NCBI GenBank assembly: GCA_963793265.1
Contig: CAWBZI010000007.1
Coordinates: forward strand, 406,652 to 470,651
Source: an uncultured cyanobacterium
GTDB lineage: Bacteria > Cyanobacteriota > Cyanobacteriia > Phormidesmidales > Phormidesmidaceae
Direction: 5' to 3'
Length of the DNA stretch: 64,000 bases
Shown here: positions 1 through 64,000 of the stretch, piece by piece
Layout: the number at the start of each line of letters is the position of its first letter
How positions within the stretch are numbered: the stretch's first letter is position 1
Notes under the pieces: generated by a model
Database searches by the model: none
Told to the model about the DNA's origin: nothing
What the model saw: the letters and a program-made list of their open reading frames with translations, nothing else
Position numbers and translations under genes: made by a program

Positions 1-374
1 AAGGCGGCTTTCTGTACGACGCTGACAGCTACGCCGACGACCTACCCTACTGGAATCACGACTACAACAAACCACATCTAATCATCCCCTACACCCTCGA
101 CAATAACGATATGCGCTTTGCCACCGCCCAAGGCTTTAACTCAGGCGATCAGTTTTTCACCTACTTACGAGACGCCTTCGATACGCTCTATGCCGAAGGC
201 GAGCAAGCGCCTAAAATGATGAGCGTGGGTCTGCACTGTCGGCTATCAGGCAGACCCGGAAGAGCCGCAGCGCTCGCAAAGTTTTTAGACTACGTGCAAA
301 GCCATGAGAGCGTTTGGATTTGTCGGCGTGTAGACATTGCTCGGCACTGGCACGAGCATCACTCACCGGCATAG
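1..374 (+). CDS. puuE: Allantoinase PuuE / polysaccharide deacetylase family, 3' part (truncated by window edge)
   Basis: Open frame runs from the window start (YDADSYADDLPYW...IPYTLDNNDMRF...GFNSGDQFFTYLRDAFD...MMSVGLHCRL), typical of the PuuE C-terminus. Confidence 0.8.
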   Translation, partial: GGFLYDADSYADDLPYWNHDYNKPHLIIPYTLDNNDMRFATAQGFNSGDQFFTYLRDAFDTLYAEGEQAPKMMSVGLHCRLSGRPGRAAALAKFLDYVQSHESVWICRRVDIARHWHEHHSPA

Positions 375-1318
375 ATCGAGATAATATTTTTACCAATAGT
401 GTGTTCTTTCTCTGCGTAGGTATGCGCCTCAGCAATCTGCTCTAACGGAAAAATCTTGTCAATCACAGAACGAACTTTTCCTGCTTCAATCTGCGCTGTC
501 AGATAATCAAGGTCTGCTCCATTAGCTGAAAGCAAAATCACTCTATACTGCTGACCGTTCCACGGGAAAAGAGAAAGAATACTTTTGAGATAGTTACCAG
601 GAAAGGGCTGAGTTGTTACGTAGACACCTCTAGGCTGCAAAATAGACTCGCACGCCGACAGTGAGCTATTGCCAACAACATCAAAAACGAGGTCGTACTT
701 AACGGTGCCCTTCGTAAAATCTTGTTGCTTATAGTCAATCACCAAGTCAGCGCCTAAGCTCTTTACAAGCTCAGCATTCTTTCCACTACACACGCCCGCA
801 ACCGTAGAGGCTCCCATCATTTTTGCAAGCTGAACAGCATAAACGCCAACGCCACCAGAAGCACCGTTAATCAGCACCTTTTGCCCCCGCTTCAGCGCTC
901 CTTCGTCTCGAAGCGCTTGCAGCGCCGTCATTCCAGCTAGCGGAACCGCAGCGGCCTCCTCATGTGTCATATTCGTGGGCTTAAACGCGGCTACCTCATC
1001 ATCTACAGCCGCATACTCGGCATAGGCTCCTCCTGTAAGCTGATCCATTCGAGCATAAATCAGATCACCCGGCTTGAACCGAGTCACCTGCGCGCCTGTC
1101 TCTACCACTTCACCCGACACATCAAACCCCAGCGTAATCGGAAAATCGCCCCCTGTAAGTATCGCGAGCATTCCCTTCCGCATTTTCCATTCAATTGGAT
1201 TAATGCTGCTGGCATACACCTTCACCAATAGCTGATCGGGCTCGATGTGAGGGCGTTTTATCTCTTCGACTTGCAGAACGTCAGGCGCTCCATAGCGGTA
1301 AATAACAGCAGCTTTCAT
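359..1318 (-). CDS. MDR-family NAD(P)-dependent oxidoreductase (quinone reductase / alcohol dehydrogenase-like)
   Basis: SINPIEWK, GFDVSG, GASGGVG nucleotide-binding motif, 319 aa. Confidence 0.85.
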   Translation of the reverse strand: MKAAVIYRYGAPDVLQVEEIKRPHIEPDQLLVKVYASSINPIEWKMRKGMLAILTGGDFPITLGFDVSGEVVETGAQVTRFKPGDLIYARMDQLTGGAYAEYAAVDDEVAAFKPTNMTHEEAAAVPLAGMTALQALRDEGALKRGQKVLINGASGGVGVYAVQLAKMMGASTVAGVCSGKNAELVKSLGADLVIDYKQQDFTKGTVKYDLVFDVVGNSSLSACESILQPRGVYVTTQPFPGNYLKSILSLFPWNGQQYRVILLSANGADLDYLTAQIEAGKVRSVIDKIFPLEQIAEAHTYAEKEHTIGKNIISIYAGE

Positions 1319-1570
1319 GGCTATGTTCCATTCGTTTACACATTAAACATATCGTAGGCAACCCTCCTGCTAAAAAACTCGCCCTAAAGTCGAATTCGGC
1401 TATCCGAAAATTAGATAGTTGAGCAGCACACTAAGAGATTACAAGGCCATTAGCTAAATTACGTCCGAGTTGACAGCTATACGGCCAAATTATGGTATAG
1501 AGATAAGCAAAGGTGTCAAAGCCTCACATTTTCCGTCTTCACTACGCTATTTTTATTCGGAGACGATGCT

Positions 1571-2914
1571 GTGCGTTTTATACCCGAAGATCTCACTCCA
1601 AAAGCTTTAGCTCAAAGGCTGCTGCCAAGCCGCCTGCTGCTCTCTGATATTGCTGTCGGCATCACGACAGGAACATTGGGCATTCTGTTTGATCTTTCTT
1701 TCGCCGCCCTTATCTTCTCTGATAGCCTATCAGGCTATATCTCAGCCGGTGTTGGCTTTGTCCTCTTTAGCGCTGCCGCCACCCGTATTATGGTCGGGCT
1801 GATGAGTTCGTTTCCTGGAATGGTTGCCGATTTGGCTGGAATTCCTACCGCCATTCTGGCTTGGAGTACAGGCATGGTCATCAGGCAGCTTCCGACAACG
1901 GCAACCTCAACAGAACTTTTAGTCACGGTTATTGTAACGATCGCCTTTACTTCTACGCTTACTGGCGCGTTTTTATGGCTAATTGGCGCAATGAAGCTAG
2001 GCAATGTCAGCCGCCTGCTGCCAGTTCCCGTTGTGGGGGGCTTTATTGCAAGTAGCGGCTGGCTGCTGGTAAAAGGTGCCTTCGAGGTAATGGTGAACCA
2101 GCCCTTTACCCTTGCTGCTTTAATCAATGCTGCTCAGTCCGCTAGCCTATGGCAATGGCTACCCGGCCTGCTGCTTGCTCTATATCTACTGTTCGTGACT
2201 CGCCACCGCACCCGCTCTCTGGTAATGGCGGGGAGTATCATCGGGGCGATCGCACTATTCTACGGCTGTCTATCTCTTACAGGTACATCGCTCTCTCAGG
2301 CAAACGCTCAAGGTTTAACGCTGGGCATTCCTTCATTACAAACAACCTGGCAGCTCTTAAGTTGGAGCGATTTACTGCAAATTAACTGGCAGGCAATTGG
2401 CAGCCAGTGGATGTGTTCTGTAACAGTAAGCGCGATTACGGCAGTGCTTTTGCTGATGAATGTAAAAGGAATGGAGGTAGCGATCGCACGCGAGATTGAT
2501 ATGAATCACGAGCTTAAGGTTGCTGGCCGCGCAAATATCATCATGGGCCTCGTCGGTGGTATTCTCTCTTTCCATTCATTTGGCCGTTCGATCATGGCGC
2601 ACAAAATGGGTGGTCATACTCGCCTGGTGACCTTTGTCGGTGCTGCAACCTTTGTTGTTTTCCCGCTATTGTTCTCCCCTGTGCTCACGTATTTCCCGAC
2701 GACTATCTTAGGCGGATTACTGTTCTATCTAGGGCTATCGGCTTTGCTTGAGTGGGTATATCACGCTCGCAAAAAGCTCTCTACCGCTGACTATGCTATG
2801 GTTCAACTGATTTGGTTAGTCAGTGCCATTGTTGGCTTTTTACAAGGCTTGGCATTGGGATGGGCGATCGCCCTAGCTATCATTCTCTACCGAGTCACCG
2901 CCCGCGTGCGATAA
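1571..2914 (+). CDS. SulP/SLC26-family anion permease, transmembrane domain only (no STAS)
   Basis: Hydrophobic 447 aa; SFAALIFS, LPVPVVGGF, DMNHELK..G.ANI, ILGGLLFYLG; ends right after the last TM helix. Confidence 0.8.
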   Translation: MRFIPEDLTPKALAQRLLPSRLLLSDIAVGITTGTLGILFDLSFAALIFSDSLSGYISAGVGFVLFSAAATRIMVGLMSSFPGMVADLAGIPTAILAWSTGMVIRQLPTTATSTELLVTVIVTIAFTSTLTGAFLWLIGAMKLGNVSRLLPVPVVGGFIASSGWLLVKGAFEVMVNQPFTLAALINAAQSASLWQWLPGLLLALYLLFVTRHRTRSLVMAGSIIGAIALFYGCLSLTGTSLSQANAQGLTLGIPSLQTTWQLLSWSDLLQINWQAIGSQWMCSVTVSAITAVLLLMNVKGMEVAIAREIDMNHELKVAGRANIIMGLVGGILSFHSFGRSIMAHKMGGHTRLVTFVGAATFVVFPLLFSPVLTYFPTTILGGLLFYLGLSALLEWVYHARKKLSTADYAMVQLIWLVSAIVGFLQGLALGWAIALAIILYRVTARVR

Positions 2915-2929
2915 CTACTCTATTTGTTA

Positions 2930-3838
2930 TTACGGCGAAGCGATCGCAAGCATAAGACCCTCGTAAGCAATGGTGGCTTTGGCAAAGCGATCGCTAATAT
3001 CTTTCTGCAAACGGTCTAACGCCTGGTCATCTTGCATAGGGCTATGGTGTAGCAGAACAAACTCTTTTACGTCTGCTTTTTCAGCAATTTCTATGCCGAT
3101 TTCCCAAGGCTCAAGGCTATTAGAGGGGACTGAACCATAGCGCAAGTAGCCAAGGTCAGAGTAGGTGCCATCGTAAATCAGAATATCTGCCTGATGAGCA
3201 ATTTTCAAGAAGTTCAAATCGATGCACTGAGTTGGGGTATCTGTGGCATAGACTAAAACCCGATTCTGCCAGGTAAGGCGATAGCCGAAGGCTGCTGTGA
3301 GCGGATTGATTGCAAAGGCTTCGATAGTAATGTCGTCGATTTGAAAAGTGTCTCGCTCTAAGACGGTGTGAAAGTCTAAGCTAGCTCGCATGTTTTGCAG
3401 GGGCATGGAGAAGTGAGGCTTCAGCATTTGCTCAGTGAGACAGTGCTTAATAGATGCGCCATTAGGCGCTATACCGCCGTAGATGGAAAAATGGTTGTGA
3501 GGATTGAAAGCAGGTTGAAAGAAGGGGAAGCCCTGAATGCGATCCCACTGGGTATGTGTAAAAAATAGGTGAGCGCAAGCTGACTCTTCGGTTTGTGAGA
3601 GCGCGCGGCCTAGCCCAACGAGCCCGGTACCGCCGTCGAAGATGATGCGGCAATCGCCTATGACCACCTCCACACAAACCGTATTGCCGCCATAGCGCTG
3701 ATGATCGAGTGAAGGTGTTGGTACGCTGCCTCTGACGCCCCAAAACCTAACAGAGAAGTCTGCTTCTTTAGTGGCTGATTCTACTGCCTGCGCGCGGGGG
3801 AGGGTAACGGGGCGAGCGGTGTTGACCATGAGAAGCAA
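2930..3838 (-). CDS. MBL-fold metallo-hydrolase
   Basis: FWGVRGS.P, YGGNT.CV, FDGGTG, THTQWDRIQG (degenerate HxHxDH), YATDT, LLHHSP. Confidence 0.8.
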   Translation of the reverse strand: MLLMVNTARPVTLPRAQAVESATKEADFSVRFWGVRGSVPTPSLDHQRYGGNTVCVEVVIGDCRIIFDGGTGLVGLGRALSQTEESACAHLFFTHTQWDRIQGFPFFQPAFNPHNHFSIYGGIAPNGASIKHCLTEQMLKPHFSMPLQNMRASLDFHTVLERDTFQIDDITIEAFAINPLTAAFGYRLTWQNRVLVYATDTPTQCIDLNFLKIAHQADILIYDGTYSDLGYLRYGSVPSNSLEPWEIGIEIAEKADVKEFVLLHHSPMQDDQALDRLQKDISDRFAKATIAYEGLMLAIASP

Positions 3839-3934
3839 AGGTGCTTTATGAAGAGTGTGTGATCTCTAGTGAGCCCATGGTAGATGAAGGGACATCTCAG
3901 TATTTCTGTCGATTTTATGGAGAGATATAGGCGC

Positions 3935-3994
3935 AAAGAAGCCCTGAACACCTATGCTCTAAAGCACGTCTTAGAGAGGCATTCAGGGTCTTTT
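3935..3994 (-). terminator. Hairpin downstream of ppa
   Basis: aaagaagccctgaa...ttcagggtctttt inverted repeat next to the ppa stop. Confidence 0.5.
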
Positions 3995-3997
3995 ACG

Positions 3998-4507
3998 CTA
4001 CTTTGCAGCTTTGACGCACTCGTCAATGAGAGGCTGCACCTGATCGAGGTTTTTCCAACCGAGCACTTCACACTCTTTTTTCTCTAGGTTCTTGTAGGTT
4101 TTGAAGAACTCAGCAATTTCAGCAAGACGGTGCTGATCGAAGTCATCTAAGTTTTTGATATTGGCATAGCGGGGGTCGTCGGCAGGGACGCAGAGGATTT
4201 TTTCGTCTCTGTCGCCGCCGTCAATCATTTCCATCATCCCAATAGGGCGAGCGGGAATGACGCAGCCAGGGAAGGTGGGCTGATCCATAATAACCATGCC
4301 GTCGAGCGGGTCACCGTCGTCTGCCAGGGTGTTAGGGATGAAGCCGTAGTCGTAGGGATACTGTACGGACGAGAACAGTACGCGATCCAGCGCGAAGGCG
4401 TTCAGGTCTTTATCAAACTCATATTTATTTTTGCTACCAGCTGGAATCTCGATAAGCACGTTGACGATGCCAGGCTTGGGCTGAGCGGGAATGCGGGATA
4501 AGTCCAC
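3998..4507 (-). CDS. ppa: Inorganic pyrophosphatase (family I)
   Basis: [34 protein letters not shown] start (VDLSRIP) preferred over the longer ORF start. Confidence 0.95.
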
Positions 4508-4672
4508 GAGGTTCTCCTGTTTAATGGCTATTCGGTGAGGTACCGAATAGCATTCTACGGGAGAGCGGGCCTCTAGACACATACTCGCTTCTAGCTAGAC
4601 TTTCAAGTATCGCTTTATGGGCCGCAGCCTTCTTATTGCCAGGCTTTGGTGAGTTTAAAGTTTTCGTCTGCT

Positions 4673-4852
4673 TTATTCTTTAGCTCGCATGGAATAGGTG
4701 GCTGGCTGCTGCTGAACGGTAATCTCGGCGCTAAAATTGGATATTGCGTATAGCGGCAGAGCAAGCGTAGTGACGGTGATCGCAAAGCCGACTATGTTAG
4801 CAATATGGCCGGGAGGTGGTTCAGATTGACGTTCTAGACTCGCAGATTCCAT
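4673..4852 (-). CDS. Small (59 aa) single-TM hypothetical protein
   Basis: Translated by hand: MESASLERQSEPPPGHIANIVGFAITVTTLALPLYAISNFS...; below the ORF-track cutoff; co-oriented upstream of ppa. Confidence 0.6.
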   Translation of the reverse strand: MESASLERQSEPPPGHIANIVGFAITVTTLALPLYAISNFSAEITVQQQPATYSMRAKE

Positions 4853-5301
4853 GAAGTAAAAGAGGTAGACGCTAAGAGGATATACAGCTAGCCGGTAGCA
4901 TAGGCTACATGGTCGGCTGGCCTACTATTTAAGGCAGTAGGAGGGGCTAAATGCAACTGCCTACAGGGCAAATCTGCCAAGTAAAGCTCTACCTTACGAA
5001 CCTTTGACTATATAGTAGCCAAGAGTCTATAGTTCGGCACATTTGATCTCACTTTTATGACATTGTGTTTACTTATCTAAGTAAGCTGACCTTTTACCTG
5101 TGTATTATAAGCCTACGTACAGGGCAGAAGATGAATAAATAGCTGAAAGTCCTGCTGCCGGGGCTGAGATAGATTCACGAAGATATGACGTAGATGATCA
5201 AAGCCATAATGACCGTCGTCAACATCCCACTGGGTATTTAGCCTTAGAGCGCTCAAGGATTTTTGAACTGTTAGTCCCACTGCAAGACTATGCCTGCAAG
5301 A

Positions 5302-6234
5302 CTATGCCTGAGAAATCGTGGTAGAACTTTTCTTCCTTGCCGAAGATAGGAGATCTGTTTCTGTTGGCATTTTCTGCTTGGAGGCTAGCCCTACAAATTG
5401 CAGACATTGAATGAAGAAAAAGGTGAAGTCGTGTAGGTATTTGACTTTGCCGTTTTCGATGGTAATGCCTTGGCGCGCAGACCACGGGAAGGCATGATGG
5501 CAGCTGTGCCAGCCCTCTCCTAGGGTAAGAACGGCGACGAGTGGGTTATTGCGGGCACAGTCACCCGATTCAAAGGGTTGCGTTCCGAACTTATGGCAGA
5601 GAGAATTAACGGTTGCTACACCGTGGAACAAAAGGGTTGAGCTTATGAAGAAAGCTGCTAGATATCCGGTGCCGCCGATAGCGTAAGAGAGCGCAGCTAA
5701 CGCAATTGGCGGTACAAAATGCAAACGATCAACTACTCTTAGAACGATATCCTTTTCGATATCGGCAGGAAGCTTAGAAGGGAAAAAGTTGCCAGTGAGT
5801 AGCCACTGGTAGTGCGACCACCAAATACCGTTGGGAGAAGAATGTGGATCGCGGGGTTCGTCTGAGTAGAGATGATGCTCGTCGTGATGACCTTTCCACC
5901 AGCTTGGCCCCATTTGTCCAGATGAAGAGGCAATAATACTGCCAATCCATTTAACAGGTGCAGGGCTGCTGTATGCTTTGTGGGTGAGTAGACGATGGTA
6001 AACGCCGGTAATTGCCAACATCCTTATCCAGTAAAGGAATGCTATCCACAGCCAAGCGCCTACACTGAGACCGGTAAAGAGCGCTAAGCCGCAGCCTAAA
6101 TGGCATATGACGATTATGGTGGGGCCCATCAGATAGGCTGCTGTCACCAATGGGGAGTAGACCTGCTTTTCGTGCTGATTTGAGAACTGCCTAAAAGCAG
6201 GCTGCCATTTATGGGATGGACTCGTTATTGACAT
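5302..6234 (-). CDS. Delta-9-type acyl-lipid/acyl-CoA desaturase
   Basis: His boxes HRLLTH, HHDEHH, WHSCHH; DPHS; VNSLCH. Confidence 0.85.
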   Translation of the reverse strand: MSITSPSHKWQPAFRQFSNQHEKQVYSPLVTAAYLMGPTIIVICHLGCGLALFTGLSVGAWLWIAFLYWIRMLAITGVYHRLLTHKAYSSPAPVKWIGSIIASSSGQMGPSWWKGHHDEHHLYSDEPRDPHSSPNGIWWSHYQWLLTGNFFPSKLPADIEKDIVLRVVDRLHFVPPIALAALSYAIGGTGYLAAFFISSTLLFHGVATVNSLCHKFGTQPFESGDCARNNPLVAVLTLGEGWHSCHHAFPWSARQGITIENGKVKYLHDFTFFFIQCLQFVGLASKQKMPTETDLLSSARKKSSTTISQA

Positions 6235-6525
6235 TAATTCTATTTTCCTTTTGTCGATATTATCGATGCATCGATAATCATATGCTTTAGGCCAAACATC
6301 ACCATTACATATTTAAGCTACATACACCATGGGCCCATAGTTGCGAATCAGTTGCAAGTCCGCCGGTTATTTTGGCCCTATTGTGATACTAGATTTATTT
6401 GTGAGTCTCTCTTCCGCTTCGCTTAGTATCGTCATGAGACTCCGTAATGATGTCGCTCAATGCGATCGCTGCCTAAAAACCTCTTTGAAAGCCCTTGTCA
6501 AATATTTCTTATTTTGTAAACCCGT

Positions 6526-6554
6526 TTGCAATATTTCGTTACATATGCTATGAT
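6526..6554 (+). promoter_or_regulatory. Sigma70-type promoter of psbA
   Basis: TTGCAA-N17-TATGAT about 85 bp upstream of the psbA ATG. Confidence 0.65.
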
Positions 6555-6638
6555 AGGTACATACCGACGAGCAAAAGCAATTATTTTTTCGCTTCTGCTG
6601 TGTCATATACATATTCACTTTCACCCCGCAATCATTCC

Positions 6639-7730
6639 ATGGTTTCTACAACTAACACTCTTCAGCGGAGCCAAAGCGCTTCTCTGTGGGAGCAGTTTTG
6701 TCAGTGGGTCACAAGCACCGAAAACCGCCTCTATGTTGGCTGGTTCGGCGTCTTGATGATTCCTACACTACTCGCTGCTACCGCATGTTTCGTAATCGCG
6801 TTCATCGCTGCTCCTCCTGTGGACATCGATGGCATCCGTGAGCCTGTTGCAGGTTCATTGATGTACGGCAACAACATCATCTCTGGTGCGGTTGTACCTT
6901 CATCTAACGCCATTGGCCTCCACTTCTACCCCATCTGGGAAGCAGCTTCTCTTGATGAGTGGCTTTACAACGGCGGCCCTTACCAGCTGGTCATCTTCCA
7001 CTTCCTCATCGGCGTCTTCTGCTACATGGGTCGTGAGTGGGAGCTATCCTACCGCCTCGGTATGCGTCCTTGGATCTGTGTTGCTTACTCTGCGCCAGTC
7101 GCAGCGGCAACGGCAGTGTTCTTGATCTACCCCTTGGGTCAAGGTTCGTTCTCTGACGGGATGCCTTTGGGTATCTCGGGTACATTCAACTTCATGTTGG
7201 TGTTCCAAGCAGAGCACAACATCTTGATGCACCCCTTCCACATGTTGGGAGTAGCTGGTGTATTCGGTGGTTCATTGTTCTCAGCAATGCACGGCTCACT
7301 CGTAACTTCTTCCTTGGTACGTGAGACGACAGAAACTGAGTCACAGAACTACGGCTACAAGTTTGGTCAAGAAGAAGAGACATACAACATCGTTGCAGCG
7401 CACGGCTACTTCGGTCGTCTAATCTTCCAGTACGCCTCGTTCAACAACAGCCGTAGCCTCCACTTCTTGTTGGGTGCATGGCCAGTAGTTGGCATCTGGT
7501 TTACCGCTTTGGGTATCTCCACGATGGCGTTCAACCTGAACGGGTTCAACTTCAACCAGTCGATCATCGACTCACAGGGTCGCGTGATTGGTAGCTGGGC
7601 AGATGTATTGAACCGTGCCAACTTGGGTATGGAAGTAATGCACGAGCGAAATGCTCACAACTTCCCGCTTGACTTGGCTGCTGGCGAAGCTGCCCCTGTA
7701 GCTTTGACTGCTCCTTCAATCGCCGCATAG
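6639..7730 (+). CDS. psbA: Photosystem II D1 protein (standard form, Glu130 type)
   Basis: Canonical D1 sequence; [33 protein letters not shown]; start at MVSTT (6639). Confidence 0.99.
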
Positions 7731-7771
7731 TCTGAACGATTACGCTTTGGTTGAGACAACTGAATAGAAAG

Positions 7772-7810
7772 AAAAGCCCTCCGTACAGCAATGTGCGGAG
7801 GGCTTTCTAT
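7772..7810 (+). terminator. Intrinsic terminator of psbA
   Basis: aaagccctccgtac-agcaat-gtgcggagggcttt stem followed by a T-rich tract. Confidence 0.8.
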
Positions 7811-8566
7811 TGCGAGAAACAACACAATAATGATCAGGGGAGTCATTACTGTGTTGCCTGGCGTTCCAACCAAAACGCTGCGAATTCTCCGATAGAGAAG
7901 CAAAGTCAACTTCACCCACTTCATCAATACTGGCCTACGGTTGCCGCCAGTCTCTGGTAGGTGCTGTGAAAAGGCACATTCTCACAGCGCTCAGCGGTTT
8001 CAGGCTGAGGTGTGTAATTCCGTTCCGCCTGCATAGTTTCATTCTGATTGAAGTCCTACTTGCTTGAGTATGCGGTTGCCCTGCGCTACCGACAGCGGCA
8101 AGACACGGCGAGAGAGGCGGCGCTGCTAACCGCTGCCTCTCTCGCCATCCGAGTATGGGTACTTTTGCACATTCTCTACCCAGAATCAGGGCAACTATCG
8201 TTGCTACCTCAGCCATTTCGCTACGGCGATATTCGCGATCGCCTATTCGCAAACACCTATGCCTATAGCGTTGCACCAGCAGATGCAGGAAGAAGCTCAA
8301 GAGAAATGTAGCCACTACCAGATCGATTGGCTAAATGCGGCCAAAGTTTTCTACGCCCGACGGGCCTTTCTCAGGATGCTCAGACAGCGTTTTTATCATT
8401 GGCCCCATGGCTTGCGCGATCGCCGTTGCCCCCTCATAGCACTCAATCACCCGCAAAGCCTCATCTACAGCCCGATGCATAAGTCAGGAGCTGGTCGTAT
8501 GGCAAGATGGATTAGGCATGAAGCGAACGACAACTACTACGAAAAAGCTTACGCTGTGTCACCCCT

Positions 8567-9223
8567 TCAGCTAGCAGGTAACTCAATCCAAAAGCGACTT
8601 CCTTCGCCTAACTTAGAGTCAACGCCACACTGCCCCCCCAATCGACTAACCCCGCGCTGCATGATGGCTAGTCCAAATCCTGAACCTTAATAGGATTCAC
8701 AGCCATGCAGCCGCTCGAATGGCTTAAAGATTCGATCTTGATCTTCTACTTTGATGCCGATGCCGTTATCTTGAAAAAACCAGCGAACGGTTGATCCCTC
8801 TGCCGACTGAAGCTTTAGCTGGCCTGTCTCAGCGCCAATGTATATTTGAGGTGAGACGCCTGGTTCCACGTACTTGAGCGCGTTGTTCAAGATATTGTTG
8901 GCAGCTCTGTCTAAAATAAGATAATGTCCAACAACTTTGGGTAGGTTTGGTTGGACTTCAATAGTTGCTTGACTACTTTCAATAGTTGCGTGTAGCGCTT
9001 GTAGAGCATCATCTACAACTGCTTGTAGCGAGACAGAACCCACCGTAAATTCAGCACGAGTCATACGACTGTAGTCCAATAGCGTTTTAAGTAACACGTC
9101 CATTTCTATAGCAGTCGATCTGATGCGCTGCAAGTACTCCTTACCCAGGGTATCCAAGCGATCGCCATAGTCTTCTAGTAAACCAAGTACAAACGCATAC
9201 GGTGAGCCAAGGCCCGTTGGCAA
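8567..9223 (-). pseudogene. Histidine kinase remnant (HATPase) lacking sensor and H-box, with in-frame stop
   Basis: N box (NNALKY), G1 (DNGIG) and F box, then TAA at 8687-8689; the frame continues GSGFGLAI...GEGSRFWIELPAS* to 8567. Confidence 0.8.
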
Positions 9224-9454
9224 CTGTCATCCAGCACGACAACTGACTGTCATGTTACCGCTATGACTTTGACATCTAACATACCGCAAGCTGCTTGAGG
9301 AAAAGAACATTGATGTCATGGTGTACCTATACTGTTAAAGCTACAAGGGGGATTCTGTATGTCTAATCACAGCGGTAGCTACATGCTTAATAAAGTGCTA
9401 TAGCTACTGGAAAAGAGCAACTTCCAAGTGTCTCTACCAGATCAAACTTGCAAG

Positions 9455-10738
9455 TCAGCGTATGTAGTAATCACGGGTGCCTCGATCATTGAGCGCTTCG
9501 CCAATGCGACTTAGCGCATGAATATAGGCAGCTGTCCTAAACGAAACATCTTTATGGCGAGCAATTTGCCAAATGGTTGCCGATTCTTCGGTGATGCGCG
9601 ATCGCAACTCCTGATTTACTTTATCTAGCTTCCAATACAGTCCGCTCCGGTTTTGAACCCACTCAAAATGACTTACCATCACGCCGCCAGCATTGACCAA
9701 TATATCTGGAAAAAGAGAGATTCCTTTCTCTTCTAGAATCTCATCGGCATCCGCAGTGACCGGGCCGTTTGCCACTTCAAAAATATACTTAGCTTGAACG
9801 CTTCGCGCATTGACAGATGTAATTTGATTTTCTAGCGCTGCTGGGATCAGAATATCAACATCCAAAGAGAGAATTTCTTCGTTCGTCAAAGTATCATAGC
9901 TCGCTACATTACACACGGTATCTTTGCAGTACACATCTTTCATCGTCCGATGCGTCTGCTTAAACTGGCGCACGTCTGGAATATGAAGTCCGGCTTTGTT
10001 GTAAATGCCACCTTTAGAATCACTCACTGCAACAACTTTATAGCCTGCTTCAAAAAGCTGTTGAGCGATTACGCTTCCAGCGTTACCAAACCCTTGTATA
10101 GCCACCGTCATTGCCTCAGGTGACTTACCTAGCTTTTGCATCATTGAGTCAAGTACGAAGAATGCGCCTGTTCCAGTCGCTGTGTCACGACCTAAGCTGC
10201 CGCCCATGCTAACGGGTTTACCGGTTATAACCGCAGGCGATCGCACCCCTTTTATAATGCTGTACTGATCCATCATCCAGCCCATAATCATCGGGTTGGT
10301 ATACATATCAGGCGCAGGAATATCTAAGTCCGGGCCAATGAAAGGAGCGATCGCGTCTATGTATCCTCGGCTCAGCCGCTCTAGCTCCAGTCTAGAAAGA
10401 TCTTTTGGATTCAGCGTAATTCCGCCTTTTGCACCGCCAAACGGCAGGTTTACCGCCGCGCACTTAAAGGTCATCCAAAAGGCAAGAGACTGAACTTCAT
10501 CTAGCGAAACATTGGGGTGAAATCGAATACCACCCTTGGTTGGCCCCCTGGTGTCGTCGTAACGAACCCGGTAGCCTTCAAACACTCGCAAAGAGCCATT
10601 ATCCATTCGTACGGGAATAGCAACTTTTAGACTGGCTTTAGGTGATTTTAGGCGCTCGGTAGCATCGTCTGAGATAGGCGCGTACTGTGCAGCTTTTTCG
10701 AGTCGGCGACTGGCATCGGTGAGCAAAGTAGCAGGCAT
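9455..10738 (-). CDS. gdhA: Glu/Leu/Phe/Val dehydrogenase (glutamate dehydrogenase)
   Basis: GPTKGGIRF, GGAKGG, DIPAPD, QGFGNAG, NAGGV; start at MPATLL. Confidence 0.9.
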   Translation of the reverse strand: MPATLLTDASRRLEKAAQYAPISDDATERLKSPKASLKVAIPVRMDNGSLRVFEGYRVRYDDTRGPTKGGIRFHPNVSLDEVQSLAFWMTFKCAAVNLPFGGAKGGITLNPKDLSRLELERLSRGYIDAIAPFIGPDLDIPAPDMYTNPMIMGWMMDQYSIIKGVRSPAVITGKPVSMGGSLGRDTATGTGAFFVLDSMMQKLGKSPEAMTVAIQGFGNAGSVIAQQLFEAGYKVVAVSDSKGGIYNKAGLHIPDVRQFKQTHRTMKDVYCKDTVCNVASYDTLTNEEILSLDVDILIPAALENQITSVNARSVQAKYIFEVANGPVTADADEILEEKGISLFPDILVNAGGVMVSHFEWVQNRSGLYWKLDKVNQELRSRITEESATIWQIARHKDVSFRTAAYIHALSRIGEALNDRGTRDYYIR

Positions 10739-10813
10739 AGATAGTCTTCGCTTTAAGTAGGAAGGCTTCAAGTATAGGCGTAAGGCCCGCAACCTGGTTA
10801 AAGGTAAATAATC

Positions 10814-10829
10814 TGTACGAATAGATACA
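10814..10829. promoter_or_regulatory. NtcA-binding site between divergent gdh and gabD
   Basis: TGTA-CGAATAGA-TACA matches GTA-N8-TAC; -10-like boxes TATACT (minus, 10771-10776) and TACAGT (plus, 10869-10874) lie on either side. Confidence 0.6.
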
Positions 10830-10920
10830 AACTGCAAGTTTTTTGCGCGGCGATGTTTTTGCCATGAGTACAGTTATAGATATCAGCCAGCGAGCAGCAG
10901 ACGCGATTGGGGAGGTAATT

Positions 10921-12312
10921 ATGGCCATCGCAAGCATTAATCCAACTACAGGCGAAACCCTCAAAACCTATCAAGCGCTAACGCCCGAGGGGATAGAATC
11001 TGCACTCTCTCAAGCTCAGGTGGCTTTCTTATCTTATTCCACAACAACGTTTAGCCAAAGGCGGCAGTGGATGCATAAAGCCGCTGATATTCTACTGGAG
11101 AAGAAAGAAGACTTTGGCAAGACCATGACGCTAGAGATGGGCAAAACGCTGAAAAGCGCGATCGCTGAAGTTGAAAAGTGCGCCTGGTGCTGCCGCTACT
11201 ACGCAGATAATGCCGAAGGCTTTTTGCAAGATGAGCCAGCTAAAACGGATGCTAGCCAAAGCTACGTACGCTATTTGCCTTTAGGCATCTTGTTGGCCGT
11301 AATGCCGTGGAACTATCCTTTTTGGCAGGTGTTTCGAGCCGCCGCTCCAGCTCTGATGACGGGCAATCCAGTGCTGTTGAAGCACGCCTCTAACGTGCCA
11401 CAATCAGCCTTAGCGATCGCCGCTGTCTTTGAACAAGCAGGTTTCCCATCCGGTATGTTTCAGACGTTGCTGATTGGCCCTGAGCCGGTAGAAGGCATTA
11501 TTGCCGATGATCGGGTAAAGGCAGTAACGCTGACAGGGAGCGGCCCGGCAGGCGCGGCAGTGGCACAGACGGCGGCGCGTCATATTAAAAAAGCGGTGTT
11601 GGAGTTGGGCGGGAGCGATCCATTTATTGTGCTACCAAGTGCGAATTTGGAGCAGGCGATCACAACTGCGGCCAGTGCTCGCTTGCTTAATAACGGTCAG
11701 TCGTGCATTGCCGCTAAGCGATTCATTTTAGTGGGCAATATTGCCGAAACCTTTGAAAAGGGATTGGCCGAAAAGTTTGCTCAGCAAAAGGTCGGCGATC
11801 CTTTGAATTTAGACACTGATATTGGGCCTTTGGCAACGCCTAGCATTTTACAAGCGCTAGATGCACAGGTGAAAGCCTGCATTGAGAAAGGGGCAACGGT
11901 GCTAACAGGTGGAGATATTGCCGCATTGAATCAACAGCTATCGGCTGATCTGCGCTCGGGCAATTTTTATCCGCCAACGGTGCTATCAGCAATTCCGCCA
12001 GGGACACCGGCTGATAAAGAAGAATTTTTTGGCCCAGTGGCGCTAGTGTTTCGCGTGGATGATATTGATGAGGCGATCGCACTGGCAAATAGCACTGAGT
12101 TTGGCCTCGGCGCAAGCGCCTGGACGAACGATGCTGATGAACAACAGCAGCTCATCAACAGATTAGACGCAGGTGCTGTTTTCATCAACGGGCTCGTAAA
12201 ATCCGATCCGCGTTTGCCTTTCGGTGGCGTCAAACTTTCGGGCTACGGAAGAGAGCTGGGGCGCTACGGCCTGATGGAATTTGTGAATGCCAAAACAGTT
12301 TGGATAAGGTAA
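10921..12312 (+). CDS. gabD: NAD(P)-dependent succinate-semialdehyde dehydrogenase
   Basis: MAIASINPTTGE, MPWNYPFWQ, LELGGSDP, NNGQSCIAAKR, EEFFGP. Confidence 0.9.
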   Translation: MAIASINPTTGETLKTYQALTPEGIESALSQAQVAFLSYSTTTFSQRRQWMHKAADILLEKKEDFGKTMTLEMGKTLKSAIAEVEKCAWCCRYYADNAEGFLQDEPAKTDASQSYVRYLPLGILLAVMPWNYPFWQVFRAAAPALMTGNPVLLKHASNVPQSALAIAAVFEQAGFPSGMFQTLLIGPEPVEGIIADDRVKAVTLTGSGPAGAAVAQTAARHIKKAVLELGGSDPFIVLPSANLEQAITTAASARLLNNGQSCIAAKRFILVGNIAETFEKGLAEKFAQQKVGDPLNLDTDIGPLATPSILQALDAQVKACIEKGATVLTGGDIAALNQQLSADLRSGNFYPPTVLSAIPPGTPADKEEFFGPVALVFRVDDIDEAIALANSTEFGLGASAWTNDADEQQQLINRLDAGAVFINGLVKSDPRLPFGGVKLSGYGRELGRYGLMEFVNAKTVWIR

Positions 12313-12323
12313 AGACTTAAATT

Positions 12324-14000
12324 ATGAACACTGCCGAACTGCTCGTAAGCTGCCTAGAAAACGAAGGCGTTGAGTACATTTTTGGACTTCCTGGAGAAGA
12401 AAATCTTCAGCTACTACAAGCTCTGAAACGCTCTTCTATCCAGTTTGTTACCACGCGCCACGAGCAAGGCGCAGCCTTTATGGCTGACGTATACGGGCGA
12501 CTTACTGGAAAGGCAGGCGTTTGTCTTTCTACTCTTGGGCCAGGCGCAACCAATCTGATGACGGGTGTGGCCGACGCCAATCTAGACCGCGCGCCACTGG
12601 TGGCAATCACCGGACAGGTCGGCACCGATCGGATGCATATAGAATCGCATCAATATCTTGATTTGGTGGCGATGTTTGAACCTGTTACAAAGTGGAACAA
12701 ACAGATCGTGCGGCCTGACAATACGCCGGAGATTGTGCGCAAGGCCTTTCGGCTAGCGCAAAGCGAGCCACCCGGCGCGGTGCATATCGATCTACCTGAA
12801 AACATTGCGGCTATGAATGCGAGCGGTGCGCCCTTGCGAGTTGTCCGTCCGCCGCATCCGGTGGCGTCAGAAGAGAGTTTGCAAAAGGCCACCATCGCCA
12901 TATCACAAGCAAACAAACCTATCATTTTGGTAGGTAACGGTGCTATTCGCAGTCGAGCTAGCGAGTCTATCACTCAGTTTTCTCAGCAGCTAAATATTCC
13001 GGTCACCAATACCTTTATGGGCAAAGGCGTTCTGGACTATCGGGATGAGCGATCGCTCTGGACAGTGGGCCTTCAGCAGCGCGACTACATCGCCTGCGCT
13101 CTAGATGAAAGCGATCTTATCATCGCCATCGGCTACGACCTAATTGAATACAGCCCTAAAAAGTGGAACCCACAGGGTAATCTACCGATCGTTCACATTT
13201 CTGCTACCCTCGCAGAAATCAACAGCAGCTACATTCCTACCGTAGAAATTGTTGGTGACATCTCAGATGCGCTTGATGAAATTAGTAAACGCATTCAGCG
13301 CTCTGAGCAAGTAATTCAGAGCAGTCCAAAAGAGAAAAAGATCGAAGCGCGGTTTTCAAGCCTTCGAGCCGAAATGCAGAAAAATTACGAGCAGTACGCG
13401 AGCGACGTGGGCTTTCCGATTAAGCCGCAGAAGCTACTGTACGATCTGCGTCAGGTACTCGATCCTGAAGACATCGTAATTTCTGATGTCGGTGCGCATA
13501 AAATGTGGATTGCCAGACACTACCACTGCGCTCGCCCCAACACCTGTTTAATTTCTAATGGGTTTGCTTCTATGGGCATTGCCATTCCGGGGGGCGTAGC
13601 GGCTAAGCTCGTGCATCCCAATCGCAAAGTAGTAGCGGTCACGGGCGACGGTGGATTTATGATGAACTCTCAGGAGCTAGAAACAGCTCATCGCATCAAC
13701 GCTGCGTTTGTCACTATTATTTTTAACGATGGGGGCTATGGGTTGATTGAGTGGAAACAGGAGTCTCAATATCAGGAGTCTTCTTATATAAAGTTCAACA
13801 ATCCTGATTTTATTAAGCTAGCAGAGAGCATGAATCTCAAGGGCTATCGCATTAAGTCGGCAGCAGATTTCATTCCCGTCCTAACCGAAGCGCTTGCTCA
13901 AACGGTGCCCAGCGTAATTGATTGTCCTATTGACTATCGGGAGAACCTTCTATTTAGCGAACAGTCAAAGGGATTGCACTGTCCGTTGCCACCAAGTTAA
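12324..14000 (+). CDS. ThDP enzyme of acetolactate-synthase fold, probable 2-oxoglutarate decarboxylase
   Basis: FGLPGEEN, RHEQGAAFMA, GDGGFMMNSQELET...FND; directly downstream of SSADH, as in the cyanobacterial TCA bypass operon. Confidence 0.8.
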   Translation: MNTAELLVSCLENEGVEYIFGLPGEENLQLLQALKRSSIQFVTTRHEQGAAFMADVYGRLTGKAGVCLSTLGPGATNLMTGVADANLDRAPLVAITGQVGTDRMHIESHQYLDLVAMFEPVTKWNKQIVRPDNTPEIVRKAFRLAQSEPPGAVHIDLPENIAAMNASGAPLRVVRPPHPVASEESLQKATIAISQANKPIILVGNGAIRSRASESITQFSQQLNIPVTNTFMGKGVLDYRDERSLWTVGLQQRDYIACALDESDLIIAIGYDLIEYSPKKWNPQGNLPIVHISATLAEINSSYIPTVEIVGDISDALDEISKRIQRSEQVIQSSPKEKKIEARFSSLRAEMQKNYEQYASDVGFPIKPQKLLYDLRQVLDPEDIVISDVGAHKMWIARHYHCARPNTCLISNGFASMGIAIPGGVAAKLVHPNRKVVAVTGDGGFMMNSQELETAHRINAAFVTIIFNDGGYGLIEWKQESQYQESSYIKFNNPDFIKLAESMNLKGYRIKSAADFIPVLTEALAQTVPSVIDCPIDYRENLLFSEQSKGLHCPLPPS

Positions 14001-14102
14001 TTGATGTTTTCAAAATCATGATGAAATTGAGGATTTTGTGAAGAACTAAGATCGCTGAGTGGCTATCTTATGGCTATCGAAAGCAAAATTCAAACTATAT
14101 TT

Positions 14103-14135
14103 CCTCATAAGTTCTTCAAAGTACGGCGCTATAAC
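14103..14135 (+). promoter_or_regulatory. Direct-repeat promoter motif A upstream of Usp
   Basis: CCTCA-N6-CTTCA-N11-TATAAC. Confidence 0.6.
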
Positions 14136-14179
14136 GATAGGTAAGAAAAGAGAAAATTTAGAAGAAACAGGAGATAGAC

Positions 14180-14713
14180 ATGTTTGACAAAATCATCGTT
14201 GCTATCAATACAACTGAAAATTACGCTCTCCTATTCGACAAAGCGCTTTCACTCGCAAAGGCAACTGGCGCAGCGCTGAGATTAGTCAGTGTGATTACGC
14301 CTCACTACGACTATGGAACGTCTTTTCGCTACTATCCAGGCTCAGCTGGCTACGCGGTAACGATGGAGGATGGTTATTGGGATGCTTACCAAAAGCAGTA
14401 TACAGATCTCAAGGAAGAAGGTTTTAGGATACTGTCTGGCTTGAGCAACCAGGCTAGAGCAGAAGGCGTGCAGACTGAATTCTTTCAAAGGAGCGGCGAA
14501 CCGGGAAAGGTCATCTGTGAGCTAGCCGATACCGAAAAAGCCGATTTGGTTATCGTTGGGAGCCATGGGCGCAGAGGATTAGAAGAGTTTCTAGTTGGCA
14601 GCGTCAGCAGCTACGTTATGCATCGTGCTCCCTGCTCGGTGATGGTTGTACGTGGGCTGGCGCAGGTAGATAGTCTCTTTAAAGAGAAAATAGCAGAGAC
14701 TTCTGTGGCGTAG
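14180..14713 (+). CDS. Universal stress protein (Usp)
   Basis: MFDKIIVA, DLVIVGSHGRRG...GSVSSYV...APCSV. Confidence 0.9.
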   Translation: MFDKIIVAINTTENYALLFDKALSLAKATGAALRLVSVITPHYDYGTSFRYYPGSAGYAVTMEDGYWDAYQKQYTDLKEEGFRILSGLSNQARAEGVQTEFFQRSGEPGKVICELADTEKADLVIVGSHGRRGLEEFLVGSVSSYVMHRAPCSVMVVRGLAQVDSLFKEKIAETSVA

Positions 14714-14723
14714 CAAGCGCTGT

Positions 14724-14756
14724 CTTCACGAAAACTTCACCTTGTAGGGTTACAGT
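14724..14756 (+). promoter_or_regulatory. Direct-repeat promoter motif A upstream of the small Cys-rich ORF
   Basis: CTTCA-N6-CTTCA-N11-TACAGT. Confidence 0.65.
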
Positions 14757-14789
14757 TCAGTTGTCAGTAACAGCAAGGAGCTGAGTCCC

Positions 14790-14948
14790 ATGAACGTTTG
14801 TATTTGCTGCCATCATTCTTTGCTACGCCATATCGGTCGAGGTGATGTCTATTGGTATTGTTCTCAGTGCCATCAGGCTATGCCTGCTATTGAGATAGAT
14901 GTTACTGACTACCTTTCCAAAAAACAAAAGCGCTTCCTCAGAGACTAG
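14790..14948 (+). CDS. Small (52 aa) Cys-rich, zinc-ribbon-like protein
   Basis: AAGGAG RBS; MNVCICCHHSLLRHIGRGDVYWYCSQCHQAMP... with two CxxC motifs; not in the ORF track. Confidence 0.7.
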   Translation: MNVCICCHHSLLRHIGRGDVYWYCSQCHQAMPAIEIDVTDYLSKKQKRFLRD

Positions 14949-15054
14949 AACCTGTTCCTTTTTGTTCAAAAGCTCAGGTTCAAAAGCTCGGCGCAGAGAT
15001 TCTTGAATCAACAGTGTTTTTGGCCGAACCATTAGCCTGGTATGCCTGAAGTGA

Positions 15055-15792
15055 CTAGCTTGCGCTCTGATAGCTGGTTTTAGCCTGCCAGGCTTTGGCG
15101 GCTTGAGGGTAGTGAACTTGCATACAGCGATCGCAGATACCGTGCGTCAGCTCAGCTTCAGAATGCTGCTCGATAAATTGTTCAATGGATGACCAAAAGC
15201 CGTCATCGTTACGCACGCCCTTACAGTGGGAGCAAATAGGCACTAGCCCATCCATCAGCTCTATCTTTTCTAAAGCATCGGCAAGCTTAAAGCAAACTCG
15301 CCGATACTCTAGCTGCGAAACGACCTGCCGAGCCAGCGCCTTGAGCTGTTCTTGCTGCCCTTCTGATAGTTCTCTGGGCTGATGGTCAATCACGCAGAGC
15401 GTTCCTAGTGAGTAGCCATCGGAAGTGGTCAGAGGGACGCCTGCGTAGAACCGAATATCTGGGGCGCAGGTGACGAGCGGGTTGTCTGAAAATCGCTTAT
15501 CTTCACTCGCATCGTTGATCACCATAATGTCTGTATCTAGTATGGCATGGGCACAAAAGGAAACATCGCGAGTGGTTTCGCTGGCGCTTAGCCCTACTTT
15601 AGACTTGAACCACTGACGGTCTGAATCGACGAGGCTGACTAACGCAATTGGCGTATCGCAGATAAAGGCGGCTAGGGCTGTAATATCGTCGTACGTTTGC
15701 TCGGGAGGAGTATCTAGTATGTTGTATGCCCTGAGTGCTCTAAGCCTATCAGACTCTTTGGAAGGCGGTTTAGCTTTCATAATCAGGTTCAT
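15055..15792 (-). CDS. GAF-domain protein with C-terminal Cys/His-rich (CxxC...HGICxxC) module
   Basis: RLRALRAYNILDT, ALVSLVD.DRQWFKS, RFYAGVPL, GTLCVID; tail PICSHCK...THGICDRC. Confidence 0.85.
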   Translation of the reverse strand: MNLIMKAKPPSKESDRLRALRAYNILDTPPEQTYDDITALAAFICDTPIALVSLVDSDRQWFKSKVGLSASETTRDVSFCAHAILDTDIMVINDASEDKRFSDNPLVTCAPDIRFYAGVPLTTSDGYSLGTLCVIDHQPRELSEGQQEQLKALARQVVSQLEYRRVCFKLADALEKIELMDGLVPICSHCKGVRNDDGFWSSIEQFIEQHSEAELTHGICDRCMQVHYPQAAKAWQAKTSYQSAS

Positions 15793-15838
15793 GACGATTC
15801 AGTACCTAGTCCTTCTATTTTATCTGCACCGACTAATC

Positions 15839-15876
15839 GCGAATGTTAATACAATATGCGAATGTTAATACAATAT
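15839..15876. repeat. Perfect 19-bp tandem duplication
   Basis: gcgaatgttaatacaatat x2. Confidence 0.9.
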
Positions 15877-16079
15877 TTAGCATGGCGTTTAGTGCGATGC
15901 ATTCTAGCTCGGATCTACACTAAAGCTCATGCCATTTCAATAGGTAGGACGGCAACAACTGCTACATGATATAAAAAACACTATGAATAGCGGCAAAGAG
16001 CATTTAAGCTGCTAGTTGTTTTGAAGCTTATGGAAAGACTATGTGATATCTGTGCGGATGCTAGAGCGCGGCAAGATTA

Positions 16080-16242
16080 GGGACATGCGTCTAAATAAAG
16101 TACCGCTGATAGCGCTGTTCATTGCCTCGGGCATAGCAGTGCTAAGCCCCTACAGAAATTGACGGTGACGTAGGGGCATAGCACGCTATGCCCCAGGGCA
16201 ATATTTGTCGGTTTGCCGGTACTTTATTTGAGCGCAGCTCCC
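16080..16242. mobile_element. MITE-like palindromic element, copy 1 (163 bp)
   Basis: Imperfect ~26-bp TIRs GGGACATGCGTCTAAATAAAGTACCG / GGGAGCTGCGCTCAAATAAAGTACCG, flanked by TTA on both sides; near-identical inverted copy at 27427-27588. Confidence 0.85.
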
Positions 16243-16617
16243 TTAGTCTGCCCAGCCTAACAACGTGCAGATTTGGCTTGCGATCGCCTCTGGTTCAAAC
16301 GGTTTTAGAATGACGCCAGCACCAAGTTCTTCTAGCTCTTGTCGCTCAATCTCTCTAGCTTGGGCAGTGAGAAAAATAACAGGTATTTTCTGAGTTGAGG
16401 TTTGGGCCTGAAGCTGGCGAAATAGCGAAATGCCGTCGATACCAGGCATCATCACATCTAGCAAAATCGCCTCTGGCTGATTTGCTTGAGCCGCCGCCAT
16501 GCCTTCTGTGCCAGAGGAGGCCAGCAGCACCTTCCAACCTGCTGTAAACTCTAACGCAGCTTTCAGAATTATTCTAATACCCTGTTCATCATCAACTACT
16601 AAAACTGTTCGGCTCAT
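16243..16617 (-). CDS. Single-domain response regulator (receiver only)
   Basis: VLVVDDE, ILLDVMMP, FLTA, KPF. Confidence 0.9.
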   Translation of the reverse strand: MSRTVLVVDDEQGIRIILKAALEFTAGWKVLLASSGTEGMAAAQANQPEAILLDVMMPGIDGISLFRQLQAQTSTQKIPVIFLTAQAREIERQELEELGAGVILKPFEPEAIASQICTLLGWAD

Positions 16618-16653
16618 ACTATTAACTCCTAATTGCCTCAAGTCATCCTCTCG

Positions 16654-18759
16654 CTAGCCGCTGACTGGCAGCGCAAAGCGGAAACAGCTACCTTCGCCAA
16701 CCGTACTCTCAACCCAAATTTTACCGCCATGCTGCTCAATGATATTACGGCAAATCGCCAGCCCTAACCCAGTCCCTCCTTTTGCCTGGGCGTTGTTATG
16801 GCCGACCTGTGTAAATCTTTCAAACACCTTACTTTGCTGATCTGTAGGAATACCAACACCCTCATCGCACACGCTGAAGCAAACAAGTGATTTACCTTCG
16901 CCTAGATCTATATCTTTGTAATCAGGCGTAGTGGTGACGCGAATAGTAGAACCCGGCGGAGAGAATTTGATGGCGTTGTCTAGCAGATTTGTAAGCACCT
17001 GATTGAGGCGGTCGCTATCGGCCACGATCTGTAGCCCTGGGTCGTCAATCTCAATCGCGACGTTGGCATTAGTCGCTAGTAGCTCAAAAGCTCCTGCTAT
17101 CTGGCGCGTGAGCGCTCGGGTATGCACAAGCTGCCTTCTCAGAGGACTTCTCCCAGATTCTAGGCGCTCCAAAGCTAAGATATCACCAACTAGCCTAACT
17201 AGCCGCTCGGAGCTTTCAGCCGCAACTTGCAATATATGCTGGCCCTGCTCAGATTGACTCGTAACAATGCCATGAGAAAGCAGTTTGATACCACCGTGAA
17301 TTGTTGTTAGCGGCGTCCTCAACTCGTGACTCACCATCGCAACAAAGTCGCCCTTGAGCTTATCTACTGCGAAGCGCTCGGTTACATCTTCTCCGATGCT
17401 CATAGAACCTATGGCGTTACCTTGAGTATCGCGCAGCAGCGTGTTGTTCCATACTAGAATTCGGGCTTCTCCTGATTTTGTTAAGATCGAATGCTGATGC
17501 TGTAGAGGCACTTCAGACTGATGATATAGCTGCTCGAAGTAATCTTCTACTTGCGATCGCTCAGGGCCAGGAATAAAGCTTTTAATCCAATCTGCACCCA
17601 TCGTTTCTTCGGCACTATAGCCGACCAAATCTAGTAGGAAGGGGTTGGCATAGGTTACATGGCCATCATGACCCACGCCCACAACAGCTAGCTGGACATC
17701 TTCTAAAAGCGTCCGCCAGCGCCGCTCTGACTGACTTAGTTCGGCGCTGCGCTGCATGACTCTTTCTTCTAGATCGGCGTTGATTTTATTGAGTTGGACG
17801 TAGGCTTGTTGAAGTTCGCGCTGCTCGCTTTTTAACCGTTCGTTCAGACTAACCTGTTCGTTTTCTAGCGCTTGATTACGAACCTCTAGCAGCGTTTGGT
17901 TATCAGTGCGTAGCTGTTCTACTTCTTGTTGTAATAGATCTATCATCTGTTTTACTTCAGTAGGATTTAACGCCTGTAGCAAGCTACTTTGCGTAACCAG
18001 TCCGGCTAGTTTCCCGCTACGGGTACACACCACAAAGCGTCGAACCCGGTGCTGGTTCATCTGCTGGTGCGTCTGCCATAAAGAATCTTTGGGATGAACG
18101 GGCAGTAGTGGTGTGCTCATGACTGTCTGGGCTGATGTGGTTGCCATATCCAGACCTAGCGTTTGAAACTGCACGATATCGCGTTCGGTCACAATGCCGA
18201 TAGGACGAGCATCTGGCGCTAAAATTACCACGCAGCTGACGCCTTCTTCAGACATTTTTTGAGCGATCTGTCTTACTTTTGTAGAGGTCGGCGCGCACAC
18301 GACGTTGGTTTGCATTACGCTCTCAACCAGTTTTAGCTTGAGCAACGTGGAAGGTGTGAGTGCTTTACGCAGACTGTTCTTTGTAATGATGCCGAAGAGG
18401 GTGCCGTCTGCTTCTACGACGGGGAGATGGCGCAGGCGATGCTGTTGCATCTGTTCAAATACGCTGAAGGCGTCTGTGATATCAGCTTTGTGAATGGTGA
18501 TAACTGGCTGGGTCATTACCTGCGCGATAGATTTGTTCGAGATAGGGTGTCCTGATGCGATTAAACGGACTAAATCTCGCTCTGTAAAAATGCCAGCAGG
18601 CTGTCGATTTTGGGTAATGAGCACATAGCTATCTTCGCAAGCATTCATCTGAGCGATCGCCTCTTCTATCGGCGTTTCAGGCGAAACCATTGACGGTGTA
18701 GAAATAACGGCTCGACTCACTAGCAAAGCGGCGTTTAGAGGTAGAGGCTCTGGCTCCAT
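16654..18759 (-). CDS. Sensor histidine kinase with two CBS pairs, coiled coil and PAS
   Basis: GIFTERD, RHLPVV, GIVTERD (CBS); YANP (PAS); SHELRTP, NLLDNAIKF, GGTGLGL. Confidence 0.9.
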   Translation of the reverse strand: MEPEPLPLNAALLVSRAVISTPSMVSPETPIEEAIAQMNACEDSYVLITQNRQPAGIFTERDLVRLIASGHPISNKSIAQVMTQPVITIHKADITDAFSVFEQMQQHRLRHLPVVEADGTLFGIITKNSLRKALTPSTLLKLKLVESVMQTNVVCAPTSTKVRQIAQKMSEEGVSCVVILAPDARPIGIVTERDIVQFQTLGLDMATTSAQTVMSTPLLPVHPKDSLWQTHQQMNQHRVRRFVVCTRSGKLAGLVTQSSLLQALNPTEVKQMIDLLQQEVEQLRTDNQTLLEVRNQALENEQVSLNERLKSEQRELQQAYVQLNKINADLEERVMQRSAELSQSERRWRTLLEDVQLAVVGVGHDGHVTYANPFLLDLVGYSAEETMGADWIKSFIPGPERSQVEDYFEQLYHQSEVPLQHQHSILTKSGEARILVWNNTLLRDTQGNAIGSMSIGEDVTERFAVDKLKGDFVAMVSHELRTPLTTIHGGIKLLSHGIVTSQSEQGQHILQVAAESSERLVRLVGDILALERLESGRSPLRRQLVHTRALTRQIAGAFELLATNANVAIEIDDPGLQIVADSDRLNQVLTNLLDNAIKFSPPGSTIRVTTTPDYKDIDLGEGKSLVCFSVCDEGVGIPTDQQSKVFERFTQVGHNNAQAKGGTGLGLAICRNIIEQHGGKIWVESTVGEGSCFRFALPVSG

Positions 18760-18795
18760 ATTCAGATATTTAGCTCCTCAACACCGAATCTTTCT

Positions 18796-18828
18796 AGCGT
18801 ATCTTGAAATAATGACATTCTTGTGAAG
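18796..18828 (-). promoter_or_regulatory. Direct-repeat promoter motif A upstream of the CBS kinase
   Basis: Minus strand CTTCA-N6-TGTCA-N11-TACGCT. Confidence 0.55.
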
Positions 18829-18842
18829 GTATCTGCTGACCC

Positions 18843-21285
18843 TCATACTATCGGCATGACGCGATCGCGACCCGCTGCTTTAGCTTTATATAACGCTTGG
18901 TCAGCACTTTGATACAGGCTCTGCAAATCCATGGCATCGTGAGGGTAAACGGCTACGCCCGCACTGAAGCTAACTTTGAATGTCAACGGCTCTACAGTGG
19001 CGGTATTGATAGCGCCTGTCTCAAATTGCTCTGTTCGCCATGCCTGCAAGAACTGACGCAGCCGGTGAACTCCCTCCTGGCGACCAACGCCATAGAGACC
19101 GACGTATAAATTCTTCTCCGCCCCAGCGGGCTACCACATCTTCATTGCGAAACGTCGATTTCAGGCGGTCACCAAAGCGCTTAAGCACCTGATCGCCCTT
19201 TGGATGGCCGTACTTATCGTTGATCTCTTTAAAGTTGTCCAGATCGATCGCTGCAAAGCAGAGCGTTTGACCTTGCCGCTGAGCCAACCCCAGTAATCGA
19301 TTCAACGACTGGGTGGACTTACGCCGGTTGGCAACGCCCGTAAGACTATCGACATCGGCCATGAGCTTGCGATCGCGCGATCGCGCCAACCAGCCCAGCA
19401 CCCGTGCCACCAGCTCAGGCGCTACAATCGGTTTACGAATATAGTCATCAGCGCCCACCGAAAACACCTGCTGAATCGTATCGGCATCGGTATAGCCCGA
19501 CATAAACAAAACGGGCAGCTCGCACCAACGGGGCGCATTGCGCACGACCTGGCACAAGTCAAATCCACTGATTCCAGGCATTCTGACATCCAGCAAAACT
19601 AAATCAGGCTCAAAGCTTTCTAACGTTTGCCAAAATGAGCGTGGGTCGCTCAATAGCCGTAGCTCAAATCCCCAGGGCTGCAACAAACTCTGGAGCAGCG
19701 TTAGCATCGCTGGCTCGTCATCTACAATCAGCAGCTTGGCGGTAGGCTCAACTCCTCTTCGGAGTACTCGCGCTGCTGTTTCAAGCAAATCGCTCGGCGT
19801 CACTGGCATCTGAAGCAATCCATCAACGCCCATGCGAGCGACCCTAACCCGATTCTCAAAACTAGCCGCTGCTGTCAGCACAATATTTGGAATAGGCGGC
19901 TGAGTAGCCTGCATCTCAGCTAGCAGCTTAAACTCGTCGCTGTCATTATCTGGCAGCTCAAGAGAGCCATCAAAATCAAAGACAACAATATGAGGCGGTT
20001 GAGCAGAAGCAGAAATCGAAAATATAGCGTTTCTGGCCTGCGCAATGGAATCTACGATAGAAATTTGCGTTTGGTAGCGTCCAGCCATTTCCTGTAGAGT
20101 TTCCAGCCACTCCCGATCGGTTTCGCCCGATTTTTCTACCATCAGCAGATGAAAGTGCTGTCCTGGTAGTAGTTCTATTGGCATCGGAAACGATCTGGGG
20201 TCGGACGGAACTACAGATGTAGAGACAGGTGGAGCAGGTGTAGAAGTATCTACAATTCCTTGTTCTAGCGATCGCTGTATTTGTGTGATGGCCGTCTCTA
20301 GCTGGCTGATATGATCTGCACTCAGGTAGGCATTGGCGCGAAGGAGTTGCTCTATGTCTCGACAGCGGGCAGTTGCAGACTTAAAGCCAAAGCTACCTAG
20401 CGACCCAGCTAGAGAATGCGCTTCGGTGAGTATCTCTTGCTTAACAGATCTATCGAGGAGTCCTGGTTGTAACCCACGCAGCGTATTGGTAACGTTATCC
20501 ACCCGCTGAATGTAGCTTTGACTGACGCTTTGCCAGAGCGCTGCTATATCCAATGAGCCTGTGACGTTCTCTACTTCTGGCGTAGAATCAGGCAACTGTG
20601 GAGCTGCTTGGCTTGTGTCGGTATTAAGCCGATAGCCCAATCCATAGACCGTTGTAATAGTATCTGTTAGCCCTGCTTTTTTGAGCTTTTGGCGCAGCCC
20701 TTTAATATGCGTTCGGACAGAACCCACATTAGGCGTATCGTCGTAGGCCCACACCTTATCGAGCAGATTGTCTAGACTGAAAATTCGGCTAGGATTGCGT
20801 AAAAATAATTCTAAAAGCGCGTATTCCTTAGGCGTAACGGAAATGGGTAGATTGCGACAGCTCACCTCACCGCTGCGCGGATCGAGGCACAGATCGCCCC
20901 ACTGTAATACAGGTGAAGCTAGCCCTTCCGCCCGACGCAGCAAAGCGCGAATACGGGCCAGCAGCTCTTCAAACTCAAAAGGCTTTACTAAGTAATCGTC
21001 AGCGCCAGCATCTAAACCAGCAACTTTGTCACTACTGGCATTGCGGGCAGTCATCAAAATGACAGGCGTGTAATTGCCTTCGTTTCTAAGGTGTCTGCAT
21101 AGCTCTATGCCATTGAGCTTGGGTAGCATCCAGTCCAGCAGGATAAAATCGTAGGGAAAGGCTTCGGCCATGTCTCTGCCCGTGACACCATCTGTTGCCA
21201 AATCCATGACGTAGTGGTGCTCGCTCAGTAGCTGTTCTATCGCGCCTGCTAAAGCCTGATCGTCTTCTACTAGCAGAAATTTCAT
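18843..21285 (-). CDS. Multidomain response regulator REC-OmpR wHTH-Hpt-REC-REC-GGDEF, frameshifted in the GGDEF domain
   Basis: REC (LLDWMLP), wHTH (VRTHIKGLRQKL, TVYGLGYRL), Hpt (AHSLAGSLGSFG), REC (LLDVRMP), GGEEF; one extra base near 19105, after which the domain continues in another frame (VGLYG...FSAGVA...ADQALYKAK..GRDRV). Confidence 0.85.
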
Positions 21286-21428
21286 GCAAGCCTGATGAAT
21301 TCGTTCTGTGAATATTATCTCAGGCTAAGTATTACGAGCGTGCTGACAGCGATGATTGTTTACCTCTCATTTTGGTGGCTTATTCGCATTTTAATACCTG
21401 TCTTATCAAGGTTTATTTCTCTAGATAT

Positions 21429-22046
21429 TTACAGAGACTCATTGAAGAAAGTTAGCTCCACGCCGATACCAGCAGGATCAGTGACGAATAGCTGCGTTTG
21501 GCAAATATCTGGTAGCTGAATGAGGCGATAGGGCGTCTGGGTGGCGATCATTTTTGCGATCGCCCGTTTAAGCCCTACGCACCCTAGCGAAATATGATTG
21601 AAGTGCCCTTTTTGCGAGCTGGGTAAAGCTGCTATGCCTGGTCGCACGCTTAGATGCACAATGGGTGTGCGTCCGGCATATAGCCAGTAGCCATCGTTTG
21701 CTAAATGTGCCCTGGGGCCAAGTTTTAGCCCGATAACGGCTGTATAGAAGTGCTTCACTTGCTCGATTAGCTCACTATGGGCAGTGATATTAAAGTGGTT
21801 AAGACCACAAACGCTCATGTGGTCTGTCGCTGACGACTGGCAGCTAGGCCCGCTTAAGTTAAACTCACTCAAGCTGAACTTGCTTGAGTTAAACTCGCTT
21901 GAATCGGGCCGTGCTGCTAGTTGCTCAGTTGCTTTTAATAGCGGTATTTTATCAGTTGATTCTCGATACGGCAGTTCCTGATTGGTTTTTCCAAATGCCA
22001 GCGCTAGATCTGTTCCAATGGTCTTTGCAAGGACAACTTTAGTCAT
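21429..22046 (-). CDS. VOC/glyoxalase-family protein with N-terminal extension
   Basis: LNHFNI, FYTAVIGL, GYWLY, NHISL, QLFVTDPAGIGVEL; GGAGG RBS. Confidence 0.75.
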   Translation of the reverse strand: MTKVVLAKTIGTDLALAFGKTNQELPYRESTDKIPLLKATEQLAARPDSSEFNSSKFSLSEFNLSGPSCQSSATDHMSVCGLNHFNITAHSELIEQVKHFYTAVIGLKLGPRAHLANDGYWLYAGRTPIVHLSVRPGIAALPSSQKGHFNHISLGCVGLKRAIAKMIATQTPYRLIQLPDICQTQLFVTDPAGIGVELTFFNESL

Positions 22047-22160
22047 GACACCTCCTCCAAGACTACAGAACCAGCGGGTTATCCCACCTACTCTATAGCT
22101 CCAAACATCTGAACCTTTGAAGAACGTAATGTTGTTTTATATGCTGCTGTTTATAGGTTT

Positions 22161-22193
22161 ACCTTAAAGAATAAATGTGAGGAAGTTATGCGC
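22161..22193 (-). promoter_or_regulatory. Direct-repeat promoter motif A upstream of the VOC gene
   Basis: Minus strand GCGCA-N6-CCTCA-N11-TAAGGT (first repeat degenerate). Confidence 0.5.
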
Positions 22194-22284
22194 TTTTATA
22201 CGAATTTATCGTGCTTATAGCTTCTTTAACTTAATGGGCCATTGAGTGAGGGAGCAGTACTCACGTTAATCGATCCGTTGAGTC

Positions 22285-24798
22285 CTAGTGAAGTGCAGCA
22301 TAGATAGCCTGTAATAAGGATTCGGAAGAGAAGGGCTTCTGCAAAAAACCTTTTACACTGTCGCTGGCAGAGGCTGCAACGTCTGCGTTTCCTGGCAATC
22401 CACTAATTAATACCGCTTTGAGCTGAGGATCTATCTTTTGCATAACGCGAGCTGCCGACACGCCATCTAGCTCAGGCATTGCCATATCCATGACGACCAA
22501 ATCAATAATTTCTTTGTGCTCTGTGTATTGAGCGATCGCATCAATCCCATCACTCGCATCTAGCACCTTGTAGCAGTGAGTTTCGAGTATGCTGCGAACA
22601 ATCACCCGAATCGCAGGTTCATCGTCTACAACCAGTACACACTCTCCTTTACCCACCGGCAAGAACTCTGTTTCTGTCGTCGTTCCTGCTGTAGATTCTA
22701 AAGCAGGCAGGTAGATCTTAAACTGGGTGCCCTTGCCAACTTCGCTAGCTACGCTAATAAAACCGCCGTGACTTTTGACGATGCTATGAACAGTGGAAAG
22801 CCCTAAGCCAGTACCGCCCTGCTCCTGCTTGGTGGTGAAAAAGGGTTCAAAAATGCGATCGCACAGACCGCTCGCAATGCCCTCACCCGTATCGGCAACT
22901 GTCACTAAAATGTAGGGGCCTGTATGTGCTTCTATATGGCTATCTACAAACGCCTGATCGAGTGATAGGTTTACTGCCGATACGCTCAAAGTTCCGCCAT
23001 CAGGCATGGCGTCTCGGGCATTGACAAACAAATTCATAAACACCTGATGTAGCTGGGTTGGATCGCCGCTTACAGACCACAGCGAATGAGGAATATCAAC
23101 AGAGATATCAATCGACTTTGGAAAGGTTTTATGAACAAAACTCCTAATTTCTCTAATCAAATGCTTGACCTGTAGCGGATTGCGACTGCCTTCTGCCCCT
23201 CTGGCAAACGAGAGCATTTGCCCAATAATTTCAGAGCCGCGCTTAGCACTATCTTGTAGAATCTCAAATTGCTGTTTTAGCTGCTTGTTTGCAGTCGGTA
23301 GCTGCATAGGCAGTAGCTCCGCAACTCCGTATATCGGCGTCAAAATGTTATTGAGATCGTGGGCAATGCCGCTAGCTAGGGTGCCAATACTTTCTAACCG
23401 TTGCGCTCTTAGGAACTGCGCCTGAAGCTGTTTTGCCTGGGTGATATCAGTGTTCACCGTCAAAATAGAAGCTGGGCGATCGCGCTTATCTCTAAGCAGC
23501 GTCCACCGGCTCATCACAGTGATACTCTGGCCCGTTCGAGTGAACTGCTGGCATTCACCTTGCCAGCGCCCTTTGTCGAGCAAACTTTGCATCGCTTCGG
23601 TCGGCTCATGGAGTTCATCTAAAGACAGCAGTTCTTCTGCATCTCGCCCTAGTGCCTCCTGCTCGCTCCAGCCATACAGCACCGCTGCGCCCTTGTTCCA
23701 AAACAGTATCCGATTATCCGTGCCGCGCACGAAAATAGCTTCTGTGGCGACATCTAGCAGTGCTGCCTGCTCATGTACTTTTTGCTGTGCGAGCTTGCGA
23801 TCGGTAATGTCTATAATCAATCCGTCAATGTAAGCGGACTGATCGCCTGTGGCTAAAACCGGCTGTCCTTTCTCCCAAAAGTATCGAATGCTGCCCGCTT
23901 TGTTTCTAATTCGATACTCAGCTTGAAAGGGTTGATGCTTTGCAATCGACTCCTTTATCACGGTCTGCACATGATTCCGGTCTTCTAGCAAAATAAGCGA
24001 CTCGATAGAACAGACGCCATCTATCAATAGCTCGGTGGGCTCAAACCCGGTCAGTGATTTGCACTGACTGTTGAGAAAAACCGTGTGATTGTGATTGTCA
24101 TAAAACAGCCGATAGACGATTCCCGGCATATTTTCAGTCAGCGTGCGATATTCTAGCTCGCTTTGCTTAAGGACTTGAATAGAGTGCATCCGTTCAACCG
24201 TTTGCGCGATCAAAGTGGCAATAGACTGAATAAAATCAACGTCATGGCTGTTGAATAAGCGTTCTTGAATAGAATGAATCTCCAAAACGCCATAGGGATT
24301 AGAATAGCTGCCAATGGTAACACTCAGGCCGCTGGTAACGTCGCCCTCTCCCAATAGAGAAAGTTCGTTAAAGCGAGTCTCGGTGCTAAAGTTCTTGATC
24401 GCGATTGGATACTCATGGCTCAGCGTGTAGCCCGCTTGAGTATTTTCGTTTGTACTAATTACAGCCTGACCTACTAGCGCTAGGGGCCATCCAAATCCGG
24501 CTTTCAGTAATAGCGTTTCGCTACCAGGCAGCAATTCTAAGATTTTGCAATAGTCTATGTCTAGCGTCTGAGCAATCGCGCACGCCACCTTATTCATAAA
24601 CCGGCTAAGGTCATCAGCGGCCAGTGCGAGCTGTCCTAGCTCAGCAATCGTTCCCTGCTGCTCTACTCTCGCTTGCAAGGACTTTTCTATTTGTTTGCAC
24701 TCGGACGTACTTTGATCGAGCTTGCAGGTTACTGGCTGAGAGGAGGTTTGATCTGAGCCTATGTGATCGGCAGAGTCTATGGATTGTAGGATGCTCAT
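22285..24798 (-). CDS. Hybrid sensor kinase GAF-PAS-PAS-HisKA-HATPase-REC
   Basis: GIAHDLNNIL, NARDAMP.GG, GTGLGL, C-terminal receiver (VVDDE, MDMAMP). Confidence 0.9.
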   Translation of the reverse strand: MSILQSIDSADHIGSDQTSSQPVTCKLDQSTSECKQIEKSLQARVEQQGTIAELGQLALAADDLSRFMNKVACAIAQTLDIDYCKILELLPGSETLLLKAGFGWPLALVGQAVISTNENTQAGYTLSHEYPIAIKNFSTETRFNELSLLGEGDVTSGLSVTIGSYSNPYGVLEIHSIQERLFNSHDVDFIQSIATLIAQTVERMHSIQVLKQSELEYRTLTENMPGIVYRLFYDNHNHTVFLNSQCKSLTGFEPTELLIDGVCSIESLILLEDRNHVQTVIKESIAKHQPFQAEYRIRNKAGSIRYFWEKGQPVLATGDQSAYIDGLIIDITDRKLAQQKVHEQAALLDVATEAIFVRGTDNRILFWNKGAAVLYGWSEQEALGRDAEELLSLDELHEPTEAMQSLLDKGRWQGECQQFTRTGQSITVMSRWTLLRDKRDRPASILTVNTDITQAKQLQAQFLRAQRLESIGTLASGIAHDLNNILTPIYGVAELLPMQLPTANKQLKQQFEILQDSAKRGSEIIGQMLSFARGAEGSRNPLQVKHLIREIRSFVHKTFPKSIDISVDIPHSLWSVSGDPTQLHQVFMNLFVNARDAMPDGGTLSVSAVNLSLDQAFVDSHIEAHTGPYILVTVADTGEGIASGLCDRIFEPFFTTKQEQGGTGLGLSTVHSIVKSHGGFISVASEVGKGTQFKIYLPALESTAGTTTETEFLPVGKGECVLVVDDEPAIRVIVRSILETHCYKVLDASDGIDAIAQYTEHKEIIDLVVMDMAMPELDGVSAARVMQKIDPQLKAVLISGLPGNADVAASASDSVKGFLQKPFSSESLLQAIYAALH

Positions 24799-24890
24799 AA
24801 GTTTGAGTCAGTACGCAAAAAATGCGGTTCTAGATCGAAGATCTGTCGAAATAGCATAGCAATCACCTTTATAAAAGTATCTATGCCATT

Positions 24891-24923
24891 AGAGTACAAA
24901 GACAGTTTGAGGAAATTGTGAGT
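24891..24923 (-). promoter_or_regulatory. Direct-repeat promoter motif A upstream of the hybrid kinase
   Basis: Minus strand ACTCA-N6-CCTCA-N11-TACTCT. Confidence 0.6.
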
Positions 24924-24974
24924 ACGCGCTTTAACGGTAAAGGCAATCTCTCAAGGGGTTTTCAATTGCGATCG

Positions 24975-25007
24975 CTTCATAGTTTCCTCACAACTGACTC
25001 CCATAAT
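24975..25007 (+). promoter_or_regulatory. Direct-repeat promoter motif A upstream of glgX
   Basis: CTTCA-N6-CCTCA-N11-CATAAT. Confidence 0.6.
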
Positions 25008-25284
25008 AGCGAGGTAGGCAAAAATAGAATGCTATTGAGAAAGGTCGCTCCCTTGCATGATATGCGCTGGATTTTCCTGCAAAGCCCTAATGTGTGTTAG
25101 TGAGAGGAGTTATTATGCTTGTGTTAGCATCTCCGACTAAAAAACATTTTATCTGATGTTATCCCGTGCTCCCATCTGGCAAAAAGCTGCGATATCCGAA
25201 AGCGTCTCTCTAAAATTGTTCAGCAGGTTGCCTAGCTGATAAAAGCGTCGCGTTCAAGGTCTGTGGGCCTTGTTCATATAAACC

Positions 25285-27417
25285 ATGATTTCTAACAAAG
25301 AGCCTTTTATCCAACCTGGTAATAGCTTTCCTTTAGGGGCTACTGTACAAAATCATGGCATTAACTTTTGTCTTTATGCCCCAGATGCGATCGCTGTAGA
25401 ACTTCTCCTTTTTAGCTCTCCTAATGCTCCTCAGCCGCAGACTATTCTTCAGCTCAATCCGCAAAAAAACAAAACTGCTCACTACTGGCATATATTCGTT
25501 GACAATCTCTCTTCAGGACAAGTCTACGCTTACAGAGTAGATGGGTCTTACGATCCATGCGCTGGGCTGCGGTTCAATCGGAATAAAGTCCTGCTCGATC
25601 CCTATGCCCGCAGCGTGACGGGCTGGGATATCTATTCTCGTAAAGCAGCAAGCGATCGCCATGATAACTGCGCTCAAGCCCTGAGAAGTGTCGCAATTGA
25701 TTTGACTCCTTACGATTGGGAAGGCGATATTCACCCCAAAGTTCCTTATGCAGCAACCGTTATCTACGAGCTGCACGTAGGCGGGTTTACTCAGCGAGAA
25801 AATTCTGGCCTGCCCGTTGAAAAGAGAGGAACTTATGCGGGACTTATAGAAAAGATTCCGTACCTGAAGGCGCTGGGCGTTACAGCCGTAGAGCTAATGC
25901 CTATACAACAGTTTGACCCTGGCGATGCTCCCGCAGGGTTAACTAATTACTGGGGCTATAGTCCAATCGCTTTTTTCGCACCGCATCAGGCTTACAGCTC
26001 TTGCAAGGATAGTTTGGGGCCAGTCGATGAGTTTCGCAATATGGTCAAAGCTTTGCACCGCGAAGGGATTGAAGTAATTTTGGATGTCGTGTTCAATCAC
26101 ACTGCTGAGGGCGATTGTGAAGGGCCAACGCTGTCGTTTCGAGGACTGGCAAATGGAGACTATTACATTCTTGATAAGGACAAAACCTATTACAAAAACT
26201 ACAGCGGCTGTGGCAATACGGTGAAGACCTCTGCAATCAGCGGCTACCTGATCTTTGACTGTCTGCGCTACTGGGTTTCTGAAATGCATGTTGATGGATT
26301 CCGGTTTGATTTAGCTTCGGTGCTCTCACGCGATGTAACGGGCGAACCCACGGAAAATCCGCCTATCTTATGGATGATTAATACCGATCCGGTGCTGGCA
26401 GGCACTAAAATTATTGCTGAGGCGTGGGATGCCGCAGGACTGTACCAGTTTGGCAGCTTTGCGGGCGATCGCTTCTCCGAATGGAACGGGCCTTATCGAG
26501 ATGAGGTAAGGCGGTTTGTTAAAGGCGATCGCAACATGGTAAAAGCGGTTGCCCATCGAATTGCCGGTAGCCCCGATCTGTATCCTCACCTCAAGCGAGG
26601 GCCGAACTACAGCATTCATTTTGTTACCTGTCACGATGGGTTCACGCTAAATGACTTGGTGAGCTACAACGAGAAACATAATCAGGCTAATGCAGAAGAC
26701 AATCGGGATGGAGCTAGCGAGAACTGGAGCTGGAACTGCGGGGTCGAAGGGCTGACTGATAATGCGGAAATTCAGGCGCTGCGAGTGCAGCAGGCAAAAA
26801 ACGCGCTGGTGATATGGGCGATCTCACAGGGAACGCCTATGTTGCTGATGGGGGATGAGGTATTGCGATCGCAGCAGGGAAACAATAACGCCTATTGTCA
26901 AAACAACGAGCTAAGCTGGTTCGACTGGAGCTGGCGCGATGACCAAAAAGATTTCCGCCGCTTCACCCAGCAGCTCATAAAATTTGTTCAATCACTCTAC
27001 ATACTCAAGCACGACCATCCGCTCATCGTGACCCCTCAACCCATTCTAGAACCGGCAATTACCTGGCACGGCACTCAGCTCGGCCAGCCCGACTGGAAAG
27101 ACAATTCTCACAGTTTGGCTTTTACCCTACGCTACGGGCAGCACGAAGAACGCCTTCACGGGCTACTTAATATGTTTTGGGAGCCACTTACATTTGAGCT
27201 GCCACCGCTCGAACGCGGACAATACTGGCGTCGCATTATTAACACGGCTTTACCGTCCCCACAAGATATCTCTTCTGTAGAAAGCGCACCCTGCACGAAT
27301 CAGCCCTTTTATAGGGTTGAAGCTCGTTCCACAGTAGTCCTTATGGCAATTAGAGAAAGTGTTCCAATTTCTGCCTCTAGTACAGAATTAACGACAATCA
27401 GTGAGTATGCACTATAG
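25285..27417 (+). CDS. glgX: Glycogen debranching enzyme (GH13 isoamylase)
   Basis: NYWGY, DVVFNHT, DGFRFDLAS, IAEAWD, VTCHDGFTL, GNNNAYCQ. Confidence 0.95.
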   Translation: MISNKEPFIQPGNSFPLGATVQNHGINFCLYAPDAIAVELLLFSSPNAPQPQTILQLNPQKNKTAHYWHIFVDNLSSGQVYAYRVDGSYDPCAGLRFNRNKVLLDPYARSVTGWDIYSRKAASDRHDNCAQALRSVAIDLTPYDWEGDIHPKVPYAATVIYELHVGGFTQRENSGLPVEKRGTYAGLIEKIPYLKALGVTAVELMPIQQFDPGDAPAGLTNYWGYSPIAFFAPHQAYSSCKDSLGPVDEFRNMVKALHREGIEVILDVVFNHTAEGDCEGPTLSFRGLANGDYYILDKDKTYYKNYSGCGNTVKTSAISGYLIFDCLRYWVSEMHVDGFRFDLASVLSRDVTGEPTENPPILWMINTDPVLAGTKIIAEAWDAAGLYQFGSFAGDRFSEWNGPYRDEVRRFVKGDRNMVKAVAHRIAGSPDLYPHLKRGPNYSIHFVTCHDGFTLNDLVSYNEKHNQANAEDNRDGASENWSWNCGVEGLTDNAEIQALRVQQAKNALVIWAISQGTPMLLMGDEVLRSQQGNNNAYCQNNELSWFDWSWRDDQKDFRRFTQQLIKFVQSLYILKHDHPLIVTPQPILEPAITWHGTQLGQPDWKDNSHSLAFTLRYGQHEERLHGLLNMFWEPLTFELPPLERGQYWRRIINTALPSPQDISSVESAPCTNQPFYRVEARSTVVLMAIRESVPISASSTELTTISEYAL

Positions 27418-27426
27418 CCGCCTTAA

Positions 27427-27588
27427 GGGAGCTGCGCTCAAATAAAGTACCGGCAAACCGACAAATATTGCCCTGGGCATAGCGTGCTAAGCCCCTACGT
27501 CACCGTCAATTTCTGTAGGGGCTTAGCACTGCTATGCCCGAGGCAATGAACAGCGCTATCAGCGGTACTTTATTTAGACGCATGTCCC
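27427..27588. mobile_element. MITE-like palindromic element, copy 2 (162 bp, inverted relative to copy 1)
   Basis: Reverse complement of 16080-16242 with one substitution and one 1-bp indel seen; flanked by TAA on both sides. Confidence 0.85.
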
Positions 27589-27932
27589 TAAGCTCAATTA
27601 CAATCTTCGTAGAAAATAATAGTTTTCTCAATCGACTAGGTGCAGATGCAGTTTCTTAGAACACTCTTGTTGCCCGTAGGCTATTGCCAGTCAGTCACAA
27701 ACCTGATCGAGCTGAGTGAGCGTCAGCAGTTTCATCAGCATATAGCTGAATTATGTAGACTTTATGTGTTGGCCCATGCTGAAACAAACAAGCTTCAACC
27801 TATGCTTCTTAATCTCCTAAATGCTGAACAAAAGTCATGCGTGCCAAGCATAGTTGTGTCAGAATATAGATAAGACAAATTTCAAATGCCAGCGTTCCCT
27901 TCATTAAAACGCTGGCTGAAGGGAGGTCACGA

Positions 27933-28595
27933 ATGAGATACATCACGAAGCCTGTAGTGCTGCACCATACAACACAATCGACGCACCAGCGCAAACTCAA
28001 AAAAAGAAGGTACTTTCCAACTATGGTAGTTACTGCGGTGGCAATGATAGCGACATCAGCCATGGCAGAAGCTCCTATTGAGGAGTCTACCTTCACGCCT
28101 CAAAGCAGCCTCTCACAAGTTATTCTTAGCCAAGAAGCTACCCGTCAAAACAACATACGTCAGCTAATTCTACTCAATGAATGTATGGGCTGCGATCTAG
28201 CAGGTGTCACCCTAACGGAAGCTCACCTCATTGGTGCTGACCTACGCCAAGCCAACCTTCGAGGTGCGAATCTCACAAACAGCAACCTAGAAGGTGCAGA
28301 TTTAGCCGGAGCTGACCTCACTGGAGCCAACCTTACCCGCGCCTTTTTAACTGATACCAGCCTGGCAAATACACAGCTAGACGGGGTTAACTTCAGCGGC
28401 GCTCATCTCTACTCTGTCGATGTGAGCGGAGCCTCAATGAACAACCTTAATCTAACAGGCGCACAGCTATTCAACACGCCTATCTACATCGGTGGCGAAG
28501 AAGACTCGCTGCCCAGTCAGCTAGAGCCAGTGAGTCCTACGGAAGAAGTCAATCCTATGGAGCACTACAATCCGCTGCTAGACTTTGCTCTGTAG
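27933..28595 (+). CDS. Pentapeptide-repeat protein, probably exported
   Basis: A(D/N)LxG repeats, ECMGCDL, hydrophobic signal-like segment; start uncertain. Confidence 0.85.
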   Translation: MRYITKPVVLHHTTQSTHQRKLKKRRYFPTMVVTAVAMIATSAMAEAPIEESTFTPQSSLSQVILSQEATRQNNIRQLILLNECMGCDLAGVTLTEAHLIGADLRQANLRGANLTNSNLEGADLAGADLTGANLTRAFLTDTSLANTQLDGVNFSGAHLYSVDVSGASMNNLNLTGAQLFNTPIYIGGEEDSLPSQLEPVSPTEEVNPMEHYNPLLDFAL

Positions 28596-28648
28596 CGTTG
28601 AATAGCATTTCGTATCACATCCGTACAATCTCCTCAGCCGACGAGCGA

Positions 28649-28681
28649 CCTCATAGAATCCTCATGTCTTCTTTCTAAGCT
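28649..28681 (+). promoter_or_regulatory. Direct-repeat promoter motif A upstream of the HoxW-like gene
   Basis: CCTCA-N6-CCTCA-N11-TAAGCT. Confidence 0.65.
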
Positions 28682-28722
28682 GAGAAAAGAAAGGCGCATC
28701 ACTTAAGGAGACTAAGGTAACA

Positions 28723-29289
28723 ATGATTTACTCATCCGTCGTTCAAGAACCTCAGCAAAAGATATCTCGGAATGTGGCTAAACAGATAGCGCGGCCTCAC
28801 TTCCTGGTTATTGGCTACGGTAATGGTGCAAAAGGCGACAACGCAGTCGGTATCCAAATTGCCAATCATATCTCCGCTTGGGAAGCCCCATTGGTTAAAT
28901 CTATGGCTGCTTATCAGCTCACGCCAGATCTCGTAAACAATCTTGCCTCTGTAGACTATGTGTTCTTTGTAAGGCCCTGTCGGAGATCGAGTCATGCTGG
29001 AACGCTACAGGTAGATCCTATTTTCGCGAGTGGTAAGCCACCGCAAACTGAACAATCAGCGGAGCGATCGCCCTCGGAATGCACTCATCCGTGCACGCCA
29101 ACCGCGCTACTGAACTTAGCTCAGCAGCTATACGGTCATTCGCCCCAAGCATGGCTTCTACAAATACCTACTGACAGCACCAACTGCAACCAAGCATTGT
29201 CTTCTACTGCTCAGAGAGGTTACGATCGCGCGCTTAGAACGATTGAGAAGTTTTTCATGACTTACCAGCAACCGGCTGAGATGATGTAG
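28723..29289 (+). CDS. Hydrogenase maturation protease-like protein (degenerate)
   Basis: LVIGYGN...GDNAVG, YQLTPDL, THPCTP.ALL.LAQQLYG..P.AWLL. Confidence 0.7.
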   Translation: MIYSSVVQEPQQKISRNVAKQIARPHFLVIGYGNGAKGDNAVGIQIANHISAWEAPLVKSMAAYQLTPDLVNNLASVDYVFFVRPCRRSSHAGTLQVDPIFASGKPPQTEQSAERSPSECTHPCTPTALLNLAQQLYGHSPQAWLLQIPTDSTNCNQALSSTAQRGYDRALRTIEKFFMTYQQPAEMM

Positions 29290-29318
29290 GCAACATTCGG
29301 TCAAGCGCGACCGAAGCG

Positions 29319-29840
29319 ATGGCAACGGCTTGGATTGCTTTAGCCCGATTGCAAATGACTTTTCCCGGTTCGCCTCCGGCCTGCTGCAAAAACTCTGCAT
29401 GGACGCCTGCTACTTTTGGCATTCAAGATGTTCCCTTTGTGGGTGGCAAGAATGCTTCGCTTGGGGAAATGATCCAGCAGCTCTCTCCACAGGGCGTTCG
29501 CGTCCCTACCGGATTTGCGACTACGGCTAATGCCTATGCCTACTTCATTCGAGCAGGTGGGCTAGAAGAAAAAATGCGATCGCATCTAGATTCGCTAGAT
29601 ACAGAGGACATTGAAGCCCTAAGAAAGAGCGGTCAGTCCGTGAGAGATCTTATTCTAGAAACGCCTTTTCCGCCGGAATTAGAGAGGGCTATTGAAAGCG
29701 CCTACCTGGACTTGTGCGATCGCAACAATCCAAATCTAGATGTCGCTGTGCGCTCTAGCGCCACCGCCGAAGACCTCTTTCTGAACTGGCATCGGCAAAC
29801 CGTTAAGCAAGGTGACAACCGTAGAGTTGCAACAGCGTAA
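29319..29840 (+). pseudogene. ppsA: PEP synthase N-terminal fragment
   Basis: VGGKNASLGEM, VPTGFATTA, VAVRSSATAEDL, then abrupt loss of similarity; full enzyme is several times longer. Confidence 0.85.
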
Positions 29841-29864
29841 AGATTCACGGCAAGGAAAAATATT

Positions 29865-30011
29865 ATGTTTAATACAATTCTAGTGGCCTTAGATACCGAG
29901 GAAGACTGCACCTCTGTTTTTGAACAGGTAATGGATATAGCCAAGCAGATGGGTGCAGGGCTGGAGGTAATGGGCGTACCGCTTTTTACTTCAACTCATC
30001 GGAGAAAGTAG
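29865..30011 (+). pseudogene. Usp N-terminal fragment (48 aa)
   Basis: MFNTILVALDTEEDCTSVFEQVMDIAKQMGAGL resembles the start of the Usp at 14180; ends in a hairpin at 30001-30044. Confidence 0.65.
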
Positions 30012-30101
30012 TCGCCCACCTGTTTTTCGGCGACCACTTTCTCCAATGCAATGAGCCACAGATCGAAGACGCTAGAGCGCGAAATAAGAGGGACATAAGA
30101 A

Positions 30102-30725
30102 ATGAAAGTAGCCGATATTATGACGACTAAAGTAGTGGCCATTCGCGGCTCGTCTACAGTCGCACAAGCTGCAGCCTTAATGAAGCAAGAAGGCGTTCAC
30201 GCGCTGGTTGTAAAGCGCATAGATGATTCGGACGCTTATGGCATCGTTTCGGTGAGCGATATTGTTGGCCAGGTGATTGCGTTTGGCCGCAACCCAAAGC
30301 AAATTCGGGTATACGAAATTATGTCTAAGCCCTGCCTTGTGCTCAATCCCAATCTCGGGGTTGAGTATGCGGCGCGTCTGCTAACTCAGTTCAATCTGCA
30401 CAGCGCTCCTGTTATCCAGTCCGAGCTGATAGGAATTCTATCTGTCTCCGACATTTTGGATCGTAGCAGCGCTATAGAGGAACCGCGCGAGCTAGCGCTA
30501 GCCGATGAGATTGAAGCTCTTTCTGAGGCTGCGCAGGCTATCTGTGAGGACAACGGGCCAAACTCGACCGCCTGCGCGGAGGCTTGGGCTAGAGTTGATG
30601 TTCTACAGGCAGAGCTAGCTCATCAACAGACTAAAACGCTCGACCAATTCGCCTCGGAGCAGTTTTATGAGGAGTATCCAGAAGCTTTCAAAAATAGAGA
30701 ATACGATGCTTGGTGTAGTGGATAA
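30102..30725 (+). CDS. CBS-CP12 fusion protein
   Basis: CBS pair (VADIMT, YGIVS.SDI, YEIMSKP) followed by CP12-like AICEDNGPNSTACAEAWARVDVLQAE. Confidence 0.85.
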   Translation: MKVADIMTTKVVAIRGSSTVAQAAALMKQEGVHALVVKRIDDSDAYGIVSVSDIVGQVIAFGRNPKQIRVYEIMSKPCLVLNPNLGVEYAARLLTQFNLHSAPVIQSELIGILSVSDILDRSSAIEEPRELALADEIEALSEAAQAICEDNGPNSTACAEAWARVDVLQAELAHQQTKTLDQFASEQFYEEYPEAFKNREYDAWCSG

Positions 30726-30729
30726 ATAC

Positions 30730-30762
30730 CTTCATAAGACCCTCAACATTCTTGGCTAGTTT
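30730..30762 (+). promoter_or_regulatory. Direct-repeat promoter motif A with no convincing downstream gene
   Basis: CTTCA-N6-CCTCA-N11-TAGTTT. Confidence 0.55.
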
Positions 30763-30996
30763 GACTGTATGAGATCTTTGGCGAAAGCGCTTACGCGCCC
30801 TGCAATGGTAGTTTTGAAATCGGTTTTGGTTGATTCCAGACTCGCGCTTCTTTCCTACTTTGTAAATGGTGCCTATTTGCCGACCTGATCGGCTCGTAGC
30901 GATTCACAATACTTTTTTGTCAGTCAGCTAGCGCGATCGCTCAGCGCATCGTCAAAATAGAGCTGCGTTTCTTCTAAAGTAAGGCATTGCAAAATC

Positions 30997-31037
30997 AAAA
31001 GAGAGGCATGCGACAAGGTGACAAACGCCTCTCTTTT
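30997..31037. terminator. Bidirectional intrinsic terminator
   Basis: aaaagagaggc...gcctctctttt. Confidence 0.7.
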
Positions 31038-31047
31038 AATTTAGATG

Positions 31048-31749
31048 TTACGAGTCAGTTTGGCCATTGCGATTGCCTCGTTGCCCTCTTTCTGGCAACT
31101 GCTGGCGCTGTTCTTCGGTGAGTACGGCGTTAATTTGCTCGTGGGTATCCTCGTGAATGGCTCTGAACTGCTGGCGCTGTTCGTCTGTCAAGTCGAGCGA
31201 TCGCCATGCCCGTCGTCCCATTTCACCATCGCCTAATTCCGTGCGCTGCTCGGCGGTCAGCAGGGCTGACATTTGGGTGCGTTCGTCATTGCGAATGGCT
31301 TCGATTTGAGCAGACTGTGCCTCTGTCAGGTCGAGACTTTCCAGATACCCGCCTCTGCCACCACGACGACCGCGTGATTCTGCTAGCTGCTGGCGCTGTT
31401 CTTCTGTGAGCACAGCCTCAATCTGCTCGCGTTTGCCGTCTTTAATCGCTCTAATTTGGCTGCGCTGGTCATCGCTTAAGTTGAGCGATCGCAATCCTCT
31501 TTTCAAAGACTCGTCGTCTCCTAACGCTGCCTGCTGTTCGGGGGTCAGCACGGCCTCAATTTGACTGCGGGTTTCAGTACGAATCGTTTCGATTTGGCTA
31601 GATTGCGTTTCTGTCAGGTTTAGCTGCTCGAAGCGCTCGCCCCGACTGCCATCATCGGCGTTGGCAGTGTGAATCCAGGCAAACGGCGTGGCGACTAGGG
31701 CAATTGCGGCCAAGCTACCCAAAGCAACAGTCTTAACATTGAAATTCAT
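31048..31749 (-). CDS. Spy/CpxP-family (LTxxQ) periplasmic protein
   Basis: Signal peptide; repeated L.LT.EQ / VLT.EQ motifs. Confidence 0.85.
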   Translation of the reverse strand: MNFNVKTVALGSLAAIALVATPFAWIHTANADDGSRGERFEQLNLTETQSSQIETIRTETRSQIEAVLTPEQQAALGDDESLKRGLRSLNLSDDQRSQIRAIKDGKREQIEAVLTEEQRQQLAESRGRRGGRGGYLESLDLTEAQSAQIEAIRNDERTQMSALLTAEQRTELGDGEMGRRAWRSLDLTDEQRQQFRAIHEDTHEQINAVLTEEQRQQLPERGQRGNRNGQTDS

Positions 31750-31895
31750 AAGCTATACGATTTGATAGTTGCCGCGAAGCGCTCTAGTCAGCTTGGAAGG
31801 CTGAACATTGGCTCCGCGGGTTGACTGTTTAAGCTTAGGCAAACCAACCTCTATTCGGGAGGTAGAAAAGGTCACTATCTTACCCATGCTTACCC

Positions 31896-31909
31896 ATGAC
31901 TTTCGTCAT
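31896..31909. promoter_or_regulatory. Palindromic motif B
   Basis: ATGAC-TTTC-GTCAT between divergent Spy and kinase genes. Confidence 0.6.
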
Positions 31910-32001
31910 AACTTATGAGCGATCGCTTTTCATCGCATCGTATTTGCCCGATAGTTGAATGCAGCGGCTTTCTTTATTCTCTACTTCTCCACTCCCTACT
32001 T

Positions 32002-33357
32002 ATGGCTAATGCCATTCAGCCTAAAACCCACCCCTTCCGCTTCTTACTTTACCTGGAGTGGGGTTTACTTGCGGTTGCTTCGATAGGCGTACTCGATGGC
32101 CCTTCCCCACCTCATAGAGGCCCCCGCCACGGCCCGCCACCTGGCTGGGAACACAGCCCGTTTACGGCAATAGGGCTACTGCTGCTGTTTGGATTGATGG
32201 GCCTTTATCTACCTGCTGGCAAGCTGTCGCGAGTCGGTCATACGCTCGGACAGATCTTGCTGATTCTACTCATGTCGGTCACCATTGACGAGGGTGGCCG
32301 ACTAATCCCTGTGGTTTATCTAGTGCTGGTCATTCGCGGCTGTTTGATGTTTGGCCTCGCCGGTCGCCTCGCGCTGACGGGCCTATCTTTTGTTTTATTT
32401 CTAGTCGGCCTACAGTTCAGACTTCAGTCGCTAGCGGGCGCAGGGCGACGCTTACCCCCACCGGCCAAGCGCCGTTTGGAAGGGCTGATTATGGGCTTCC
32501 AGCTTGATTTTATTGTGCTATTTGGACTGGCCCTGCTGCTGGTTGTGCTGCTGGTCAATGCACTACTTACAGAGCGTAAGAGTCAGCGACGGTTGCAAAG
32601 GGCGAATCAGGCGCTTCAGCAGTCGGCCCAAGAAATCGAAAAGCTAGCAATGGATCAAGAACGTAGCCGGATTGCAAGAGATATTCATGATGCGCTGGGC
32701 CATCTACTGAGCGCCTTGAACATTCAGCTTGAAAGCGCGTTAAAGCTGTGGTCAGCCGAACCCGTTAGAGCACGCCAGTTCTTAGCGCAGGCGAAGCAGT
32801 TAGGCACACAATCTTTGCGAGAAGTTAGAAATTCGGTCGCAGCCGTAAGACAAGATCCACTAGATGGAAAAACGCTTGAGGGGGCGATCGCCCAGCTCCT
32901 TCAAGACATTCAAAACAGTCTAGATGCGCAATCGTCGCCCTTAGCGCCTGAAGTCACCTCAGACGTTCATCTCAACAAACCTCTGCCAGCTAATTTCCGA
33001 GCCATCCTCTACCGCATCGCTCAAGCCGGACTCACCAACAGCGTTAGACATGCCAATGCTACGCTAATTCACTTGCGCTTGATAAACTCAGGCCAAAACG
33101 TCATGCTCGCTATAGAAGACAATGGCGTTGGGTTCGAGCAGGCGCAGGCACGAACTGGATTTGGCTTACAGAGTATGCGCGAACGCGCTGAGGCAGTCGG
33201 CGGAACGTTCAACATCTCTAGTCATACAGCTAGCCATACAGAGACTAGCGATCATCAAAACCAGCAGATCGATCTAAAAACGGGCACCCGAATTGAAGTT
33301 GTTTTGCCGCTTCAGCATGATGGTAGCCCCCTTCTTGAGGAAGATTCTCATGCTTAA
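32002..33357 (+). CDS. Membrane sensor kinase, HisKA_3 (NarX/LiaS-like)
   Basis: TM region, ERSRIARDIHDALGH, DNGVGF, GFGLQSMRER; start at MANAIQ chosen. Confidence 0.9.
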   Translation: MANAIQPKTHPFRFLLYLEWGLLAVASIGVLDGPSPPHRGPRHGPPPGWEHSPFTAIGLLLLFGLMGLYLPAGKLSRVGHTLGQILLILLMSVTIDEGGRLIPVVYLVLVIRGCLMFGLAGRLALTGLSFVLFLVGLQFRLQSLAGAGRRLPPPAKRRLEGLIMGFQLDFIVLFGLALLLVVLLVNALLTERKSQRRLQRANQALQQSAQEIEKLAMDQERSRIARDIHDALGHLLSALNIQLESALKLWSAEPVRARQFLAQAKQLGTQSLREVRNSVAAVRQDPLDGKTLEGAIAQLLQDIQNSLDAQSSPLAPEVTSDVHLNKPLPANFRAILYRIAQAGLTNSVRHANATLIHLRLINSGQNVMLAIEDNGVGFEQAQARTGFGLQSMRERAEAVGGTFNISSHTASHTETSDHQNQQIDLKTGTRIEVVLPLQHDGSPLLEEDSHA

Positions 33358-34030
33358 GCTTTTAATTGTTGAAGACCAGCGGCTTATTCGCGAGGGATTG
33401 GTCGCCCTGCTCACGTTAGAAGGGGATTTAACCGTTGTTGGAGAAGCTGAAAATGGTCGAGTGGCTTTGGCACTGTTGGCAAAACTATCCGATAACGAGC
33501 TGCCAGATGTTGCCTTGTTAGATATGAGAATGCCAGTGATGGATGGTGTCGCGACTGCCGCTGCGATCAGCGATCGCTATCCCAGCATCAAGATACTGGT
33601 GCTTACCACCTTTGACGATGACGAACTGATTGCCCAGGCAATAGCCAGTGGTGCTAAAGGCTACCTGCTCAAAGACACGCCCTCGGAAGAGCTAGCAATG
33701 GCGGTGCGCTCAGTTGCCAAAGGCTATAGTCACTTTGGGCCAGGGATTGTCGATAAGATGATTGGCGCTTTGCCGCCAATTCGTAGAACAACGGCGGCTG
33801 ACGCTCATGTAAATGAGGTGATGATAGCTGACATAAACGCGCTGACGCCAAGAGAGCAGGAAGTATTAGCCTGTATGGGACAAGGTGCGAACAACAAAGA
33901 GATTGCTCAGCAGCTCCACTTGTCAGAAGGCACAGTCAAAAACTATGTGACAAGCGTATTGAGCCGGTTAGGTTTACGCGATCGCACCCAAGCGGCGCTG
34001 CTCGCGCAAAAAGTCGGTGTTCCAGAGTGA
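33350..34030 (+). CDS. NarL/LuxR-family response regulator
   Basis: LLDMRMP, LTTFDD, GYLLKD, LTPRE...NKEIA..L.LSEGTVKNYV. Confidence 0.92.
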   Translation: MLKLLIVEDQRLIREGLVALLTLEGDLTVVGEAENGRVALALLAKLSDNELPDVALLDMRMPVMDGVATAAAISDRYPSIKILVLTTFDDDELIAQAIASGAKGYLLKDTPSEELAMAVRSVAKGYSHFGPGIVDKMIGALPPIRRTTAADAHVNEVMIADINALTPREQEVLACMGQGANNKEIAQQLHLSEGTVKNYVTSVLSRLGLRDRTQAALLAQKVGVPE

Positions 34031-34050
34031 GTGCTCTCTTAGCAGATCAA

Positions 34051-35589
34051 CTATTCCTCTGCCGTACCCAATAAGAGTCTCGACAGCGTTTCTTTTGTTC
34101 CTAGCGCATAGAGCTGTTGAAGATGATGGGTGACGGCGGCTACTAATGCTGGAGACTTAGACAAAGCGCCAAAGATTGTTTCGATGTTGAGCAACAGCGT
34201 TGGATCGTTTTTTCCAGCTAACGCCTTTTCCGTTAGTAGCTGTGCCATCGGATCGTCAATCGGCAGCGGCTTGTTCTGTTCGTCTTGACCGTTGAGGTAG
34301 CGAAACCAGAGTGCGATCGCAAAGCTCAAATAGGTAATCGACCCGCCTTCTGCCAACTCATCTCTCAAGCTACCAAGAATAAACTTCGGAATTTTATCTG
34401 AGCCGTTCAGGCACAGCCTCGATAGCTGATCGCGCACTTTCGGGTTAGAAAACCGTTCAATCAACGTTTGCTTATACTCGTCTAGCTGAATACCGGGTAG
34501 AGGTAGCAGCGTCGGTGACACTTCATCCATTAGCCGTTCAATAACCTGACGAATCAGTGCGTTATCCATAGCTTCGGAGCTATAGGTGTAGCCGAGTAGC
34601 GACCCTGCGTACCCAAGCAGCGAGTGGCTAGCGTTTAGCAAGCGAAGCTTCATCATCTCGTAAGGATGAACATCATCAGTCATTTGAACGCCAACAGACT
34701 CCCAGTCCGGTCGTCCCGCGCAAAAGCGATCTTCTACGACCCACTGACAAAACGGCTCCGCCACAACAGGCCAAGCATCATCAATTGAGAATTTATCGGC
34801 CACCATTTGCAGATCAGCGGGTGTGGTTGCAGGCGTAATGCGATCGACCATGCTATTTGGAAAAGCAGCATTCGCGGCAATCCATTCGCCCAGCGCCGGG
34901 TTTTGCAGCTTGGCAAAAGCGATCAGCATTTTGCCAACGAGATTACCGTTGCCCTGAATGTTGTCGCAAGAGAGCGTGGTGAAGGGAGGCTGTCCGTTTT
35001 GTCGTCTTTTGTTTAGGGCCGCCGCAAGATAGCCGTAGATACCCACTGGCTGCTCTGGATGCTGCAAATCATGTTGAATGGTGGGATTGTCAACGTCTAG
35101 CTCACCGCTGCCTTCAATCACATAGTAGCCACCTTCTGTAATTGTTAGCGTCACAATGCGGCACTGGGGACTTGCCATGGTGTCGATGACGGTTTGCGCC
35201 GCTTCAGGCGCGAACAGATAGTCGGTGATCGAGCCGATAATGCGAGCGCTATCTTGGTCGGCATCGCGCTCTACTAGCGTATATAGGCAGTCTTGCGATC
35301 GCAAAGCATCACGCATCTTAGCATCGTACTTCAGCAGGCCAACGCCGCAGATTCCCCAGTCGCTACCCGGATGTTGTTCTAAATAGTTGTCTATATAAAG
35401 CGCTTGGTGGGCGCGATGAAAGCCGCCCACGCCAATGTGGACAATGCCGTTAGTCACCGCTTTGCGGTCGTAGCGAGGAATGCGAACCGTTTCAGGATAC
35501 TGTGACAGGGAAGCTTCGCTAAGCTTTTTAGGAGAGATCGTTGTTGATCTTTTTGGCTGCGGTTGTTTGGATAGGGCGGGGCTGCGCAT
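34051..35589 (-). CDS. Mannitol dehydrogenase family (mannitol 2-dehydrogenase-like)
   Basis: IVHIGVGGFHRAHQ, TITEGGY, SCDN, SMVDRITP, KLRLLNASH. Confidence 0.9.
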   Translation of the reverse strand: MRSPALSKQPQPKRSTTISPKKLSEASLSQYPETVRIPRYDRKAVTNGIVHIGVGGFHRAHQALYIDNYLEQHPGSDWGICGVGLLKYDAKMRDALRSQDCLYTLVERDADQDSARIIGSITDYLFAPEAAQTVIDTMASPQCRIVTLTITEGGYYVIEGSGELDVDNPTIQHDLQHPEQPVGIYGYLAAALNKRRQNGQPPFTTLSCDNIQGNGNLVGKMLIAFAKLQNPALGEWIAANAAFPNSMVDRITPATTPADLQMVADKFSIDDAWPVVAEPFCQWVVEDRFCAGRPDWESVGVQMTDDVHPYEMMKLRLLNASHSLLGYAGSLLGYTYSSEAMDNALIRQVIERLMDEVSPTLLPLPGIQLDEYKQTLIERFSNPKVRDQLSRLCLNGSDKIPKFILGSLRDELAEGGSITYLSFAIALWFRYLNGQDEQNKPLPIDDPMAQLLTEKALAGKNDPTLLLNIETIFGALSKSPALVAAVTHHLQQLYALGTKETLSRLLLGTAEE

Positions 35590-36757
35590 GAGGGTTCTCC
35601 GAGGTATTGAGAGCTGAGGAACTGCGATCTGAGGTATTAGGAAGGGTTCTATCCACTAGCAGGCGATTCTGCTGAGCTTTGGGAATCGCCATGCCGTCGG
35701 CGTCGAAAAGGTGGCACAGGTTACCGTCAATGTAGAGCGGAACGCGATCGCGCACAGCAACGGGTCTATCGCCTTCTGTTTGCACAATTAGCGTATCGCC
35801 GCCCGCTACTTTGACGTAGCAATAGGTTTCTCCGCCCAGCCGCTCTACCACCAGCACCTCACCCATCAAGGTAGGATTCTCAGCGTTGATTTGTATATGC
35901 TCGGGGCGAATGCCGACTGTGGCGCGATCGCCTACCATCAGCTTTTTAGGCTGCACCGGAATCGTCACCGTTTGGTCGCCCGGTAGCCGTAGCGTCGTGC
36001 CAGAATCCTGCACGCTCGTGGTCATCGTCGGCAAGAAGTTCATATTGGGCGAACCGATGAACCCGGCTACAAACTGATTATTGGGGTGGTGATATAGCTC
36101 TAACGGAGAGCCTATCTGTTCTATTTGGCCATCTCTTAGCACAACAATCTTGCTTGCTAGCGTCATCGCCTCTACCTGATCGTGCGTTACGTAGATCATG
36201 GTGGACTCTAAACTGTTGTGAAGGCTTGCTAGCTCCAAACGCATCTGTCCGCGCAGGGCCGCATCTAAGTTCGATAGCGGCTCGTCGAATAAGAACACTT
36301 TAGGATTGCGAACCAGCGCCCTGCCAATGGCAACTCGCTGCCTTTGTCCGCCCGAGAGCGCTCCAGGTTTACGATTTAGCAGCGGCTCTAGCTGTAGAAC
36401 TCGGCCCACTTCCTTAGCTCTTTCATATCGTTTTGCTTTGGGTACGCCCGCTAGTCGCAGGCTAAAGGCCATGTTTTCAGCGACGGTCATGTGTGGATAC
36501 AGCGCGTAAGTTTGAAAGACCATTGCCAGACCTCGCTGGTCGGGCGGGACTTCGTTCATTCGCTGTCCATCAATTAGCAGTTCGCCGGAGGTAATCTCTT
36601 CTAGTCCGGCAATCATCCGCAAAAGCGTTGATTTGCCGCAGCCGGAAGGGCCAACAAAGACAACAAACTCGCGGTCTTCAATGTCAAGATCGACACCTTT
36701 AATCACCTCGGCATCGGTGTAGGTTTTACGAATGTTTCTAAGCGTTACGGTAGACAT
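35528..36757 (-). CDS. smoK: Sugar/polyol ABC transporter ATP-binding subunit
   Basis: GPSGCGKST, LSGGQRQR, DEPLSNLD, TOBE-like tail. Confidence 0.9.
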   Translation of the reverse strand: MSTVTLRNIRKTYTDAEVIKGVDLDIEDREFVVFVGPSGCGKSTLLRMIAGLEEITSGELLIDGQRMNEVPPDQRGLAMVFQTYALYPHMTVAENMAFSLRLAGVPKAKRYERAKEVGRVLQLEPLLNRKPGALSGGQRQRVAIGRALVRNPKVFLFDEPLSNLDAALRGQMRLELASLHNSLESTMIYVTHDQVEAMTLASKIVVLRDGQIEQIGSPLELYHHPNNQFVAGFIGSPNMNFLPTMTTSVQDSGTTLRLPGDQTVTIPVQPKKLMVGDRATVGIRPEHIQINAENPTLMGEVLVVERLGGETYCYVKVAGGDTLIVQTEGDRPVAVRDRVPLYIDGNLCHLFDADGMAIPKAQQNRLLVDRTLPNTSDRSSSALNTSENPHAQPRPIQTTAAKKINNDLS

Positions 36758-36808
36758 AAGACAGCTCGGGGTAGGTGAGTATTAAAGGACGAGTGGATGT
36801 TAGAGAGA

Positions 36809-37633
36809 CTATTTGACAGCGCCGAAGGTAAGCCCTCGCACGAGCTGCTTTTGACTGAACCAGCCGAAGAGAAGGATAGGGGCGATCGCCATCGTAGAAG
36901 CCGCCGACAGCTTGGCCCAAAACAGTCCTTGTGGGCTGGAGAAAGAGGCTATAAAGGCCGTTAGAGGTGCCGCATCAAACGTGGTCAAGTTCAGGCTCCA
37001 AAACGCCTCATTCCAAGACAAAATAACCGAGAGCAGCGCGGTAGAGGCGATTCCTGGTAGCGCTAAAGGCAACAATACGTAGGCAACTTCTTGATAGGTC
37101 GAAGCCCCGTCCATTCTGTCGGCTTCGAGGATCTCTTTGGGCACCTCTTTGAAAAAACTGTAGATCATCCAAACTACAATTGGCAAATTAATTAGGGTGT
37201 AGATGATAATTAGACCGATGCGCGTATCCAACAGACCGCTTTCACGGCCCAGAATATAAATGGGTACGAGCACGCCTACAGGTGGCAGCATCTTAGTCGA
37301 AAGCATCCACAACAATGTGCTTTTTGTACGCTTTGTCGGGAAAAAAGACATGGCGTAGGCCGCAGGCACCGCTAGCAGTAGTGCCAGGATCGTTGCACCC
37401 ACAGAAACGATGACGCTGTTCCAGGCATAGTTAAAGTAAGCCGCCCTCTCCTGCACGGCAATATAGTTCTCAAGGGTGGGCGTAAAGAAAAGCTGAGGTG
37501 GGGTTGAGACAGCCGCAACTTCTGTCTTAAAGCTGGTGATAAACATCCAGAATATCGGAAAGAACAGAATGCAGGCAACTAGCCATGCTAGGAGGCCCAC
37601 CAACCATTGGTTAGACTTGTTTTGAGTTGTCAT
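36809..37633 (-). CDS. smoG: Polyol ABC transporter permease
   Basis: LLWMLSTKMLPPVG, EA..MDGA, SSPQGLFWAKLSAAS. Confidence 0.88.
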   Translation of the reverse strand: MTTQNKSNQWLVGLLAWLVACILFFPIFWMFITSFKTEVAAVSTPPQLFFTPTLENYIAVQERAAYFNYAWNSVIVSVGATILALLLAVPAAYAMSFFPTKRTKSTLLWMLSTKMLPPVGVLVPIYILGRESGLLDTRIGLIIIYTLINLPIVVWMIYSFFKEVPKEILEADRMDGASTYQEVAYVLLPLALPGIASTALLSVILSWNEAFWSLNLTTFDAAPLTAFIASFSSPQGLFWAKLSAASTMAIAPILLFGWFSQKQLVRGLTFGAVK

Positions 37634-37676
37634 GGTAGGTACCGGGAGCTAAGTATTAGGCGTTAAGTGTCAAAGA

Positions 37677-38594
37677 TCAGGTATCTAAATTACGAGCGAC
37701 ACTGCGAACTAAGAAGATGGCGACAATGTTGGCAAGAACAACGGCGATAAGGCCACCAGCAGAAGCGCCGCCAACGTCAAACTCTAGCAATGCTTTGAGG
37801 TAGATGTAGTAGGCCAAGTTAGTGGTCGCCAGTCCTGGGCCGCCGCCTGTGGTGACGAATATTTCTGCAAAGATAGTGAGAAAGAAGATGGTTTCAATCA
37901 TGGCGACAACTGCGATCGCCCGACTCAGGTGCGGCAGCACCACAAACCGAAACAAAGAAAGCGATTTAGCCCCATCCATCCGCGCCGCCTCTATTTGATC
38001 GGTATCTAAAGACTGAATCGCTGTGAGCAAAATCAGCAGTGCAAACGGCAACCACTCCCAAGACACGATGATAATAATCGATATCAAAGGAAAGTCAGTA
38101 AACCAGTCAATCGCACCTAGCCCTAGCCCGCGAGTGATTTGAGCAAACAGCCCGTTCACTGGATGCATGAGCATATTCTTCCAAATCAGCGCGCTCACCG
38201 TGGGCATCACGAAAAAGGGAGAAATCGCAAGCACTCTAGCAACGCCCTGGCCTGGAAAGTCTTGATTGAACAAAACCGCCAGCAGCGTGCCTAGCCCAAT
38301 TGTGATAGCCAGCACAGAGGCTACTAGCACCAGCGTAATGCCAATAGAACTCCACAGCGCCGGGTCGCTCAGAATATACGTAAAGTTCTCTATGCCGACG
38401 AAGGCTTGATTGTCTGGAACCAGCAAATTGTATCGCTGGAAGGCGAACCAGATAGCCATGGCTAGCGGAACAATCATCCACAGCAATAGAACGATGACTG
38501 AAGGTGCAACCAATGCCAAGGCAGGCACGGTTCGATTGGGTCTTACCCGATCGGCGGGCGGCTGTATTCGCGGATCTCTTACGACAGAAGTCAT
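37677..38594 (-). CDS. smoF: Polyol ABC transporter permease
   Basis: PFFVMPTVSALIWKN, EAARMDGA, FAEIFVTTGGGPG. Confidence 0.88.
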   Translation of the reverse strand: MTSVVRDPRIQPPADRVRPNRTVPALALVAPSVIVLLLWMIVPLAMAIWFAFQRYNLLVPDNQAFVGIENFTYILSDPALWSSIGITLVLVASVLAITIGLGTLLAVLFNQDFPGQGVARVLAISPFFVMPTVSALIWKNMLMHPVNGLFAQITRGLGLGAIDWFTDFPLISIIIIVSWEWLPFALLILLTAIQSLDTDQIEAARMDGAKSLSLFRFVVLPHLSRAIAVVAMIETIFFLTIFAEIFVTTGGGPGLATTNLAYYIYLKALLEFDVGGASAGGLIAVVLANIVAIFLVRSVARNLDT

Positions 38595-38704
38595 GGCTTA
38601 TCTCTCTTTGTTAACTTCGCTAGCACTTTCTCTTAGCAGCTATTTTTGACAGTTCTTCAACGACAGCTCTTCAACACGCTTTCGACAACGCCTCAGCCGC
38701 CCAA

Positions 38705-40054
38705 TCACTCGATATACCCGGTATGGCGCATAAACCTTTCTGCAATGCCCTGAGCTGTCTCAAGCGATTCATCAATTCCAGACTGGCCTGCTAAAGTCGC
38801 TGCCATGCGCTGCCCTACCTGCGTTCCTATCGCTTGAAACTCGGGAATATCTACATACTGAATTCCTTTGTAGGGCGTAGGCAGTGCAGACGGACTCTCA
38901 ATATCAGCCGATTCAATCGAATTGAGCACTGTTTTGGCAAAAGGTGCCACCTCTTGATAGTTAGGATTCTCGTAGGTAGAGGTGCGCGTGCCGGGTGGAA
39001 CGCTGACCCAGCCAGACTTATCGGCAACCAGTTGAATGTAGTCTTTTGACGTAGCCCAGGTAATAAACTTTTGAGCAGCTTCGGGCGATCGCGATGTCTC
39101 AGGAATAGCCAGCGCCCAAGACCACAGCCAGTTCGACCCATTGGGATAAGACTCAATAGGAGCGGGCGCAAAGCCAACCGTATCGGTGACCTGAGACTGT
39201 TCAGGATTAGATAACAAGCCCGCTGCAACGGTGGCATCAATCCACATGCCGCACTTGCCCGTCGAGAACAGCGCTAAGTTCTCGTTAAACCCATTAGAGC
39301 TAGCGCCCGGTGGCCCATAGTCATTCAAAGTTTCCACATAGAAACTCACTGCATTCTTCCACTCTGGGGTATCAAGCTGAGGCTGCCAGTCCATATCAAA
39401 CCAGCGGCCACCAAAGGTATTAGCTAGCGTCGTCAAAAAGGCCATATTCTCGCCCCAGCCAGGTTTGCCCCGCAGGCACATACCATAAACGCCGTTTGCC
39501 GGATCGTGCACTTTACTGGCCCATTCTTTAACCTGGTCGTAAGTCGGCTGCTCTGGCATCGCAATACCTGCTTTTTCAAACAGGTCGCGGCGATAGTACA
39601 GCATTGAGCTTTCGCCATAAAAAGGCAGCGCATAAAGCGTATCTTCATACGATAATCCGGTACGAATAGGCGTAATTAAATCGTCCACGTCGTAGTCGTC
39701 AGGAAGCTGGTCGAGCGGCTTTAGCCAGCCTCGCTTTGCCCAAATTGGCGCTTCATAAGAGCCAATCGTGAGCACGTCAAACTGGCCGCCGCCGCTAGAC
39801 ACATCCGTCGTTGTGCGCTGACGCAAAATGTTCTCTTCTAGCACGACCCATCGCAGCTCAATGTCTGGATTATCGGCCTCGAACTGACTAGAAAGATCCT
39901 GCATCACTACCATGTCGCCGTTATTCACAGTGGCAATGGTCAATCGGGTTTTTTCGGCGGCCTGCTCTCCTGCGCTGCAAGCGTGCAGCATTTGCACAAG
40001 CAAAACGCTGGCTAAGAATATTGCCACTACTTTGGCGAAGCGGAAGGGACGCAT
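38705..40054 (-). CDS. smoE: Polyol (sorbitol/mannitol) ABC substrate-binding lipoprotein
   Basis: Lipobox-like LHAC, IATVNNGDM, CLRGKPGWGENMA, WIDATVAA. Confidence 0.88.
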   Translation of the reverse strand: MRPFRFAKVVAIFLASVLLVQMLHACSAGEQAAEKTRLTIATVNNGDMVVMQDLSSQFEADNPDIELRWVVLEENILRQRTTTDVSSGGGQFDVLTIGSYEAPIWAKRGWLKPLDQLPDDYDVDDLITPIRTGLSYEDTLYALPFYGESSMLYYRRDLFEKAGIAMPEQPTYDQVKEWASKVHDPANGVYGMCLRGKPGWGENMAFLTTLANTFGGRWFDMDWQPQLDTPEWKNAVSFYVETLNDYGPPGASSNGFNENLALFSTGKCGMWIDATVAAGLLSNPEQSQVTDTVGFAPAPIESYPNGSNWLWSWALAIPETSRSPEAAQKFITWATSKDYIQLVADKSGWVSVPPGTRTSTYENPNYQEVAPFAKTVLNSIESADIESPSALPTPYKGIQYVDIPEFQAIGTQVGQRMAATLAGQSGIDESLETAQGIAERFMRHTGYIE

Positions 40055-40124
40055 CGCTAGGCTCCTTGTTTAGGTGAAGGTGTTTAAGTGAAGTCAAACT
40101 GTTTTTGGGTTTATGCTTAAGCTG

Positions 40125-40138
40125 TGAGCAAAAGCTCT
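40125..40138. promoter_or_regulatory. Near-palindrome, candidate operator of the SorC-family regulator
   Basis: TGAGC-AAAA-GCTCT upstream of the polyol operon. Confidence 0.35.
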
Positions 40139-40332
40139 ATACTCAAAATCATACAGAAGCGATCGCTAGATTATGAGAAAGACTGTAGCCTTTGAAACAT
40201 TTCTTGACTAAGCGCATAAAGTCGCAAACAGTCAATAATGCGATTTCGGCTGTCGCTATTTCATAAAAGTTTGAGAAAACGTTCAAGCATACGAAGATAG
40301 CTAACATAGGCACAAGGCATGGAGAGAGTAAA

Positions 40333-41256
40333 ATGTTGCTTTTTGGTGGTATAGAAGCGGGTGGAACAAAATTTGTTTGCGCAGTTGGCACTGGCCCGAA
40401 TGACTTGCGCTCAGAAGTTCGTATTCCGACGACGACGCCCGCAGAAACCCTTTCTAAAGTGATTGATTATTTTGCGCAGCAGCAGGATAAAGAAGGCAGC
40501 TTGGCAGCAATTGGTATCGGTGCCTTTGGCCCTGTAGACGTTCGTCAGAACTCTTCGACCTTCGGCTGGTTTCTAGACACGCCGAAACCAGGCTGGCAGC
40601 AGATTGACTTTGCAGGGGTTGTAAAACGCGAGCTGGATGTGGCTGTAGGGTTTGATACTGACGTGAATGTGGCTGCTTTGGGCGAGCACAGGTGGGGGAA
40701 CGCACAGGGGTTAGAAACCTTTATCTATCTGACGGTCGGTACGGGAGTGGGGGGCGGTGGTATGGTGAGCGGGCGGCCTATTCACGGACTGCTTCATCCC
40801 GAGATGGGCCATATTCTAGTGCCGCACGATCGCCAGATCGATCCTTTCTCAGGCACTTGCCCTTTCCACCAAGACTGCCTCGAAGGACTCGCTTCTGGAT
40901 TCGCAATGGAGAAGCGGTGGGGACAAAAAGGCGTTGACCTGCCTGCCGATCATCCCGCTTGGGCGCTAGAAGCTGACTATTTAGCGACAGGGCTCATGAA
41001 TTTTATTCTGACGCTTTCACCCGAGCGGATTATCCTGGGTGGTGGCGTGATGGCGCAACAGCAGCTCTTTGGAATGGTGCGCGCTCGGGTTCAAAGTAAG
41101 CTGAATGCCTATCTATCAGTTCCTAAAATTATCGACGAGATAGAGGACTATATTCTGCCGCCCGGCTTGGGCAACAAGTCTGGAATTATGGGCGCTTTCG
41201 CCCTAGCAGAGCAGGTAGCACAGCAACAAGGAATAAGTTCGAGTGTGATAGCTTAA
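40333..41256 (+). CDS. ROK-family fructokinase
   Basis: [41 protein letters not shown]. Confidence 0.9.
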
Positions 41257-41297
41257 AGAGCGTTGAACAATAGGTGGGAAACAGCAGGCATTAAAGT

Positions 41298-42338
41298 ATG
41301 GGAGAACCTCGTTCTGAGCAACATAGCAATTCTGCGAAGCATAGTACACAGCGGCGAGAATCCAGCGACCGTAAGCTTGATCTGGCTGCTCGTGCTGCCT
41401 GGCTTTACTACATTGCCGATAACAAACAAGAAGAGATTGCGGCTAAGCTCAACGTTTCTCGTCAGGCGGCGCAGCGCTTAGTTGCCCTAGCTGTCAGTGA
41501 AAAACTCATCCGGTTTCGGTTAGACCATCCGCTGAGCAACTGCATCGCATTGGCCGAGGCGTTGAGAGACAAGTTTGAGCTTTTACTATGCGATGTGGTG
41601 CCTAGTAGCGTTAGCGCAGCCTCTTCAAAGAATCGTAATTTACATACGGGACTCGGCATTTGTGCGGCAACACATCTAGAGTCGTATTTAGAGACAAAAG
41701 AGCCTGCTGTTATTGCATTTTCGTCGGGTCGAACGCTGCGTGCGATGGTTGAACAACTGCCGCCGATGCAACAACCGCAGCACAAAATTGTTTCTATAGT
41801 GGGCAATATGTCTCACTACGGTAGAGCAGGCCGTCATGAAGTGGTTATGCACTTGTGCGATCGCATTGAAGCTGTCGCTTATCCCATGCCAACGCCGGTT
41901 ATTGCCAATAGCATCAAAGAACGAAAGCTTCTGCAAACGCAGCAATCGTTTGGGACTGTAAAGGCTCTAGTAGAGCAAGCAAAAGTTACCTTTGTAGGCA
42001 TCGGTAGTATTGGCCTGAACTGCCCGATCCATGAAGACGGATTTGTTAACGACGACGAAATTGCCGAACTTGTCGGGTTAGGTGCTATCGGAGAGATTGC
42101 AGGTTGGGCTTATGACCAGCAGGGTGTGTTGTTGAAAAAAGGAACAAATCAGCGAATTGCTGGTGTTCCGTTAGCGCAGCCTGCCAGTCGGCAGACGATT
42201 GCGATCGCAGGCGGGATTCACAAAGCGCGAGCAATTAAGGCCGCCTTAGAAGGAAAACTAATCAACGGACTCATCACAGATGAAGCTGTTGCCGCAGAGA
42301 TTCTACGAGAAAATCATTCAGCGACCAATCGGTTATAA
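41298..42338 (+). CDS. smoC: SorC/DeoR-type sugar-binding transcriptional regulator
   Basis: AARAAWLYY...QEEIA.KLNVSRQAAQRL, GAIGEI.GW, LITDE. Confidence 0.85.
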   Translation: MGEPRSEQHSNSAKHSTQRRESSDRKLDLAARAAWLYYIADNKQEEIAAKLNVSRQAAQRLVALAVSEKLIRFRLDHPLSNCIALAEALRDKFELLLCDVVPSSVSAASSKNRNLHTGLGICAATHLESYLETKEPAVIAFSSGRTLRAMVEQLPPMQQPQHKIVSIVGNMSHYGRAGRHEVVMHLCDRIEAVAYPMPTPVIANSIKERKLLQTQQSFGTVKALVEQAKVTFVGIGSIGLNCPIHEDGFVNDDEIAELVGLGAIGEIAGWAYDQQGVLLKKGTNQRIAGVPLAQPASRQTIAIAGGIHKARAIKAALEGKLINGLITDEAVAAEILRENHSATNRL

Positions 42339-42456
42339 AGGCTCTACACGCACATTACAGCGCTACATCACTTGCCTGTATTTTGCTCAAAGACTGGCCC
42401 TTGATAGACAGCTATCGCTAACTGCAACTGCCTACCGCTTTGACTAATTGCGATCG

Positions 42457-43155
42457 CTATTTTGAGCGCTGAATCTCGCGCAGCTGTAAAAGATCCCAGA
42501 AATCACCTTCACTGCCTTCTGGAGCAGATTCTACGACGGCTAGATTGCCCGAGGTGTCTGCTATTAGAAAGTTGTTGGCAGACGCTACTTTCGCGCTTTT
42601 AATAATTTCTATAGCGCTATCGATCGTGTCGCAGTTCTCAAGCACTTTCCGAATAACAAAATGAAAGGTGATGCCCGGTCGAATGGTGGTACCGTTGACG
42701 AAGGACATTGTGATCGCTAATCCCTTTTCATTAATCCCATCGGCTCGTCCAACAAATAGGTCGGACTGGCCAATATGAGCGAGCTTTTGCGCTGGCGCTG
42801 TTAGGCTACTTTCCGTAAATTTTTTGAACGCAAAGAGCATATCGTAGTTTCTGCCAAAGATGACTGAATCCTTGTTTTTGAAGGCAAAAGCGCTACACTT
42901 GCCAGTCGTGTCAAACACACCTACTCCAGCGACGAAAGCGCCTACGAATTCTTCTTTAACTTGTAAGCCCGCAGAAAAGCCTTTAATTTCTTTGACTAGC
43001 TCAGGATAGAAGTTCTTGAGCGCTTGGTAACACTGAGTTCCAAACTCAGCCTTGGTCTGACTCAAGTCAGGGAGATGAACGCCTTTTTGATGAAGCAGAT
43101 TCCCGTACCTGAAACCAATCTCATAAAAGTCACCGTAAAATCTAGGATGATACAT
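42457..43155 (-). pseudogene. C45/Ntn-hydrolase (acyltransferase-like), probably C-terminally truncated
   Basis: CSAFA nucleophile, GRNYD, DGINEKGL, NFLIAD; similarity appears to stop after VVESAP. Confidence 0.6.
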
Positions 43156-43204
43156 AGCCTTTTGATGGTGGAATGATATGTGTCTGCAAGAGATAGATAA
43201 GTTT

Positions 43205-43465
43205 CTACATCCACGGCAAGTCGTCCAGTAGAGCTTCTATCGTCTTTTGAAACTCTAGACGCAGGAGCGCGCTGATGATGCCACAAAATAAGCTGGTACC
43301 TGCCATCACCCACCAAAAGTGAGATACTTGCCAGGAACCTCCTACCAATAGAAAAACGATCAGGCCAGCGCCAGCGCCTTTGATAAAGAAAGAGAGGCTG
43401 CTACGAATCATTGAGTAAGAAGCTGATCGACAAGCCGATTGAGAAGCCATATGTTTGGAAGCCAT
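43205..43465 (-). CDS. Small two-TM membrane protein
   Basis: 86 aa, two hydrophobic segments, GGAG RBS, motif B upstream. Confidence 0.6.
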   Translation of the reverse strand: MASKHMASQSACRSASYSMIRSSLSFFIKGAGAGLIVFLLVGGSWQVSHFWWVMAGTSLFCGIISALLRLEFQKTIEALLDDLPWM

Positions 43466-43541
43466 AGAAAAAGTCTCTCCTAATCAAAAATAGTTCTTCT
43501 ACATCGTAGACAAACACAGATATGCTCTACCATAGCTAATG

Positions 43542-43568
43542 GTCATAGAGAAGAATGACTTTTGACAT
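43542..43568. promoter_or_regulatory. Motif B
   Basis: GTCAT-N8-ATGAC-TTTT-GACAT. Confidence 0.6.
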
Positions 43569-43669
43569 TCTTCTTCGGAATACCTTCTGTCACTTTACTT
43601 AGGGCATAAGGGTTGGCTGAAACCATTACACAGCAACAGACAGGGCGACTGGCAAATAGCTGTCATTGG

Positions 43670-44101
43670 CTAAGCGGCTATATCTAAAGCGCTTCTCGAA
43701 GTCTCAGGGTCTAAAGGTTCAGTACGATCTACATAGAGAGAGGGAATATCCCAGGCTTCAGCGATCAGGCCGTTAACAACGCGCCAGACGACGACCGCAT
43801 CTAGTTCTACATGAGTGCCATACAACAGCATATGATCTACCACGTGGGTGACGACTAATTCATCACCAATAGGTACAAGACTGATAGGCTCGACCCGAAA
43901 TGTACCGCCAGTATAGTGCTGTAGCTTTTTGAAGAATATTTTCAGTCCCGCTACGCCAGCATAGTCACCTTGAACATCCGTCAGCTTTGGATTGAAGAAG
44001 TGCCAGACAAAGCTGTCGGCAAAAAGATGGGCAGAGGCAGCTAAATTAGCGGGATCTAGCTGTTGGATTAAAGAGACGTTGGGATGCGCCATTGCGTTCA
44101 T
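43670..44101 (-). CDS. SnoaL/NTF2-like protein
   Basis: FADSFVWH, GDY.G..G...FF, GDELVV, VVWRVVNGLIAEAW. Confidence 0.75.
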   Translation of the reverse strand: MNAMAHPNVSLIQQLDPANLAASAHLFADSFVWHFFNPKLTDVQGDYAGVAGLKIFFKKLQHYTGGTFRVEPISLVPIGDELVVTHVVDHMLLYGTHVELDAVVVWRVVNGLIAEAWDIPSLYVDRTEPLDPETSRSALDIAA

Positions 44102-44216
44102 TATTTCTCGTGAATCTTAGTAGTACTTGGTCGCAGATTATTTGTAAGCATTCAATAAAAAACGTATCTGCTAGTTCAATAGAAGCGAAAGCTGTTGTTA
44201 TTCTCCATAGCTAAAC

Positions 44217-44243
44217 GTCATGCAATTCGATGACTTTTGTCAT
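44217..44243. promoter_or_regulatory. Motif B
   Basis: GTCAT-N8-ATGAC-TTTT-GTCAT, with TACGCT 23 bp downstream. Confidence 0.7.
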
Positions 44244-44384
44244 GGTGATCGCAAAACCTATCTAGCTACGCTCAGTCACAGTGAGATATGCAGAGAGCGT
44301 CTATGGCTTTCAATCCTATTGCTTTTAATTTTGTTATATCACTAGCCAATTCAGGAGTTTGTTCTTCATTTGACTTTGCTTTCT

Positions 44385-44411
44385 ATGACAAAGGTCATTA
44401 GAAGCTATGAC
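44385..44411. promoter_or_regulatory. Motif B (reverse orientation)
   Basis: ATGAC-AAAG-GTCAT-N8-ATGAC upstream of the S9 peptidase. Confidence 0.7.
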
Positions 44412-44484
44412 ATTTAGGCATGGAAAGTAGTCATTCGACTCACTAACTTTAGATCGTAGCTAATGTTTGAGTAGAGTACTAAGT

Positions 44485-46545
44485 ATGAAACAATCGCGTA
44501 TAGGAATAGCGCTGAGGCTCGCATCTGCTAGTATCATTACTCTGGGGCCTATGTACAACCCGCTACCTTTTCTATCATCAACAGCCGCAACAGCCGAAGA
44601 ATTGATTGCCTCCTCTACCCTGCCACCGCTGATTGATCGAGAGCTGTTCTTCGCCGACCCAGAAATCTCAGGCGCGCAGCTTTCTCCAAACGGTCAATTT
44701 ATTGCCTTTCAAAAGCCATTAGATGGCGTTATTAATATTTGGGTAAAGGGCATTGATGAGCCGATGGCAGCAGCTCGCCGGGTGACGGCGGATACGCAGA
44801 GCCCAATTATGATTTACTTTTGGAGCGCCGATGGTCGCTATATTCTCTATGGACAAGATACTGGGGGCAATGAGAATTTTCGCCTCTATGCGGTCGAGCC
44901 GGAAGTGGTGGGTGAAGCAGACGTGGTTGCTCGCGATCTGACCCCGATAGAGAATGTCACAGCAGTGGTGTATGCGATTTTGAAAGAGACGCCGAATCAA
45001 ATTGTGATCGGGCTTAACGACCGCGATCCGCGAGTGCATGACGCGTATAGCTTGGATTTGACGACGGGCGATCGCACCCTACTCATTCAAAATGATGGCA
45101 CTGTCGCTAGCTGGGTCGCCGATCACAAAGGCAATATCCGCTTGGCCTATCGTCAGTCTTCAGAAAACGGTCAGGAAATTCTCAGAGTAGAAGAGAACGG
45201 TAGCCTTACGCCTATCTATACTTGTCGTCTCGAAGAGACTTGTGGACTACTGCAATTCCATCCAAACGATCGACAAATCTATTTACAAACAAATCGAGAG
45301 GCGGATCTGACTCAACTAGAGCTGCTTGATGTCAATACAGGCAAAACCGAATTAGTCGAAACCGATCCTGAGCAGCAGGTAGATTTTGGCGGCGCGTTAT
45401 TTTCGCCTGCAACCGATGAGCTGGTAGCGACCTACTACGTAGGCGATCGCCGCCGCATCTATCCAAAATCAGATGAATGGTCAGCGGATCTGGCCTTTCT
45501 TCAACAGCAGCTTCCTGATGTTGAGCTTTCGGTAGATTCTGTTACTTCTGATGCTCGGCTTGCCTTAGTCAGCGCTCAAAGCGATGTTAATCCGGGAGCT
45601 ATGTACCTGTTTGACCGCGACGCTCAGACGCTTGAAAAGCTCTATGATGCCTGGCCAGCGCTGCCAAGCGAACATTTGGCATCTACCACGCCTATCCGCT
45701 ACGAAGCTCGTGATGGCGTAGAAATTCCGGCTTATCTAACGCTGCCTGAAGGGGTTTCTTCAGAGCATCTACCTGTTGTTATTTTTCCTCACGGTGGGCC
45801 TTGGGGAAGAGACTACTGGGGCTATGATCCGGTAGCTCAATTTTACGCCAATCGCGGTTACGCAGTCTTGCAACCAAATTTTCGAGGATCTGCGGGCTAT
45901 GGCAAAGCCTTTCTCAATGCAGGCAATCAACAGTGGGGAACGGGCGTGATGCAGCACGATGTCACCGATGGCGTGCAGTATCTAGTTGACGAGGGCATTG
46001 CCGATCCTGAGCGAATGGGGATTATGGGATTTTCTTATGGGGGCTATGCTACGTTAGCGGGGCTAGCTTTTACGCCAGAACGCTATGCGGCAGGCGCTTC
46101 TGTGGTGGGCCCGTCTAGTTTGATCACCCTGATGGAGAATATTCCGCCCTACTGGATGCCGATTCAAGATTCTATGGACTTGCGAGTCGGCGACCCGAGT
46201 GATCCGGCTGATCGCGATCGCCTAGTAGCCCAATCCCCATTGTTCTCGGCAGATCAGATTCAGTCTCCTCTGCTAGTAGTCCAGGGCGCAAACGATCCGC
46301 GCGTGCTTCAACAAGAGTCCGATCAAATTGTGAAAGCGCTAAGAGATTTGGGTCGACCCGTAGAATATTTAGTCGCACCAGACGAAGGGCACGGCTTTAG
46401 AAAAGAGATAAACGCGCTAGCGATGACAGCCGCTCTAGAACGCTTTTTTGCCGAACATCTAGGCGGGCGCTATCAAGCAGAAATGTCACCGGAGCTAGCA
46501 GCGCAGCTAGAGAGACTGACGGTGGATATCGACACAGTTCAGTAG
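44485..46545 (+). CDS. S9-family prolyl oligopeptidase / acylaminoacyl peptidase, exported
   Basis: Signal-like N-terminus, HGGPW, GFSYGG (Ser), NDPRV (Asp), DEGHG (His). Confidence 0.92.
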   Translation: MKQSRIGIALRLASASIITLGPMYNPLPFLSSTAATAEELIASSTLPPLIDRELFFADPEISGAQLSPNGQFIAFQKPLDGVINIWVKGIDEPMAAARRVTADTQSPIMIYFWSADGRYILYGQDTGGNENFRLYAVEPEVVGEADVVARDLTPIENVTAVVYAILKETPNQIVIGLNDRDPRVHDAYSLDLTTGDRTLLIQNDGTVASWVADHKGNIRLAYRQSSENGQEILRVEENGSLTPIYTCRLEETCGLLQFHPNDRQIYLQTNREADLTQLELLDVNTGKTELVETDPEQQVDFGGALFSPATDELVATYYVGDRRRIYPKSDEWSADLAFLQQQLPDVELSVDSVTSDARLALVSAQSDVNPGAMYLFDRDAQTLEKLYDAWPALPSEHLASTTPIRYEARDGVEIPAYLTLPEGVSSEHLPVVIFPHGGPWGRDYWGYDPVAQFYANRGYAVLQPNFRGSAGYGKAFLNAGNQQWGTGVMQHDVTDGVQYLVDEGIADPERMGIMGFSYGGYATLAGLAFTPERYAAGASVVGPSSLITLMENIPPYWMPIQDSMDLRVGDPSDPADRDRLVAQSPLFSADQIQSPLLVVQGANDPRVLQQESDQIVKALRDLGRPVEYLVAPDEGHGFRKEINALAMTAALERFFAEHLGGRYQAEMSPELAAQLERLTVDIDTVQ

Positions 46546-46584
46546 CAGACCTGAAAACTAGAAGATCTAAATGTCGGGAGAATT

Positions 46585-46611
46585 GTCATAAAACCTGATG
46601 ACAAATGTCAT
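46585..46611. promoter_or_regulatory. Motif B upstream of devBCA
   Basis: GTCAT-N8-ATGAC-AAAT-GTCAT. Confidence 0.7.
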
Positions 46612-46663
46612 CGCAATCGCCTGGCAACACAGGCTAAAACTAAAGACAGAGATTGGCTAGTTC

Positions 46664-47839
46664 ATGTTGAAACAATATACTTCTCGATGGGCTTTTCGAC
46701 GGGCTTCTCTGATTACTTTGATAGCTGTAGTATCTGTTGGATGTAGCCTGCCATTCGGTTCTAAAGACAGCGCCGAACCAGCAGCAGCCGTAGCGCTTAG
46801 CTCGGTAGTGGCCCTCGGACGAATTGAACCAGAAGGCGAAGTGATTCGGCTGTCGGTGTCAAATGCGGCGGATAGTCGCGTCAACGAAATTCGAGTGAGT
46901 GAAGGTGATTGGGTAGAAGCGCAGCAGGTAATTGCTGTATTGCAGGGCGCTGAGCGGCGACAGGCCGATCTGAGTTCCGCCTATGCTTTAGTGCGGCAGC
47001 GGCAGGCCGAACTTGCTCAACAACAAAGCGGCAGTGTCAAGCCTGCTTCGCTTATCGCACAGCGTGAAACCATTGCTCGACTAGAAGCGCAGCTCTCGGC
47101 CCAAAGACGCCAAAGAGAGGCCGCGATCACAAAAGCTCAGGCTGTCCTTCAGGAGGCGCAGACCAAGTATCAGCGCTATCAAACGCTGGCTGCTGCTGGC
47201 GCACTTGAGCAAATAGAACTCGATATTGCTTTACGCGACTATGAAACGGCTCAGGCTGACTTAGCTGTAGAACAATCTGCACAAGAAGAAAATGAAATGA
47301 CGCTCAGCGCCCAAATTGCAGAGGAGAAAGCGCGACTGACTGAGCTGAGCCAGGTGTTGCCAGAAGCGGTCGAGATTGCTTCTGCTCAGTTGGAACAAGC
47401 GCAGATACAAGTTTCTCAAAGTCAAGCTGATCTGGACGATGTGCTAGTTCGAGCGCCGGTCGCAGGCCAAATATTGAAGATAAACACTCGGGTAGGAGAA
47501 CAGGTGAATACGCAGCAAGGCATTGTCGAACTCGCCCAAACCGATCAGATGATGGTGATCGCAGAAGTATACGAAACTGATATCCGTAGAGTGGGCTTAG
47601 GCCAGCTGGTCAAAGTCACTAGCGAATATGGTGGGGTAGAAACAGATCTTACCGGAACGGTTGATCAAATCGGCCTGCAGATTGGGAAAGCGAACTTTGG
47701 TGAAGAAGAAGCCGACCCGACTCAAGATGTCAATGCGCGCGTGGTGACGGTGAAAGTTCGCCTAAATGATGAAGACAGCGAGCGGGTAGCCGCGCTCACC
47801 GGAATGCAGGTGAGAGTTGCTATTGACACCGATGTGTAG
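46664..47839 (+). CDS. devB: DevB-family membrane fusion protein
   Basis: VVALGRIEPEGEVI, coiled coil, VRAP..GQILKI, AEVYETDI. Confidence 0.88.
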   Translation: MLKQYTSRWAFRRASLITLIAVVSVGCSLPFGSKDSAEPAAAVALSSVVALGRIEPEGEVIRLSVSNAADSRVNEIRVSEGDWVEAQQVIAVLQGAERRQADLSSAYALVRQRQAELAQQQSGSVKPASLIAQRETIARLEAQLSAQRRQREAAITKAQAVLQEAQTKYQRYQTLAAAGALEQIELDIALRDYETAQADLAVEQSAQEENEMTLSAQIAEEKARLTELSQVLPEAVEIASAQLEQAQIQVSQSQADLDDVLVRAPVAGQILKINTRVGEQVNTQQGIVELAQTDQMMVIAEVYETDIRRVGLGQLVKVTSEYGGVETDLTGTVDQIGLQIGKANFGEEEADPTQDVNARVVTVKVRLNDEDSERVAALTGMQVRVAIDTDV

Positions 47840-47895
47840 CGAGCTGATGCGTAGTGAGCTATGACGATCAGCAAAATTACAAATGGACTTGTCTT

Positions 47896-49173
47896 ATGTG
47901 GAAGTCTCTTATTCCTCGAATACTGGCTAAACAGATGACTTTTGAGAAACCACTCGCTTGGGCGCAGCTTTCCCATCAAAAGATTCGGCTAGCGGTCGCG
48001 ATTACTGGCGTAAGCTTTGCCAACATCCTGATGTTTACCATGATGGGCCTACAAACCCTGCTGACCGATGGAGCAACCACCCTACACGAAAGTTTAAAGG
48101 GAGATCTCTTCCTAATGTCTTCATTTAGCCCCACGCTGCGTATTCCGATTTCTATTTCGCGCGCCTACCTGCTACAAGCAGACTCGGTAGACGGGGTTGG
48201 CATGGCCGCGCCGATGTATATTAGCAGCGCAAACTGGACAGATCCTAGCCAGCTCAAACCTCCTTCGGAGCGGTTTTCAAAGGACAGTTCTTCTGAGGAT
48301 CGTCCCGAGTGGTCACCGGAAGAAGAAAACGCGGGCGATATTTTTGGAAATCAAGTGCGGATAGTGGCTTTTAATCCGAGACAGTCTATCTTGAATATTC
48401 CCGAGGTAGAGCAGCAGCGCGATCGCCTTAGTCCTGCCAATACTGTTTTGTTTGATCGGCTCTCTCAACCTTCTTTAGGAGAGATTCCCGCGCTGCTATC
48501 AACTGCTGATAATGTGCAAACCCTGATGGGAGGCCGCAGAGTGAGGGTAGTCGGTCTATTTAGCCTGGGCAGCACCGTTATAGAGAAGGGCACGGTGGTA
48601 ATGAGTGACTGGAACTATACCCAGTGGGCTGGAGCGCAGGCGCTAGAGCAGGTAAGTCTGGGGATTTTAACGCTAGAAGCGGGCAGTGATATTGTTGCAG
48701 TTCAAGCAAAGCTTCAGGCATATCTGCCGGATTCTGTAGACGTTTTGACGATGGAGGAGCTACTGGCTAAGGAGAAAAAATTTACGGATGAAGATCCAGG
48801 GGGCATTATCTTTGGCTTTGGTAGCATGGTGGGCTTCGTTGTGGGCACCGTGATTGTTTATCAGGTGCTCTATACCGATATCAGCGATCATCTGCCGGAA
48901 TATGCCACGCTCAAGGCAATGGGCTATAGCGATGCGGCCTTGCTACGAGTAGTCCTGCTAGAAGCGATTTTGCTGGCTGTGCTGGGGTTTATTCCTGGGT
49001 TTGTGACCTCTTTGGGTCTGTATCAGGTGTTGACGGTGATGACTCGGATTCCGCTGGTGATGAAGGGAACTGTTGCCGCTCAGATATTCGTGCTGACGCT
49101 GGTGATGTGTAGTTTGTCGGGTGCGATCGCGATGCGTCGTCTCCAATCTGCCGATCCTGCCGATGTGTTTTGA
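47896..49173 (+). CDS. devC: DevC-family ABC permease
   Basis: PLAWAQL, VYQVLYTDI.DHLPEYATLKAMGY, ADPADVF; start uncertain. Confidence 0.9.
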   Translation: MWKSLIPRILAKQMTFEKPLAWAQLSHQKIRLAVAITGVSFANILMFTMMGLQTLLTDGATTLHESLKGDLFLMSSFSPTLRIPISISRAYLLQADSVDGVGMAAPMYISSANWTDPSQLKPPSERFSKDSSSEDRPEWSPEEENAGDIFGNQVRIVAFNPRQSILNIPEVEQQRDRLSPANTVLFDRLSQPSLGEIPALLSTADNVQTLMGGRRVRVVGLFSLGSTVIEKGTVVMSDWNYTQWAGAQALEQVSLGILTLEAGSDIVAVQAKLQAYLPDSVDVLTMEELLAKEKKFTDEDPGGIIFGFGSMVGFVVGTVIVYQVLYTDISDHLPEYATLKAMGYSDAALLRVVLLEAILLAVLGFIPGFVTSLGLYQVLTVMTRIPLVMKGTVAAQIFVLTLVMCSLSGAIAMRRLQSADPADVF

Positions 49174-49185
49174 GGATGAATTTAA

Positions 49186-49857
49186 ATGTCTCCTACCGTT
49201 GCGATAAATAGTCTTAATCACGCTTTTGGCAAAGGCCAGCTCTGTCGAACAGTACTAGCCAATATAAACCTAGAACTCCATCCGGGCGAAATTGTCTTAC
49301 TTACGGGGCCGTCGGGCAGTGGAAAAACGACTTTGCTAACGCTGATGGGCGCTTTGCGTTCGGTGCAATCAGGCAGCTTGAAAATTCTCGATCAAGAACT
49401 GAAAGGAGCGCGTAAACGTAAGCTGGTTAAGCTACGGACTCAAATTGGGTTTATCTTTCAGTCTCACAATTTATTGGATTGTCTGACAGCCACAGAGAAT
49501 GTTCGAATGGCATTGAAATTGCATGGTGGGTCGTTGAGCGATCGCCGCGAGCAATCTCACGAAATGCTGAAAACCGTCGGCTTAGCAGAACACAGCCATA
49601 AGCACCCAGGCCAGCTTTCCGGTGGGCAAAAGCAGCGAGTTGCGATCGCCCGTGCCCTCGTCGCCCAGCCCAAAATCGTCTTAGCTGACGAACCCACCGC
49701 CTCCCTAGACAGCCACTCCGGGCGAGACGTTGTAAATTTAATTCAGCAGCTTGCTCACCGTCAGCACTGCACCGTTCTACTCGTCACTCACGATGCTCGC
49801 ATTCTCGATATTGCCGATCGCACCTTGCATATTGAAGACGGACGATTGAGCATGTGA
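49186..49857 (+). CDS. devA: DevA-family ABC ATP-binding protein
   Basis: GPSGSGKTT, LSGGQKQRVAIARAL, DEPTASLD. Confidence 0.92.
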   Translation: MSPTVAINSLNHAFGKGQLCRTVLANINLELHPGEIVLLTGPSGSGKTTLLTLMGALRSVQSGSLKILDQELKGARKRKLVKLRTQIGFIFQSHNLLDCLTATENVRMALKLHGGSLSDRREQSHEMLKTVGLAEHSHKHPGQLSGGQKQRVAIARALVAQPKIVLADEPTASLDSHSGRDVVNLIQQLAHRQHCTVLLVTHDARILDIADRTLHIEDGRLSM

Positions 49858-49902
49858 AAGGACTATTCCTGATTAATGTACATGTAAGATAGGAGAACAT
49901 TT

Positions 49903-50370
49903 ATGATACGTCTACGAAGATATAATCTAGAGGATTGGGATGCCATTGCTGAAATCCATGATCGCGCAAGACTAGATGAACTGAAGGCTTCAGTGGGAAC
50001 CGAAGCGTTCTTGTCATTAGCGGCTACGGCTGAGGAGGAAGAATTATTTGCAGGAGAAGTCTGGGTCGCTTGCTGCGATCAGTCCATACTTGGATTTGTT
50101 GCTTTTGCCGATGACGAGGTGAATTGGCTGTATGTATCGCCGAGCCATTACCGTCAAGGAATTGGAAGGTTACTGCTACGACACGCCATTAGCCGATGTG
50201 GTAAAACCGTGGGTACTTCTGTGCTGAGCGGTAATGATGCAGCCTTGCAGCTTTATCTAAGCGAAGGGTTTCAGATTGTAGAGACAAAGACAGGCAGGCT
50301 AAATGGAAATGAGGCTTTTCCAGCTACCGGACATATGCTTGAGCTAAACAAGCAATTGTTAACGTCTTGA
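49903..50370 (+). CDS. GNAT-family N-acetyltransferase
   Basis: LYVSP...RQGIG, N.AA..LY...GF. Confidence 0.85.
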   Translation: MIRLRRYNLEDWDAIAEIHDRARLDELKASVGTEAFLSLAATAEEEELFAGEVWVACCDQSILGFVAFADDEVNWLYVSPSHYRQGIGRLLLRHAISRCGKTVGTSVLSGNDAALQLYLSEGFQIVETKTGRLNGNEAFPATGHMLELNKQLLTS

Positions 50371-50380
50371 AGGTGAACTC

Positions 50381-50651
50381 ATGAGCCGAATTGTTCTGAC
50401 TACGTGGGGTTCATTGGGCGATTTGCATTGATGGCGATGATCAGCCCGACAACGCAGCGCGAGTTCAGCGGCTAGAAATCTCTCGCACCCTTAGTCGCAA
50501 ACATCTTTTAGTATCACGACTGACACAGGAACTGAAAGCGCTCACCGAGCTTCCCAGCTACGCAATCAAAGCAACAGAAATCGGACGTATAATGAGATCC
50601 GAAAATGGTATAGCCTGCGATGCCATAGAAAAGAAGATTGAAAGAGGTTGA
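50381..50651 (+). pseudogene. GT1 (UDP-glycosyltransferase) remnant with large internal deletion
   Basis: MSRIVLTTWGSLGDLH* joined directly to C-terminal DQPDNAARVQRL...ENG.ACDAIE*. Confidence 0.75.
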
Positions 50652-50655
50652 ACCG

Positions 50656-51210
50656 ATGCCGTCCGATATTATTCTGATTGGCCCTCAAACGGCTGGGAAA
50701 TCTACCGTTGGTGCACTTCTCGCAACCCGCCTTGGCTTGCCACAATGCTCAATGGATGAGTATCGCTGGCGCTATTACAAAGAGATCGGCTATAGCGAAG
50801 CTTTGGCAAAAGAAAAACGAGAAGCTGAAGGAGCCTGGGGCATTATTCAGTATTGGAAACCTTTTGAGGCGTATGCTGTAGAATGCCTGCTCATGGAACA
50901 TACAAATTGCGTGATTGACTTTGGTGCGGGTCACTCTGTGTATGACGATCTTACGCTGTTTAGAAGGGTCGAGCAAGCATTATCAAGCTATCCTAACGTT
51001 GTCCTTCTACTGCCATCACCCAATCTAGAAGAATCGATAGACATTTTAGCCGAACGCAACCGACACCTGCCAAAAGACATCTGTAACACCAACGAATACT
51101 TTATAAGACATCCCTCGAACAGCAAGCTGGCTAAGTATACGGTGTACACAAAGTCAAAAACACCGCAAGAAACCTGCCATGAAGTCTTGCGGCTGGTCAA
51201 CATTTTATAG
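50656..51210 (+). CDS. Shikimate-kinase-like P-loop protein
   Basis: LIGPQTAGKST, VIDFGAG. Confidence 0.75.
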   Translation: MPSDIILIGPQTAGKSTVGALLATRLGLPQCSMDEYRWRYYKEIGYSEALAKEKREAEGAWGIIQYWKPFEAYAVECLLMEHTNCVIDFGAGHSVYDDLTLFRRVEQALSSYPNVVLLLPSPNLEESIDILAERNRHLPKDICNTNEYFIRHPSNSKLAKYTVYTKSKTPQETCHEVLRLVNIL

Positions 51211-51380
51211 CAATCGCCCACCAAAAGATGACTCTTGGCATCTGTAAGAGTTTGTCTACTGTGTTAAGGCTTGCGAACATTCTCTCGAACGATAGCCAAG
51301 TCACAAAAGCAGCCACACCGCTTTCTGCGATTCCAACCCAGAACAGTATCTTGCTGTGTCAGGTTCGACCCGCTTCCGGT

Positions 51381-52493
51381 TCATATCTCTTGAGATCTTT
51401 CGAAGACAATGGTGGCCAAGTTTTTGCTAACTTTTTCTGCTGGTGCGTTCTCAACGTTTGCCAAAACGCCGACAGTCAACTTCTCTTCAGGATAGTAGGC
51501 CAGAGAAGAAGCAAATCCATGAATGCTGCCATTGTGGTGCATCACCTGACGATCTAAATAGGTGTCGTGTACAAGGCCATAGCCATAGAAAGCATCTGGG
51601 CTAGGTCTATCCAGATCCATCGCTATCACGGGTCTGGTAAGTAGTGCAACAGATCTAGAGCTTAAGAAAGGCTGCTCCGAAGGGGTTCTATAGAGCCATT
51701 GATGCCAGATTGCTAAATCTTCGACTGTCGAATACAGGCCGCCAGCCCCTTGAGGCAGGCTCATATCGATGGGTTCTGCCTGTAGATAGCTCTGATTGCC
51801 TAAGGCGAGATACCCCTGAGCCAGATTAGGAATCACTGCTTTGGGTACTTCGTAGCCCGTATTATTCATACCCAGAGGCGCAAAAAGATTGACCTGCATA
51901 TAGTCAGCATAGGACTGACCTGAAACCGTTTCAATGATTTGAGTAAGCAACACATAGCCAGAATTGCTGTACAGGAACGCAGCGCCTGGCTCAAATATGA
52001 GCGGCAAGTCTTTGAAGCGATCTATCGCCTGCTCTAGGGTAGCGGGTAATCTAATCCATTCGGCAATGTCGGGAAAGATTTCAGAATTTAGGCAGTCAGG
52101 AATGCCCGCTGAATGAGTGAGAAGATGATGAATAGTGATGCGATCGCTATGGTTTTTGTTTTGTAGAGAGTGAGGCAGATAGGCTGCGATAGGCGCTTGC
52201 ACATCTAACAAGCCATGCTGCTGAAGCTGCAATATGGCCGCTGCTGTAAACTGCTTGGTAATCGAAGCGATCCGAAATTTAGTATTGGCGGTATTGGGCA
52301 CCCAATGTTCTCGGTTCGCTAAGCCATAGCTACGAATAATGGCAGTTCCTGGCCCTTGGCTGACTATCGCGTTCCCAGAAAAACGGCATCCTTCTTCTCT
52401 CTCAGCAGATGCTAGATAATCATCTATTGCGTTGATAGTGTTTGTACTAAAGGGCGTGACTATGGTTGAGCTAGCCGTCAACATCGCAGTCAT
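51381..52493 (-). CDS. Serine hydrolase, beta-lactamase/AmpC-like family
   Basis: SITK (SxxK), LLTHSAG, YSN, HNG. Confidence 0.88.
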   Translation of the reverse strand: MTAMLTASSTIVTPFSTNTINAIDDYLASAEREEGCRFSGNAIVSQGPGTAIIRSYGLANREHWVPNTANTKFRIASITKQFTAAAILQLQQHGLLDVQAPIAAYLPHSLQNKNHSDRITIHHLLTHSAGIPDCLNSEIFPDIAEWIRLPATLEQAIDRFKDLPLIFEPGAAFLYSNSGYVLLTQIIETVSGQSYADYMQVNLFAPLGMNNTGYEVPKAVIPNLAQGYLALGNQSYLQAEPIDMSLPQGAGGLYSTVEDLAIWHQWLYRTPSEQPFLSSRSVALLTRPVIAMDLDRPSPDAFYGYGLVHDTYLDRQVMHHNGSIHGFASSLAYYPEEKLTVGVLANVENAPAEKVSKNLATIVFERSQEI

Positions 52494-52574
52494 ATAAAAT
52501 TCCTCCTATTTGTGAAGTTTTAATCACTTGCCTTGAAGTGTATCGATGAAGTCGGAAAGGCTCCAGAGAAAGAA

Positions 52575-52601
52575 GTCATGCAGTATCATGACTTTTGTCA
52601 T
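52575..52601. promoter_or_regulatory. Motif B between the serine hydrolase and kinase
   Basis: GTCAT-N8-ATGAC-TTTT-GTCAT, with TACGAT 23 bp downstream. Confidence 0.72.
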
Positions 52602-52672
52602 GGTGATTGCCCTCAAACTTGCCGTACGATTGAGAGTTAGGAGGACGTATCGGTAACGCATGAGGGAAAGGC

Positions 52673-53887
52673 ATGACTCAAACAAGCGAAAAAGCAGGCC
52701 GCTTATCTACCCCCAAAGTTTTAAGGTACGTAGAGTGGATGTTTCTAGGAATTCTGATCCTAAGAATGCTGTTCCCACTGTTGTATAAGCCCTTGGGATA
52801 CGAAGTCTCTAGCGGCGACTATGTTGTCTTATGCGTTGTTGCTTTGTTTGTTTCTCTTAGCTTCCGGTTTCCAATCGATCGCCCGCTATGGCAAAAGCGA
52901 GCTTACCTGTGGGTAGAAATTGGTGCTCTCTTATTGACACGCCTGTTCTCTCTGTGGGGCTTGGATCTATTTTTGTGGTTTGTGCTGGTCAAAAGCTGCT
53001 TTCTACTGAACCGAAGAGAGGTGATTTTTACAGCAGTTACCTCTGGTGTGGCTTGGCAGATAGCGCTGTGGCATTACGGAATGGAGTACCTTTCTAGACC
53101 GATTGAGGAAGCGATGGCAGAGGTAGAGGCGATGTATCAGACGCCTCAGTCTGTTCAGGTACTCGATTTTGTGTTGAATAGTACGGCTATTTTCATTGCG
53201 GCTAATTCGCTGATTATATTCTTGTGCTTGACCATTGTCTCTGAGCGTAAAAGCCGTCAGAGAGAAGCGGTACTCACCCAAGAGGTAGAGCTACTAGCTG
53301 CCGACTTAGAACGAACTCGCATTGCCCGCGATATCCACGATACGATCGGACATACGCTCACCTCCTTAGATGTTCAGCTAGAGCTAGCCCAGCGGCTATA
53401 CGAGCAAAATACGGAGCAGGCGAGAAAAGCGCTCGACACTTCTAAGATTCTCTCTAAACAGTCGTTGCAGGAAGTGCGCCGAGCAGTTGCTACACTAAGA
53501 GAGGAGGCTTTTGATCTAAATGCTGCGCTTGCTCGCCTGATAGTGCCTTTCAAATCCGATCCTGATTTAGTCGTAGAAAATAAGCTGAATATACCAAGAC
53601 TATCGCTTCAAATAGAGCATCAGCTCTATTGTATTGTCAAAGAAGGACTCGAAAACATTCGCCGTCATGCGAAGGCGAGCAGCATTAGCCTGCGTACTAA
53701 GACGTCACCCGAAAATATTGTTGTCTACATTGAAGATAATGGCATTGGCTTTAATCTATCATCGATCGGGTCTGGATTTGGCCTGAGAGGAATACAGGAG
53801 CGAGCACAGGCCATCAATGGCTGTATAAAGATCGATAGTGCTCCCAAACAAGGAACTTGCATTCAGATTATGGTGCCCTATGATTAA
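52673..53887 (+). CDS. Membrane sensor kinase, HisKA_3
   Basis: ERTRIARDIHDTIGH, DNGIGF, GFGLRGIQER. Confidence 0.9.
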   Translation: MTQTSEKAGRLSTPKVLRYVEWMFLGILILRMLFPLLYKPLGYEVSSGDYVVLCVVALFVSLSFRFPIDRPLWQKRAYLWVEIGALLLTRLFSLWGLDLFLWFVLVKSCFLLNRREVIFTAVTSGVAWQIALWHYGMEYLSRPIEEAMAEVEAMYQTPQSVQVLDFVLNSTAIFIAANSLIIFLCLTIVSERKSRQREAVLTQEVELLAADLERTRIARDIHDTIGHTLTSLDVQLELAQRLYEQNTEQARKALDTSKILSKQSLQEVRRAVATLREEAFDLNAALARLIVPFKSDPDLVVENKLNIPRLSLQIEHQLYCIVKEGLENIRRHAKASSISLRTKTSPENIVVYIEDNGIGFNLSSIGSGFGLRGIQERAQAINGCIKIDSAPKQGTCIQIMVPYD

Positions 53888-54518
53888 ACTCTTAATCGTC
53901 GACGACCAAATTATCTTTCGTCAAGGACTCTCTTCTTTGCTATCGCTAGAGGATGACTTGGAGGTCGTAGGAGAAGCAGGTCATGGTCAAGAAGCGATCG
54001 CACTCGCTGCTACCCAACAGCCAGACGTTATCTTAATGGATGTGAGGATGCCTGTGTGCAACGGCGTACAGGCTACGAAGGAAATTCACGCTCGCTACCC
54101 TTGGATTCGAATTCTGGTCTTGACAACTTTCGATGACGACGAATATGTTTTTCAATCTCTGCAAGCAGGCGCTTTGGGCTATCTATTGAAAAGCACGTCC
54201 GCGCAAGAGGTCGCAGAAGCCATTCGCAATTTGCACAGAGGCTACAGTCAGCTAGGGCCCACTATCGCACCAAAAGTATTTTCTCACATAAACACTAACA
54301 CGGAAGTAAAAAAGGCCGACTATCACAGTCAGTTTAGTGAGAGAGAATTAGATATTCTAAAACAGCTTGGACAGGGAAAGCGTAACCGAGAGATCGCTGA
54401 AAACCTAAACCTGACTGAAGGCACGATCAAGAACCATCTGACGAATATTTTTTGCCAGTTGGATGTACGCGATCGCACTCAGGCCGCCCTGTGGGCACGC
54501 GACCATTTGCAGCTATAG
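53880..54518 (+). CDS. NarL/LuxR-family response regulator
   Basis: LMDVRMP, LTTFDD, NREIA..L.LTEGTIKNH. Confidence 0.92.
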   Translation: MIKLLIVDDQIIFRQGLSSLLSLEDDLEVVGEAGHGQEAIALAATQQPDVILMDVRMPVCNGVQATKEIHARYPWIRILVLTTFDDDEYVFQSLQAGALGYLLKSTSAQEVAEAIRNLHRGYSQLGPTIAPKVFSHINTNTEVKKADYHSQFSERELDILKQLGQGKRNREIAENLNLTEGTIKNHLTNIFCQLDVRDRTQAALWARDHLQL

Positions 54519-54565
54519 TCTCGACTGATTGTCATTGTTTGGTTTTATGCATCGCTAGAACTACG

Positions 54566-54592
54566 ATGACTTTTGTAATCAAAAAAGGTGAC
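54566..54592. promoter_or_regulatory. Motif B (reverse orientation, degenerate)
   Basis: ATGAC-TTTT-GTAAT-N8-GTGAC upstream of the hydrolase pseudogene. Confidence 0.55.
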
Positions 54593-54796
54593 TCTCCGGT
54601 ATGGGAAACGCATAGTCAGAATAGCTAAAGTTTACGTCGTTGTACGTCCTTTAGCGTAAGTCTATTAATGATAATCTTTGTTCTTATCTCGTTTTTACCT
54701 TTCATCAGCGCCCTGCTGCAGCCGACCCTTTGCGCTCAGCAGCTCAGCAGTAATCTTCTACTTTAATCTTCTACTTTTTCTGACCATAGACCAACA

Positions 54797-55742
54797 ATGC
54801 ATCTAAACAATAATTCAAACCGCCTTCGACAGTCGTTGAAGGCGGTAGCAACCGCTTTGTTTTCTAGTATGGCGGTCGCACTACCCGCAGTCTCTGCCGA
54901 AAAAAACTACTTTGACTACGGCTATCTAGAGCGAGCAATCTCTACCGACTAGGATTGACGGGCTAATTCAAACGCGAGGGCGTCAAAATGGACATCAGGC
55001 AATCCGGGGTGCGCTAGTTTCAGCCGCCGCCGATCCAAACAGACTGTCGGTAATGAACGTTGTCCGCTTTTATCCAACAGAAGCAGTACGATTGAACCTG
55101 TCTAAGATTCTGGATTTGTCTCGCAGCATTAGCGCTAATGAAAGAGCAACTGAACAGCTTGTGACTATGGCTATTGAGCAGTCTGAAGCTGCAGCACTAC
55201 AAGATTCTTCTATTGATTACAGGGCTCTACCAGTTCTGTCAGATATAGCTCAGTTTGAAGTCATAAAACAGCCTTTAATACTAGACGATCGGAGCCGTGA
55301 TCGTACCTATGCCGCAGATTTATACCTATCTCCCACGGCCATGGCGATGATCGGCACCTATCTGATACGGTTACTTTGGCTGAACGCTTAGCAGCTAACG
55401 GATTTGCGGTAGCAGTGTTAGAGCATATCGGCAGTAACAGAGACTATAGGAGAAACCTGTCTCTCGGACTAACGCATGAATCATTTGAGGCTGTGTCGTT
55501 TATCAATCGGCCTTTGGACATCACATTTTTACTCGATACCTTAGAGCAGAAAAATAGCGCTGAGTTCCAAGCTCGTCTCCAGCTAGATCGTGTCTGCGTG
55601 ATCGGCCGCTCATTAGGCGGATATACTGCCCTCGCCGCAGCTGGTGCTACCGTTGATATTGAGCGGTTGCAGTCTCAGTGCGATCCAGAGGCAGAATTCA
55701 CGCCCGATACGGTCAATATGGCGCTGTTGATTCAGTGCCGCG
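54797..55742 (+). pseudogene. DUF1400 alpha/beta hydrolase, fragmented
   Basis: Signal + AEKNYFDYGYLERAIS*, later fragments DRSRDR, LA.NGFAV..LEH.GS, FINRPLDI, GRSLGG in different frames. Confidence 0.8.
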
Positions 55743-55744
55743 AG

Positions 55745-55997
55745 CATCTACTCCAGCAAAAACGACCCAGATGGTGCTGTCGTTCAACAACGACCGGTAG
55801 CCTGCCTGTAAACCGCCGCCAAAGTTACCGTCATTGTCTATGCTCACAAGGCCATCGAGATTCTCCCAGGGAGAGGCTGCGCCATCGCCTCAGCCGAAAT
55901 AGCCAATATACTCGCTAAAGACAAGCAATAGCTCAAACCCGCGCGCGTCCAGTCGTTTCAGAATTCGTGATTGAGTATGACGAGAACTAGTTTTCAT
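55745..55997 (-). pseudogene. Remnant of an exported protein, possibly inverse-autotransporter-like beta domain
   Basis: Frameshifted pieces: signal-like LSYCLSLASILAISAEAMAQP and LDGLVSIDNDGNFGGGLQAGYRSL...IW.VFAGVD; motif C lies upstream. Confidence 0.45.
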
Positions 55998-56057
55998 GTG
56001 AATAACATCCAACAGTAATTGACAACAAAAAACGTTTGCATGTTCCTCTATACCTTT

Positions 56058-56116
56058 ATTAGACGCGGCGAAAGGTTACGTTAAAGGCTAAGAAAAAGCT
56101 GGCTCGTGGCTAACTT
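56058..56116 (-). promoter_or_regulatory. Motif C promoter
   Basis: Minus strand AAGTTAGCC...TAGCC..TAACGTA-N13-TCTAAT. Confidence 0.6.
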
Positions 56117-56156
56117 ATGACTGAATAGAAAAACAGAAACCATCAGCGCAAAGAGA

Positions 56157-56198
56157 AACTGCCCAGTCAACACTTGTGCGAGCGCTGACTGAGCAGTT
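56157..56198 (-). terminator. Hairpin downstream of the RTX gene
   Basis: aactgcccagtca...tgactgagcagtt. Confidence 0.55.
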
Positions 56199-56258
56199 GA
56201 CAACGGATTACTGTTGTTTAACAGCGTTGTTGCTTTTGTTTACTGTTTGTCTATTGAC

Positions 56259-58142
56259 CTAGATAATCTCAACATGGGTATTGATATCAAAGCTACCAAC
56301 GGGCGCTTCCAGGGTGGCGATTTGAACGCCATCTAGTGCGATCGCGCCACTGCCAGCGTTGTAAGTCAGTGACTCACGAATAGAATCGGCGCTCCCCATA
56401 CGCGCCTGAGGCAGCATATCTTGTTGAATCTGGAGCATGTCGCCTTCAGCAGCGTTGAAGTTTTGAATCACATCAATGCCGCCGAAACCAAGGCCAAAGA
56501 TATCTGCACCGTCGCCGCCGATAAGAGCGTCATTACCGCCGCCACCAATGAGCAAATCAGCACCGCCACCACCGATGAGAATATCGTCACCGCTACCGCC
56601 GATAAGAATGTCGTCACCCGCGCCCCCATCCGCAGTAATGGGTGTTGCCGTACCGCCCCCATTCAGAAAATCATTGCCGTCGCCACCCGAGAAGACAACG
56701 GATTGAACCCCGCTGCCAATGAGGTCACCTACTGTAAACGAGTCATCACCGCCCTGGCCATTAATCTCAAACTGTTCAATCTCTTCGTTCGTTAGGGTAA
56801 ACAAGCCCAGATTGAGTCGATTAAAAATGGCCTGACCATCAACTGCACGCAGGTCAAACTCATCGCCAGCACCGTCAGCACCATTTACCTGGGTGACATC
56901 AAAGCCCTTGCCGCCGTTGATGAAGTCGCTGCCGTCGCCATTGTTCCAGACGAAGCGATCATCGCCATCTTCCAGGTAGGCGGTATCATTTCCTCGCTGA
57001 CCCACCACAATGTCATTGCCACTGCCTGCAAAAAACGTATCTTCGGCAGAGCCGCCCAGCAATAAATCGTCGCCTTCACCGCCAAAAGCCTCGATAGTAG
57101 TAGAACTTTCTCTGGCGTCCAACACATCATTGCCGTCGCCGCCTGAGAAGATAACTTTTTCAACCTCACTGCCAGTGAGATCGCCTACCGTCAGCGAGTC
57201 ATCACCGCCCTGGCCATTGATCTCAAACTGTTCAATCTTCTCGTTAGTCAGGGTAAACAGTCCTAGATTGAGTCGGTTAAAAATGGCCTGACCGTCAACT
57301 GCACGCAGGTCAAACTCATCACCCGCACCATCGGCACCGTTCACCTGGGTGACATCAAAGCCTTTGCCGCCGTTGATAAAATCACTGCCGTCGCCGTTGT
57401 TCCAGATAAAGCGGTCGTCACCTTTTCCTAAAAAGGCGGTATCATCTCCCCGCTGACCCACAACAATATCGTTGCCAGCGCCCGCAGAAAACGTATCTTC
57501 GGCAGAGCCCCCCAGTAACAAATCGTCGCCTTTGCCGCCAAAAGCTTCAAGGGTAGTCGAGCTTTCTCTAGCATCAAGCATATCGTTGCCTTTGCCACCT
57601 TTAAAGACCACTTTTTCAACTCCGGTGCCCGTAAGGTCACCAACGGTCAGTGAGTCATCACCGCCTTTGCCATTAATCTCAAACTGCTCGATCTTTTCGT
57701 TCGTCAGGGTAAACTGGCCCAGATTGAGTCGGTTAAAAATGGCCTGATCTTTCACTCCGCGCAAGTCAAACTCATCGCCAGCACCGCCAGCACCGTTTAC
57801 TTCCGTAACATCAAAGCCTGCGCCACCGTTGATGAAGTCACTGCCGTCGCCGTTATTCCAGATAAAGCGGTCATCACCACTTCCTAAAAAAGCGACATCA
57901 TCGCCGGTTTGACCAATCACAATATCGTTGCCATTCCCGGCAAAAACGACATCAGTGCCACCCCCACCTAAGACAGTATCGTCACCGCCGCTCGCCAGAA
58001 AGATATCGTCTTTATCGCCGCCTTGGAGATTGTCATCCCCGTTGCCACCAATAAAAATGTCACCGAGATTGTCAATTTCAGGGGCGTTTTCAAACAAGTC
58101 ACCGACGATTTCGTTGACCAGGAGCGTTAGAAAGTTGTTCAT
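56259..58142 (-). CDS. RTX/hemolysin-type Ca-binding protein with three 152-aa internal repeats
   Basis: GGxGxD nonapeptides; WNNGDGSD block recurs at exactly 456-bp spacing (56944, 57400, 57856). Confidence 0.9.
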   Translation of the reverse strand: MNNFLTLLVNEIVGDLFENAPEIDNLGDIFIGGNGDDNLQGGDKDDIFLASGGDDTVLGGGGTDVVFAGNGNDIVIGQTGDDVAFLGSGDDRFIWNNGDGSDFINGGAGFDVTEVNGAGGAGDEFDLRGVKDQAIFNRLNLGQFTLTNEKIEQFEINGKGGDDSLTVGDLTGTGVEKVVFKGGKGNDMLDARESSTTLEAFGGKGDDLLLGGSAEDTFSAGAGNDIVVGQRGDDTAFLGKGDDRFIWNNGDGSDFINGGKGFDVTQVNGADGAGDEFDLRAVDGQAIFNRLNLGLFTLTNEKIEQFEINGQGGDDSLTVGDLTGSEVEKVIFSGGDGNDVLDARESSTTIEAFGGEGDDLLLGGSAEDTFFAGSGNDIVVGQRGNDTAYLEDGDDRFVWNNGDGSDFINGGKGFDVTQVNGADGAGDEFDLRAVDGQAIFNRLNLGLFTLTNEEIEQFEINGQGGDDSFTVGDLIGSGVQSVVFSGGDGNDFLNGGGTATPITADGGAGDDILIGGSGDDILIGGGGADLLIGGGGNDALIGGDGADIFGLGFGGIDVIQNFNAAEGDMLQIQQDMLPQARMGSADSIRESLTYNAGSGAIALDGVQIATLEAPVGSFDINTHVEII

Positions 58143-58333
58143 TTTTGGATTTCCTTTAGTTTTTAGAAGGCTGAAAAACACTCTCAGAAAAGCGACGCAA
58201 TTTAATAGCCCTGATGAAAAATCAGGACGGTTTATACGAAGCGTTTTAGTGAGAGAAAGCGTTGAGGTGTGTTACGCCCGAGTAATAGCAGGCGTAACAG
58301 CAGAACGCCCGCTTGCTGCGTTTGCTTGTTTCT

Positions 58334-58391
58334 ATTACACCGTCTGAGAGTCTACGTTACGGGCTACGAAAGGCTGACTTATGGCTAACTT
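58334..58391 (-). promoter_or_regulatory. Motif C promoter of the RTX gene
   Basis: Minus strand AAGTTAGCC-AT-AAGTCAGCC...TAACGTA-N13-TGTAAT. Confidence 0.7.
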
Positions 58392-58445
58392 ACTGCTGCT
58401 GCCGTTGCAGCACAAAATTCTGGCTTACACAACACCAGCCTCGGC

Positions 58446-58997
58446 TTAACCCCTAGTCAACATATCCCTAGTCAACAAAAAGAAAAAGGGGCGTTCCATG
58501 CCTTTAAAGTCCATTAACCCTAGTAGGGTATTGTCATCTACTTTTCTAAATACATCGTTAATGGGTAAGTAGTCGTAACTCATCGTTGCGCTGAGCTTGC
58601 CACGATATTCCATCATCCGAACTCTGGCTTTGCTTTCTTTAGTTCTGAGCAGTTTGCTCATAGCACTATACAGCGGCTTGAGCGATTCCTTCTGAGGCAA
58701 ATCGATACTAAACCCTAAATGAAAAACAGTAGGGTTAGGATCGACCTTATAGATCTTATTCCCGTCAGAAAATAGCAATGGATGAACGCAATCTGGGCTA
58801 ACAAATTCTTTGCCATACCAGCCAACAGTTTCTAGCAACCCATCCATGCGGTGATGCGTATTAAAGCCAGAGCCTTTCCATCGACCCACTATGAAATCGA
58901 GGGTTACGCCCTCTAGCTCGTCAAACAGTGCTAGTGCTTTATCAGTCGTTGTTTCGCCCTGCCACAGGAGGGTGTGGAATTTATCTAAGGTACTCAT
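58446..58997 (-). CDS. GXWXG + DUF4334 domain protein
   Basis: GRWKGSG..T.H.MDGLL...GWYGKEF, SATM.YD.LPI.DVFRKVD. Confidence 0.85.
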   Translation of the reverse strand: MSTLDKFHTLLWQGETTTDKALALFDELEGVTLDFIVGRWKGSGFNTHHRMDGLLETVGWYGKEFVSPDCVHPLLFSDGNKIYKVDPNPTVFHLGFSIDLPQKESLKPLYSAMSKLLRTKESKARVRMMEYRGKLSATMSYDYLPINDVFRKVDDNTLLGLMDFKGMERPFFFLLTRDMLTRG

Positions 58998-59045
58998 ATT
59001 TCTTCTCCAGGATGAGATCGGGCTGTTGAGCGCCGCATTTATCTC

Positions 59046-60038
59046 TTACATCGAGCTGCGATAAAGGCGATCAATGCGCTTGCGATTTTCGCCTAGAACC
59101 CGATCGTGGCGACCTAGCTGCATTTCGCTCAGGGCCATTTTCTTATCGGCCAGGTTCTCTAGGATGTCTATGTCTTTTTTCAGCTCGTAATTCACAAACC
59201 ATCTGATAATTGGCCCTCCCAAGAGCTGAAACATCAGCTTATTGATAGTGGAATTGACGAATACAAATATCATCACACGCGAGCGATCATTGCCAGTGGG
59301 AATATAGAAGACGACTAACTTCACCTGTATGCGTCTTGGCTTGTCTGTAACAGTATCGATCCAGGACTGATCAAACGTGCTATACACAGGGGAGAAGTAA
59401 GTCTTCCAATCGTTTACGAACTGGTCGCCTGAGTGGACGTTGAAAAATATTTTTTCGACTAGCCAAGGTAAAGGCTGCTGAGATCCTTTATTGATAACGC
59501 GGACAGTATCGTCTGTTGTTTCTATGTGGCTTTTAATCTTGGCTAAGTTCTCGTAAGAATAGCCAAAGTAAGTATGCGTGGTGGGATTATGCTCAATATC
59601 TGAGAAGTTATCGACGACCACTTCTAAAGGAGCCTGAATGTCTTGCGTAACGACACCTGCAAATAAATGATCTTGAAGGTTGAAGTCTGGGAAAATGGCA
59701 GACGAGGCAGCCGATTTTATCCAAATAATGCCATACCGCTCAATGACTGAAAATGAAGAGACGCAAGGCTTGAGCTTCGGTGTGCTAGGGCTGATACCTT
59801 TGCCATCAGCTGCGTACCGCCAAGCGTGATAAGGGCAAACAATTTCGTCATTCTCCACCCACCCTTGGCTGAGCCGCATACCACGGTGAGGGCAACGATT
59901 TTTTAATGCCCCGATGCTGCCTGTCGCGCTACGAAACAATACTATCTCTTCATTACATAGCTGAACTAAAACAGGCTTACGCTTTAGCTGGCTGCTTTTG
60001 ATGGTGGGATGCCAGTGGTTAAGTAATGTCATGGCCAA
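59046..60038 (-). CDS. Rieske non-heme iron oxygenase
   Basis: CPH...CPYH Rieske ligands; NFSDIEH...TH mononuclear iron motif. Confidence 0.88.
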   Translation of the reverse strand: MAMTLLNHWHPTIKSSQLKRKPVLVQLCNEEIVLFRSATGSIGALKNRCPHRGMRLSQGWVENDEIVCPYHAWRYAADGKGISPSTPKLKPCVSSFSVIERYGIIWIKSAASSAIFPDFNLQDHLFAGVVTQDIQAPLEVVVDNFSDIEHNPTTHTYFGYSYENLAKIKSHIETTDDTVRVINKGSQQPLPWLVEKIFFNVHSGDQFVNDWKTYFSPVYSTFDQSWIDTVTDKPRRIQVKLVVFYIPTGNDRSRVMIFVFVNSTINKLMFQLLGGPIIRWFVNYELKKDIDILENLADKKMALSEMQLGRHDRVLGENRKRIDRLYRSSM

Positions 60039-60083
60039 TTGTGTTCCTTACTATTTTTCATGTTTGGGCAACTTTTTTGAAAG

Positions 60084-60995
60084 CTACAGCCATTGTCTGG
60101 CTTTAGTGTTTTGTGAAAGGAAGCCATCCAAAAAACCTTTTTCAATAACTTGGTGATAAACAAAGCTGGCAAACTTTGGATAGAGAGACGGAAAGAGTCT
60201 TTTACACATCCAAAGGAACTGCCAGTGCCACTCCACGCAAGAGAGCTTGAGCATAGATGACTGTTCAATGGTCTGAATAATATCTGAGGCGACTCGCTCA
60301 GGCTTAGCGCCATTATGAATCGTTTTACGTAATGTCTGAGCAACGGTAGATTCTGAAGAAAACATGCCATCTTGACCAAGATTCGTTTTGATAGAGCCAG
60401 GGCACACTGCCGCAACATGGATGTTGTCAGCAGCTAATTCAATCGATAACGATTCCGTTAAGCTTAAGATGGCAGACTTAGAAGCGTTATATATTGCCAT
60501 TTCAGGCGCGCCAATCAAGCCTGCAATAGAGGCAATGTTGATAATGTGGCTGCTGTTTTCTCGATTTCTCATCTGGGGAAGAAATGCTTTGATGCTATGA
60601 ATAACGCCCCACAGGTTCACATCAAGTACCTGATGCAGTTCTGTATTCGCGGTTGTGGCGATTTTGCCTTGATGTAAGATCCCTGCGCAGTTGATCAAGA
60701 TGTCTACTTTGCTCTGTAATGCGCTTGCAAGTTGTTCTAGCTGTTCTGGTTTTGTGACATTGACGGTATGACCGTGAAGGTTGAGAGCTTCCTTCAAAGG
60801 GGCTTCGTCAACGCAAATACTTGGCGTAGAAGATAGCTCATCGAGCACTGCTGCTATTCGCGCTTGATGACAATCGACGAGATGAACGATAGCTCCTTTT
60901 TTAACCAATGCGATCGCAACAGCTCTTCCAATTCCCGAGCCACCTCCCGTAATAACAGCAGTCTTTTCAGTCCAGTTAAATTGATGTTTTGGCAT
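60084..60995 (-). CDS. Short-chain dehydrogenase/reductase
   Basis: TGGGSGIG, NCAG, YNASK. Confidence 0.9.
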   Translation of the reverse strand: MPKHQFNWTEKTAVITGGGSGIGRAVAIALVKKGAIVHLVDCHQARIAAVLDELSSTPSICVDEAPLKEALNLHGHTVNVTKPEQLEQLASALQSKVDILINCAGILHQGKIATTANTELHQVLDVNLWGVIHSIKAFLPQMRNRENSSHIINIASIAGLIGAPEMAIYNASKSAILSLTESLSIELAADNIHVAAVCPGSIKTNLGQDGMFSSESTVAQTLRKTIHNGAKPERVASDIIQTIEQSSMLKLSCVEWHWQFLWMCKRLFPSLYPKFASFVYHQVIEKGFLDGFLSQNTKARQWL

Positions 60996-61045
60996 GGGAT
61001 CAATGGAGCCGTATGGCTGCTTCCGGTTAATTGCTCTACATGCTC

Positions 61046-61104
61046 AGTAAAGCGAACGAGAGGCTACGTTAAGGGCTAACTTAGGGCCAACTTAGAGCTA
61101 ATCT
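61046..61104 (-). promoter_or_regulatory. Motif C promoter of the SDR-Rieske operon
   Basis: Minus strand AAGTTGGCC..AAGTTAGCC..TAACGTA-N13-TTTACT. Confidence 0.7.
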
Positions 61105-61115
61105 GTGAGGTCTAG

Positions 61116-61769
61116 TTAAGTGTCACTATCAGAGGGTTGCCTGTCCCAAGGGACGACCGAGAAAAAGAACAGTGTTGAGGCGATGACCAAACCACTATAG
61201 AAAAACTGCCAGCTTGTGATGCTAAGGAATTCGATGACTAAGCCTTTCTGAAAAAAGATTGTCGCACCCAGATGCACTAAGCAAGCGGCAGTGAAACAAC
61301 GCGATCGCATTCCGGCTGCCATTACGCCGTAGCCTATCGCGCATAGGCCCAACCACAGCAAACATAGATTTGACAAAATCCAAACGTCACTACAAAAAAT
61401 GCCGTAGGCTGTAACAATCGCGCCTGTGCTCACAAGCCCAGCCCATAGAAAAATTACCCAGAGAAGTTGGGCACTGCTGGCGATCGCCCACGTCAATCCA
61501 GAGGTGATTGCAATCCCCGCTCCCGCAAGCGCGGCATCTAAAATGGCTTGAGTTGTCCAGTTGATTGAAGAGAACTGTGCCAGCGAAAAAATAATTAACG
61601 TTAAAACGCCCCACACTAAAAAAGCCCGATCGATCTCTGTAAAGCGGATGCACAGAGACGTACAAAATTTGAGCGCGCGAGAATGTTTAAGAAAGCTATC
61701 AGGGCGCTGCATACTAATCGCGGCGCCGACCGAAGGCGTTGGGCGATCGCTAAGCTCAAGAGAAATCAT
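61116..61769 (-). CDS. Multi-pass membrane hypothetical protein
   Basis: About six hydrophobic segments, 217 aa. Confidence 0.7.
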   Translation of the reverse strand: MISLELSDRPTPSVGAAISMQRPDSFLKHSRALKFCTSLCIRFTEIDRAFLVWGVLTLIIFSLAQFSSINWTTQAILDAALAGAGIAITSGLTWAIASSAQLLWVIFLWAGLVSTGAIVTAYGIFCSDVWILSNLCLLWLGLCAIGYGVMAAGMRSRCFTAACLVHLGATIFFQKGLVIEFLSITSWQFFYSGLVIASTLFFFSVVPWDRQPSDSDT

Positions 61770-61859
61770 GACGCTTGCCTATATCGTAGAATTGCCGAAG
61801 TGATCGTGCAAAATTATTGTCTGAAATTATTGTTATCTGAAGCTGTTGTCTGAGGCTAT

Positions 61860-63173
61860 CTACAACAGTTCCTTTTTGATCAAGAACTGGCGCAGCAGGA
61901 GTCCAATCGCGATCACCCATCCCAAAGCCAACGCCTGCAGAAAGCCGACAATGCCGCTAACCACCCAAATCAACTGAACAATACAGTAGTCCACAGGAAG
62001 CATCTTTTTACGCGCGCGCCATACCCACTCATACAAACAAGAGAGTCCTAAATAAAGCAACAATCCGCCCAGAATAGAGGTGGGAAAATAAGTGAGCCAG
62101 GGAGAAAATAGCAGCGGCAAGAGGATAAAAGTAAGTGCGCCAGTGACGGTCACCCAACGGCTGCGGCCACCCAGACGATGCATCAGCATAGATCCACCCA
62201 TTGAGTGAAAAGCGAGAATGCCGCCGCCCATGCCCAGCAAAACGTTGGCGCTACCTGCCACTTTAAGTTCGTGGTTGATATCAATATCTTTCGCTATAGC
62301 GACCTCCATTCCTTTTACATTCATCATCAAAAGGATCGCTGTCAGAACGCTGACTGTCCCCGCACACATCCACTGAGAGCCGATGGCACGCCAATTGATT
62401 TTTAATAGATCAGACCAGTGCAGCAGTTGCCAAGTTGTCTGCAAGGAGGGAATACCTAGCGTAAGTCCTTGCATATTGGCCTGTGCTGGCGAGATGCCCG
62501 AGAACGATAGAACGCCGTAGAAAAGTGCGATCGCCCCGGCAAGACTACTGGTAATCACCCAAGAATAACGATGGTGATGAGTGACAACTAGCAAATACAG
62601 GGCGAGCAATAGTCCCGGTAGCCAGTGCATGAACGCTGCAGACTGATCAAGACTATGAAATGAACCGGCATCTAGCGGCTGCTTCATCAAAATTTCGGCT
62701 GCCCCTTTCACCAGCAGTAATCCGCTACTGGCTACAAAGCCGCCCACTACTGAATTAGGCAGTAAGCGAACAACATTGCCTAATCTCATTTTTCCTAGCG
62801 TCCAAAGAAAGAGTCCTGTAAGGAGAGAGGTCAGGGCAATCGAGGCGATCGCAGTTACCAGCAGTTCTTCTGATGAGGCAGTCGGTGGCAGCTCTCGAAC
62901 AACCATGCCTGTGCTCCAAGAGACAATAGCAGTTGGAATCGCTGCTAGATCTGATACCGTACCCGGAAATGAACTCATGAAGGCTACTATAATTCGGGCT
63001 GCGGCTGCACTGAAAAGAACAAGGCCAATGCCTGCTGAGAGATAATCTGACAGGCTATTGGAAAAAATCAGAGCAGCAAAAGAGACATCAAATAGAACGC
63101 CTAATATGCCTGTGGTAATGCCAACGGAGAGCGTAGGCACCCCACTTTTATAGAAAAGAGAATGCGTATTCAT
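61860..63173 (-). CDS. SulP-family permease without STAS, paralogue of 1571-2914
   Basis: Shares long blocks with the first copy (QGLTLGIPSLQTTWQLL.WSDLL.INW.AIGSQWMC, MNVKGMEVAIA); start uncertain. Confidence 0.8.
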   Translation of the reverse strand: MNTHSLFYKSGVPTLSVGITTGILGVLFDVSFAALIFSNSLSDYLSAGIGLVLFSAAAARIIVAFMSSFPGTVSDLAAIPTAIVSWSTGMVVRELPPTASSEELLVTAIASIALTSLLTGLFLWTLGKMRLGNVVRLLPNSVVGGFVASSGLLLVKGAAEILMKQPLDAGSFHSLDQSAAFMHWLPGLLLALYLLVVTHHHRYSWVITSSLAGAIALFYGVLSFSGISPAQANMQGLTLGIPSLQTTWQLLHWSDLLKINWRAIGSQWMCAGTVSVLTAILLMMNVKGMEVAIAKDIDINHELKVAGSANVLLGMGGGILAFHSMGGSMLMHRLGGRSRWVTVTGALTFILLPLLFSPWLTYFPTSILGGLLLYLGLSCLYEWVWRARKKMLPVDYCIVQLIWVVSGIVGFLQALALGWVIAIGLLLRQFLIKKELL

Positions 63174-63303
63174 AGTCTTCTGCGCTTCAGTGCGGGTGAT
63201 TAGGAGTAGGGAAGCAGCGGCTGCAAAAGGCATAACGCATCCGCCTAGCTTCCCAGAAGTAGTTCAAAACAGATGGAACAGCGATCCTTTTAACTGCGAC
63301 AGT

Positions 63304-63567
63304 CTAATGAGCGCTGACGTTGCTCTTTGAATTTTCCTCAGATTTATTACGAGCGTCCAGCTCGCTCAAACGCAATGACTGAAGTTTGAAAACAGATGGG
63401 TCGTCGTTAGCTTTGTTGCGAGCGTCCATTTCATCCAAACGCAATGACTGAAGTTTGAAGTCAGAATCGACTTTAGGAAGCGCATGAGCGGAAGGTGCGA
63501 TCGCACTCGCTAAAAGCAACAGTGAAAAGGCAGAAACAGAAAGAACAGAAGCAGTGAAGCATTTCAT
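63304..63567 (-). CDS. Small secreted protein with a duplicated 16-aa motif
   Basis: Signal peptide ending SAHA; FKLQSLRL(D/S)E(M/L)DARNK twice at 69-bp spacing. Confidence 0.8.
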   Translation of the reverse strand: MKCFTASVLSVSAFSLLLLASAIAPSAHALPKVDSDFKLQSLRLDEMDARNKANDDPSVFKLQSLRLSELDARNKSEENSKSNVSAH

Positions 63568-63640
63568 AGTGATACCTAAAATTGTGTGTACGAGCGGTAG
63601 AACCTTAGCTAGTAGCTTTGGCTCGCTGCTCTGTATCTCT

Positions 63641-63705
63641 ATTAAAAACGTCGGAAAGCTACGTTAGGGGCTGAGAAAGGTTGACTTATGGCTGACTTGT
63701 GGCTG
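63641..63705 (-). promoter_or_regulatory. Motif C promoter of the secreted peptide gene
   Basis: Minus strand AAGTCAGCC-AT-AAGTCAACC...TAACGTA-N13-TTTAAT. Confidence 0.7.
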
Positions 63706-64000
63706 CTTGTTTTGATGGCTGTTCTGCCAAGTATGACTAGGCATTTATTGTTTAAACGCTTTAAGAATAAAGAGAAATAGGCAGAAAAGGCGTCATAATC
63801 GGAGTAGGCTGGTTCAATAAAGGTAAATAACGGCGATAGTAGTGAGATATGACGGTTTGAGAGTTACAACTATCTCTGGTGTATCAAGTGTCAACTACGT
63901 GTGGCTTATCCAAGCTTTTGGTGAAGCGTCATATAGCTATAGCTGGCGCGCGGTGCTCTGATTGCGCCCTTCTCACTATCGTTTAATACTGTTCACTTAT

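Follow-up and report, generated by a model that had tools for sequence, protein, structure and literature searches.

The window, by which we mean the whole stretch of 64,000 nucleotides analysed here, contains an island of genes lying on both strands. A universal stress protein (Usp; 14180..14713, + strand) is followed by a 52-aa Cys-rich, zinc-ribbon-like protein (14790..14948, +), which is kept in other cyanobacteria and often stands directly behind the promoter box described below. The − strand encodes a GAF-domain protein (15055..15792), a single receiver protein (16243..16641), a 4xCBS-PAS-HisKA-HATPase histidine kinase with His478 (16654..18759), an RcaC/RfpB-like regulator (18843..21285), a VOC/glyoxalase-like protein (21429..22046) and a GAF-PAS-PAS-HisKA-HATPase-REC hybrid kinase (22285..24798) that falls outside the RfpA-like kinase group. 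The regulator was resolved by Pfam into REC-wHTH-Hpt-REC-REC-GGDEF and carries the helix GSVRTHIKGLRQKL. The VOC-like gene, which is kept upstream of the regulator, gave no Pfam or NCBIfam match and its label comes from the original prediction only. The + strand then carries glgX for a glycogen debranching enzyme exceeding the TIGR02100 cut-off (25285..27417), a hydrogenase-maturation-protease-like (HoxW-like) gene scoring under its cut-off (28723..29289), a 5′ fragment of ppsA (29319..29840), a 48-codon Usp-like remnant called by eye from its N-terminus (29865..30011) and CBS-CP12 (30102..30725).

The original prediction had placed a C(C/T)TCA-N6-C(C/T)TCA repeat, followed 11 nt later by a −10-like hexamer, at eight promoters of this island, and all eight coordinates and hexamers were found exactly as it gave them. 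The bare repeat is perfect at five sites, but the remaining three carry one or two mismatches. The perfect sites, all on the + strand and listed, like the others, with a start predicted about 7 nt past the hexamer, are 14103..14135 before Usp (CCTCA/CTTCA, TATAAC; predicted start 14142; 21.7 bits), 14724..14756 before the Cys-rich ORF (CTTCA/CTTCA, TACAGT; start 14763; 18.9 bits), 24975..25007 before glgX (CTTCA/CCTCA, CATAAT; start 25014; 13.4 bits), 28649..28681 (CCTCA/CCTCA, TAAGCT; start 28688; 32.7 bits) and 30730..30762 (CTTCA/CCTCA, TAGTTT; 28.0 bits). The 28649 box, with the HoxW-like gene, ppsA fragment, Usp remnant and CBS-CP12 downstream, is the top-scoring box of the genome, ranking first of 1,300,780 intergenic positions. 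One mismatch is present at 24891..24923 (−; ACTCA/CCTCA, TACTCT; start 24884; 30.2 bits), which precedes the hybrid kinase and stands back to back with the glgX box. Two each are present in the degenerate box at 18796..18828 before the CBS kinase and receiver (−; CTTCA/TGTCA, TACGCT; start 18789; 17.9 bits) and at 22161..22193 before the VOC-like gene (−; GCGCA/CCTCA, TAAGGT; start 22154; 28.2 bits), which may possibly serve the regulator gene behind it as well. Four other loci have a similar site before the kinase, and four have one before the same VOC-like gene. Seven sites face an adjacent gene at a distance of 66–310 nt, as predicted; the eighth, 30730, faces no gene, and downstream of it lie a 39-codon ORF and IS-like flank sequence.

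The hexamer reads TAnnnT at six of the eight sites, and TATAAC (14103) and CATAAT (24975) match TATAAT in five of six letters. The eight sites are without a consensus −35, and none of 15 sigma-70-like calls coincided with any of them. Some elements had been overlooked by the original prediction: weaker sites at 16057− and 27769−, the former a box with TAAGCT before the GAF gene (16025..16057, −; 16.1 bits), and a perfect repeat lacking a −10 at offset 11 (14028..14043, −; 7.7 bits), which is back to back with 14103 and likely a decayed divergent promoter. One sigma-70-like call overlaps this last repeat.

Six perfect repeats lay in the stretch of 13.9–31.1 kb, whereas 300 Markov simulations gave 0.19 on average and never more than 2; with a matrix built from other genomes, all eight sites ranked 18th or better among 1.3 million intergenic positions. 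The comparison with the rest of the genome that the original prediction had proposed came out in favour of the box among intergenic repeats (29 at spacer 6 versus 4–10 at spacers 3, 5, 7 and 9; TAnnnT in 6 at offset 11 versus 0–1 at the others of offsets 7–15), but not for the bare repeat genome-wide, which was unenriched at spacer 6 (88 versus 61–89 at other out-of-codon-phase spacers) and had TAnnnT five times at offset 10 and six times at offset 11. In 116 loci kept out of matrix training, 106 repeats had spacer 6 versus 9–64 at other spacers, a TATAAT-like hexamer stood at offset 11 in 87 of 98 distinct perfect repeats, and strict TAnnnT occurred 41 times at offset 11 versus at most 8 at any other offset. 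These results together confirmed the motif as a genuine conserved promoter box, the signal of which is intergenic and does not lie in the bare repeat genome-wide. The 11-bp-period direct repeat with a −10 at the fixed offset of 11 has the geometry of OmpR/PhoB-type activators, as had been proposed. The box was refined to CYTCA-YAARTT-CCTCA-N11-(−10).

The refined box was found in 133 of 301 cyanobacterial genomes, with the reversed pattern at 0–2 per genome; the box was also present in 24/24 genomes of the same genus. The motif had been noticed nowhere outside 14–31 kb, which is true within the 64-kb window, but the genome holds three more clusters, and a private island of eight promoters has given way to a class-wide distribution. 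Elsewhere the box leads Usp (the most frequent kind of target, at 17 of 178 sites), CBS, hox/hyp, PFOR, ppsA, pfk, glgP and Hsp20 genes. The low-energy carbon theme of the original prediction is much clearer in these relatives (PFOR, hox, pfk, glgP, ppsA) than in the window. The box marks genes of stress and fermentation in this genome and across many cyanobacteria, and no published description of it was found in the literature searched.

The window island itself is a decayed remnant of a larger fermentation module. PEP synthase had been counted among the targets, and only residues 5–146 of the 829-aa protein are encoded, with no full copy in the assembly. CBS-CP12, also proposed as co-regulated, has no box of its own and is reachable only through read-through from 28649. 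A tblastn search of the assembly found no PFOR, HoxE/U/Y/H or HypF, which leaves the HoxW-like gene an orphan. The core fermentation enzymes of the relatives are missing from this genome, and this counts against a fermentation reading here. The truncated ppsA and Usp, the hox and PFOR genes not found, the orphaned 30730 and one extra base near 19103–19105, which breaks the GGDEF domain of the regulator in this assembly, would all suit the view that the sites are vestiges, true boxes that came down with an island now in decay and with a defective regulator. We give this view very little credence, as the frameshift falls beyond the DNA-binding and relay domains and does not occur in two close read sets (X1, X2), boxes of 13–33 bits precede intact genes, and two further paralogues of the regulator are intact.

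The regulator has the REC-wHTH-Hpt-REC architecture of RcaC/RfpB, with its phospho-acceptors D51, H290, D437 and D566 present, and belongs to a subfamily of such regulators defined by the helix (A/S)VRTH(I/V)KGLR. At least one box was present in 82/84 genomes with this helix, 45/125 with only other RcaC-like genes and 6/92 without an RcaC-like match; at least three were present in 70/84, 16/125 and 0/92, respectively. These counts come from related genomes, and the P values are therefore overstated. The association held within five of six families tested, with none for the strict helix pattern in the other family. Among the 16 genomes with at least three boxes and only other RcaC-like genes, 10 of the 11 examined had a near-variant helix. 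Two genomes with the helix had no strict box, one of them having three matrix sites; another genome had five boxes and the helix in neither of its two RcaC-like matches; and three regulators had no site within their 20 kb. In the present genome, 15/15 matches above 18 bits lay within 20 kb of an RcaC-like gene, an area of 3.7% of the genome. The regulator–kinase–receiver triplet is a paralogue of rfpB-rfpA-rfpC: the kinase core and receiver had the other RcaC-like triplets as best blastp paralogues, and the receivers of the other four triplets, RfpC among them, were nearest to 16243..16641. Judged from sequence, the box is likely bound by this unstudied winged-helix subfamily. The island regulator, which the original prediction took for the activator, is a leading candidate by adjacency and co-occurrence, but three paralogues in the genome share its helix core and have boxes beside each, so that a single activator is not upheld and as many as three of them probably read the box.

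Co-occurrence and adjacency would also be expected if some other factor controlled the regulator gene and both travelled on one mobile island. The box might then be read by one of the housekeeping OmpR proteins (RpaA, RpaB or NrrA, for example), by a sigma factor of the island or by something Crp-like, with the RcaC-like gene as one target travelling along. A box often stands before the regulator gene itself (6/178 sites in other genomes). Plasmid pREB4 of Acaryochloris, where 24 sites lie in the hox/N-ATPase block versus none in the preceding 50 kb and the regulator within the block carries the helix EEAVRTHIKGLRQKL, has genes for a sigma-70 factor and a Crp/Fnr protein as well. Still, the 92 genomes that gave no RcaC-like match have one box at most, despite a housekeeping OmpR set that is, to our knowledge, present in all cyanobacteria; the half-site varies with the helix of the neighbouring regulator, paralogues with other helices adjoining other half-sites; and a direct repeat of 11-bp period preceding an ordinary −10 suits a dimer of winged helices and not Crp, the site of which is a palindrome. 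We consider another factor improbable.

The kinases beside these regulators vary, being of CBS, GAF/PAS-only, ETR1-like and fused haem-PAS types, and CBS was found in 9 of the 28 neighbours scanned. The window kinase has no GAF and is not of the bilin photoreceptor type; the GAF stretch of the hybrid kinase 22285..24798 has no Cys-His pair. The Asp of the G-h-h-T-x-x-D motif is present in CBS1 and CBS3 only. A FixL/DosP-type haem-PAS sensor was rejected for the window kinase, the proximal histidine being absent next to the kinase core. The Nostocales orthologues have a putative haem-binding PAS in place of CBS, with FixL and DosP as best solved matches; the aligned histidine was present at 77/80 named loci, and the other three had no kinase in the stretch. 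As the sensor differs between lineages, a single signal cannot be assumed. The least certain part of our proposal is the signal, for which we predict adenylate charge, sensed through the CBS domains, in this genome and in Acaryochloris, and oxygen, sensed through haem PAS, in Nostocales.

We put at roughly 0.7 the probability that the box is bound by the RcaC/RfpB-like subfamily, activating stress and fermentation genes when the linked kinase senses low energy or oxygen. A relative of the regulators of light-colour responses, RcaC and RfpB, would in this way turn on dark, low-energy metabolism. Two winged helices would sit head to tail on the half-sites, near −39 and −28, substituting for a −35 element and recruiting RNA polymerase as PhoB does. 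In a relay following the model for RfpA/C/B, phosphate would pass from the kinase through the single receiver to the Hpt and receiver domains of the regulator. The kinase gene has a box in front of it, as has the regulator gene in relatives, so that the loop could be self-reinforcing.

The family may be right and the physiology wrong, the box being a general output of RcaC-like relays with diverse sensors (light, ethylene-receptor-like, redox) and fermentation genes one frequent cargo. The variety of kinases speaks for this, as do the many non-fermentative box-led genes (pentapeptide proteins, psbU, small unknown proteins) and the Acaryochloris targets, which were not induced by low oxygen in light, in a data set without dark anoxia. 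Under that treatment, 10/13 listed box-led first genes fell versus 7/32 other listed plasmid genes, in a table of changed genes only, with low counts and at odds with the source paper's text on atp and psbU; hoxE rose. The joint fall is a hint of co-expression, and its direction, a decrease where an increase was expected, counts against the proposed activation. The recurrence of Usp, CBS, HoxW-like, PFOR, ppsA, Hsp20, HoxE/U and pfk across families, and an energy or oxygen signal indicated by both dominant sensor types, make this alternative unlikely, though worth keeping in mind.

DosR of Mycobacterium and FixL/FixK govern hypoxia regulons, and DosR and FixK bind palindromes through NarL- or Crp-type domains. 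The likeness is by analogy, in shared targets (Usp, Hsp20, CBS proteins, nitroreductase, pfk/PEP-synthase-like enzymes) and the FixL-like haem PAS of Nostocales kinases; a DosR regulon proper was rejected, with a winged-helix regulator and direct repeat here. PhoB binds the pho box, in which two half-sites that end in TCA recur at an 11-bp interval, with the −10 following 11 nt later and no consensus −35. The window box shares all these features, but has CCTCA and not TGTCA, a multi-domain regulator with Hpt and targets not related to phosphate.

The pREB4 block of hox, Na+-ATPase, glgP and PFOR has the same gene set, with boxes and a subfamily regulator within; a sigma factor and a PAS kinase were proposed as its controllers (PMC8949462), and the passages on it name neither box nor winged-helix regulator (PMC8949462, PMC9324425).

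The L-box pattern of type 3 chromatic acclimation was found before cpcB-like genes in 9/20 loci, reads GCACA-AAATTT-GCACA and had no match in this genome. It stands in register with CCTCA-CAAGTT-CCTCA, both with an 11-bp period, but its −10-like hexamer is one base nearer (offset 10), with TAnnnT at offset 11 in 1/20. The RcaE-RcaF-RcaC system shares the regulator architecture and relay type (PMC5737509) and differs in half-site, bilin photoreceptor and targets. Chromatic acclimation proper (Rca/Rfp) was rejected for the window, the kinase having no bilin-binding GAF and the boxes being neither L boxes nor far-red boxes.

Among the closest systems is RfpA-RfpC-RfpB of far-red photoacclimation, which has the same gene order of regulator, kinase and receiver, a winged helix between receivers and a T-rich intergenic motif (PMC4658448, PMC10127269, bioRxiv 10.1101/2024.05.15.594131); kinase core and receiver are paralogous. 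The preprint places a 33-bp "short motif" before chlF, psbA3, apc and psbO and calls it specific to far-red species. Before these genes in far-red clusters we found a sister box of 33 bp with the same geometry; we infer that the two are the same, and in our analysis the sister box was not confined to far-red species. The window system differs in its CBS kinase versus phytochrome, helix VRTH versus VTSH/VTAH, half-site CCTCA versus CTCCA/TTTCA with a T-tract, and fermentation and stress targets. RfpB could nevertheless drive the island through a near-identical box, making it part of the far-red response of this far-red-capable genome, whose far-red cluster has six similar sites, one before a Usp and CBS pair; 14103 and 14724 reach 13–14 bits on the far-red matrix. 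We regard this as very improbable, as 9/9 window sites fit the fermentation matrix better, CCTCA occupies the second half-site in 0/17 far-red sites versus 53/110, and a close RfpB match (E 1e-85) is present in 14/301 genomes versus 133 with the box, which is common where none was found. More tentatively, and at somewhat less than even odds for all parts jointly, the VRTH-helix subfamily may be the missing master regulator of dark fermentation (hox, PFOR, N-ATPase, glycogen breakdown) in a large share of the cyanobacteria, built on the relay of the red/green and far-red light switches but fitted with interchangeable sensors, CBS for energy charge and haem PAS for oxygen. The L box, the far-red box and the present box would then belong to a single family in which the helix predicts the half-site. 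If true, this would also yield the RfpB site.

The original prediction had placed a direct repeat, C(C/T)TCA-N6-C(C/T)TCA, followed 11 nt later by a -10-like hexamer, at eight promoters, and all eight were found in the sequence, at 14103, 14724, 18828-, 22193-, 24923-, 24975, 28649 and 30730 (a trailing minus marks the reverse strand). The repeat itself was perfect in five of them, with one mismatch in 24923- and two each in 18828- and 22193-; a perfect repeat without a -10 stands at 14043-. The region spanning 13.9–31.1 kb contains six perfect repeats against a simulated mean of 0.19 and a maximum of 2 in 300 simulations. The bare repeat was unremarkable across the 5.68-Mb assembly (88 at spacer 6 and 61–89 at other out-of-codon-phase spacers). 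When only the intergenic DNA of the assembly was considered, using regions derived from crude gene calls by an in-house script, it stood out from its background, with 29 repeats at spacer 6 against 4–10 at other spacers, and TAnnnT followed an intergenic spacer-6 repeat at offset 11 in six cases as against 0–1 at other offsets. A matrix of the box trained on 96 sites from other genomes ranked all eight sites within the top 18 among 1,300,780 intergenic positions, and gave further, weaker sites at 16057- and 27769-. In 116 loci outside the training set, 87 of the 98 distinct perfect repeats had a TATAAT-like hexamer at precisely offset 11. The sigma-70 scan returned no promoter at any of the eight sites, and no Rfam match was obtained across 10–34 kb. 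If the hexamer occupies -12 to -7, as predicted from sequence, the half-sites would start at -39 and -28 and take the place of the -35, which is the geometry of the pho box.

The box had been noticed only at 14–31 kb, a limit that holds inside the window and not beyond it: the full pattern was present in 34 of 41 related genomes, among them all 24 of the genus. With one mismatch allowed, the refined pattern CYTCAYARNTTCCTCA-N11-TAnnnT occurred in 133 of the 301 class genomes, in up to 24 copies, and the reversed pattern used as control occurred 0–2 times per genome. The box, its spacing and its spread are established. No earlier description of the box or its regulon was met in a literature search that lay outside most subscription papers and the far-red table S11. 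The available text and supplements of PMC3610870 held nothing on the box, and the H box of PMC13079394, an 11-nt direct repeat, was rejected as a match because its letters, as given in the accessible part of that paper, differ.

The regulator gene at 18843-21285 on the reverse strand has the architecture REC-wHTH-Hpt-REC-REC-GGDEF and is followed by a 4xCBS-PAS kinase (16654..18759) and a single receiver (16243..16641), the same order as rfpB-rfpA-rfpC in the accessible part of PMC4658448. The closest paralogues of the kinase core and receiver were those of the genome's other four triplets, including the far-red one, and the paralogy with the Rfp/Rca systems is established. Each of the 15 matrix hits that exceed 18 bits is found no further than 20 kb from one of the genome's five RcaC-like regulators; one of the five, at C1:420828, has no such hit that close. 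Box-adjoining regulators share the recognition helix (A/S)VRTH(I/V)KGLR, termed VRTH, whose codon pattern was found in 84 of 301 genomes. At least one box was present in 82 of these 84 genomes, in 45 of 125 with only other RcaC-like matches and in 6 of 92 with none, and at least three boxes in 70, 16 and 0 of them, respectively, with at most 17 RcaC-like candidates scored per genome. The association persisted inside families f1, f14, f16, f18 and f32 of the co-occurrence test and not in f10. Near-variant helices (VRTHIKGVR, VRTHIKC, VRTQIKG, VRAHIKG) were seen in 10 of the 11 exceptions inspected out of 16; as counter-cases, the helix occurs without a strict box in two genomes (G216, G164) and the box without the helix in one (G174), and for three regulators the 20 kb around them contained no site. 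Among 80 named Nostocales loci, a site was present in 47; in 39 it lay no more than 900 nt from the regulator and pointed away from it, and the reversed matrix gave no hit in 938 kb of these loci. The link of the box to one regulator subfamily is established on these grounds. A one-clade origin of the helix was not established, as a quick tree gave three groups with weak deep support.

The window regulator had been proposed as the single activator. With three genes bearing the VRTH helix in the genome, the box is probably shared among regulators, and the window gene is one candidate activator rather than a proven sole one. A VRTH-type regulator would bind the box and activate the promoter, the system would activate itself, and a putative phosphorelay order goes with this scheme. 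In Acaryochloris MBIC11017 the regulator is present in one copy, AM1_RS34120. A second small island of the genome, at 284300-289900 of contig C1, contains three boxes, a HoxW-like gene, a regulator with DAVRTHVKGLR, a receiver, a short CBS gene and a kinase that is split over two reading frames. A third triplet, at 435781-440442 of contig C6, has one box before a protein of ~129 aa without Pfam family; its gene separates regulator from kinase in this triplet, as it does in several other genomes.

The target survey took in 178 sites from other genomes, spread over 75 fetched stretches; 167 of the sites had a reading frame within 450 nt, and the Pfam scan covered 31 of 86 target groups or controls. 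The commonest targets were Usp (17), CBS proteins (8), HoxW-like (8), the regulator itself (6) and the 129-aa protein without Pfam family (6), followed by PFOR (5), DUF4327 (5) and HoxE (3); ppsA, Hsp20, CBS kinase, a VOC-like gene and pentapeptide proteins had 4 sites each, and the remaining targets include HoxU, pfk, GroEL, FtsH-like, glgP, glgX, alcohol dehydrogenase and nitroreductase. In one genome (G013) the sites are scattered densely along a single 200-kb stretch. On the Acaryochloris plasmid pREB4, of which 150 of 227 kb were covered, 24 sites stand in 100–200 kb before hox, hyp, N-ATPase, pfk operon, Hsp20 and Usp genes; 50–100 kb had no site, and the reversed matrix gave none. In the accessible part of PMC8949462 the block is interpreted as a module for fermentation, with a sigma factor and a PAS kinase put forward to control it, and that of PMC9324425 reports that retention or loss of hox always goes together with that of the second ATP synthase; joint gain and loss of the 100-kb module is left without explanation in what was available of both papers. 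The box supplies a named candidate regulator for this module.

In the window island itself, ppsA, the PEP synthase gene of the proposed regulon, is reduced to a 5' fragment and the assembly contains no complete copy; CBS-CP12, also assigned to the regulon, has no box. A Usp remnant follows the ppsA fragment. When 12 proteins from relatives were used in tblastn, glgP and HoxW-like were matched, with weaker ldhA-, Hsp20- and ADH-like matches, and tblastn of the assembly (98.97% complete) gave nothing for PFOR, HoxE/U/Y/H, HypF and nitroreductase. The 52-aa Cys-rich ORF represents a real family. The sequence behind 30730 matches IS-like flanks elsewhere, and two of three piecewise downstream matches inspected adjoin an IS-like transposase fragment; an sRNA at this place was rejected, with no Rfam match and matches in 46 genus genomes covering pieces only. 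The regulator gene carries one extra base near 19103-19105, directly behind GGEEF, which is missing from the contigs of two close read sets (X1, X2); this is either misassembly or a break particular to the strain, and it leaves the DNA-binding and relay domains intact.

Other features of the region were also recorded. A MITE-like repeat of ~170 bp with internal hairpins occurs in two inverted copies (16081-16245 and 27421-27595) and has 19 blastn matches in the genome; the X1 contigs end at its first copy. A pentapeptide-repeat gene inside the island (27933-28595) has no box on its own strand, the weak 27769- pointing away. Upstream, at 9455-14000, gdhA stands back to back with a gene pair for an aldehyde dehydrogenase and a TPP enzyme, presumably a succinate-semialdehyde dehydrogenase/2-oxoglutarate decarboxylase shunt, and no site above 8 bits was found for these three genes. 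To the right (31048-34030), an LTXXQ (Spy/CpxP-like) gene and a gene pair for a kinase and a NarL-type regulator run divergently, without a box.

Of the four CBS domains of the window kinase, two carry the ribose-binding Asp motif; the PAS domain of this kinase lacks a haem histidine. CBS kinases made up 9 of 28 scanned neighbours, the others including GAF/PAS-only, ETR1-like and fused regulator-kinases. Two CBS motifs were seen in the kinase of pREB4. In the fused form, the PAS before the kinase core best matched FixL (E 4e-18) and DosP (1e-15) with the histidine aligned, and such a PAS with histidine was found in 77 of 80 Nostocales loci. In loci L071-L077 and L154-L233, the fused protein of 1200–1770 aa is divergent from a Usp gene, in front of which the box and a TATAA-type -10 are almost invariant. 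The sole expression data found were those of Table S3 of PMC5295598 (Acaryochloris, lit cultures after 7 days), in the part accessible. Using 45 of 60 rows, the 15 beyond 200 kb being left out, 10 of 13 listed box-led first genes fell under low oxygen as against 7 of 32 other listed genes, and four of these seven belong to box-led operons; 11 of the 24 pREB4 sites have no listed first gene. In the same table hoxE goes up; for atp the table contradicts the text of the paper, and for psbU it contradicts Table 2 there. The starts tabulated are RNA-seq estimates, 13–54 nt off the predicted starts in the case of four genes, and did not serve as a test. The expression pattern hints at co-regulation of box-led genes and argues against plain low-oxygen induction in this CBS-type strain; an energy signal fits it, after the fact only.

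Boxes of the same geometry with other half-sites were found in 10 of 20 stretches from genomes without a strict box, near regulators with other helices; of the remaining ten, nine gave no site scoring over 14 bits, and L103 contained a VRTH regulator. The pairs were TVRAH with TTTCA/ATTCA, TIKSH with CTCCA, TVSTH with CTTCA-AAAAWT and T(I/V)R(T/S)HIKR with YGTCA. RcaC-like regulators flanked by such boxes at L092-L094, L098, L099, L100, L106 and L110 would form further, unassigned small regulons. A sister box was present before the chlF-like gene in 10 of 12 far-red-cluster genomes and likewise before apc, psbO and psbA genes. Of 20 far-red sites, 3 did not precede far-red genes and were dropped; none of the other 17 had CCTCA as second half-site, compared with 53 of 110 fermentation-set sites. 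The fermentation matrix scored better than the far-red matrix for all 9 window sites, and the far-red matrix for 5 of 6 sites of the genome's own far-red cluster. The accessible part of a preprint (10.1101/2024.05.15.594131) describes, at the far-red genes where the sister box stands, a T-rich motif whose core spans 33 bp, terms it far-red-species-specific and proposes RfpB as its binder; the two were compared by gene location, not by letters. The RfpB binding site was still sought in 2023 (PMC10127269, part available), and the sister box is a candidate for it. The L-box pattern matched 54 of 301 genomes and stood before cpcB-like genes in 9 of 20 fetched loci; it has the same period as the box and a -10-like hexamer one base nearer. 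The genome's far-red photoacclimation cluster (93400-121400 of contig C7) is complete and has six sister boxes; it also contains an inserted Usp gene and an inserted CBS gene, preceded by a far-red-type box, a possible crossover of the two regulons.

Control of cyanobacterial hydrogenase and fermentation genes has been worked out mostly in strains outside the box-bearing group. With the box, regulon members can be called in more than 100 genomes, small proteins of no assigned function included, and start sites are predicted to the base, in the window at 14142, 14763, 16018, 18789, 22154, 24884, 25014, 28688 and 30769. A helix-to-half-site code, if true, would allow regulons to be assigned for many unstudied RcaC-like paralogues and would offer switchable promoters for hydrogen or fermentation engineering. 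The box system works like the Rfp/Rca relays and the pho-box promoter and carries a DosR-like cargo, and it is a member of neither the chromatic acclimation systems nor DosR.
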